Assembly (NCBI GenBank): GCA_000503875.1 | Contig: CP006913.1 | Location: 630,001 to 662,000 of the forward strand | DNA: 32,000 nucleotides | Origin: Candidatus Saccharimonadota bacterium | Lineage (GTDB): Bacteria; Patescibacteriota; Gracilibacteria; Absconditabacterales; Absconditicoccaceae | Direction: 5' to 3' | Part shown: positions 1-32,000 of the stretch, in pieces | Layout of the letters: each line of letters opens with the position of its first letter | How positions within the stretch are numbered: the first letter of the stretch is position 1 | Notes under the pieces: model-generated | The model's database searches: none | Told to the model about the DNA's origin: nothing | Seen by the model: the letters and a program-made list of their open reading frames with translations, nothing else | Translations under genes and position numbers: made by a program

Positions 1-913
1 TATCATCATACGCTCATGCTCTCAAATGTCTAACTAATCTCAACTTCATTACAAAATGATCCACAAGTTCTTGAGCCAATTCTTCTGTAAGTAAACCAGA
101 TTTTAAATCTTGTTCTATATAGATATCCAAAAATGAAGAAGCATTTCAAAGTGACATTGCAGCACCATCTTGTTCTTTTATAGCCGCCAAATATGCGAAA
201 TATACAAATTGTACAGCTTCTTGGGCTGTTTTTGCTGGTTTAGAAACATCTATTCCATACATTTGAGCCATAACTTTAATATCTTCCAATGATTGAATTT
301 GCATTGCTACTTCTTCTCTAAGTCTAACTTTTTCATCAGTCATATCACCTTCAATAGCAGCCTTATCTTCTTTTTTTGCTGCGATAAGATAATCAGCACC
401 ATACAATGCCAATCTTCTATAATCTCCAATAATTCTACCTCTCGCGTAATTATCAGGCAACCCAGTTACTACATGATAGGAACGATATTTTCTAACTTCT
501 GCATCATAAGCAGCAAAAACTGCGTCATTGTGACTTTTTGCATAATGAAAAATTTCTGTGATTTTTGGATCAACTTCCAAACCTTTTTCTTTCACTGCAT
601 TTTCTACAACTCTATATCATCCAAAAGGTTTCATTGATCTCTTTAAAGGTTCATCAGTTTGTAAACCAACAACAGTTTCAAGGTCTTTTTGAATGTATCC
701 AGCCTTGTGACTAGTTACAGAAGAAACCGTATGGGTATCTACACTTCTACATCCATTATTATCTCTTTCTTCTTTTAAAAGTTTTTTACATACTTCCCAA
801 AGTTGTTTAGTTTTTTCTGTTGGTCATTGCAAAAAAGACGCATCACCTTCATAAGAAGTAATATTGTCAGTCACAAATTTCCTAACATCAATAGGATAGG
901 TTAGTTCCGCCAT
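1..913 (-). CDS. pflB: Pyruvate formate-lyase (formate C-acetyltransferase), N-terminal ~304 codons; the 3' end lies beyond the left window edge
   Basis: The reverse-strand frame is open from the ATG (complement of 911-913) to the edge if TGA is sense. The translation [13 protein letters not shown]...GDASFLQ[TGA]PTEKT...KPFG[TGA][17 protein letters not shown]...[11 protein letters not shown][TGA][17 protein letters not shown] is collinear with E. coli PflB ([43 protein letters not shown]). Three of the four in-frame TGAs (14-16, 146-148, 617-619, 824-826) sit on PflB glycines. Confidence 0.9.
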
Positions 914-953
914 ATGCTATATTTAAAATATAAAATTAAACGCACAGTTTGCG

Positions 954-981
954 AATATAGCAATCTACAAATAATTATCAA
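954..981 (-). promoter_or_regulatory. Candidate sigma70-type promoter for pflB
   Basis: On the reverse strand: TTGATA (981->976), a 16-nt spacer, then TATATT (959->954), about 40 nt upstream of the pflB ATG. The -35 overlaps a third copy of the ATCAAGGA half-site. Such motifs are common by chance in AT-rich DNA. Confidence 0.35.
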
Positions 982-1014
982 GGAAAAAAACAGAAAAAAA
1001 TCCAGAAAAAAATG

Positions 1015-1034
1015 TCCTTGATAAAAATCAAGGA
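1015..1034. promoter_or_regulatory. Perfect inverted repeat TCCTTGAT-AAAA-ATCAAGGA, whose core equals the Fnr-type box TTGAT-N4-ATCAA
   Basis: The arms are 8+8 bp and perfect (1015-1022 / 1027-1034). The core TTGAT (1018-1022), N4, ATCAA (1027-1031) lies about 110 nt upstream of the pflB start. A third ATCAAGGA copy is at 977-984, and three A7 tracts (984-990, 994-1000, 1006-1012) lie between. On the minus strand the hairpin is followed by CATTTTTTT, so it could also act as an intrinsic terminator. Confidence 0.5.
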
Positions 1035-1079
1035 ATCACTACTTAATAGAGAATAAAAGTTTATACAGAAAATAGCTCA

Positions 1080-1304
1080 ATGAATAGTTTTAAAAAAATA
1101 GAAGAAGCAGAAAAAACACTTAATGAAAAGCTCTTAAAAATCATAATATGATTTGCTTTTTTAGCAGATTCCAAAGATGATATTAGTAATTTTCTCAGAA
1201 ATCACGCAATTCAAATGTATAACCATTTATTAGAACAATACAAAAAAATGAAAGAATATTATATTTCTTTCAAAACTCGACACAAGGAATATACCAAAAA
1301 ATAG
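1080..1304 (+). CDS. Hypothetical small protein (74 aa, one in-frame TGA)
   Basis: The frame runs from ATG 1080 to TAG 1302-1304 with no TAA/TAG, which is unusual by chance at this A+T content. The translation MNSFKKIEEAEKTLNEKLLKIII[G]FAFLADSKDDISNFLRNHAIQMYNHLLEQYKKMKEYY... looks helical. I recognise no family and see no SD. Confidence 0.4.
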
Positions 1305-1313
1305 TATTAAATT

Positions 1314-2486
1314 TTAGATAATTTCTCTTCTCATTCCCTTCTCAAACCTAATCAAACATTCATAAGGAATTGTTTGACTCGCTTCTGCCAAAGACATAAG
1401 CGTGTTTTTGTTTTTTGGATTACAAGAAATAATTTCAATTTCATCTCCAATCTCCAAACGATCATCAGCCAAAAAACTACATAAATTCATACAAATTGTA
1501 CCTATTTGTTGAACAGATTTTTTTCCAATGGTAAATAATATTTTACTAGATGCCAGCCTAGAAAGCCCTTCTGCATAACCAAAAGGAATTGTCCCTACAA
1601 TTTCTCTATCTTGAAAACGATGGGTATGTCCATAGCTAACACCTTCTCCCGGCCAAACTTCATGTAAAGAAATAATTCTAGAAGTTATCGAAAGCGCCGG
1701 ACGAAGTTCTTTTCCTTTGGTATATAAAGGATCTTCCAAATTCAAAGGATTATATCCATACATAGCCAATCATGGTCTTCGTGCATTAAAGAAATCTTCC
1801 TTAATTTTAAATAAACCAGCACTATTACCAATATGTCTTCGAAGTGGAGCAAATCAATATTCCAAAATCTGATAATACATTTTTTTAAAAAGTTCTACTT
1901 GCTTTTCTACACTTGTTTTTTCGCCACCAATTTCTTTATCCAAATCGCTAATCAATTCTATTCCATCTGCACCATAAAGATGTGACATAACACCTTCAAC
2001 TTCAATATTTTTATATTGCTGACATATTTCCAAAAAATTAGTTAAAGTATCGTTATCAACGCCTTCCCTATTCATACCAGTGTTTATAAAAATATGAATA
2101 CGTACTCTTTTACCAAGTTTTCCAAGTGCTTCCAAAACTTGAATATTATATACAGCAAAAGTAGTTCTAGAAAAATCGAATTTTCTATAATTATCAGGCA
2201 ATGTTTCTCCTATAATCAAAATTTGTTTATTAGAATATTTTTTTACAATTTGATATTCTGGATAACTATCAACAACAACATAGGGAACATCTATTTTTGA
2301 CAAAATTTTTACCATTTGTTTGATTCCATGACCATAAGCATTAGATTTCAAAACAGGAAACAAAAAAGAGTTTGGTTGCAAAGATTGTAAATATTCAATA
2401 TTACGTAAAATATTTTTTTTGTGAATATGTATTATATTCATCGGATATAAACGGGGCGAGAAAAGATTCTTAATCCAAGAGAACAT
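1314..2486 (-). CDS. alr: Alanine racemase (390 aa)
   Basis: A 1173-nt frame joins track ORFs 1854..2486 and 1314..1769 across 2 in-frame TGAs. It carries the PLP-site motif VLKSNAYGHG and INTGMNREG. RP[TGA]LAMYGY matches the conserved RPGIALYG. The stop is TAA. Confidence 0.9.
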
Positions 2487-2696
2487 TTTTAAATTAATAA
2501 TGTAAAATTAACTATGATTTTATAATTTTTGACTAAATATTTGATAACCCGAGCAATAAAAAGAACAAACAAAAGAATTAATTACTTATACAAAAACATA
2601 GAAAATAGTCAAATGAAAGAAAGAAATAAAAAAGACTTGATTTTTTAAACTGGTTCTCTACAAGAATCTCTCGCCCACTAAAAAAACCTAAAAAGT

Positions 2697-2912
2697 ATGG
2701 ATCAAGAAACAAAAAAACTAAAAAAGATTTTGGGGATTCCAGGATGTTCATTAAACATCAGGACACAAATCTCTGAAGAAGAATCAAAAAAACGCATTGA
2801 GGAAATGCATGACGAATTGTTTAGTCCTTTTCGAATAACAGAAGGTAGTAGACATGGAAATCGTTCGTTTCCTATGGATATTTATGACCTCGATGATATT
2901 CAAAGATCATAA
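2697..2912 (+). CDS. Hypothetical small protein (71 aa)
   Basis: It has an ATG start and a TAA stop and is followed within 20 nt by a clean hairpin plus T-run terminator. I recognise no family (MDQETKKLKKILGIPGCSLNIRTQISEEESKKRIEEMHDELF...). Confidence 0.45.
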   Translation: MDQETKKLKKILGIPGCSLNIRTQISEEESKKRIEEMHDELFSPFRITEGSRHGNRSFPMDIYDLDDIQRS

Positions 2913-2924
2913 GTATTCTTTCCC

Positions 2925-2955
2925 AAAAAACCGACTGGAATTCCAGCGGTTTTTT
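2925..2955. terminator. Rho-independent terminator, bidirectional in form
   Basis: AAAAAA-CCGaCTGG-AATT-CCAGCGG-TTTTTT forms a 7-bp GC-rich stem with one bulge. It is flanked by an A-run (2925-2930) and a T-run (2950-2955). Confidence 0.7.
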
Positions 2956-2989
2956 CACAAAAACACAGAATAAATTAAAAATAAAAAGA

Positions 2990-3017
2990 TTGATTTTTAT
3001 ATCAATAATCATAGAAT
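2990..3017 (+). promoter_or_regulatory. Candidate sigma70-type promoter for clpC
   Basis: TTGATT (2990-2995), a 16-nt spacer, then TAGAAT (3012-3017), about 40 nt upstream of the clpC ATG. The -35 is embedded in the inverted repeat ATTGAT-N6-ATCAAT (2989-3006). Confidence 0.4.
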
Positions 3018-3058
3018 AAAACCTCTTCGATATTTTTACACTAAACAAAGAAAAATCA

Positions 3059-5638
3059 ATGATTAATAACCAAAAAATCTTAAGTAAAGAATCTACAACA
3101 AGCTTATTATACGCAAATACTTTTGCTTTACAAAAAAAACACAAATACATCAATGGGGATGACTTATTTTGATGAATATATCATCATATAAATAATTCAG
3201 AAAATGCTGAACTACTGTATATATTGCTTGGAATTCAAAACATAGATATTCATAAAATATTAGGTGAAAAAGAATATAAGAAATTTTCAACTATCCAAGA
3301 ACATAGTGATACGTACCTAATGTTTCCTAAAAAAATCTATACACAAATCAAACAATATGTAAACACAAAAGATAGAAAAATAACAATTATAGACTTATTA
3401 AATATCTCATTAGAAAATTTGTCTAGTGGATTTAAAAAACACCTTATTAGCAAAGGTATAACACCAAAGACATTAATTAAGAACTGCAAAATGATAGCAG
3501 AAAACCCTATCGTAATAGAACAATGACTATTTGCTTTTCTATGATTTTTGGATAAACTTTTCAAGAAATTACATTTATCTCCAAAAAATATTGAAATCAT
3601 GGATATCAAAAATTTTAGTGATATGGGACCAATTAATATGCTACTCGATGAAGTAGATAAAGAAATAATGGATAAAAACGAATCAAGCATAGGTGACAGT
3701 ACTACCAAAACAGCAAAAAAAGAAGAAAAAAAAATGACTATAGAATACTTTGGAACAGACCTTACTAAGGAAGTTAAAGATCATCTTATCGATCCTGTAA
3801 TAGGAAGAGCAAATGAAATCAACCAAATTATTTATACTCTTTTGAGAAAAAACAAAAACAATCCTCTCTTGATTGGAGAAGCTGGTGTAGGTAAAACTGC
3901 AGTAGTAGAAGGCCTTGCTCAAAAAATAGTTTCAGGAGATGTTCCTGAAAAATTAAAGAACAAGAAAATTTTTATGATTGATATGGGAACACTTGTTGCT
4001 GGTACCAAATATAGAGGAGAATTTGAATCAAGAATGAAAGCTATTTTGGAAGAAGCAACAGATCCATTAAATAACATCATCTTATTTATAGATGAAATTC
4101 ATACTATCATTGGAGCTGGTGGACAAGAAAACAACGATGCCGCTCAAATGATCAAACCACTCCTCTCTAGAGGGAAAATCAAACTTATTGGAGCAACAAC
4201 GTTCAATGAATTTCAAAAACATATTGAAAAAGACGCTGCACTCAAAAGAAGATTTCAAGAAGTTATTATCAATGAACCAAATAACCAAGACACGAAACAA
4301 ATTCTTTTAGGATTACAACAAACCTACGAAGATTTTCATGGTGTACATATCGAAGACAATTGTTTTGATTACGCTATCAATCTTAGCAAAAGATATATTC
4401 TCAACAAACATCTTCCCGATAAGGCATTAGACCTAATTGATGAAGCATGTGCAAAAAAATCAACAATGACGGGTAAATTAGAAAACGATGAAGAATATAA
4501 AAAACAAGAAACCGCTATTCAAGAAATTCAGAAAAAAATTGAAGTAGCCATCGAAAAACAAGATTATTTCGGTGCCGCTGCCTTCAAAGAACAAGAAGAA
4601 AATATCAAAAAAGAAATGTTAGTAATGAGAACACAAAAAAATGTACCAACACATCTTAGACCAACTATCCAAAAAGAAGATATTTGAGTAGTATTAGCTG
4701 AAAAATTAGGTATTCCATCAAATATTGTTAACGAATCTGAAATAGATAAGCTCAGAAGACTAGATGTTGTCCTCAAAAGCCATATCGTAGGACAAGATGA
4801 AGCAGTAGAATCTATTGTAAAAACACTTACAAGAAGCAGACTTTCTGTAGTACAAAAAACCAAACCTATGGGGTCGTTTTTATTCCTAGGGCCAAGCGGT
4901 GTCGGTAAAACGTTCTTAGCAAAACTTATTGCAAAAGAATATTTTGGTGATGAACAAGCACTAATCAGATTTGATATGTCAGAATTTATGGAAAAATATT
5001 CTGTTTCCAAACTTATTGGTTCTCCTGCAGGATATGTAGGATACGATGAAGGAGGAAATTTAACAGAAGCTATTAGGAGAAAACCATATTCAGTTATTCT
5101 TTTCGATGAAATAGAAAAAGCTTCTCCTGATGTCCTCAATATTCTGCTGCAAATCCTTGATGAAGGCCTCCTCAAAGATAGCAAAGGAAGAATTGTAGAT
5201 TTCAAGAGCACAATTATTATTATGACATCAAATATTGGATCTGAAGAATTTGGTAAGAAGCAAACAAAAATCTGATTTTCTGCCGGAGGTACAGTTACTG
5301 AAATCGACGAACAACATTTTCAAGATATCAAAACAAGAGTATTGGAAGAACTCAAAAATTATCTTTCACCAGAACTTATCAATAGAATTGATTACAAAAT
5401 AGTATTCAGACATCTTAGTAAACTCATGCTAACAAATATCATGAAAATAAAACTTAATGAATACCTTGCTGCTCGAAAAGATCAACCAGAAGTTAAAATA
5501 CCAAAATACACCAACAAAAATATCGAAGAAATGATAGATAAGATCTACGATCCTCAATACGGAGCAAGACCTATAGAAAGATATATTCAGGATGTTATTG
5601 AGCCAGAAATTATCAAACATATTCTACAAAAAAAGTAA
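3059..5638 (+). CDS. clpC: ATP-dependent Clp protease ATP-binding subunit, ClpC-like AAA+ chaperone (859 aa)
   Basis: One frame from ATG 3059 joins track ORFs 3224.., 3548.., 4868.. and 5342.. across 6 in-frame TGAs. The N-terminal Clp_N-like repeat reads DDLF[G][G]IYHH, matching HLLLGLL. Walker A motifs are GEAGVGKT and GPSGVGKT; Walker B motifs are ILFIDEIH and [10 protein letters not shown]. There is a short M-domain with the UVR-like [16 protein letters not shown]. The ClpP-docking loop K-I-[TGA]-F equals IGF. The stop is TAA. Confidence 0.9.
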
Positions 5639-5693
5639 AGACCTTGACAATTATCGACAACACATAATAATATGTCTAAAATGATTATATAAT

Positions 5694-5720
5694 AAACCCC
5701 ATAAAAGTGGGGTTTATTTT
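5694..5720 (+). terminator. Rho-independent terminator of clpC
   Basis: AAACCCCA (5694-5701), loop TAAAAG, TGGGGTTT (5708-5715) form a perfect 8-bp stem, followed by ATTTT. Confidence 0.75.
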
Positions 5721-5731
5721 ATGTTTAAATG

Positions 5732-5759
5732 TTGTTTTTTAAGGTAATTTTGATATACA
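5732..5759 (+). promoter_or_regulatory. Candidate promoter of the giant gene
   Basis: TTGTTT (5732-5737), a 16-nt spacer ending in TG-A, then TATACA (5754-5759), which resembles an extended -10. It lies between the clpC terminator and the giant-gene RBS. Weak; AT-rich background. Confidence 0.3.
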
Positions 5760-5785
5760 AAAGCTATCAATTTTTTAGCGAAACC

Positions 5786-5791
5786 AGGAGG
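5786..5791 (+). promoter_or_regulatory. Shine-Dalgarno AGGAGG for the giant gene
   Basis: A perfect AGGAGG sits 7 nt upstream of ATG 5799. That ATG is the first start codon after the in-frame TAA at 5745-5747. Confidence 0.6.
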
Positions 5792-5798
5792 CTTATTT

Positions 5799-5903
5799 AT
5801 GAGGCACGAAAACCGCATAAGATCTACTAAGATACTTCGTTGGGCGTTATGAATATTTTTATATTCATTGCCATTTTTTTTGTACATCGTTTTTACCAAA
5901 GAT
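5799..5903 (+). other. Signal-anchor or signal-peptide-like N-terminus of the giant protein
   Basis: The sequence MRHENRIRSTKILR is followed by WALGIFLYSLPFFLYIVF and then TKD. I see no obvious signal-peptidase or lipobox site. Confidence 0.55.
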
Positions 5904-8900
5904 AATTTTCTTCAAAAAATACAGGCTCAAGAAGAAAATATGCCTCAAAATTTAAGTCAAGAACTTCAAAATTGGGGTATGACTCCTCTTTTGCAAAATA
6001 CAGAAGAAACATCACCAACTAAAGAAACAGAAAAAATAGAAAATATTGAAACAACAAATAGTTCAATTTTTGATTTTTTTAAAAGATTAAATACCGCGCA
6101 AGAAAATTCTCAAAAAAAAGATAAAGAAAAAAATGACAAACAAGATCAAATAACTTGAGATAATCAAACAACTTGAGACAATCAAACAACTTGAGATAAT
6201 CAAAAAAATAAAAACGACGACATACCAAATAATATAGTAGAAGATACGTTAAACTATATTTCAGAAAAATACTATTGATCAGAAAACAACTACTTAGAAG
6301 AAGATCTTTGTTCTTACTGAGAAACAATAATCGTACATCTAACATGATGAACAAATCTTTTACCAGAATATTTATCTTGAAACACTATATACGTAGTAGG
6401 AACATGATCCTATATTTTTGATTATATGCTAAAAATAACCGAAAATTGTACAACTATTATCGGGTTTTCATGAGCAACAACATTTTATACAAAAGATCAA
6501 CAATGAGCAACAATCAAAATAAGTTCATGATCAAATAACATTATAGAAAATCTCTCATTAGAATGAACATTAGATTGAAAATGATGATCACATACAGGAA
6601 ATAACTATGGTATATATATATCTACTACAAAGAATATTATTCATAATATACAAAATTATGACCAAAGAAGGTTTGGTATTTATATGGATTTGTTTGATAA
6701 TAGAATAACAGATACTCATTACTACAAAACAGATCAAGAAATTACAGAACAAGCCACAGGAGACAATAAAGAAACCATAGAAAAACAAAAAGACACAACA
6801 CTAGAAAAAAATATTTTAACCATTCTCCAAGAAAAAGAAAAGAAAAAGAACGATATAGATATTAGACCAAAAGAAGAATTTTCAGCCACAAACGAACCTG
6901 TAAAAGTCAAAAAAGAAAAAGAAATAGCAGAATCAGAATTTTTATGGAAACGTTTTGATAAACAAGAAAACAATTACAAAGGAAAAACATCTCTAGATCT
7001 TTCTGAAAGCGAATGAAGCATTCCTGTTGCCGTAACATTAGAGTCTTTAGATGAGAAAATTAAAGTAGATATACCTGAAGGTACTATATTTAAGACAAAT
7101 GATGGAGAAATATATGATTGAATAATTATAGCACCACAAAAAGATACGCAACATTGATTTTCAATGTCTTGAGGAAAAATAAGAAGTGCAAATGCAATCA
7201 AAATAGGATCTTTAGAAGAATGATTACAATTAGAAAATACCAGTGGCGAATCAGTATATGCAACCGTAGAAATGCCAGTAGATGGGTACAAGTCTGGAGA
7301 TAATGTAAATGTTTATTCTTCAGAAGATGGCGAAAATCGAGAATCTCTTGGTGTTTTTGAAGTACAAGAATCATCATGAGTCAATATTGTACAAGTGCCA
7401 ACAGATCATTTTTCTATTTTTGCAATAGGAAATGTTGTTTGAAATTATTTTAATGGAAGTATAACACTTACTGGTGATGTTCCAGTACGTTTGTTTATAG
7501 GTGAAAGTATAGATTGGTGTGATGTAAACAAAAATTGAACTTTTAGTTTTGCTGACAACCGATATCAATCAGGCATTAGAAGTGTTATTTGTGAAACATC
7601 ACGAAGTTCTGCTTCAAATTTAACAATTTATTTTCGTGTAAGAATTTTTGATGATTGAATCATACCGGAACTTACGAATAAAGATATTCAATTAGTTATA
7701 GCTGGTAGGTATGAAACATGACTTACTAGTACATTTTATTACGATGGTACAGCTCCAATAAATTGATCTTTCAACATAAATAATAATGCTGCAACCACAA
7801 ATAGTACTTCTGTTACTTTGAACACAACATGTGCAACAGACGGTTGAGCTGGATGAGTACAAGTAGCCTTTGGAGAATCTGTAAGTCCATCAAACCGACA
7901 AACTTGTTCAGCAAGTATGGCTTATACATTATCAGCTGGAAATGCGACAAAAACTGTCTATATGAGCTTTAAAGATGCATTGGGGAATACAACAGCTAAT
8001 ATAACTGATACTATATTATTAAGTACAGATTCTACTCCACCAACAACAACAATTGATGCCCCTCCAGACTGAGCATTACAATCATTTCAAATTTTCTTAG
8101 AATTTACTGATTACGATAACATAGCATTATCAACATGTCATTATAATGTTTACAGTTACAATTTGGGTATTGTGGCTTGAGGAATTAGATATTGTAATAC
8201 ACAGCTTGAATTTCTTGATGAATTTCCTGAAGATGATTATGACATTGAGGCATGGTCAGTAGATACCTCAAATAACCAAAGTATCCATGCTCGAAGTAGA
8301 TTTCGTGTAGAATTAACACCACCTACGGGTACTATTTCCATCAATGCAGGAGCTGCTTATACAAACAATGCTGCTGTTACCCTAACATTATCAGCTTCCG
8401 ATGGTTATGGTATTAGTGCCATGATGTTTTCTTGTAATAATTATAACCGAACCAATATTGAAACTTATGCAACAAGCAAATCTTTTAATATGACAAATCA
8501 AGTCAATGCTTGATGTACTACCACTCAATGAACCAAAACTGTTTATGTAATGTACAGGGATAATGCTGGAAATCGATCTACCGCCATAAGTGATACTATT
8601 GTTTATGATACTATTGCTCCTACAAGTACTACTATTTCTATCAACGGAGGAGCTGCTTATACAAACAATGCTACTGTCACCCTAGGATTATCAGCTTCTG
8701 ATACTAATTGAATAACTCAAATGCAATTTTCTTGTAATAATTCTAATCGAACTACTGCCGAAACTTATGCAACAAATAAATCTTTTAATATAACAAATCA
8801 AACTAATGCTTGATGTACTACTACTCAATGAACTAAAACTGTTTATGTAAGATTTAAAGATATTGCTGAAAATCGATCTACTGTTATAAATGATACTATT

Positions 8901-11900
8901 ATTTATGATACTGTTGCTCCTACTGTCACATTAACAAGCTCTGTTTGAACTTATTTCTCTTGATCTAGTTTTATCGTGACTGGTACATTTAGTGAAGCTA
9001 CTTCTAATTTTGTTGTCGGTGATGTTTCTGCTACCAATTGATCTATCAGTAATTTTACAGCGGTAAGTTCTACCGTTTATAGATGGACGATCACTCCTTC
9101 ATGACAAGGCACGGTAAGCTCTTTTGTCGCTGCATGAGTTGCTACTGATACTGCTTGAAATAATAATACAGCTTCCAATACTATTTCTACCACATATGAT
9201 AGTATTTCGCCTTCCCAGCCACCAACATGTACCACTAGTCAGTATTTTTCTAGTTTATTAAGTGTTTTTTGTTCAGCTTCAGAATGAACAATTAAATATA
9301 CTACAAACGGTACAGATCCAACTTGTTCTTCTAGCACACGATTAAATCAATCGTTTTCTCCTACTACTACATTAAGAGTTTGAGCTTGTGATACTGCAGG
9401 TAATATTAGTTCGATAAATAGTTATGTATATAACAAAGATAGCACAGCACCTAGTGGTACCTATAATTTAAACCCAAGTACAGCTACAAATGGAAATGTA
9501 ATAATTACATTTAATCCAACAGATAATTCTGGAGTAGCTAGTGTCCAATTACCAAATAGTACAATAATAACTTGAGGAGTATTACCAACATTGATAAATC
9601 CAAATTCATGGGTATTATGAACAAATTGATCACAATGATCTTTTGGAATATGTTGAACAGCTACAGAAAATACTATAATTTCAAAATCAAATCCACGATG
9701 AATTGCTGATAAAGTTTGGGCATCAGAAATAAATGATCCAGAAAGCAATTCTGATTGATGATGGGATAATTTATCAATTCCTATTGATAAAACAAAGAAA
9801 TATCGTGCTGTTGTTTGGATAAGAAGAGAAAATGTTGGTGATGGAAGAACATATTTTGGAACACAATATAGTCATGTTGCAAATTTAAGTGACGGAAGTC
9901 AGAATGATAATCCTTATTTTTGATATCCAGTAGTAAGTGATATACCTGAAATAAAAGATAACTGGTTATTGTTTGTAGCATATATTCATCCATACGCATA
10001 TGCCGGCGCATCTTCAGACCCTACATCTTGAATATATACTCTCGATGGAAGAAAATTATCCTATTGATTAACAGATTTTAAACGAACATCTACAGCTACT
10101 TTATGATGACAGAGAACATATTTATATTATTCTACTTCAACAACTGAAAGACAATATCGATATAGACCAAGATTTGAAGTTGTTGATGGTACAGAACCAA
10201 CAATAGATCAACTATTAAAAGGTAGTGAGAAAGCTAATTCCCTTACATATACAGTAAGTACAAATGGAACCTATAATTTTATAGTTAAAGATCGAGCAAA
10301 CAATAGTGCTACGATAGGAGCTAATGTTGCCAATATAGACAAAACTGCTCCTACTATAGCTCAAATAACTGCTGTTCCAACACCTAGTAATGATACAACA
10401 CCAAGTTATACATTCTCTTCAAATGAAGCTTGAACAATAACTTATTGAGGGAATTGTTCTTCTGCTACTACTTCAGCAATCAACGGCAATACTACAGTTA
10501 CATTCAATACTTTAGCAGCTTGAACATATAGTAATTGTACTATCAGAGTAACTGATGCTGTTTGAAATCAAAGCAATATAATAACAGTCAATACTTTCGT
10601 TATTGATACTGTTGCTCCTATAACAAACATCAATTCTCCAGATGAATGAGTTTGGCAAGGCAGTTATACTATGTTGGAACTTACTGATCATGATGAGGCT
10701 GGATTTTTACAAGCATGTTATTATACGGTTTGGAATGACCAAAGTTTAGAAATATACAATGAAGAAAGATATTGTAGCGATGGTTGAACAACCAATGAAA
10801 TCGAATTAGATTGAATTTGTACAGAGACACAATGAGCATGTACTGTAGAAGCATGGGCAGTAGATGTAGCTGGTAATGTATGAACACATGCAATAAGAAA
10901 TTTTTATGTTGACACAACAGCCCCTACATATACCTGGAATAGTCCAACAGCATGATGACGATATAAAAGTGGATCTATAATACCTATAGATATAACTACA
11001 ACAGATCGATGAGTAGGAATAACAAATTGAACAACATGTTATGTATCTATAGATTATAGTAATTCCTCTTTTACCCCAACTACATTAACATATAATAGTA
11101 CAACACAAAAATGTACAGGAAATATTACATTAAAAAATACATTAACTAATGGCTCTCATAATCTTTCTATAGTTGTATATGATAGTTTAAACAATTGAGC
11201 TTATGCACCCAACAGGACAATAAATATTGATAATACAGCACCTAACTTTATTTTTGCAAATGTTTCGTGATCAGAATGTACTGCTTGATCTTTGTCTATT
11301 ACTAATATTAATGATTGAACTGGTGTTTGATTACATGCTACTCCTTATAGTTTCAATAACAGCACATGGTCTACTACAACAAGTACAGGAATTGCTGCTA
11401 GCCAAGCAAATGTAGTTGTTGTTAGAACCTGACGAGTGAGAGATACCTTATTAAATTCTTCTTCTAAAACTGCTACCTATACTTTCAATAATAGGGTACC
11501 CACTGCTTCCAATTTCACAGGACATGCCTCTGTTTGAAACATTGCGAGAACTGTTAGTTGGAAGACATTATCTTCAGTCAATGAATGAACGTGTTGAAAT
11601 ACAGACATTACTTATAGTGGTATCGTTACTCAATGAACGAAGGGAATATGTTCTATAGTCGGAGATAATATCACCTATACACCAAATACCAATCAAATTG
11701 GTATAGATTCTTGTACTATCCAAGTCAAAGATAACGAAAATTCTACAGTAAATATAATAGTTTGACGAGAAGGAATAGATACGGATGGTCCAACAGCAGC
11801 ACCATCATGTACACTTAGCCAATATTTTTCATGAACTATAGCAGTTACTTGTACCGTATGAGCTGGTGGTACACAAATCAGATATTCAACTAATTGAGTA

Positions 11901-14900
11901 GATCCTAGTTCTACTGGTACTATTTGGTCTAATCAATCATTTTCTTCTAATACAACTCTCAAAGCAATATCTTGTGATGCATTAAACAATTGTTATCTTA
12001 ATACTGTTGAAACAGAAATTTATACTCTAGACAATCTTGCACCTATTTCTTCTATATCTGACACAAATAGCAACTGGAGAAATACAGATCTCACATTTAC
12101 AACAACAGGTACCGATGCTTGAGTAAAATGAGTATCACTTTTTTATAAAATACTTTCTGGAGATCTAACGTGTAGCGCATGATGATTTACAAGTTATACC
12201 TACCCTACTGCTATATCAGTTACAGGAACAACATCACAAGCATTGTTAAGAACAGTTTGTTTTTATAGTACAGACTCATTGGGAAATACAGAAACTATAA
12301 ATAAACAATTATATAAAATAGATATGTCTAATCCTGCAATAACTGCTCCTGTAATATATTGAGGAACATATTTTGGTACATATTTTAAATGAGCAATCGA
12401 TTTGAGATCATCTATATCAGATATCTGAGCAGGAATATTAGCTTCAAGTTGTATGAGAAGTATCAATGCTGCTGCTTTTACAAATGTATGAGTAACTCAG
12501 GACGCTTCTTATTGTATATATAACACGTACAATCCTGCAGCAAGTTTCAATATCAAGTTATTGGTAAAAGATCAAGCAAACAATACAGGAACAAGCTTAC
12601 AAAGTGATTTCATCTATGATACTACAGCACCTACTATATGATTACCAGCTATCTATGCAGGCACAACACATACAACGTATTATAAAGGTACTATTAGTAT
12701 CCAATCTACAGCAACTGATGCTTGATCAAACATTAACAGCAGCACATGTGAATACTCAATTAATAATGGAACATCATGGTTAGCTGGAACATATGCTTGA
12801 TGATATTGTCAGATAGCAAATATTAGTCCAGCAACAAATCTCCAAATACTTATGAGAGCAAGAGATAATCTAGGGACAACAGGAACATCTTCTCTCAAAA
12901 CATATACCTATGATGCCACTGCTCCTATAACTACTAATAATGCAACAAGTTCTCGAACAAATACAGATCAAACAATAACATTAAGTCCTACTGATGCTTG
13001 AGCTGGTGTAGCTAACACCTATTATTGTATCACTACTTCTTGATGAAATTGTACATCTAATATACTATGAACTTCTATACTAGTTACTGGTAATGTAAAT
13101 GAAATAACAAGCAAACAGATAAAATACTACTCTACGGACAATCTCAATACTGACGAAACAATCAAAACTTCTGTAGTTATCAATATAGATAAACAATGAC
13201 CAAATATAGAACTTTTATCACCAACAAGCTGAAGTTCTTTTGAAGAATGAGACACAATACCATTAATATGGTCAGGAAACGATGAAACAGGAATATGAAT
13301 ATCAGGATATAAATATGAAATATATAATTCAATCAGTTCTTTAGTAGCAAGCGGAACAACCACAAATACATGAATAACACTTTCTTGATTTACTGAAAAT
13401 TCTTATACACGAAAAATTATTGCATATGATCTATTAAACAATACATCAGAATCAGAAACTTGATCTTTTATTATAGAATCATCAATTTTTGTAACCATTC
13501 CAAATACAACAGACACGGGAATAATTATTGATGCATTTACCAATAAAGAGTATATAGAAACTATAGACTGACTTTTTTGATATAAACCATTAAATTTTAG
13601 AAATACCAATACGGTATGTCCACAAATACCTATATTTTTTCAATCAACTTGAGATATAGAATGAAATAATATAAATATAGAATTTCCATGATGTTTTTCT
13701 GTAAAAACTATAGCATGAGATTTCTCATGAATCATTGAAACACCAACAATAGAAACAGAAATAACAGCATTTAGTTTAATAAATAATACCAAAGATAATA
13801 TCGTTTCCGTAGGAACATCGTGAGAACAAATATTTTTTGTAGATAACACAGAAGATCCTCTAAATGTAAAAGTTCGTATACCAACTCCATCAAAAGAAAT
13901 ATGAACAACTATGGAAATACATTCATCACAAGATGGACAACAACGAGAATATTTTGGAACAGGAATTGTTTCTTTACGAAGCGGAGAAAAATACACCATA
14001 TTTGAAACAAATCATTTCACCTATTTCACTATAGGTACTACAACATGAAATTTTGTAATTAACAATGACGAAACAAGTACTCTATCAAGAAATGTAACAT
14101 TACAAATGAACGTAAGTTGAGCTACTCACATGAAATTTTGACATTCTACAGGAGAAGCAGAATCAGCTTCTTGGATAGGATATAGTTGAACATATCAACG
14201 AGAACTTACAGAGTTAGCATGAACAAAAACAGTATATGCAATGTTTACTGATGGAATAGATACATGATATGTAAGTGACGATATCTTATTAGATACTACA
14301 CCACCTACAGGTATATTCAGTATAAATTCTGGAGATATTTTCACAAATTCTACAGGAGTTACACTCGTCAGTACAAATATATCATGAGCAAATTTTATGA
14401 GATTTGCTAATTATTGATATAGCTTTGATGATTGGTGGAATTTTGCTAACTATACATGATGGTATATTACTCCTTGAGATAATATAAAAACAATCAGTTG
14501 AGAATTTAAAAATAATGCAGGAGATCTCTTTTCTATATCTGATTCTATTATATTAGATACACAAGCTCCTGAAAGTTCTCTTTTTTCATGGGCTAAAAAA
14601 GCTGGTAATAGTAGTTATGAATATTGAAAATGAATAGCCACAGATAGTGGTGGTAATTCTTATATAGTCTGACTTTTCGACCGACAAGCATCTTTTTGAT
14701 CTATTAATTTAGTTAGTTTTTGAAGTGCAGATGCTTTTATTGCCAAAATATCTTCTACAGGACAGTTTCTTCGAGCTAAAAATGCTGGTGGTACCAGTTC
14801 TGATAATTGATATTGAGTATCAATAGATAGTAGTGGTAATTCTTACATTGTCTGAAATTTTCAATGAACTTGATATTTTTGATCTATTCAATTAGTTAGT

Positions 14901-17900
14901 AGTTGATCTAATTCTAATGTTTTTGTTGCCAAAGTATCTTCTACAGGACAATATATTCGAGCTCAAAATGCAGAGGGTTCTTTTTATTGATATTGAATAT
15001 CCACAGATAGTGGTGGTAATTCTTATATCATCTGAAATTTTGAATGAACGTGATATTTCTGATCTATTCAGTTAGTGAGTACTTGATATAATGATATATT
15101 TGTTGCTAAAATATCCTCTACGGGACAATGGTTATGGGCTCAAAGTGCTGGTGGAAATGATAATGATTCTTGACAATGAATAGCCACAGATAGTGATGGT
15201 AATTCTTATATCATTTGATCTTGTGCAAGAACGGTATATTTCTGATCTATTCCATTATTTAATAGTCCACGAAGTACAGATGCAGTTATTGCCAAAATAT
15301 CTTCTACAGGGCAATGGTTATGGGCTCAAAAAGCTGGTGGGACTAGTTTTGATAATTGACAATGAATAACTATAGATAGTGGTGGTAATTCTTATATCGT
15401 CTGAGATTTTGGTTGAACGTGATATTTCTGATCTACTATGTTAGTAAGTACTTGAAATTCTGATATATTTATTGCCAAATTATCTTCTACATGAGAATAT
15501 CTCCGAGCTCAAAATGCAGGAGGTACTGATAATGATCGTTGACAATGAGTATCAATAGATAGTGGTGGTAATTCTTATATCGTCTGAGATTTTGGTTGAA
15601 CGTGATATTTCTGATCTACTATATTAGTAAGTACTTGAAATTCTGATATATTTATTGTCAAATTATCTTCTACATGAGAATATCTCCGAGCTCAAAATGC
15701 AGGGGGTACTGATTATGATGTTTGATTTTGAATATCCAATGATAGTAATTGAAATATCTACGCTGTTTGAATTTTATATTGAACTTCATATTTTTGACCT
15801 ACTATATTAATTAGTTCTTGAAGTTCTGATATCTTTGTCGCCAAAATATGATCTTCTGATACCAAAGCTATATTTAGCATAAACAACGATGCAGCATCTA
15901 CTACATGAACAGCTGTAACTTTAAATATAACTTGTCCTACAGATCAACGATCTCCTATACAAATTGCTTACTGAGATACTTCTACTCCAACTAATCGAAC
16001 GACATGTACTTCATCAATAAATTATACATTACCTATCTCTAGTGGAACAGGAACAGTCTACGCTAGATTTAAAGATGGTGGAGATAATATCACAACAACT
16101 TATTCTGATGACATTACTCTTATTGATACTGAAGGACCTAGTCAATCAAACATTTATTTACCACAAAACAACAGCAATATATTTCTTGGAAACAATAGCA
16201 TCAAATGGAATACGTCATTTGATACAGTTACGGGGTTAAGTGGATATATTCTCCAAATAAGCAACGATAGTTTTTCTTCAATACAAAAGGAAATTTCAAC
16301 AATATATACTGACTACACAGAAAATTTCACAACAACAGGAACATATCAATTAAGAATTCTGTCTATTGATAATGCTGGTAATACAACAACAGGAAACAGC
16401 ATACAAATCAACGTTCAAGATAATATCATTGAATATTATTTTGGTAGTGGTAGTAAATTCACAGAAAATTGGCAATCAAATAATTGTAATACAGGAGACA
16501 TAAGTATTGTATACGTATATAATTATTCTGGATATGGATATTTTCCATATACTAATTTGTGATCAAATAAAATATATATTCTCCAAGAAGGCGCTCATAT
16601 TGCAAACAATCAAATCACATTCAATGGTAATTGTATCGCATTAGTTTGAGAAAATCCTTATCAAGGAGAACAAAAAACAACACTATATACAAATAGCCAA
16701 TTAACAAATGCTATTTACGCCTATCAAAAAAACAATATTATTATCGACAATATTCAATTAGATGGAGCAAAAAATGGTTTATGAGGGACACATACAGCCA
16801 ATAATAATTGAATCAATCGAAATCAAACAACATCAACTACAATAAACAACTTTTCAGTATTTTCATTCTGAACGTATGGAATATATTACAATTGAAATAA
16901 TTATTGAGCAATAAATACAATTAATATTTACAAAAATTGATACGGAATATATTTAAATTCATCTACTAATAATCAAATAGAAAATATACAAGTATTTAAC
17001 AATACTTTTGGTATGCGATTAAATTATTCAAATATAAATACTTATAATAATAGTAAAATTTTTAATAATACAAGTTATTGAATTTATTTATGAGCGAGTT
17101 CATATAATATATTTAATAATAGTATTTTCCAAAACAATAATGTTTGATTATCTGCAAATGAATGATGAACTACATATCTTTTTAATTCTAATATTAGCCA
17201 AAACACAACAAAAGGAATTGAAATAAACAATGCTTATGTAATAACAATGGATACAAGCATAATTTGAAATCAAGACAAAGATATATTTAAAGATGCTAGA
17301 GGCTGAATATTAAAATATTATGGATATCTAAAAACAAACACTATCGAGAATAATACATTAATAATTTGAGGGAATGATCTATCATGAATAGGTATATCTT
17401 CAGGACATATTATTTATGATGATAGTAACTCTTATAACGACAAAATTAACATAAAAAATCAATCATGAATATATTTATATAATTGGTTAAATCCCGTTTA
17501 TTGACGTAATACTAATCGAGAATTTTTATCTTGAACGCTTTCTTTTGGAAAAAATATACCAACAAAAGAACAACCAATAAAACGGTCAGGAACAAATTTA
17601 GTAAGATATACCTCTCAATTTACTGATACGACAACAAACGAATTTATTTCTTCAAAAGTCAAAAAAACAGAAATAACATCTTCTATAGACAAACAAATAA
17701 CAACTTGAGATAATCAAAGGATATTTACTATTAGTTGAGATAACATTTTTTATACAATTACATGAAATATTTCTCAAGAAACATGATGATATATTTCAAC
17801 AACTCAAAATATTCCATTAGTACTCTTTTGATGAGAAGAGAAAAAAAGAATAATAACACAGACTGAAAAGAATTGAACAAATTGAATGACTCATTATGAA

Positions 17901-20900
17901 ACTATTTCAATTGTTGATATAACACCACCAACAACACCACAAAATGTATTTATAAAAAATATAACAGCAACAACTGGTATTGTAATAGAGCGAAGCCCTA
18001 GTATAGATAGTTGAGCAGGAATAAGCTGATATTTATATCAAATAAGTACTGCTTCAGACTTTTCTACAATACAACAATACGGAACAACACAACAAACAAC
18101 AATAACAGTAGAATGACTACAAGAAACAACCCAATATTATGTGAGAGTAAAAGCAATAGATAAAGTAAATTATGAATCAGATTGGAATGATAGCCTTTCT
18201 TTTATAATAAGCGAAGAAATTGAAAATTTAGTGACAGATTTCTACTTCGGATCTGGCAATGTATTTACAACAACATGGAATTCTCAATGTGATCCAGAAC
18301 AAATACAAGTAATAAAAGTTCCTAATTATCAAAATTTGGGAAATAATATATTTCCTTATACTACATTAAATACAAATACTATATATTTATTAGAAGAAGG
18401 TATTCATATATTAGGAAATAGTATAACATTTAACGGAGAATGTAGCGCACTTGTAGGAAAAGGAACAAAAGATAATATATTAGGAAAAGTTGAACTATAC
18501 AGTAATGCTACATTAGCAAATATGATAGTGATAAATTGAAACAAAAGAATTATAGATAATATAATAATTGATTGAATAAACAATGGCGTATGATGAACCC
18601 ATAGTTACAACAGCTACTGAATAATATGATCTTCTGTTACAAACAATAGTATATTCAATATTTCATTAAAAAACATCTATTCAGCAAACCTTCAATTAGT
18701 CAACAGTACAAACAACAAAATAAAAAACGTAAATATTTCTAATATTTGAAATAGTGTTTATGGAATACAAGCAAATAATGCTGATGGAAATATTCTTGAA
18801 CACATTAATGTATACAATAATACATATAATTGAATCGTTTTAGAGAATTGATCAAACAACAATATACTAAATAATGTAAATATTTTTAATAATAATAATG
18901 TTGTTTCAAATTGATTATATTGAATAGTAATAACAACAAGTTCTTCTTATAACGCAATAAATAATTGTCAGATATATAACAATGGAAATTTCGGTATACG
19001 ATTATGAAGTGACTATAATACAGTAAACAATTGTGTGATAAACAACAATGAACAATATGGTATTGTAGTGACAAGTAATTATAACATATTAAGTGATATT
19101 ATTTCATTAAACAATGTGGGAGCTGATATTTTTACAAATAACTCAACTACAAAGATTTACAATACTATTGAAGCACAAAAAACTGATACAAAAAATTTCT
19201 TAATATGAGGTGATGAACTTGCTAATATATTATTATTCACAGGAAAAATAGATATAAAAACAAATAAAAATATTTCTTGGAATAAAATGATAAATGTCAT
19301 AAATTTAGATAGTAACAGATATTTATCTCCCCGAATAAATATATTTCGTTGACGCAATAGCACACGAACAACGACAGGAAACAATATTGAGTTTTCTTTA
19401 GGGCAAGATATATTATTACAAAAACCTGTAGTATATTATTCATGAACAACATTACAAATACACACTTGATCAGAAATAGTAGAATGGGAATCAACTAAAT
19501 TTGTAGGTACAAAAGTCACAAAAACTAATGTTAATATAAATATAGATGAAATATTTTCATCAACAGCAGATAATGACAGGACAATAACTATTCAATATCC
19601 ATGAGTAATAAATTATTTTATCACTGGAGACATTACTCAAGCATATAATTGAACCTTCAGCAATGAAACGGGTATTAATATAACACTTTCATGAAATACA
19701 GAATGAATAAGAAATATTATCATACAAACACGAATAACATCATGAGAAAAAAATCATACCCACATAAAAACATATATAGATGAAACAGTTCCTACAAAAC
19801 CAACAACATGAAATATTTCCCGAATATCATCAGACAATGATAATATAGAATTCTTTTGGAATAAAGGATATGATAGTGGAAGTGAAATATCTGGGTATTA
19901 TTATGAAATAGCTTCAGAAAATTCTTTTTCTCTATTACTTAAAACCGGATTTACTGAATATAATACAATTCAAATACTATGAGTTTCTTGACAAACAGAA
20001 TTATTTGCAAGAATAAAAACTATAGATACAACAAACAAAGAATCTGATTGGTTAATAATATGAGGAAATATTAATTCTATCAAAGATCAAAATAAAACTA
20101 TTATTTCAAAATACCTATCTCCTCAAAATTATTATACAAAAAATCGAAATAGTTTTTGATGTACAAATACAGGACAAACAAAAATATTTATACTACAACC
20201 GGAAGTAAACAAGGATTTTTTCTTTGGACATGTAAATGAAAATAGTATATATTTACTAAAGGAATGAGTTTATAATATCAATGATAGTATTTCTTTCGAA
20301 GAATGATGTACTGTATTAGCAAAAGAAGAAACTTCAAATAAAGTAAAAATACTTAGTGCAAGAAGGTTACCAAGTCTTATTTCATTAATAATAACGAATA
20401 ACAATATCATTGAAAATATAATACTAAATGGTGAAATGGATAAAAGTTCAACGATTCATGCAAGAAACAATGCAAACATTTACACTATAGGAGCTAACAA
20501 TAACTCATTATACGGATTAGAGATGTTATGATGAACAAATGGTATTTATCTTTATTCAACATCTAGTTACAATTCTTTAGAAAATATATTATGTTATAAG
20601 AATACGTATTGTGCCTATATCTATTGATGAGGAAACTATAATATATTCAATAATGTTATAATGCATAATAATTACCATTGAATACACGTACGTTGACCTT
20701 GATATAATACATTCAATAATATGTTAAGTTTTAACAACGATAGTTGAATGTGATTCAGTTCATCTCACAATAGAAATGTAATATCTAATTCAATATTTGC
20801 TAATAACAGTGCATATTGAATATCTTCAACAGATGGTGCATTAAATACTTTTGATATTTTATCAAATGTAAGTTTCATAAATAATTGAAATATGGATATA

Positions 20901-23579
20901 TACACGACAAGTAGCAGTTTTCTAAAATATTATAATATTGCTACATGAGTAACTATTGGAAATAATGCATTACAAGGAACTGGAGAATTTGTTTATTTAT
21001 GATGGAAGACAGGTCAAAAACTAACTACAAATACAAACGAATTTTTAAATAACTCCATAAATGTTTTAGGAAATAAATATTTATGGCCTCGATCAAATAT
21101 TACTCGTGGACAAATTGCATCATGGAATTATGCAGATACAATGACAACATCATTTGGACAAGATATTCCAATACAAATACAACCAGTAAGACGAAGTTGA
21201 TCTACACTTGTTTATTACTGAACATCAGGAACAGATTGGAACCAAAATTATTTTATTTGATCAAAGACACTTCCAACCAAAATAGATGTAGAAATAGATA
21301 AAGCTATTAGTGATAGTAGTGATACATCAAGAACAATTCTTCTTTCATGACAAGGAACATTCAATTATGCTATAAGTTGAAACCTAACAACAAATCCATC
21401 ATGATCTTTTACAGACAATACATCTATACCTGTTACATTATCATCATCAGCTGATGGAGCAAAAAACATTATAGTACAAATACGAACAGGACAAAATAAT
21501 CCAACTCATTATCAACCAGTAACATTTGTAGATTCAGCACCTCCTACGACACCGCTACCAATTCAACCTTTACAAAATTATACAGGTTACGCTAATTTTG
21601 TAACAGCAAATATAGATTTTGAATGGTTTGCAAGTACCGATGATGGAATAGGAATGAGTTGATACGTATTGGAAATCAGTACAGGAAATGATTTCTCTAC
21701 AATACTTTATCGTAGTACAGGATATACGACAACAAAAACAGTCGCTCTCAAAGAAAACACCTACTATTGGAGAGTTAGAGCTTTTGATAAAGCATTAAAA
21801 TATTCTCTTTATAGTGCAACCTGGTCATTTAATGTTGAGACTAACTTCACCCAAGAATATGACCCACCTAGTGTACCAACAATAAGCTATCCAAGTAACA
21901 AAACCGTATTTAATACAACAGGCATGAATATACTATGGACGGCAAGTACAGATACAGGAATTTGATTGAGTTGATACATATACCAAATAAGTACAAATAT
22001 CTGATTTACAAACATTATTTTATCTTGATCAACAATAGAAACAGGACAAACCATAGCAAATATAAATGATTGAATTTATTATACAAGAATTGCAGCTAGC
22101 GATTATCTAGATAATATAAGTAATTTTTCAAATACGATCGAATTTAGTATTGATACAACGAATCCTACAATTATTTTCACTTGATCAACTCCATCAGACA
22201 ATGCTATTATAACAGGAAACACCTTCTCTGGACTAGCAGAAATCACAGAAGAAAACTTAAATATACTGACACAAAACCGAAATGGAACTAACTATCCTAT
22301 CTATGATAGTTGACTTGTTTTAATGATGAACTTTGATAATAAACTATGATTGGGTGAAACAACTTGATGAATTATCAAAGATTTTTCTCAATATTGAAAT
22401 CATGGAACAGGATATAGCGGAGTTACTCGAACTTGAAATGGTAAATTTTGATGAACTTATGTTTTTGACGGAATAAATGATTATATGCAAGTTAAAAAAA
22501 ACAATACAGATATTAAAACATGAAGCATATCTATAAGTTTTTGGATAAAATCTCAAACTTGAAATAACAAAATTATCATTTCAAATTGAAACGTTCATGC
22601 TGGATGTATTTCTTATTGAGAATGATTTGAAATAATAAAAACAAACAATGGATATAATTTTGGATTATGTAAATTATGAAAATGATACAAATTATTAGAT
22701 TCTCCTATAATAGACTCAAATGACAATAAATGGCACTTTGTTACAACTATTTTTGATAGTCAAAATCAAAAAATGTTGGTATATATAGACGATTTACCCG
22801 CAACAGAAACATCAACAAATTATTGAGGGGATAATATTATCTGAGATTTAGGTTTTATAAATATATGATGACGAACAATAACTAGTTATTTATCTTGATC
22901 AATTGATGAAGTCCGTATCTATAACCGTGCCCTTTCATCCTGAGAAGTACTTCAACTTTATAGAACAAATCTCTCAAAAACAGATACAGACAAATGGCAA
23001 TTCACGACACAACAACAATGTCTTCCTGATTGAGCATATAATTACAGCGTAACAACAACTGATGCGGTAAACAATAGTATTTCAACAGGTAGAAATCTGA
23101 GTATTCAACTTCCAAATCCAACTATAGGTACTCCTCTTTACGGACTTAATTTACCATCAATAGCAAGTGCTAAACAAGAAACAGAAATCATAGAAGATTT
23201 TTCATGAGCGGATAATACATTCCGAGTCTATGATACCAAAGGATATACAGGATGGTACAGTACAATCCAATTATCTTGAAGCTTAAGTAATCAAGAATGA
23301 ACATTATCTATACCACAAGAAAATATCGAGTTTAAAGCAAACAATGCTATTACCACATTGGAAGGTATTCCATCATCATGAGTAACCCTCGCAACAGGAA
23401 TAAATGAATACAAAGCAATGACAGGAATTTATAATTATATGGTCAAAAACATTACTCCAGAATGTTCTTCGTGTATCATAGGTAAATATGGTAACAATCC
23501 TTCATTAAAAATAACAATTCCTGCTTATCAAAAGCCTGATTTATATAATGGAACGTTGATATTTACTCTCTACAATTAA
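5799..23579 (+). CDS. Giant (5,926-aa) N-terminally membrane-anchored multidomain surface protein; putative adhesin or glycan-binding protein
   Basis: I translated frame 0 by hand codon by codon from 5748 to 23579. There is no TAA or TAG between ATG 5799 and TAA 23577-23579, and about 290 in-frame TGAs. The N-terminus MRHENRIRSTKILRWAL[G]IFLYSLPFFLYIVF has a basic n-region followed by a hydrophobic span. Recognisable extracellular modules run the whole length (see sub-features), and at least 17 module junctions have the form [IVLY]D-x-x-[AP]P. Many TGAs fall on motif glycines, for example D-S-G-G-N-S-Y-I-V-[G], GKF[G][G] and [G]SIDEVRIYNRAL. Confidence 0.9.
6153..6206 (+). repeat. Three copies of an 18-nt in-frame tandem repeat (ACTTGAGAyAATCAAAmA) encoding T-G-D-N-Q-T
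   Basis: The copies are at 6153-6170, 6171-6188 and 6189-6206, and the G is a TGA codon. The 16-mer ACTTGAGATAATCAAA recurs in frame at 17703-17718. Confidence 0.9.
8319..8918 (+). repeat. Two copies of a 300-nt tandem duplication, each encoding one Ig-like 'ISINxGAAYTNN...GTKTVYV...D.A.N.S' module
   Basis: Copy 1 (8319-8618) reads PPTGTISINAGAAYTNNAAVTLTLSASDGYGISAMMFSCNN...AGCTTTQGTKTVYVMYRDNAGNRSTAISDTIVYDTIA. Copy 2 (8619-8918) reads PTSTTISINGGAAYTNNATVTLGLSASDTNGITQMQFSCNN...AGCTTTQGTKTVYVRFKDIAENRSTVINDTIIYDTVA. The DNA is roughly four-fifths identical by eye. Confidence 0.85.
9219..9440 (+). other. Chitobiase/beta-hexosaminidase C-terminal-like (Fn3-associated) domain, copy 1
   Basis: PPTCTTSQYFSSLLSVFCSASEGTIKYTTNGTDPTCSSSTRLNQSFSPTTTLRVGACDTAGNIS fits the I-x-YTTDGS-x-P...ttlka-a-D-aGN-S pattern. 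Confidence 0.55.
11802..12035 (+). other. Chitobiase/beta-hexosaminidase C-terminal-like domain, copy 2
   Basis: PSCTLSQYFSGTIAVTCTVGAGGTQIRYSTNGVDPSSTGTIWSNQSFSSNTTLKAISCDALNN is a paralogue of the 9219-9440 segment. Confidence 0.55.
12036..13190 (+). other. Run of about four OmpL47-like / Ig-like modules
   Basis: A recurring pattern is W(R)-N-T-D..T..T..DAG-x-G..-Y...G......YYSTD-x-x-GN-x-E, for example SRTNTDQTITLSPTDAGAGVANTYYCITTSGGNC...SKQIKYYSTDNLNTDETIKTSVVINIDKQGP. Family assignment is from memory only. Confidence 0.45.
14589..15860 (+). other. Seven-blade SBBP-type beta-propeller repeat array
   Basis: There are seven units of about 60-61 aa of the form [WR]A[KQ]xAGGxxxDxGxG[IV]xxDSxGNSYIVGxFxGTGYFGSxxLVSxGxxDxF[IV]AK[IL]SSTG[QE][WYF]L. 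This is the canonical SBBP motif (G-x-D-x-G-x-GIAVD-x-x-GN-x-Y-V-T-G...DAFVAKL). My hand count is 46 TGA and 28 GGN glycine codons in this segment. Confidence 0.8.
15375..15713 (+). repeat. Near-identical direct duplication of one propeller blade (period 183 nt)
   Basis: 15375-15530 and 15558-15713 are 156 nt each and differ at 3 positions (G/A, C/T, A/G), so they are about 98% identical. Confidence 0.9.
16125..21530 (+). repeat. Three tandem supermodules of about 1.8 kb, each an FN3-like domain, a conserved Cys-bracketed head and a right-handed parallel beta-helix (PbH1-like) region
   Basis: The supermodules span 16125-17915, 17916-19778 and 19779-21530. Each opens with W-x-x-S-x-D...SG[IL]SGY-x-[LY]-x-I[SA]. 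Next comes YFGSG..F...W.S..C....FPYT.L..N.IY.L.EG.H......F.G.C.ALVG. After that come N/I/Y-rich turns of about 22 aa, such as NN-x-I-x-N-x-x-x-x-x-N-x-YGI-x-L. A shorter fourth copy of the helix head lies near 6290-6720. Confidence 0.65.
21531..22170 (+). other. Two FN3-like domains
   Basis: The first reads FEWFASTDDGIGMSGYVLEISTGNDFSTILYRS...YYWRVRAFDKALKYSLYSATWSF. The second reads ILWTASTDTGIGLSGYIYQISTN...YYTRIAASDYLDNISNFSNTIEFSID. Confidence 0.55.
22302..22964 (+). other. LamG / concanavalin-A-like lectin domain (Laminin_G_3-like)
   Basis: The segment contains LVLMMNFDN...DFSQYGNHGTGYSGVTRTGNGKFGGTYVFDGINDYMQV...ISISFWIKS...NKWHFVTTIFDSQNQKMLVYIDD...LSGSIDEVRIYNRALSSGEVLQLY. These are the hallmark GKFG-x-A-x-x-FDG, W-H-x-V and IDEVRIYNRALS-x-x-E strings. 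Confidence 0.75.
23196..23576 (+). other. C-terminal WxL-like domain (tentative)
   Basis: DFSGADNTFRVYDTKGYTGWYSTIQLSGSL...GTLSIP...IPAYQKPDLYNGTLIFTLYN* resembles the F-x-V-x-D-x-R-G...GW proximal motif and the Y-x-G-x-L-x-W-x-L distal motif of Gram-positive WxL surface-anchoring domains, but with F in place of W. There is no LPXTG and no C-terminal TM. Confidence 0.35.
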
Positions 23580-23606
23580 TAACCTCAAAAAAACAGCCTC
23601 TAAAAT

Positions 23607-23634
23607 TTGCTTTTTTAGAAAAAAGATTTATACT
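23607..23634 (+). promoter_or_regulatory. Candidate promoter for the TIM-barrel gene
   Basis: TTGCTT (23607-23612), a 16-nt spacer, then TATACT (23629-23634), about 40 nt upstream of ATG 23673. The same hexamer pair occurs at 28077-28106. Confidence 0.35.
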
Positions 23635-23672
23635 TTAGGACGATTATCTATTTATTACATAAAACAAAAAAA

Positions 23673-24539
23673 ATGGCTGATATCTTCTTCGATATGGAAG
23701 AACCAACAAACGGGAAAGAGAACAAAACTCCAGAAAAAAACAAAAAGGATTGATCTCCTAAGTTTTTGATGAGCAGTGATGCTTTTTCCAATTGTGGACT
23801 TGATTTAATTTTTGAATTAACAAAAGAAGCCGGATTCGACTGATTAGATTTAGCTATATGGAAAAATTTTGATGCTCGAAACGTAGATTACGTGAAAAAG
23901 CTATCAAAAAAGCATGAATTACCAATCAAAGTTATCCAAGTATCAGAAAATATAAATCAAAAAGAATTAAACAAAGCCTTAGATCTTTGTGAAGCAACAG
24001 GTGCCGATACAATTACAATCAATGCTCCAAAATTTTTCAATATGAAATCATTTAACTTTTTGGAAGATAATCTAGAAGCTTATAAAAAAGATAACAAACA
24101 TATTCATTTCAGTATTATCAATCCTGAAGATTCCAATGTATTTGCGCTTCCAATACCTAAATATCGTTTTACTAATATTGTAGATATCATCAAAAAATAT
24201 GGATGTTACCTAGGATTGGATATTGCAAATTTTGATGCGGATGTTTTGGAAAATGATTTTACAAGAAAATTATCATCATTTCTCCCCTATATATCAGTTC
24301 TCTATTTCTCAGACAAAAATAGAGTTGGTGATGGGCATCTCCTTCCTGGAGAATGAACATTAAAACTAGAAAGCTTTCTCAAAAAGATAAAACAAATAGG
24401 ATTTAACCGCTATTTCAGTAGCAAAGTAATCATAAGTAAATCAGATTTAGCTGATTCAGAAAAACTAGCAACTATCCTCAAAAAAATAAGAAATTATTAC
24501 AAAGAACAATTCGAAGATCTTACCATAGATGAAGATTAA
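23673..24539 (+). CDS. Xylose-isomerase-like TIM-barrel protein (sugar phosphate isomerase/epimerase / AP-endonuclease-2 superfamily), 288 aa
   Basis: A frame from ATG 23673 joins to track ORF 23892..24356 and continues to TAA 24537-24539, with 3 in-frame TGAs. The motifs are EAGFD[TGA]LDLAIW (the canonical aGFDGvEl) and GDGHLLPGE[TGA]TLKLESFLKKIKQIGFNRYF (H-x-P-x-G-x-G-x-i...l...gy-x-g). Confidence 0.65.
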
Positions 24540-24542
24540 TAG

Positions 24543-24575
24543 AAAAAGCCAGCTCCAAAGAGACTGGCTTTTTTT
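24543..24575. terminator. Bidirectional rho-independent terminator shared by convergent transcription units
   Basis: AAAAA-GCCAG-ctccaaagaga-CTGGC-TTTTTTT. The A-run supplies the U-tract for the minus-strand mutL-tig unit, and the T-run serves the plus-strand TIM-barrel gene. Confidence 0.6.
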
Positions 24576-24578
24576 ATA

Positions 24579-24779
24579 TTATTTCTTTTTGGTTCTAAAA
24601 ACAAAATAAATAATCAATAGCGGTAATGCAAGTATTTTTTTGAATGTTGGACGTATCCAAAAAACTGCCGGATATTGCTTTAATAGCATCTCCAAAAAAA
24701 GCGAGAACTTGTTAATTTCCTTATGAGCATCAAACGGATATTTGAGAAAATCCCAAAGAAAACGAAACATAAGACACAA
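24579..24779 (-). CDS. Hypothetical small hydrophobic protein (66 aa)
   Basis: It has an ATG start and a TAA stop. It lies 25 nt downstream of tig and immediately upstream of the shared terminator. The C-terminal segment ILALPLLIIYFVF looks like a TM followed by RTKKK. I see no homology. Confidence 0.3.
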   Translation of the reverse strand: MCLMFRFLWDFLKYPFDAHKEINKFSLFLEMLLKQYPAVFWIRPTFKKILALPLLIIYFVFRTKKK

Positions 24780-24804
24780 ATTTTAAAAAGTATAAAAGCT
24801 AATA

Positions 24805-26064
24805 CTATTTTTTAGCTGGTTTTTTAGGTTTCTTTTCCCCTTCTTCCTTTATAGAAGCACTTTTACCCGCAGAAAGTTTTTCATATAATTTTCTTTCTAT
24901 TTCCAAATCAACTGGTTTTTCTCGATTAATATCAAGTTTTAATTCTTCAGCGATTTTTTGGAGAATAAAGAATTTCTCAAGACTTTCTGAAGCAGCTAAA
25001 GAGATATCATCTACGAATTTTTTTGCTTTTTCTTCTCCCATTTGTTTAAAATAAGCATTCATTTTTTCTTTTCCACCAAATCTTTTTTCAAGATTTTCTA
25101 GTCTTACACGTACTTCTTGGCTAAGAAGTGTTTGAGGAATAATAACTTCCATATATTTTTCTCTGATAATTTTGAGAAAATCTTCAACTTCTTTAATTAA
25201 TTCTGTATCAAATTTTTGTGTAGAAATACTTTCATCAATATATTTCAATAAATCAGCTTCGTTTTTAACTTCAGATTCTTTACCAAACAATCTAAGTAAA
25301 GTTTCTTCATTAATTTCTGGTAAAACAACGTTTTTGATATCAGTTAACACAAATGCAATAGTAGTTGGTTTGCTATCTGCTTTTTTTGTTTGTACGGTAG
25401 GTGGCAAATCTTTTTCTTTGTAAGGGATAGTAAAACTTTCATTTTTCTTTTTACCAACAAAAGTATCTACGAAAAACGGGAATTCTTCAAATTCTTGTTC
25501 TCCTACATACAAAATACCCTTGTCTACTTCTTGTCAATCTTTATCCAAAAAAGACATGGATACTTTTGATATACCTTGACGAGTCATTGTATCAGTATCT
25601 ACATAATCAGCATAATTTTTTTTGAGACGAAGCAATGCCTCATCTATCTCTTCTTTTGTCGCTTTAGGGGAAATGGTTTTCATAGTAAGTGATGTCCAAT
25701 CCTTGTTTTTTGTAATAACTTCGGGAAATATATCCAATTTCAATGAAACAACAGTGTCATCACCTTTTTTATCTTGCTTTACATCATATGGTTCACCAAT
25801 AAATTTAATAGAAGATTCTTCGGTTACAACTTCTTGTAATCCTTTATTGATAAGATGTTCATAAATACTCATAGAAACATATTCTGGTTGTATTTGTTCT
25901 TCTACCAAATGCATAGGAACAAATCCCTTTCTAAAACCAGGTAAACTAAGATCTTTTTGAAATCATTTCAATGCTTTTTCTTTTCCTTTAGCGTAATCAT
26001 CAGCACTCAATGTGAGTTCAATATCATAAAACGCACCTGTTCCTTTAGCTACTTTTTTTTGCAT
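24805..26064 (-). CDS. tig: Trigger factor (419 aa)
   Basis: A 1260-nt frame from ATG (complement of 26062-26064) joins track ORFs 25534..25914 and 24805..25512 across 2 in-frame TGAs. It has the ribosome-binding signature LPGFRKGFVP and a Lys-rich tail. The stop is TAG. Confidence 0.9.
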
Positions 26065-26146
26065 TACAAAAACTATTTAACGAATAAAATCCTATAATAA
26101 ATATAGATTCAATAACGAAAAACAAGATAAACTATAAGCTATAAAC

Positions 26147-27997
26147 TTACCTATCAAAAAATTTATCTATAGTCTTTTTTTCAATTTTGACAAAAAACGG
26201 TCTTCCATGCTGACAAACAAACATTCACTGGATATATTCAAAGCCATCTTTCAAAAGACGGGTCATTTGTTCATAAGACAAAGGATCTCATGCTTTGATA
26301 GAGATTTTACACGCTTTTGTTGCAAAAATAGCATCCAAAATATGATCAAACGTAATAAGTTGTAACGCCAAAATATAGGTAAATAGATATTCAATATCCA
26401 CCTTATACATACTAAAAATTTGAGGTACTGCATAGACAATAATTTTGGTTTCTGATAATAATGAGCAATCAAATCATAAATTATTAATCTGATCTATTTT
26501 TTCTTGAATATCTCCTCTTTTGGGAACATCTACAGTCAACGGTTGTAATAATAACTCTGATTTAACATATCATGCAGATTTTTTCATTTTTTCAAAGGCA
26601 ATTCTTTCTGCTAATGCATGCTGATCAATATAAAACAAAGATTCTTGGGTTGAAACTACAATATAACTATTCCAAACCTGGCCAACCACCTGATATGTTC
26701 ACAATTGTTCATGAAAATACTGAGCCTGAAGCTCTTGTCCAGAAAACCCTATCGTAGAAGATTGAATATGTCAAAAACCACCAGGGAATCCTGCTGGAGG
26801 GGGAGGAGAATCAGAGGCAAACAGAGATTCCGCCACTGCGCCTCCCCCTCCACTCGCACCAAATCATCAACTCGCATCAAATCATCCATTTCCACTACCA
26901 AATTCACTACTTTCACTACCAAATTCTCAGTTTTCATTAGCAAATCTACCATGCTCTCCAGTTCAATTAGTTCAAAATTTCGAAAACGTATGTTCTACGC
27001 TCACTATTTTGTTGATCCCCAAGGTTTTTTTTACCGATTCATGTACCAATGAAAAAATAGAATTAGGATCAAGAAATTTTACTTCACTTTTCTTGGGATG
27101 CACGTTGACATCAACAAATGAAGGTTTAACCGTCAACATCAAAATTGCAAATGGGTATTCTCCAGGAGTAATCTGTCTTACATATGCATCCAAGAGTGCC
27201 TTTTTGATTATTTTATCCATAACTGGCCTTCCATTGACGTATATTTTTATCGTTTCAGCTGATCCAAACGTCAATCCAGCATCAGAAACAATTCATTGAA
27301 TTTGTATATTTTCATTTTCTGATTCAACAGGTTTTAGATATTTTGATCGATCTTTTCTCCAAATTTGTAAAATTCTTTCCATCAATCAATCTGTCGGAGG
27401 GAGATCAAAAGCAACTTTATCGTTTTTCAATAAAGTAAAATGCTTATCATAATGGAACATTGCTACATCGACAAAATAATTATAACAATAAAAATATTCT
27501 GTCTGAGATGATTTGAGAAATTTCAATCTTGCAGGAACATTATAAAACAAATCTTGAATAGAAACAATAGTACCGTGTTTAAATCCTACGGGGACATGTT
27601 TCATAACCAGACTTTGTTCTATTTTTGTAAGTTTAGTAGCTATTTCTGCATACGCAGTCTTGGAAATAATACTTGTTTTGCTTACTTCTGCAATACTTGC
27701 TAATGCTTCACCACGAAATCCATAACTTTGCAAGTTGTATAAATCCTGTTCTCCATTGATTTTTGAAGTTGCATATCTTTCCAACAATAAATCCATATCA
27801 GAAAGTTCAATTCCTGTTCCATTGTCTTCTACGCTAATAAGTGATTTACCACCATCATTAACGGTGATTTTTATATGTGTTGCTCCAGCATCAAGACTAT
27901 TTTCTACAAGTTCTTTGATAACAGAAGCTGGTCTTTCAACAACCTCCCCCGCTTTCAATCTATTGATCATATAATCAGGTAGCTTATGTATCGCCAT
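26147..27997 (-). CDS. mutL: DNA mismatch repair protein MutL (616 aa)
   Basis: The GHKL ATPase N-terminus reads IKELVENSLDAGA...VEDNGTGI...GFRGEALASI. The transducer region reads IYVNGRPV...YPFAILMLTVKPSFVDVNVHPKKSEVKF. A Gly-rich linker follows. The C-terminal dimerisation domain reads YIDQHALAERIAFEK...CQHGRPFFVKI. The frame is a single 1851-nt run with about 15 in-frame TGAs and a TAA stop. Confidence 0.9.
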
Positions 27998-28076
27998 AAT
28001 ATTTCTTAAGAGTATTTAAAACCAATAATTAAGTTCAAAGTAGTAGATAGTAACGTTACCAAATTAACTAAATCTC

Positions 28077-28106
28077 TTGCTTTTTCAATCGAATTCTATG
28101 TATACT
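28077..28106 (+). promoter_or_regulatory. Candidate promoter for the ftsB-like/FKBP/orphan/nrdR gene string
   Basis: TTGCTT (28077-28082), an 18-nt spacer, then TATACT (28101-28106), about 30 nt upstream of ATG 28139. Confidence 0.3.
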
Positions 28107-28138
28107 AGATTATATTATACCTATTATAAACATTATCT

Positions 28139-28549
28139 ATGAATAAATTCAAAGAATTCTTATTGCGCCATCCTACTCGTTCAAAATACCTATTGCTAAT
28201 AATAGACATTTTTTTCGTACTCGTTGCTACCAAAATGTTTGTTAATTATAATAACATTAAAATGGCTATCGATGAAACAGCACTACAATCAGAAAATAAA
28301 AAGTTAGAACTTGCTTTTACAGAAAATTTCCAACTTCCTTATGAAAAATCTGAATATGCGGAATTTTTTCTAAAACACGAAAACAATATATTGCTTCCCA
28401 AAGAATTTATTGTTAAATTTCAAATGATAACCCCAGACACTACCACAGGCAATAATCAAAAGACAGAAGATAGAACGCGTTTTATTGATTCTCCTCAAGA
28501 ATGACGAAAACAATTCTTTTACGAACAACTCTTCCTCAAAAAGGAATAA
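28139..28549 (+). CDS. Bitopic membrane protein, putative septum-formation initiator (FtsB/DivIC-like), 136 aa
   Basis: Track ORF 28139..28504 extends through one TGA to TAA 28547-28549. It has an N-terminal TM (YLLLIIDIFFVLVATKMFV), a short coiled-coil-like stretch (ALQSENKKLELA), and SEYAEFFLKHENNILLPKEFIV, which resembles the DPEYIEKVAREKLGLVKPGEIVF tail of DivIC/FtsB. Confidence 0.45.
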
Positions 28550-28616
28550 GAAAACATTGAAAGAATGACTAAAATATATACCTTTAGACAAGCTTTTTAT
28601 TTTAACACAAAAAAAA

Positions 28617-29132
28617 ATGAGAAAAATCACAATAATTATGGTTTGTATAAGTATGTTATGATTGTTATGATGTAGTAAAACACCAAGAATAGAAAACGGA
28701 GATCTTGTAACAATTTCTTATTCTGGTACATTAAAAGATGGTGAAATTTTTGAAAGTGGAACAAAAACAATCACTATAGGTTCTTGAGATATTATAAAAG
28801 GTATTGAACAAGCATTAATAAACAAAAAATCTGACCAAAGATTTAATATAAAAATCACCCCAGAAGAAGGATATGGAGATGAATATTCTATATATAACCA
28901 ACAACGTGTTTCATCATTTATTTTTGAAAAATTATGACTTTCTACAGAAACAGGAACAACTGTTACATTAGATAAAATCACGTGAGAAATAAGTAAACAC
29001 GAAAAAGACAAAGATGGTAATACTATTATTATATTGGATGTTAACGCACCGCAAACCAGACAAGAAACAAAATATAATATACATATAGAAAAAATAGAAA
29101 AAGCACAAGCATGAGATTGATATACGCTTTAA
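28617..29132 (+). CDS. SlyD-like FKBP-type peptidyl-prolyl cis-trans isomerase, predicted lipoprotein (171 aa)
   Basis: The frame runs from ATG 28617 to TAA 29130-29132 with 7 in-frame TGAs. The signal plus lipobox reads MRKITIIMVCISML[G]LL[G]CS. The FKBP core reads GDLVTISYSGTLKDGEIFESG...ITIGS[G]DIIKGIEQAL...ITPEEGYGDEY. The tail LDVNAPQTRQETKYNIHIEKIEKA corresponds to the SlyD VDFNHPLAGKTLHFEVEVVEV. The antisense track ORF 28718..29011 is spurious. Confidence 0.8.
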
Positions 29133-29156
29133 TTGCTAATGCTTTGATAAAAAACT

Positions 29157-31334
29157 ATGCAACTGTTCAAAAGATTATTACTTTCACTTTTCCCAGAACA
29201 AACAGCAAACCAAGGAATAAACCCAGCTAGTATGTTTATTTCTTTTATTTCAACAAAAGAATTTTTTTCAGTAATAAATAGAAAAATTGTAGAAAATTAT
29301 AAATTAAATCTATTTGATGTTACTATTGATCCTTTTGAATTCAAAACAGGATTTGGTGAAAACACTCAAATAAAACAAAAAGATATTGATCTTTATTATG
29401 GATATTGTGCCAGTGCCAACATCAATGGTTATAGATTTTTTAATCCCGCAAATGTAGGAAATAACATAACGCTTGTGACAAGTCTATATACAAGAGACTG
29501 TTTCGAAAACGAAGAACAAGATTTTTTCTTAAATTTTTTATATACGACCTATCTCCTCTTCTTCGTATTTAGTGCAAAAATCAAAAATTTTCCTTATACA
29601 AGCAAAGAAGATAATTACAATCGATTTATAGAAGTTTTTTTTAGCTTTTATGAATTTATTTTTCAACAAACAGGCAAAAAGCCAGACAAAGCGACATTTG
29701 CAAGAATAAAAAAGAATTTATTGAGTAAAGTAGAAATATTTTTTTTCTTGTTTTATTCTTATCAAAAGTATAACAAACTTTTTACCAGCGAACAATTTCC
29801 TGACGAAGAATTCTATAAACGATTGTTTTCTGATGAATTAAAAAACGACCAACAGATTATGATAGAAGATTTTGCTCAAAACGTACAAAAATATACATCA
29901 AAAACAACATTTTCTGCAATTGATAACAAACTTTTGCAATATATTCTTCCTGCTGATATTTTAATAAGATATTTGTTTTTGGATACCAATATGACACTTA
30001 TTATAGAAAGTGTGGTTGCCAAATTATTCAATAAAGAAACATTGGATAATTTTATGAAAAGTTTTCTCAAAGATGACAGCCAATGGGATGAATGTATTCT
30101 TTATATTACTGATTATAAACATTACAAAAAAAACTTCTTTGCTTGAGTACAAAAATATTTAATTACTGCTCTCAAAAAAGAAGGAATAGACCCTTTTGAC
30201 GAAGATATTGAAGAATCTGGTTCACGAATTGGTGATGATGAAGAAAGCATAGAAAATCTCAAAATACCAGAAAGAATCAAAAAAGAATCAAAAATTATGG
30301 AAAAAATTCTTAATTTTTTTATAACCCTTCTTTGATGATTTTGGATAGCAAGGGGCGAAAGCTTATTCTTAAGATTATATAAACCAAATCTTCTCAAAGA
30401 ATTAATTACAACTAATTACGAAAATTTAAAAGAAACCGCTTTGCATACCTATTGATGACTTCTTTATAGCTACGGAAAAAATATATTTTATTACAAATAT
30501 ATCTCAGAAAACGTAAGACTTGGAAGACAAAAATTCTATCTTCCTACCAAAAGCACCTCCAAAAACACCTATTCCAATTTTCACATTTTACGTTTAATGG
30601 ATGAAAGCGCACTAGCCATTATATTACAAGATATAAACCCCAAAGACATCAAAATATACAACAAAAATAAGCTTTTAATCGAACTTTTTAAAAATCATTT
30701 TGGAAAAGAAATATCCAATTTAGTCCAATTAGAAACGACTGATTTTATCAAAACAATATACCAAGATATAGAGCATATTTTCACAAACAAAAACCTGACT
30801 ACTATTCTCGAACGTAATTTCAATCAAACTGATCTTTATCATATCAAAGAAAGTTTATATAATATTGATTTTCGAATAAGTAAGGCATATTATCAAGAGA
30901 ACAAAAAACAACATGAAAATCAATCACTTTTTGATGGAAATACTTTGTTAGAAATATATGCACAACACAAAGAAACATTATTATGATTTCTTCTCTATCT
31001 AACAAGAATGATACAAAAGCATCCAAATGATAAAGAATTTTTTATTACCCTATACAATAGAAATATTATCCATATTGCTGATCAAGGAATACCAATACGA
31101 AATACTATAATAAGCAATCTTTTCGAAAAATATAAAGACATATTACAAGAAATAATAACCATAGATGATAATTTAGATTTTCTGAGAATAGGTGAAGAAA
31201 ATTTAGAACGATTTACCAAAAAAGTACCAATTCCAGATATTCAAAAACAAATTACTGGAGAAGATTATCTTTGGTTTAAAGGATACCTCAAAAATATCAC
31301 CTACTACAATAAACGCTTTTTTATTCCTAAATAA
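29157..31334 (+). CDS. Hypothetical protein, 725 aa, no domain recognised
   Basis: A single frame joins track ORFs 29157..30146, 30597..30986 and 31008..31334 across 6 in-frame TGAs. I checked it codon by codon and found no TAA/TAG. It is rich in F, Y, K, N and L and contains an acidic stretch [26 protein letters not shown]. The stop is TAA. Confidence 0.7.
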
Positions 31335-31339
31335 TATAT

Positions 31340-31774
31340 ATGAAGTGCCCAAAATGTAACAACATGGATACTAAGGTTATTGACTCAAGAAGTATAGAAG
31401 CTGGTCAAACTATCAAACGTAGAAGAGAATGTGAATTTTGCAATAACAGGTTTACTACTTTTGAGAGAAGATGAACTACAGAACTTATTGTTATCAAAAA
31501 AGATTGAACCAAAGAAATGTATGATAGACAAAAGTTAAAAAAAGCGCTTCTTCTTTCTTTTGCCAAAAGAGATATCAATCAAGAAGAATTAGAATGACTT
31601 TTAAACAGCCTAGAAACTCAACGATCTAGTGATTGAAATGAAGTAACATCAGTACAAATTTGAGATGATATACTCAAATCACTAAAAAAAATAGATGCAG
31701 TTGCCTACATAAGATTTGCTTCTGTTTATAGATCATTTAATAACTTAGAAGATTTTAAGAAATTTATAGACTAA
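31340..31774 (+). CDS. nrdR: Transcriptional repressor NrdR (144 aa)
   Basis: [44 protein letters not shown] is the NrdR zinc ribbon. VIKKD[TGA][10 protein letters not shown] matches the conserved KKDG of the ATP-cone. [14 protein letters not shown] is also present. There are 5 in-frame TGAs and a TAA stop. Confidence 0.9.
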
Positions 31775-32000
31775 TTCTGAAGTGCCCATTCCAACACCTC
31801 ATCTTCTGGGGTGTCTTTTTTATTAGTGATAATTTTATCGGGAGAAATTCCTATTTCATCAATATTTTTTTTGGATTTTCACATATATCGTTTTGCTACT
31901 GTATATTTAAGCATACTTCCATCATCATATTTCATAAGTTCTTGAACAGATCATTTTCCAAAAGATTTTCCACCTACCAGCAAAGCACCTGTTAAATAAT
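31771..32000 (-). CDS. S41-family C-terminal processing peptidase, C-terminal ~76 codons; the 5' end lies beyond the right window edge
   Basis: The reverse-strand translation is ...[15 protein letters not shown][TGA][23 protein letters not shown][G][17 protein letters not shown]...LEWALQN*. This contains the S41 signature TFGKGSVQ and G-I-x-PD. The TAG stop (31773->31771) overlaps the nrdR TAA. Confidence 0.75.

What the first reader, a model, noticed from the sequence alone, without database searches (positions are those of the whole stretch)
1..32000. The whole window is written in genetic code 25 (TGA = Gly), so the standard-code ORF track is misleading
Thirteen CDSs become full length only when TGA is read through.

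Where a homologue motif is known, the TGA sits on a conserved glycine:
- PflB: AMSL[G]N matches AMSFGR, FLQ[G]P matches FLAGA, PFG[G] matches PFGG
- Alr: RP[G]LAMYG
- ClpC: the I[G]F ClpP-docking loop
- TIM-barrel protein: GFD[G]L
- NrdR: KKD[G]
- S41 peptidase: FGK[G]SVQ
- FKBP lipoprotein: lipobox LL[G]C
- LamG domain: GKF[G][G]
- dozens of SBBP repeat glycines

Every visible CDS end is TAA or TAG, and none is TGA. Code 25 is documented only for Absconditabacteria (SR1) and Gracilibacteria, which places the contig in those CPR lineages. I cannot tell the two apart from this window. Any pipeline run with table 11 or table 4 would call most of this region pseudogenes or mistranslate about 330 residues.
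Basis: partly seen in the sequence, partly recalled or inferred. Interest (0 to 1): 0.7.

Follow-up and report, generated by a model that had tools for sequence, protein, structure and literature searches.

The report
Known SR1 genome, TGA codes glycine
The window is a stretch of the already published genome of the uncultured SR1 (Absconditabacteria) bacterium RAAC1_SR1_1, in which the usual stop codon TGA encodes glycine.

Summary
With TGA read as a stop, the window breaks into short ORFs of at most 380 aa. With TGA read as sense it holds 15 tightly packed CDSs at 94% coding density. Thirteen of them carry 342 in-frame TGA codons in total, and every complete CDS ends in TAA or TAG.

TGA means glycine, not tryptophan:
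- Pfam scores rise by about 150 bits in total with Gly compared with Trp.
- Gly is the best of all 20 residues on a ClpC profile built from standard-code homologues.
- In orthologues from three close relatives, TGA exchanges with GGN in 141 of 255 differing pairs and with TGG in only 2.

The lineage can be resolved. Eleven Gly-translated proteins are letter-for-letter identical to GenBank AHB41375-AHB41387 of candidate division SR1 bacterium RAAC1_SR1_1. Kantor et al. 2013 already reported UGA = Gly and a tRNA(UCA) for that genome.

Two additions:
- The window's own record (GCA_003543185.1) is annotated in GenBank with table 11, as gene fragments.
- Table 25 is incomplete here. The 63 CGA codons behave as tryptophan, as Shulgina and Eddy 2021 predicted for this same genome.

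Interest is low.

The parts
1..913 (-). Pyruvate formate-lyase (PflB), N-terminal 304 aa; the gene runs off the window. 4 in-frame TGA.
   Evidence: Pfam PFL-like scores 274 bits with G and 265.4 with W. In solved PFL structures, 3 of the 4 TGA positions align with G.
1080..1304 (+). Small hypothetical CDS of 74 aa. 1 TGA and 1 CGA.
   Evidence: The Gly translation is an exact match to AHB41375.1 (P148_SR1C00001G0584).
1314..2486 (-). Alanine racemase, 390 aa. 2 TGA and 2 CGA.
   Evidence: Pfam Ala_racemase_N scores 132.6 bits (G) against 121.5 (W). RP[TGA] aligns with RPG in solved structures. Exact match to AHB41376.1.
2697..2912 (+). Small hypothetical CDS of 71 aa, no TGA. It has 1 CGA, stored as R in both GenBank entries.
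   Evidence: Exact match to AHB41377.1 (G0586) and to the TPA record's HCY21164.1.
3059..5638 (+). ClpC-type AAA+ unfoldase, 859 aa. 6 TGA, 1 CGA and no TGG.
   Evidence: Pfam AAA_2, AAA, AAA_lid_9 and ClpB_D2-small. TGA at residue 739 is G in 35 of 35 standard-code homologues. Exact match to AHB41378.1.
5799..23579 (+). Giant membrane-anchored surface protein, 5,926 aa. 289 TGA, 48 CGA, 1 CGG and 51 TGG. Domains: Big_12, Fn3_assoc/CHB_HEX_C_1, Big_9, SBBP beta-propeller repeats, right-handed beta-helix regions (3 matched stretches), fn3 and Laminin_G_3.
   Evidence: Single ORF once TGA is sense. Domain map. SBBP scores 76 bits (G) against 20.5 (W), and LamG 67.6 against 38.3. It occupies the single free locus tag (G0588) between ClpC and the TIM-barrel gene.
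23673..24539 (+). Xylose-isomerase-like TIM-barrel protein, 288 aa. 3 TGA.
   Evidence: Pfam AP_endonuc_2 scores 38.2 bits with G. With W it scores 27.8, below the 31.1 cutoff. Exact match to AHB41380.1.
24579..24770 (-). Small hypothetical CDS of 63 aa, no TGA.
   Evidence: Exact match to AHB41381.1 (G0590).
24805..26064 (-). Trigger factor, 419 aa. 2 TGA.
   Evidence: Pfam Trigger_N and Trigger_C. Exact match to AHB41382.1.
26147..27997 (-). MutL, 616 aa. 14 TGA and 1 CGA.
   Evidence: Pfam MutL_C scores 75.8 bits (G) against 63.6 (W), and DNA_mis_repair 105.6 against 101. The Gly translation is identical to P0001 = AHB41383.1.
28139..28549 (+). Small protein of 136 aa with a hydrophobic N-terminal stretch. 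1 TGA and 1 CGA. Function unknown.
   Evidence: ORF. A 136-aa gene sits at the same position in L084-L086, with 73-93% identity. No Pfam hit. This exact sequence is not in the protein collection.
28617..29132 (+). FKBP-type lipoprotein, 171 aa. 7 TGA, 2 of them in the lipobox region ML[TGA]LL[TGA]C.
   Evidence: Pfam FKBP_C scores 54.2 bits (G) against 50.4 (W). Exact match to AHB41385.1.
29157..31334 (+). Conserved hypothetical protein, 725 aa. 6 TGA and 6 CGA. No Pfam family.
   Evidence: No Pfam hit. Exact match to AHB41386.1. 84-93% identical orthologues in L084-L086.
31340..31774 (+). NrdR repressor, 144 aa. 5 of its 6 Gly codons are TGA.
   Evidence: Pfam Zn_ribbon_NrdR. ATP-cone scores 54.6 bits (G) against 44.0 (W). 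Exact match to AHB41387.1.
31771..31998 (-). S41 (C-terminal processing) peptidase, last 75 aa; the gene runs off the window. 2 TGA and 1 CGA.
   Evidence: Pfam Peptidase_S41 scores 40.4 bits (G) against 36.0 (W), and 43.9 with CGA also read as W.

Best explanation
The window is chromosomal DNA of the uncultured Absconditabacteria (candidate division SR1) bacterium RAAC1_SR1_1, or of a population indistinguishable from it at the protein level.

In this organism UGA is not a stop codon. It is an additional and heavily used glycine codon: 342 sites in the window, and the commonest Gly codon here. Termination uses only UAA and UAG.

The mechanism is inferred here and documented in the literature for this genome and phylum. 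A dedicated tRNA-Gly with anticodon UCA reads UGA.

CGA is also very probably read as tryptophan rather than arginine, so the working code is table 25 plus CGA (and perhaps CGG) = Trp.

Any table-11 annotation shatters these genes into fragments. Table 4 puts Trp at the 342 Gly sites. Table 25 still puts Arg at about 64 probable Trp sites.
For: Shown here:
1. ORF structure and frame statistics.
2. Pfam scores are higher with Gly than with Trp: PflB +8.6, Alr_N +11.1, TIM +10.4, MutL +4.6 and +12.2, FKBP +3.8, ATP-cone +10.6, S41 +4.4, SBBP +55.5, LamG +29.3 bits.
3. Gly is the best of the 12 residues tried on the LamG domain.
4. Gly is the best of all 20 residues on an HMM built from 35 standard-code ClpC homologues. 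This holds for the window and for two relatives. In relative L005 the Walker-A glycines themselves are TGA.
5. In codon-level alignment with three close relatives (L084, L085, L086), 122 sites are TGA in both sequences. Of 255 differing pairs, 141 are TGA/GGN and only 2 are TGA/TGG.
6. Eleven Gly-translated CDSs are exactly identical to GenBank proteins AHB41375-78, 80-83 and 85-87 of SR1 bacterium RAAC1_SR1_1.

From the literature:
- Kantor et al. 2013 (PMC3812714) report for this 1,177,760-bp genome that UGA = Gly, that a tRNA(UCA) gene is present, and that code 11 splits the genes.
- The Shulgina and Eddy 2021 source data list GCA_000503875.1 as UGA = Gly, CGA = Trp, CGG = '?'.

Evidence for CGA = Trp in the window:
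- The commonest differing partner of CGA in orthologues is TGG (12 of 48), against AGA in 4. The commonest differing partner of TGG is CGA (12 of 32).
- In paralogous repeats of the giant gene, CGA pairs with TGG 24 times and with CGA 22 times; AGA and CGT are not among its nine commonest partners. Of 39 CGA sites with partners, 12 have a TGG partner and 3 have a partner among the other four Arg codons.
- In the SBBP repeats, CGA (4 repeats) and TGG (2 repeats) occupy the same position.
- The canonical fn3 Trp position is a CGA codon, and reading it as W adds 10.5 bits.
- Reading CGA as W instead of R changes Pfam scores by about +18 bits in total.
Against: - No tRNA gene lies in the window, in its 10-kb flanks, or in any recoded relative's locus fetched here. 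The decoding tRNA was therefore not seen directly.
- The absence of RF2 was not tested.
- Many TGA sites fall in non-conserved columns. One (ClpC residue 38) aligns with Trp in the two nearest relatives.
- For CGA the Pfam gain is modest, and four of the ten domains compared lose 0.5-2.5 bits with W (TIM, Trigger_C, ATP-cone, LamG).
- CGG occurs only once, so nothing can be said about it.
- There is no proteomic evidence from this organism in hand.
Confidence: 0.97

Rival explanations
1. Table 4: TGA is read as tryptophan, as in Mycoplasma and several insect endosymbionts.
For: It gives the same ORF structure. Prodigal chooses code 4 for such contigs (Kantor et al. 2013), and Logan/ENA proteins of relatives are stored with W at these sites. 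One ClpC TGA aligns with TGG in two relatives.
Against: - W costs about 150 Pfam bits in total compared with G.
- W ranks 6th to 13th of 20 residues on the ClpC profile.
- TGA exchanges with TGG in 2 of 255 differing orthologous pairs, against 141 with GGN.
- It would give the giant protein 5.7% Trp.
- It would break invariant glycines such as the GHKL DxGxG motif: a relative stored as 'DNWTWI' against 'DNGTGI' in the NCBI copy.
Confidence: 0.01
2. Standard code: the in-frame TGAs are real stops, and the region is made of pseudogenes, short genes or assembly errors. This is what the table-11 GenBank annotation of this record implies.
For: The TPA record GCA_003543185.1 is annotated this way, for example HCY21166-68 for ClpC.
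Against: - Homology continues uninterrupted across every TGA, over the full length of PflB, Alr, ClpC, MutL, Tig and NrdR.
- 122 TGA sites are conserved as TGA in orthologues that are 63-95% identical in protein sequence.
- In-frame TAA and TAG are completely absent, although they occur 18-42 times per 1000 codons off frame.
- An independent closed genome has the same sequences.
Confidence: 0.005
3. Ambiguous or dual decoding: UGA is mostly Gly but is partly misread, either as Trp by tRNA-Trp or through UGG being read by tRNA-Gly(UCA). On this view the shift of Trp coding to CGA is an escape from that ambiguity.
For: - Shulgina and Eddy note that U34 wobble could cause ambiguity between UGA (Gly) and UGG (Trp).
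- In the window CGA (63) is as frequent as TGG (62), and ClpC has no TGG at all.
- TGA use varies strongly between genes.
Against: There is nothing direct. TGA sits at invariant glycines, for example ClpC residue 739 and the Walker A motif of L005. That argues for accurate decoding. Sequence data cannot measure misreading.
Confidence: 0.05

Closest known systems
Candidate division SR1 bacterium RAAC1_SR1_1 (CP006913 / GCA_000503875.1; Kantor et al. 2013, mBio, PMC3812714)
   Same: Eleven CDSs of the window are exact matches to its GenBank proteins AHB41375-AHB41387, locus tags P148_SR1C00001G0584-0596. GC content is similar (0.30 in the window, 0.31 for the genome). UGA = Gly and a tRNA(UCA) are reported in the paper.
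   Different: The window itself comes from another record, the TPA assembly GCA_003543185.1, contig DPJE01000003.1. That record is labelled 'Patescibacteria group bacterium' or 'Candidatus Gracilibacteria bacterium' and is annotated with table-11 fragments. DNA-level identity to CP006913 could not be checked.
NCBI translation table 25 (SR1 and Gracilibacteria code; Campbell et al. 2013, Rinke et al. 2013)
   Same: UGA is used as a Gly codon and UAA/UAG as the only stops. The genome is low in GC and belongs to a CPR lineage.
   Different: Table 25 keeps CGA and CGG as Arg, whereas here CGA behaves as Trp. That matches the Codetta prediction for Absconditabacterales.
Table 4 (Mycoplasmatales, Entomoplasmatales and insect endosymbionts; UGA = Trp)
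   Same: UGA is a sense codon and the genome is AT-rich. Gene finders pick this table for the contig.
   Different: The amino acid is Gly, not Trp. Per Kantor et al., decoding uses an extra tRNA-Gly(UCA) rather than a tRNA-Trp that reads both UGG and UGA.
Giant surface proteins of Absconditabacteria such as Vampirococcus lugosii (Moreira et al. 2021, PMC8080830)
   Same: Very large proteins predicted to sit in the membrane and rich in interaction domains. In Vampirococcus they are proposed to mediate attachment to the host.
   Different: This one is longer (5,926 aa, against up to 4,163 aa reported for Vampirococcus). No sequence comparison with the Vampirococcus proteins was made here.

Membership tests
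Genetic code 25 (UGA = Gly; SR1 / Gracilibacteria) | In-frame UGA inside conserved genes, at positions where homologues have glycine | tested here: met
   Pfam scores favour G over W by about 150 bits in total. G is the best of 20 residues on the ClpC profile. PDB alignments agree. TGA exchanges with GGN in 141 of 255 differing orthologous pairs.
Genetic code 25 (UGA = Gly; SR1 / Gracilibacteria) | UGA is not used for termination; only UAA and UAG are | tested here: met
   The 11 complete ends of the main CDSs are 9 TAA and 2 TAG. The last TGAs lie inside regions homologous to full-length relatives. In-frame TAA and TAG are absent.
Genetic code 25 (UGA = Gly; SR1 / Gracilibacteria) | A tRNA with anticodon UCA and glycine identity elements (G1:C72, C2:G71, G3:C70, U73) | not testable with these tools
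   No tRNA gene in the window, its flanks or the recoded relatives' loci. Kantor et al. 2013 report a tRNA(UCA) gene in RAAC1.
Genetic code 25 (UGA = Gly; SR1 / Gracilibacteria) | Release factor 2 (prfB) is absent | not tested
   The rest of the genome could not be fetched. The absence is recalled from Campbell et al. 2013, which is not held in the library.
Genetic code 25 (UGA = Gly; SR1 / Gracilibacteria) | Membership of the Absconditabacteria or Gracilibacteria lineage | tested here: met
   Exact protein identity to SR1 bacterium RAAC1_SR1_1. The Codetta source data list it as GTDB species UBA5124 sp000503875, under the o__Absconditabacterales block. The nearest ClpC in the GTDB representative genomes is SR1 HOT-345, at 59% identity.
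Genetic code 4 (UGA = Trp) | UGA at positions where homologues have tryptophan | tested here: not met
   Only 2 of 255 differing orthologous pairs are TGA/TGG. W lowers Pfam scores in 10 of the 12 domains compared and raises ClpC AAA_2 by only 0.7 bits.
Absconditabacterales extended code (CGA/CGG = Trp; Shulgina and Eddy 2021) | CGA at positions where homologues or paralogues have tryptophan, and not at conserved arginines | tested here: met
   CGA and TGG are each other's commonest differing partner in orthologues (12 pairs). The same holds in paralogous repeats (24 pairs). fn3 gains 10.5 bits, SBBP 6.6 and S41 3.5 with W. None of the 10 CGA/CGG positions in the three recoded ClpC genes falls in a column dominated by Arg in standard-code homologues.
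Absconditabacterales extended code (CGA/CGG = Trp; Shulgina and Eddy 2021) | CGG is also read as Trp | tested here: inconclusive
   There is a single CGG codon in the window, and it pairs with a CGA in a paralogous repeat. Codetta also returned '?' for CGG in this genome.
Absconditabacterales extended code (CGA/CGG = Trp; Shulgina and Eddy 2021) | tRNA(UCG) and tRNA(CCG) with Trp identity elements, and no tRNA(ACG) | not testable with these tools
   No tRNA genes in the DNA held. The Codetta source table lists tRNA(ACG) as 0 and tRNA(UCG) and tRNA(CCG) as 1 each for this genome.

The most novel reading that the evidence does not exclude
The two reassigned codons may be under gene-specific selection rather than spread only by AT mutation pressure.

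TGA supplies 53% of Gly codons along almost the whole 5,926-aa surface-protein gene, but 22% in the other main CDSs of the window (Fisher p = 3e-16). Only 7-12% of Gly codons are TGA in Alr, trigger factor and ClpC. CGA has reached parity with TGG as a Trp codon.

This could mean that UGA decoding is slower or less accurate and is avoided in highly expressed housekeeping genes. It could also mean that dense recoding of the host-contact protein acts as a barrier against its expression in other cells or by phages, or that Trp coding is moving from UGG to CGA to escape wobble ambiguity with tRNA-Gly(UCA).
Probability: 0.12. Interest if true: 0.45.

Novelty: already known. Interest (0 to 1): 0.15.

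Why it matters
The biology is textbook for this phylum and was published for this very genome in 2013, so nothing new is learned about the genetic code.

The practical points are real:
1. A public GenBank record of this organism (GCA_003543185.1) carries a table-11 annotation that splits genes into 'hypothetical protein' fragments. ClpC, for example, is stored as pieces of 379, 187 and 98 aa.
2. Large protein collections hold relatives translated with table 4, with Trp at invariant glycines.
3. Even the correct table-25 annotation probably carries Arg at about 64 Trp positions in this 32-kb window. No standard translation table that I know of includes CGA = Trp. Profile searches, structure predictions and phylogenies made from these proteins inherit those errors.

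Tried and rejected
Table-11 fragments worked and gave the source record.
- Looking up P0001 (the RAAC1 MutL) found no gene on record, so the CP006913 DNA could not be fetched.
- tRNA scans of the window, its flanks and all five recoded relatives' loci found nothing.
- Rfam at gathering threshold on the whole window found nothing. Permissive scans of two intergenic gaps gave only chance-level hits, with E-values of 0.5-0.8.
- Campbell et al. 2013 (PMC3619370) is not held. Hanke et al. 2014 does not mention release factors. A paper search for the assembly accession found nothing.
- The ClpC profile from standard-code homologues was uninformative for CGA, because no CGA site lies in a conserved column.
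- A first self-BLAST of the giant protein returned no off-diagonal matches. Querying it in 150-aa windows worked.
- Selenocysteine and programmed read-through were considered and dismissed without a dedicated test. 342 sites at glycine positions across 13 genes are incompatible with either.
- The TGA excess in the giant gene is not explained by repeat amplification alone. The share is 35-59% in every 500-codon block, and 49% or more in ten of the twelve blocks.

Full report
OBSERVATION

The window has 29.8% GC. Read with table 11 it looks almost non-coding: ORFs of at least 100 aa total 5,490 aa and none exceeds 380 aa. If TGA is read through, the total rises to 14,683 aa and one ORF reaches 5,943 codons. 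Reading through TAG or TAA instead produces no ORF longer than 380 aa.

I delimited 12 CDSs by homology or length. Three more small ones sit in the gaps and are also annotated in GenBank. The total is 342 TGA codons, and 289 of them lie in a single 5,926-aa gene.

Within the 12 main CDSs, TGA occurs 33.9 times per 1000 in-frame codons. TAA and TAG are absent in frame but occur 18-42 times per 1000 in the other two frames. Coding density is 94.3%. The 11 complete ends of the main CDSs are 9 TAA and 2 TAG. A run of 5,900 codons free of TAA and TAG in 30% GC DNA cannot be chance.

WHICH AMINO ACID

I translated TGA as G and as W and scored both versions against Pfam. The gains with G were:
- PFL-like +8.6 bits
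- Ala_racemase_N +11.1
- AP_endonuc_2 +10.4 (the W version falls below the curated cutoff)
- DNA_mis_repair +4.6
- MutL_C +12.2
- FKBP_C +3.8
- ATP-cone +10.6
- Peptidase_S41 +4.4
- SBBP +55.5
- Laminin_G_3 +29.3

Two domains were neutral: ClpC AAA_2 (-0.7) and Trigger_N (+0.7).

On the LamG domain, which has 21 TGA, G scored best of the 12 residues tried: G 67.6, A 62.9, N 60.2, S 59.5, down to C 42.0 and W 38.3.

With X placed at the TGA positions, solved structures show G opposite three of the four PflB TGAs and opposite Alr RP[TGA].

A scan of GTDB representative genomes with ClpC returned two recoded relatives and many standard-code homologues. The relatives are SR1 HOT-345 (59% identity) and UBA3291 (57%). 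Against 35 standard-code ClpC sequences, the window's TGA at residue 739 (the I-G-F loop) is G in 35 of 35, and residue 39 is G in 20 and A in 15. In UBA3291, 13 of 19 TGAs fall in columns with at least 31 of 35 G, including both Walker-A glycines. An HMM built from those 35 sequences ranks G first of all 20 residues for all three recoded genes. The summed scores are G 2456.5, then C 2413.9, with W at 2400.1.

CODON EXCHANGE BETWEEN CLOSE RELATIVES

A MutL search returned full-length relatives at 82-91% identity. I fetched their contigs (L084, L085 and L086). The loci are syntenic with the window. In codon-level alignments of the shared genes, 122 sites are TGA in both sequences. Of the 255 pairs where a TGA faces a different codon, 141 face GGN and only 2 face TGG. 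The reverse view agrees: 45% of the differing partners of GGA are TGA. TGA therefore behaves as a synonymous Gly codon.

IDENTITY OF THE SEQUENCE

Table-11 fragments of the window are on record on NCBI GCA_003543185.1, contig DPJE01000003.1 (462,027 bp), at about positions 273,433-305,432.

The best MutL hit, P0001, is 'hypothetical protein P148_SR1C00001G0592 [candidate division SR1 bacterium RAAC1_SR1_1]', on a 1,177,760-bp contig. It equals my Gly translation residue for residue.

Exact look-ups showed that 11 Gly-translated CDSs are identical to AHB41375-78, 80-83 and 85-87 of that genome. The same clusters contain the TPA record's table-11 pieces, HCY21162-HCY21190.

Kantor et al. 2013 describe this closed genome. 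They state that it uses UGA for glycine and has a tRNA(UCA) gene nearly identical to those of other SR1 genomes. They also report that code 11 gave 2,288 short split ORFs.

A SECOND REASSIGNMENT

Shulgina and Eddy 2021 predicted that Absconditabacteria also read CGA and CGG as Trp. Their source table lists this genome as UGA = Gly, CGA = Trp and CGG = '?'. A 2026 paper treats the reassignment as established for Absconditabacterales. I tested it in the window.

- CGA is as frequent as TGG: 63 against 62 codons in the main CDSs, with CGG occurring once. ClpC has no TGG at all.
- In orthologue alignments the commonest differing partner of CGA is TGG (12 of 48), although the two codons differ at two positions. 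AGA is the partner only 4 times. The commonest differing partner of TGG is CGA (12 of 32). AGA exchanges mainly with AAA and AGG.
- Inside the giant gene I aligned paralogous repeats with TGA, CGA and CGG masked. CGA pairs with TGG 24 times, with CGA 22 times, with TAT 9 times and with TTT 6 times. Of 39 CGA sites with partners, 12 have a TGG partner and 3 have a partner among the other four Arg codons.
- In the SBBP repeats, CGA (4 repeats) and TGG (2 repeats) occupy the same position.
- ClpC CGA at residue 806 and MutL CGA at residue 217 face Trp in relatives.
- Reading CGA as W changes Pfam scores as follows: fn3 +10.5 (the canonical Trp), SBBP +6.6, S41 +3.5, Beta_helix +1.8, Alr_N +1.6, DNA_mis_repair +0.4, Trigger_C -0.5, ATP-cone -0.8, TIM -2.2 and LamG -2.5. 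The net change is about +18 bits.

I conclude that CGA is very probably Trp here. The working code is then table 25 plus CGA = Trp, and the GenBank table-25 proteins still carry Arg at about 64 sites in this window.

MECHANISM

Shown here: UGA is decoded as Gly, UAA and UAG are the only stops, and CGA behaves as Trp.

Inferred or taken from the literature: a dedicated tRNA-Gly(UCA) reads UGA (Kantor 2013). RF2 has been lost (recalled from Campbell 2013, not checked here). tRNA(UCG) and tRNA(CCG) with Trp identity read CGA and CGG (Shulgina and Eddy). No tRNA gene lies in any DNA I could fetch.

RIVALS

Table 4, pseudogenes under the standard code, and selenocysteine or read-through are all excluded by the data above. 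Partial ambiguity of UGA and UGG decoding cannot be assessed from sequence.

OTHER CONTENT

The giant gene encodes an N-terminally anchored protein with Ig-like domains (Big_12, Big_9), Fn3_assoc, SBBP beta-propeller repeats, right-handed beta-helix regions (3 matched stretches), fn3 and Laminin_G_3. It resembles the giant surface proteins proposed to mediate host attachment in Vampirococcus.

TGA makes up 53% of its Gly codons, against 22% in the other main CDSs (Fisher p = 3e-16). The share is 35-59% in every 500-codon block along the gene.

VERDICT

The phenomenon is already known, so interest is low.

Noticed in passing
window 1-32000, all CDSs (63 CGA and 1 CGG in the 12 main CDSs; for example giant-protein residues 2992, 3054, 3236, 3297 and 4065, ClpC residue 806, MutL residue 217): CGA behaves as a tryptophan codon, not an arginine codon. 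It exchanges with TGG in orthologues and in paralogous repeats, and it occupies the canonical fn3 and SBBP Trp positions. This matches the Codetta prediction for this genome. Table 25 and the GenBank proteins put Arg there.
   Followed up: yes
window 5799-23579 compared with the other CDSs: Use of TGA differs strongly between genes. It makes up 53% of Gly codons in the 5,926-aa surface protein and 22% elsewhere (Fisher p = 3e-16). The share is 7-12% in Alr, trigger factor and ClpC, but 5 of 6 in NrdR. It is similar all along the giant gene, so repeat amplification alone does not explain it.
   Followed up: partly
window 1-32000 = GCA_003543185.1 DPJE01000003.1, about positions 273433-305432: The public TPA record that holds this window is annotated with table 11. 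ClpC is split into HCY21166 (379 aa), HCY21167 (187 aa) and HCY21168 (98 aa), and MutL, Alr, Tig and others are split likewise. The source names are 'Patescibacteria group bacterium' and 'Candidatus Gracilibacteria bacterium', although the proteins are identical to those of SR1 RAAC1_SR1_1.
   Followed up: yes
proteins P0002, P0003, P0005, P0009 and P0012 (relatives of the MutL gene at window 26147-27997): Many Logan, ENA and some NCBI-sourced protein entries for relatives are translated with table 4. They carry Trp at invariant glycines, for example 'DNWTWIEL' in P0009 against 'DNGTGIEL' in the near-identical NCBI entry P0007.
   Followed up: partly
window 3170-3172 (ClpC residue 38): This TGA aligns with TGG (Trp) in both nearest relatives (L004 and L005) and with Leu in standard-code homologues. 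It is most simply a TGG-to-TGA (Trp-to-Gly) substitution at a variable site, but it is the one place where TGA faces Trp.
   Followed up: partly
window 5799-23579: A single 17.8-kb gene encodes a 5,926-aa protein with an N-terminal hydrophobic anchor, Ig-like domains, SBBP beta-propeller repeats, beta-helix regions, fn3 and LamG domains. Once CGA is read as W, it also shows Asp-box-like SxDxGxxW motifs (residues 507-514 and 2709-2716). It is probably a host-attachment surface protein. A relative (L084) has an orthologue longer than 3,888 aa.
   Followed up: partly
window 29157-31334: A 725-aa protein with no Pfam match is conserved at 84-93% identity, and in the same position between the FKBP and NrdR genes, in three relatives. 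Its function is unknown.
   Followed up: no
window 8778-10064 (giant-protein residues 2927-3355, SBBP repeats): Within the repeats, the choice between TGA and GGN is fixed by position. For example, the glycines of 'DSGGNSY' are always GGN, while those of 'IVgNFxgTgYFgS' are always TGA. This suggests the repeats duplicated after the codon choice was made.
   Followed up: no

Follow-up and report, generated by a model that had tools for sequence, protein, structure and literature searches.

The window, which is the whole 32,000-nucleotide stretch of DNA that was analyzed, carries a gene of 17.8 kb that occupies 55.6% of it and encodes a single giant protein (Table 1). The neighbors of the giant are Clp, an AP_endonuc_2 TIM-barrel protein, trigger factor, MutL, FKBP, and one hypothetical protein. 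In sequence, the flanking proteins match AHB41378/80/82/86 of candidate division SR1 bacterium RAAC1_SR1_1 exactly, which agrees with the SR1/Absconditabacteria origin proposed in the first-pass annotation of this DNA. Neither the giant gene nor its general reading is new, as the RAAC1_SR1_1 genome paper already reported such domain types in surface-type proteins of "up to 5,900 amino acids" (Kantor et al. 2013, PMC3812714). Newly resolved here are a predicted CBM-like head of the phage-tail/pilin type and a putative WxL-type tail. The earlier remark that this combination of modules is not a described family needs qualifying, given the domain types reported by Kantor et al. and the giant membrane proteins of Vampirococcus reported by Moreira et al. 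2021 (PMC8080830).

Table 1. Features of the giant gene and its product, in window coordinates
Feature	Coordinates	Strand	Basis
Shine-Dalgarno AGGAGG	5786..5791	+	7 nt 5′ of the ATG at 5799; read from sequence
Giant CDS	5799..23579	+	5,926 aa, 643 kDa, pI 4.7, genetic code 25
N-terminal basic stretch and 21-residue hydrophobic segment (aa 12-32)	5799..5903	+	Kyte-Doolittle hydropathy, conservation in L001
Low-complexity N/Q/T/E/K spacer 1	5904..6248	+	contains 18-nt tandem repeat, 6145-6204
Truncated beta-helix-like module, paralog of the start of supermodule 1	6258..6698	+	internal BLAST
K/E-rich spacer 2	6711..6995	+	composition
"DHFSIFAIG" domain, copy 1	6996..7448	+	paralog of aa 2607-2752
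Ig-like run: INxGAxYTN...KTVYV type (aa 659-748, 847-941, 947-1041), then Big_12 (aa 1037-1131)	7773..9191	+	Pfam, paralogy
Chitobiase/hexosaminidase C-terminal-like module 1	9216..9443	+	PF13290, E 3e-6, 27.5 bits vs cut-off 22
Predicted CBM-like beta-jelly-roll domain (aa 1263-1476)	9585..10226	+	homology, AF2 model, Foldseek
Big_13 Ig-like module	10341..10613	+	PF19077, E 3.1e-7
Big_9-like module, then chitobiase-C-like module 2	11547..12035	+	Pfam, internal BLAST, self-profile
Two OmpL47-type modules (aa 2092-2176, 2385-2465) with two Ig-like modules in between	12072..13193	+	NF047446, paralogy
"NHFTYFTIG" domain, DHF-type copy 2	13617..14054	+	internal BLAST, self-profile count
Seven-blade SBBP beta-propeller, 61-aa blades	14619..15869	+	PF06739, E 4.2e-12
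Three FN3 + right-handed beta-helix supermodules, ~590 aa each	16146..21563	+	PF13229, fn3, paralogy
Two FN3-like modules	21576..22148	+	internal BLAST, self-profile
LamG/concanavalin-A-like lectin domain	22467..22949	+	PF13385, E 1.6e-17, 64.5 bits
Conserved C-terminal WxL-type domain (aa 5770-5926), ends ...GTLIFTLYN	23106..23576	+	phmmer, BLASTP to P0138

Integrity of the reading frame

The gene runs as one frame from ATG to TAA exactly where it had been placed, with 5,926 sense codons, no in-frame TAA or TAG, 289 TGA, and 51 TGG. The closest in-frame stop on its 5′ side is at position 5745, and the L001 ortholog keeps the N-terminus from M1 onward. Each of the remaining five frames over the same stretch contains 173 to 396 TAA/TAG, with a longest stop-free run of 205 codons. 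Base composition predicts about 388 stops, and the log10 probability of finding none is approximately −174. The GC content is 29.8%. The coding signal is uniform along the giant, since the GC content at third codon positions is 0.11 to 0.17 in each 1.5-kb block. In the flanking PFL and MutL genes, five of the six alignable TGA codons fall on Gly of PDB homologs, which supports the earlier code-25 reading, with TGA as a sense codon for glycine.

An open frame of this kind may also be an artefact, produced by a chimeric assembly or an expanded repeat, or it may be a decaying pseudogene whose openness is due solely to leaving TGA out of the stop codons. The 289 TGA codons would indeed interrupt the frame under the standard code, and the gene does contain tandem repeats. 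However, the neighboring genes verify code 25, a stop-free frame of this length is not expected by chance, the coding signal is uniform, the internal DNA repeats match at only 77 to 82%, and N-terminal and C-terminal modules are common to homologs. Moreover, an independent MEGAHIT contig (k127_922976; ENA ERZ936476; 287,776 bp) is 100% identical to window positions 1-15638 and 13673-32000, which jointly span the whole gene. The artefact explanation is effectively refuted, with next to no probability left to it; the giant is one real, intact gene.

Export signal and module chain

The hydrophobic segment at the N-terminus is the sole one in the giant with a Kyte-Doolittle hydropathy above 1.6, and the scan found no second. 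The N-terminal block KIQAQEENMPQNLSQELQN is 100% conserved in L001, and a possible signal-peptidase site lies at aa 43/44, between IQA and QEE. The prediction for this segment is a Sec signal peptide or else a signal-anchor. The earlier description of the protein as membrane-anchored was not borne out, as signal-peptide cleavage may remove the N-terminus. A 21-residue hydrophobic segment followed by low-complexity spacers would suit an N-terminal anchor, and with such anchoring the putative wall-binding C-terminus would be either distal or looped back. The giant does not look like a sortase-anchored (LPXTG) surface protein, as it has neither an LPXTG-like motif nor a C-terminal hydrophobic segment.

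The remainder of the giant is predicted to be a chain of about 45 beta-rich, binding-type modules, and the only folds detected in it by Pfam and NCBIfam were of the extracellular type. Nearly all of the proposed architecture was upheld, the Pfam search giving Big_12, CHB_HEX_C_1, Big_13, Big_9, SBBP, three Beta_helix, fn3, and Laminin_G_3 matches, with Big_9 slightly below its cut-off (23.0 versus 23.6 bits). With PF13229, whose cut-off is 25.9 bits, two beta-helix regions scored above this value (E 7.5e-12 and 3e-11) and another reached 23.8 bits (E 3.8e-5), and fn3 matched in the supermodules at E 3.6e-7; pairwise identity among the three supermodules is 30 to 39%. The OmpL47-like assignment was upheld by one copy, the second, which scored 42.3 bits with NF047446 against the NCBIfam cut-off of 40. 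A self-profile count likewise agreed with the proposed seven blades, two chitobiase-C modules, and two DHF-type domains. The blades, of 59 to 61 aa each at aa 2941-3357, are enough to close a propeller, and they repeat in the DNA with a period of 183 nt and 77% matches, while the tandem Ig-like pair has a protein identity of 72.6% and 82% DNA matches.

Two of the modules near the N-terminus were recognized by paralogy. The truncated beta-helix had no direct match in the Pfam search, but internal BLAST aligned aa 154-297 with aa 3543-3698 (32% identity, E 1.4e-12), confirming its proposed nature. The "DHFSIFAIG" domain had no match in Pfam, PDB, or phage searches and is present in the relative P0126 too. 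Both modules are approximately 80% identical in L001.

The CBM-like domain

The block at aa 1263-1476 is covered by no Pfam model and has no Pfam CBM match. It has about 100 homologs, most of them Saccharibacteria prepilin-type proteins of ~335 aa in which it forms the C-terminal 210 aa; others include Bacteroidota proteins, three with a T9SS sorting tail. Its fold was deduced from the AF2 model of a homolog, P0022, that is 55% identical (mean pLDDT of 83.6, and >90 across most of the domain). The best PDB folds for this P0022 model in Foldseek were CBM4, CBM22, and CBM16 (E 2e-6 to 5e-4, target-normalized TM of 0.55 to 0.67, identity of 10 to 14%), and BFVD matches to phage tail proteins had a TMq of 0.69 to 0.77. 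As modeled, the block is a CBM-like jelly roll, in line with its first description as jelly-roll-like.

Using the giant's own domain as the query, tblastn matched 18 phage genomes at 100% coverage, 36 to 37% identity, and E 3e-33. A 1,042-aa protein of Vibrio phage F86, encoded between tail-fibre genes, ends in this domain. By sequence comparison, the CBM-like module has homologs in phage tail-fibre-cluster proteins (Vibrio phage F86 VPHF86_0276 and Vibrio virus vB_VspP_SBP1 gp062) and in the C-terminal heads of type IV pilins from Saccharibacteria. What they share is a ~210-aa domain at 31 to 42% identity over ~100% of its length, and the CBM-like jelly-roll fold predicted for it is the same. 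Each of these proteins is extracellular and contacts a target. On the other hand, this single module is all that they have in common, with no phage match in the rest of the giant, and the domain is the C-terminal tip in the pilins and phage F86 but internal in the giant. The phage-tail/pilin homology strengthens the case that the giant may have a role in host recognition.

The same domain, with its CBM4/22/16-like fold, would also suit a surface-displayed polysaccharide-degrading scaffold like a cellulosome or polysaccharide-utilization system, as would the CHB_HEX_C and LamG modules and the three right-handed beta-helix regions, which have a pectin-lyase fold (PF13229 and NosD matches). Under such a scheme, the beta-helices would be pectate-lyase-type or depolymerase enzymes, which the CBM-like, chitobiase-C, and LamG modules would direct to polysaccharides of plants or microbes as food. 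We consider this unlikely, because Pfam and NCBIfam detected no GH, PL, or CE catalytic family in the giant, its beta-helices matched only the generic Beta_helix and NosD repeat models, and the beta-helix supermodule had no PDB sequence homolog and no PHROG or phage depolymerase match (PHROGs, phage tblastn). In addition, the CBM-like domain is most closely related to pilins and phage tail proteins rather than to enzymes. No match to a catalytic PL/GH family or to a solved enzyme was found that would make the beta-helices a pectate-lyase-type lyase or depolymerase. The envelope attack suggested at first pass found no support, as no catalytic family was detected by Pfam, NCBIfam, PDB, or PHROG searches.

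The C-terminal tail, relatives, and proposed role

The tail is the last domain of the giant, after the chain of Ig, FN3, beta-helix, and LamG modules. A phmmer search with it gave 22 matches. [quoted passage not shown] One relative, P0138, passes the Pfam WxL model PF13731 (29.9 bits versus a cut-off of 25, HMM positions 44-211 of 214), and BLASTP aligned the giant's tail with it at 34% identity over 130 aa (E 1.5e-17). The tail itself (aa 5715-5926) had no PF13731 match at E ≤ 1 and no NCBIfam match, and eight further tail relatives had no WxL match. The tail thus appears homologous to a WxL-family protein transitively, through one bridging sequence, and the "WxL-like tail" of the first-pass annotation holds in this sense but not as a direct Pfam match. 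Two conserved Trp-x-Leu motifs were not found in the tail and its relatives, as the Trp is unconserved in both: the first motif position is W5819 in the giant, R in the homolog L002, and G in P0125-P0127 (written W where TGA is translated as Trp), and the second motif reads F-T-L or Y-T-L.

Large WxL proteins (Lwp/CscC-type) of Lactobacillales, Listeria, and Enterococcus combine a signal peptide, beta-rich adhesion domains including a beta-helix, and a C-terminal WxL domain (Hassan & Williamson 2022, PMC9772566; 2023, PMC10599100). The giant resembles them in its N-terminal export signal, its near-continuous linear chain of beta-rich adhesion modules, including beta-helical and Ig/FN3-like ones, a wall-binding-type domain that always comes last, and the apparent homology of its tail to a Pfam WxL-positive protein. 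However, it is 6 to 12 times longer than these proteins of 500 to 1,000 aa, belongs to a code-25 CPR bacterium rather than to Firmicutes, and has an N-terminal hydrophobic segment long enough for a membrane anchor. Its tail family lacks the conserved Trp in either motif, and the motif spacing of ~100 residues is nearer to that of small WxL (~106) than of large WxL proteins (~68). No small WxL or DUF916/DUF3324 (WxLIP) partner gene was found within the window, nor were LPXTG partner genes found near the giant.

Relatives keep the N-terminal base (aa 1-550) and the C-terminal tail, whereas the middle differs in content and order. At the L001 locus, the neighboring Clp is 86% identical and the giant's first 733 aa 51%, and these are followed directly by FN3 and LamG. 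L002 lacks LamG (no match to aa 5557-5700), and the 918 aa of it at hand have no propeller or beta-helix match; P0125 (at least 1,216 aa, probably 5′-truncated) and P0126 (1,550 aa) have the tail in common with the giant. These patterns suggest that the giant evolves fast, with module shuffling. Such sharp divergence in module content among close relatives would be unexpected for a lattice-former, which argues against a structural envelope or S-layer-like coat protein that protects or shapes the cell instead of recognizing a partner. The conserved termini and acidic pI are compatible with a coat, and a mix of beta-propeller, Ig/PKD-like, and beta-helix domains is known in archaeal S-layer proteins (Jing et al. 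2002, as cited by Kantor et al., PMC3812714). Nevertheless, the giant holds a binding domain of the phage-tail/pilin-head type, and TGA accounts for 53% of its glycine codons versus 18% in neighboring housekeeping genes, a usage that does not seem to resemble that of a very highly expressed gene. We regard the coat as improbable, even more so than the degrading scaffold.

To our knowledge, predation among Absconditabacteria is known only for members other than RAAC1_SR1_1. By literature analogy, adhesins are needed for the epibiotic growth of Saccharibacteria. The giant is probably a Sec-exported, fibrillar surface protein with glycan- or surface-binding heads that contact host/prey cells or polysaccharide surfaces. 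Exported via its N-terminal signal, its chain of modules would project from the SR1/Absconditabacteria cell envelope. The C-terminal WxL-type domain may retain it at the cell by binding peptidoglycan, in the manner of large WxL proteins from Firmicutes; instead, or as well, an uncleaved N-terminal helix may serve as the anchor, and the low-complexity spacers would then span the wall. Binding would fall to the CBM-like domain, the propeller, LamG, both chitobiase-C modules, and the three beta-helices, heads that would recognize envelope glycans of partner cells, and their specificity would evolve through module shuffling.

Very large multidomain proteins have also been described from putatively predatory, small-celled Omnitrophota (West-Roberts et al. 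2023, bioRxiv 10.1101/2023.11.21.568195). By description, those are implicated in cell wall degradation (title), whereas no catalytic module was detected in the SR1 giant, and they exceed the ~40,000-aa Titin (abstract), far above its size. Closer by phylum are the giant membrane proteins of Vampirococcus lugosii, of 1,392 to 4,163 aa, which were proposed to function in host recognition and attachment (Moreira et al. 2021, PMC8080830). They share with the SR1 giant a very large size, a predicted envelope location, and interaction or adhesion domains, e.g., fibronectin and beta-propeller-type repeats. The SR1 giant exceeds all those listed by Moreira et al. and, by description, fits their class of proteins longer than ~1,400 aa with a predicted envelope location and adhesion domains.

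Integrity and coding of the giant gene

Four proteins encoded beside the giant gene were identical to the entries AHB41378, AHB41380, AHB41382, and AHB41386 from candidate division SR1 bacterium RAAC1_SR1_1, whose genome is complete (1,177,760 bp). This places the giant gene between locus tags G0587 and G0589, and judging from these neighbors, its own tag should be G0588. It is the largest gene in this 1.18-Mb genome and takes up approximately 1.5% of its length, a costly commitment where the genome is reduced.

The gene (5799-23579, plus strand) runs from ATG to TAA through 5,926 sense codons, including 289 TGA and 51 TGG but no TAA or TAG, and the closest in-frame stop upstream is at 5745. 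From the base composition, approximately 388 stops would be expected in this frame (log10 P of about -174). The other five frames over the same interval contain 173 to 396 TAA/TAG apiece, with a longest open run of 205 codons. The coding signal is uniform along the gene, because GC3 stays at 0.11 to 0.17 in each of twelve 1.5-kb blocks. TGA is read as sense in the window: of six alignable TGA codons in the flanking genes for pyruvate formate-lyase and MutL, five fell on glycines of solved homologues. An independent MEGAHIT contig (ENA ERZ936476, 287,776 bp) was 100% identical to positions 1-15638 and 13673-32000 of the window, which jointly cover the entire gene. The single stop-free gene proposed in the first-pass annotation was thus borne out. 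An assembly artifact was rejected on this identity together with the low similarity of the only DNA tandem arrays in the gene, which match at 77 to 82%, and we regard it as extremely improbable that the gene is an artifact.

The gene caller applied to ERZ936476 placed the start at Met48, giving a protein of 5,879 aa. However, we favor Met1, because a Shine-Dalgarno sequence (AGGAGG) lies 7 nt ahead of its ATG and residues 1 to 47 are conserved in an ortholog. TGA accounts for 52.7% of the glycine codons in the giant gene (289/548), compared with 18% (37/205) in seven neighboring housekeeping genes; expression level or local A+T pressure may be behind this high share.

Domain architecture and the putative CBM-like head

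The predicted 643-kDa protein has a pI of 4.7, and T, N, S, I, and G are abundant in it. It carries an N-terminal export signal, in which R/K residues lead into a single hydrophobic segment (aa 12-32). Neither a second membrane segment nor an LPXTG motif was found in the protein, and the idea of a sortase substrate was rejected for lack of the latter. Searches with Pfam and NCBIfam, combined with internal comparison, identified a set of extracellular folds and showed the earlier domain map to be correct in nearly every item.

Features of the giant protein (aa) and of the surrounding DNA (window positions)
Feature	Position	Source or note
Big_12	aa ~1037-1131	Pfam
CHB_HEX_C_1	aa ~1154-1206	Pfam
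Big_13	aa ~1531-1604	Pfam
Big_9-like module	aa ~1917-1984	Pfam, marginally under cut-off
OmpL47-type module	aa ~2389-2458	NCBIfam, one copy over cut-off
SBBP repeats		Pfam
Beta_helix, three regions		Pfam, two over cut-off, third marginally under
fn3		Pfam
Laminin_G_3	aa ~5557-5717	Pfam
Promoter-like site and hairpin, clp-giant interval	5644-5718	hairpin at 5691-5718
Conserved block after hydrophobic segment	5913-5969 (aa 39-57)	KIQAQEENMPQNLSQELQN
18-nt tandem repeat, first low-complexity spacer	6145-6204	3.3 copies, 92% matches
AP_endonuc_2 / xylose-isomerase-like TIM-barrel gene	23673-24539	next gene after giant
MutL gene	26147-27997	minus strand
725-aa ORF	29157-31334	no Pfam match

Internal comparison resolved a tandem Ig pair (72.6% identical), a propeller of seven 61-aa blades, two chitobiase-C, two OmpL47-type, and six FN3-like modules, and two related domains of the DHFSIFAIG and NHFTYFTIG types, here called DHF domains. 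Three supermodules of approximately 590 aa, each composed of an FN3 module, a beta-helix, and a following beta region, are 30 to 39% identical to one another, and the N-terminal piece at aa 154-297 is a paralogue of the supermodule start. Beta-helix supermodule 1 and the DHF domain had no match in PDB sequence searches, a DHF domain and a beta-helix supermodule had none in phage tblastn, and six pieces of the protein had none in PHROGs. The first-pass suggestion of envelope attack is unsupported, because we detected neither a catalytic family nor a solved or phage depolymerase homologue of the beta-helix. Since Pfam and NCBIfam revealed no catalytic family, it is also unlikely that the protein serves as an enzymatic polysaccharide-degrading scaffold. 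An S-layer-like coat, another rival reading, appears less likely still.

No Pfam, NCBIfam, or PHROG model matched the putative head (aa 1263-1476), a block previously described as jelly-roll-like. A homology search found about 100 relatives, most of them Saccharibacteria proteins of approximately 335 to 340 aa that begin as classical prepilins do (GFTIVELLVVI..., PF07963) and end in the head, which makes up their C-terminal 210 residues (36 to 42% identity, ~99% coverage). Other relatives were Bacteroidota proteins of approximately 350 to 370 aa (Pedobacter, Puteibacter, Ulvibacterium), and three head-bearing proteins of similar length possess a T9SS sorting domain. The gene of a head-bearing Saccharibacteria pilin lies outside any pilus-machinery operon, so its context gave no functional information on the head.

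We modeled the head through P0022, a 55%-identical homologue from the public protein library, with an alignment of 101 sequences. The AlphaFold2 model (mean pLDDT 83.6, >90 over most of the domain) is an all-beta sandwich, in agreement with the jelly-roll description. Its best matches among solved structures were CBM4-2, CBM22, and CBM16 (E 2e-6 to 5e-4, TM 0.55 to 0.67), whereas predicted viral structures matched much more closely (TMq 0.69 to 0.77, 24 to 36% identity), including a "tail family protein" and a "tip attachment protein J". A picornavirus VP2 match in the PDB sequence profile search was weak (E 0.018) and judged nonsignificant. With the giant's own head as the query, tblastn identified 18 phage genomes at 100% coverage and 36 to 37% identity (E 3e-33). 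In Vibrio phage F86, a virion protein of 1,042 aa ends in the head, and the gene for this protein sits between those for a "tail fiber protein" and a "long tail fiber protein distal subunit". The 925-aa tail protein gp062 of the N4-like phage SBP1 contains the head as well. The homologue and fold evidence therefore defines the head as an unnamed CBM-like domain family. Its carriers of known context are extracellular, target-contacting proteins, and it occupies the distal tip in the pilins and in phage F86.

C-terminal tail, relatives, and proposed function

The tail (aa 5770-5926) had no direct match in Pfam or NCBIfam. A 202-aa tail query returned nothing in a word-indexed search, two metagenome-contig scans queried with tail alignments were likewise empty, and against PDB sequences the tail profile yielded only chance-level matches. 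An exhaustive search with the last 65 residues, which are TGA-free, matched 22 proteins, and the match lay at or within a few residues of the protein's own C-terminus in all except four low-identity, multi-stretch cases. The homologue in L002 ends in the same domain (44 to 50% identity). Among the library proteins matched, P0125 (1,216 aa) and P0126 (1,550 aa) are of the SR1/Gracilibacteria type, with TGA translated as Trp. P0126 combines an N-terminal segment of the giant's anchor type, a DHF domain, OmpL47/FN3 modules, and the tail, as well as LamG-type regions recognized by one weak Pfam match and by similarity to the giant's LamG-flanking sequence.

Two further relatives, P0138 and P0143, are secreted proteins of approximately 190 aa with little beyond the tail domain. 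P0138 passes the Pfam WxL model (PF13731; 29.9 bits against a cut-off of 25, HMM positions 44-211 of 214) and shares 34% identity with the giant's tail over 130 residues (E 1.5e-17). The tail-WxL link is a single bridge through P0138, because eight other tail relatives had no WxL match. The WxL-like tail of the first-pass annotation is thus supported through this bridge only, not by a direct family match, and the tryptophans that give the family its name are not conserved. The large WxL proteins of Firmicutes consist of a signal peptide and a linear, beta-rich adhesion chain, possibly with a beta-helix, followed by an always C-terminal WxL domain thought to hold the protein on peptidoglycan, and their genes cluster with those for small WxL and DUF916/DUF3324 proteins (PMC9772566; PMC10599100). 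The giant is alike in organization, yet it lacks several of their defining features. No small WxL or DUF916/DUF3324 partner gene was found in the window, and we found no paper linking WxL to the Candidate Phyla Radiation (CPR) in the literature searched.

In the related genome L001, the upstream Clp ATPase is 86% identical, compared with 51% for the giant ortholog over its first 733 residues, past which the ortholog runs straight into FN3 and LamG. The L002 homologue aligns with aa 1704-2548, after which its alignment resumes only at an FN3 and the tail. Four places are conserved among the relatives: the 19-residue block KIQAQEENMPQNLSQELQN that immediately follows the hydrophobic segment (100% in L001), the truncated beta-helix (~80%), the first DHF domain (~80%), and the tail (56 to 67% over its whole length against P0125-P0127, and 61 to 80% across the last 65 residues). 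The block contains a possible signal-peptidase site (IQA↓QEE), and the spacers around it are only 20 to 45% identical in L001. The low-complexity spacers and the middle are the variable parts; the 18-nt tandem repeat in the first spacer encodes TGDNQT units and is a candidate length-variable site. The conserved ends and shuffled middle fit a protein with export and retention functions at its ends and specificity in its middle.

The code-25 relatives P0125-P0127, P0129, P0135, and P0139 are stored with W where glycine is expected, e.g., YTWWYTTIQLSW, and the NCBI fragments HCY211xx stem from gene calls treating TGA as a stop. Because of both errors, ordinary homology searches miss the giant's family.

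Absconditabacteria, like other CPR bacteria, cannot do without attachment to other cells, yet few of the molecules by which they choose their hosts are known. We consider it probable that the giant is a Sec-exported, fibrillar surface protein whose glycan- or surface-binding heads serve contact with partner cells or polysaccharide surfaces. The putative heads would be the CBM-like domain, the two chitobiase-C modules, the propeller, the three beta-helices, and LamG. For retention, the N-terminus might be cleaved at IQA↓QEE and the WxL-type domain hold the protein on the cell's own wall; alternatively, the N-terminal helix might stay uncleaved, with the low-complexity spacers after it spanning the wall.

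A broader reading, which we put forward only tentatively and think somewhat doubtful as a whole, joins four propositions. The head would be a mobile receptor-binding module swapped among phage tail fibers, Saccharibacteria pilin tips, and SR1 giant adhesins; CPR epibionts and predators would recognize hosts through a module class used by phages; the giant would be the primary, rapidly reshuffled host-range determinant of its SR1 lineage; and the WxL wall-binding domain, in a CPR form without Trp, would keep it on the cell.

The genome paper, Kantor et al. 2013 (PMC3812714), already lists concanavalin/lectin, pectin lyase, fibronectin III, beta-propeller, and PKD domains in proteins, up to 5,900 amino acids long, of the genomes it describes. 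Moreira et al. 2021 (PMC8080830) described the membrane proteome of Vampirococcus, also an Absconditabacterium, as "enriched in giant proteins" (1,392 to 4,163 aa, compared with 5,926 aa here), for which they proposed host recognition and attachment. Thus, the gene and its general interpretation are already in print, in outline and without dissection, and the giant is a much enlarged new member of the multi-domain surface adhesins. New here are two things, the phage-tail/pilin-type binding head and the WxL-type tail in a CPR lineage. What was a "hypothetical protein" now yields two small parts that can each be tested: a candidate target-binding head, shared with phage tail proteins and pilins, and a candidate WxL-related wall-binding tail. 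If the head binds a host glycan, it would offer a handle for host prediction in uncultured SR1 and Saccharibacteria and connect the host recognition of phages with that of epibionts. Otherwise, the giant would simply join the large surface proteins whose general type is known.

Genomic surroundings

Between clp and the giant gene, a promoter-like site (TTGACA, 16 nt, AATAAT; 11/12 consensus matches) is followed just downstream by a 12-bp terminator-like hairpin, an odd order if clp ends at the hairpin and the giant gene is transcribed from the promoter. The stretch from the giant's stop to the next gene (23580-23672) showed no terminator-like site. The giant and the TIM-barrel gene may be cotranscribed. 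No tRNA or Rfam family was found in the window. The MutL linker is Gly-rich and of low complexity, with many of its glycines encoded by TGA. Upstream of the window on the same contig (L010, 1-9428) lie genes for acetate kinase, a PduL-type PTAC, a formate/nitrite transporter, PFL activase, and PFL, the fermentation cluster described by Kantor et al. (PMC3812714), whose presence confirms the genomic setting. The 725-aa ORF is nevertheless conserved: related assemblies contain members of full length.
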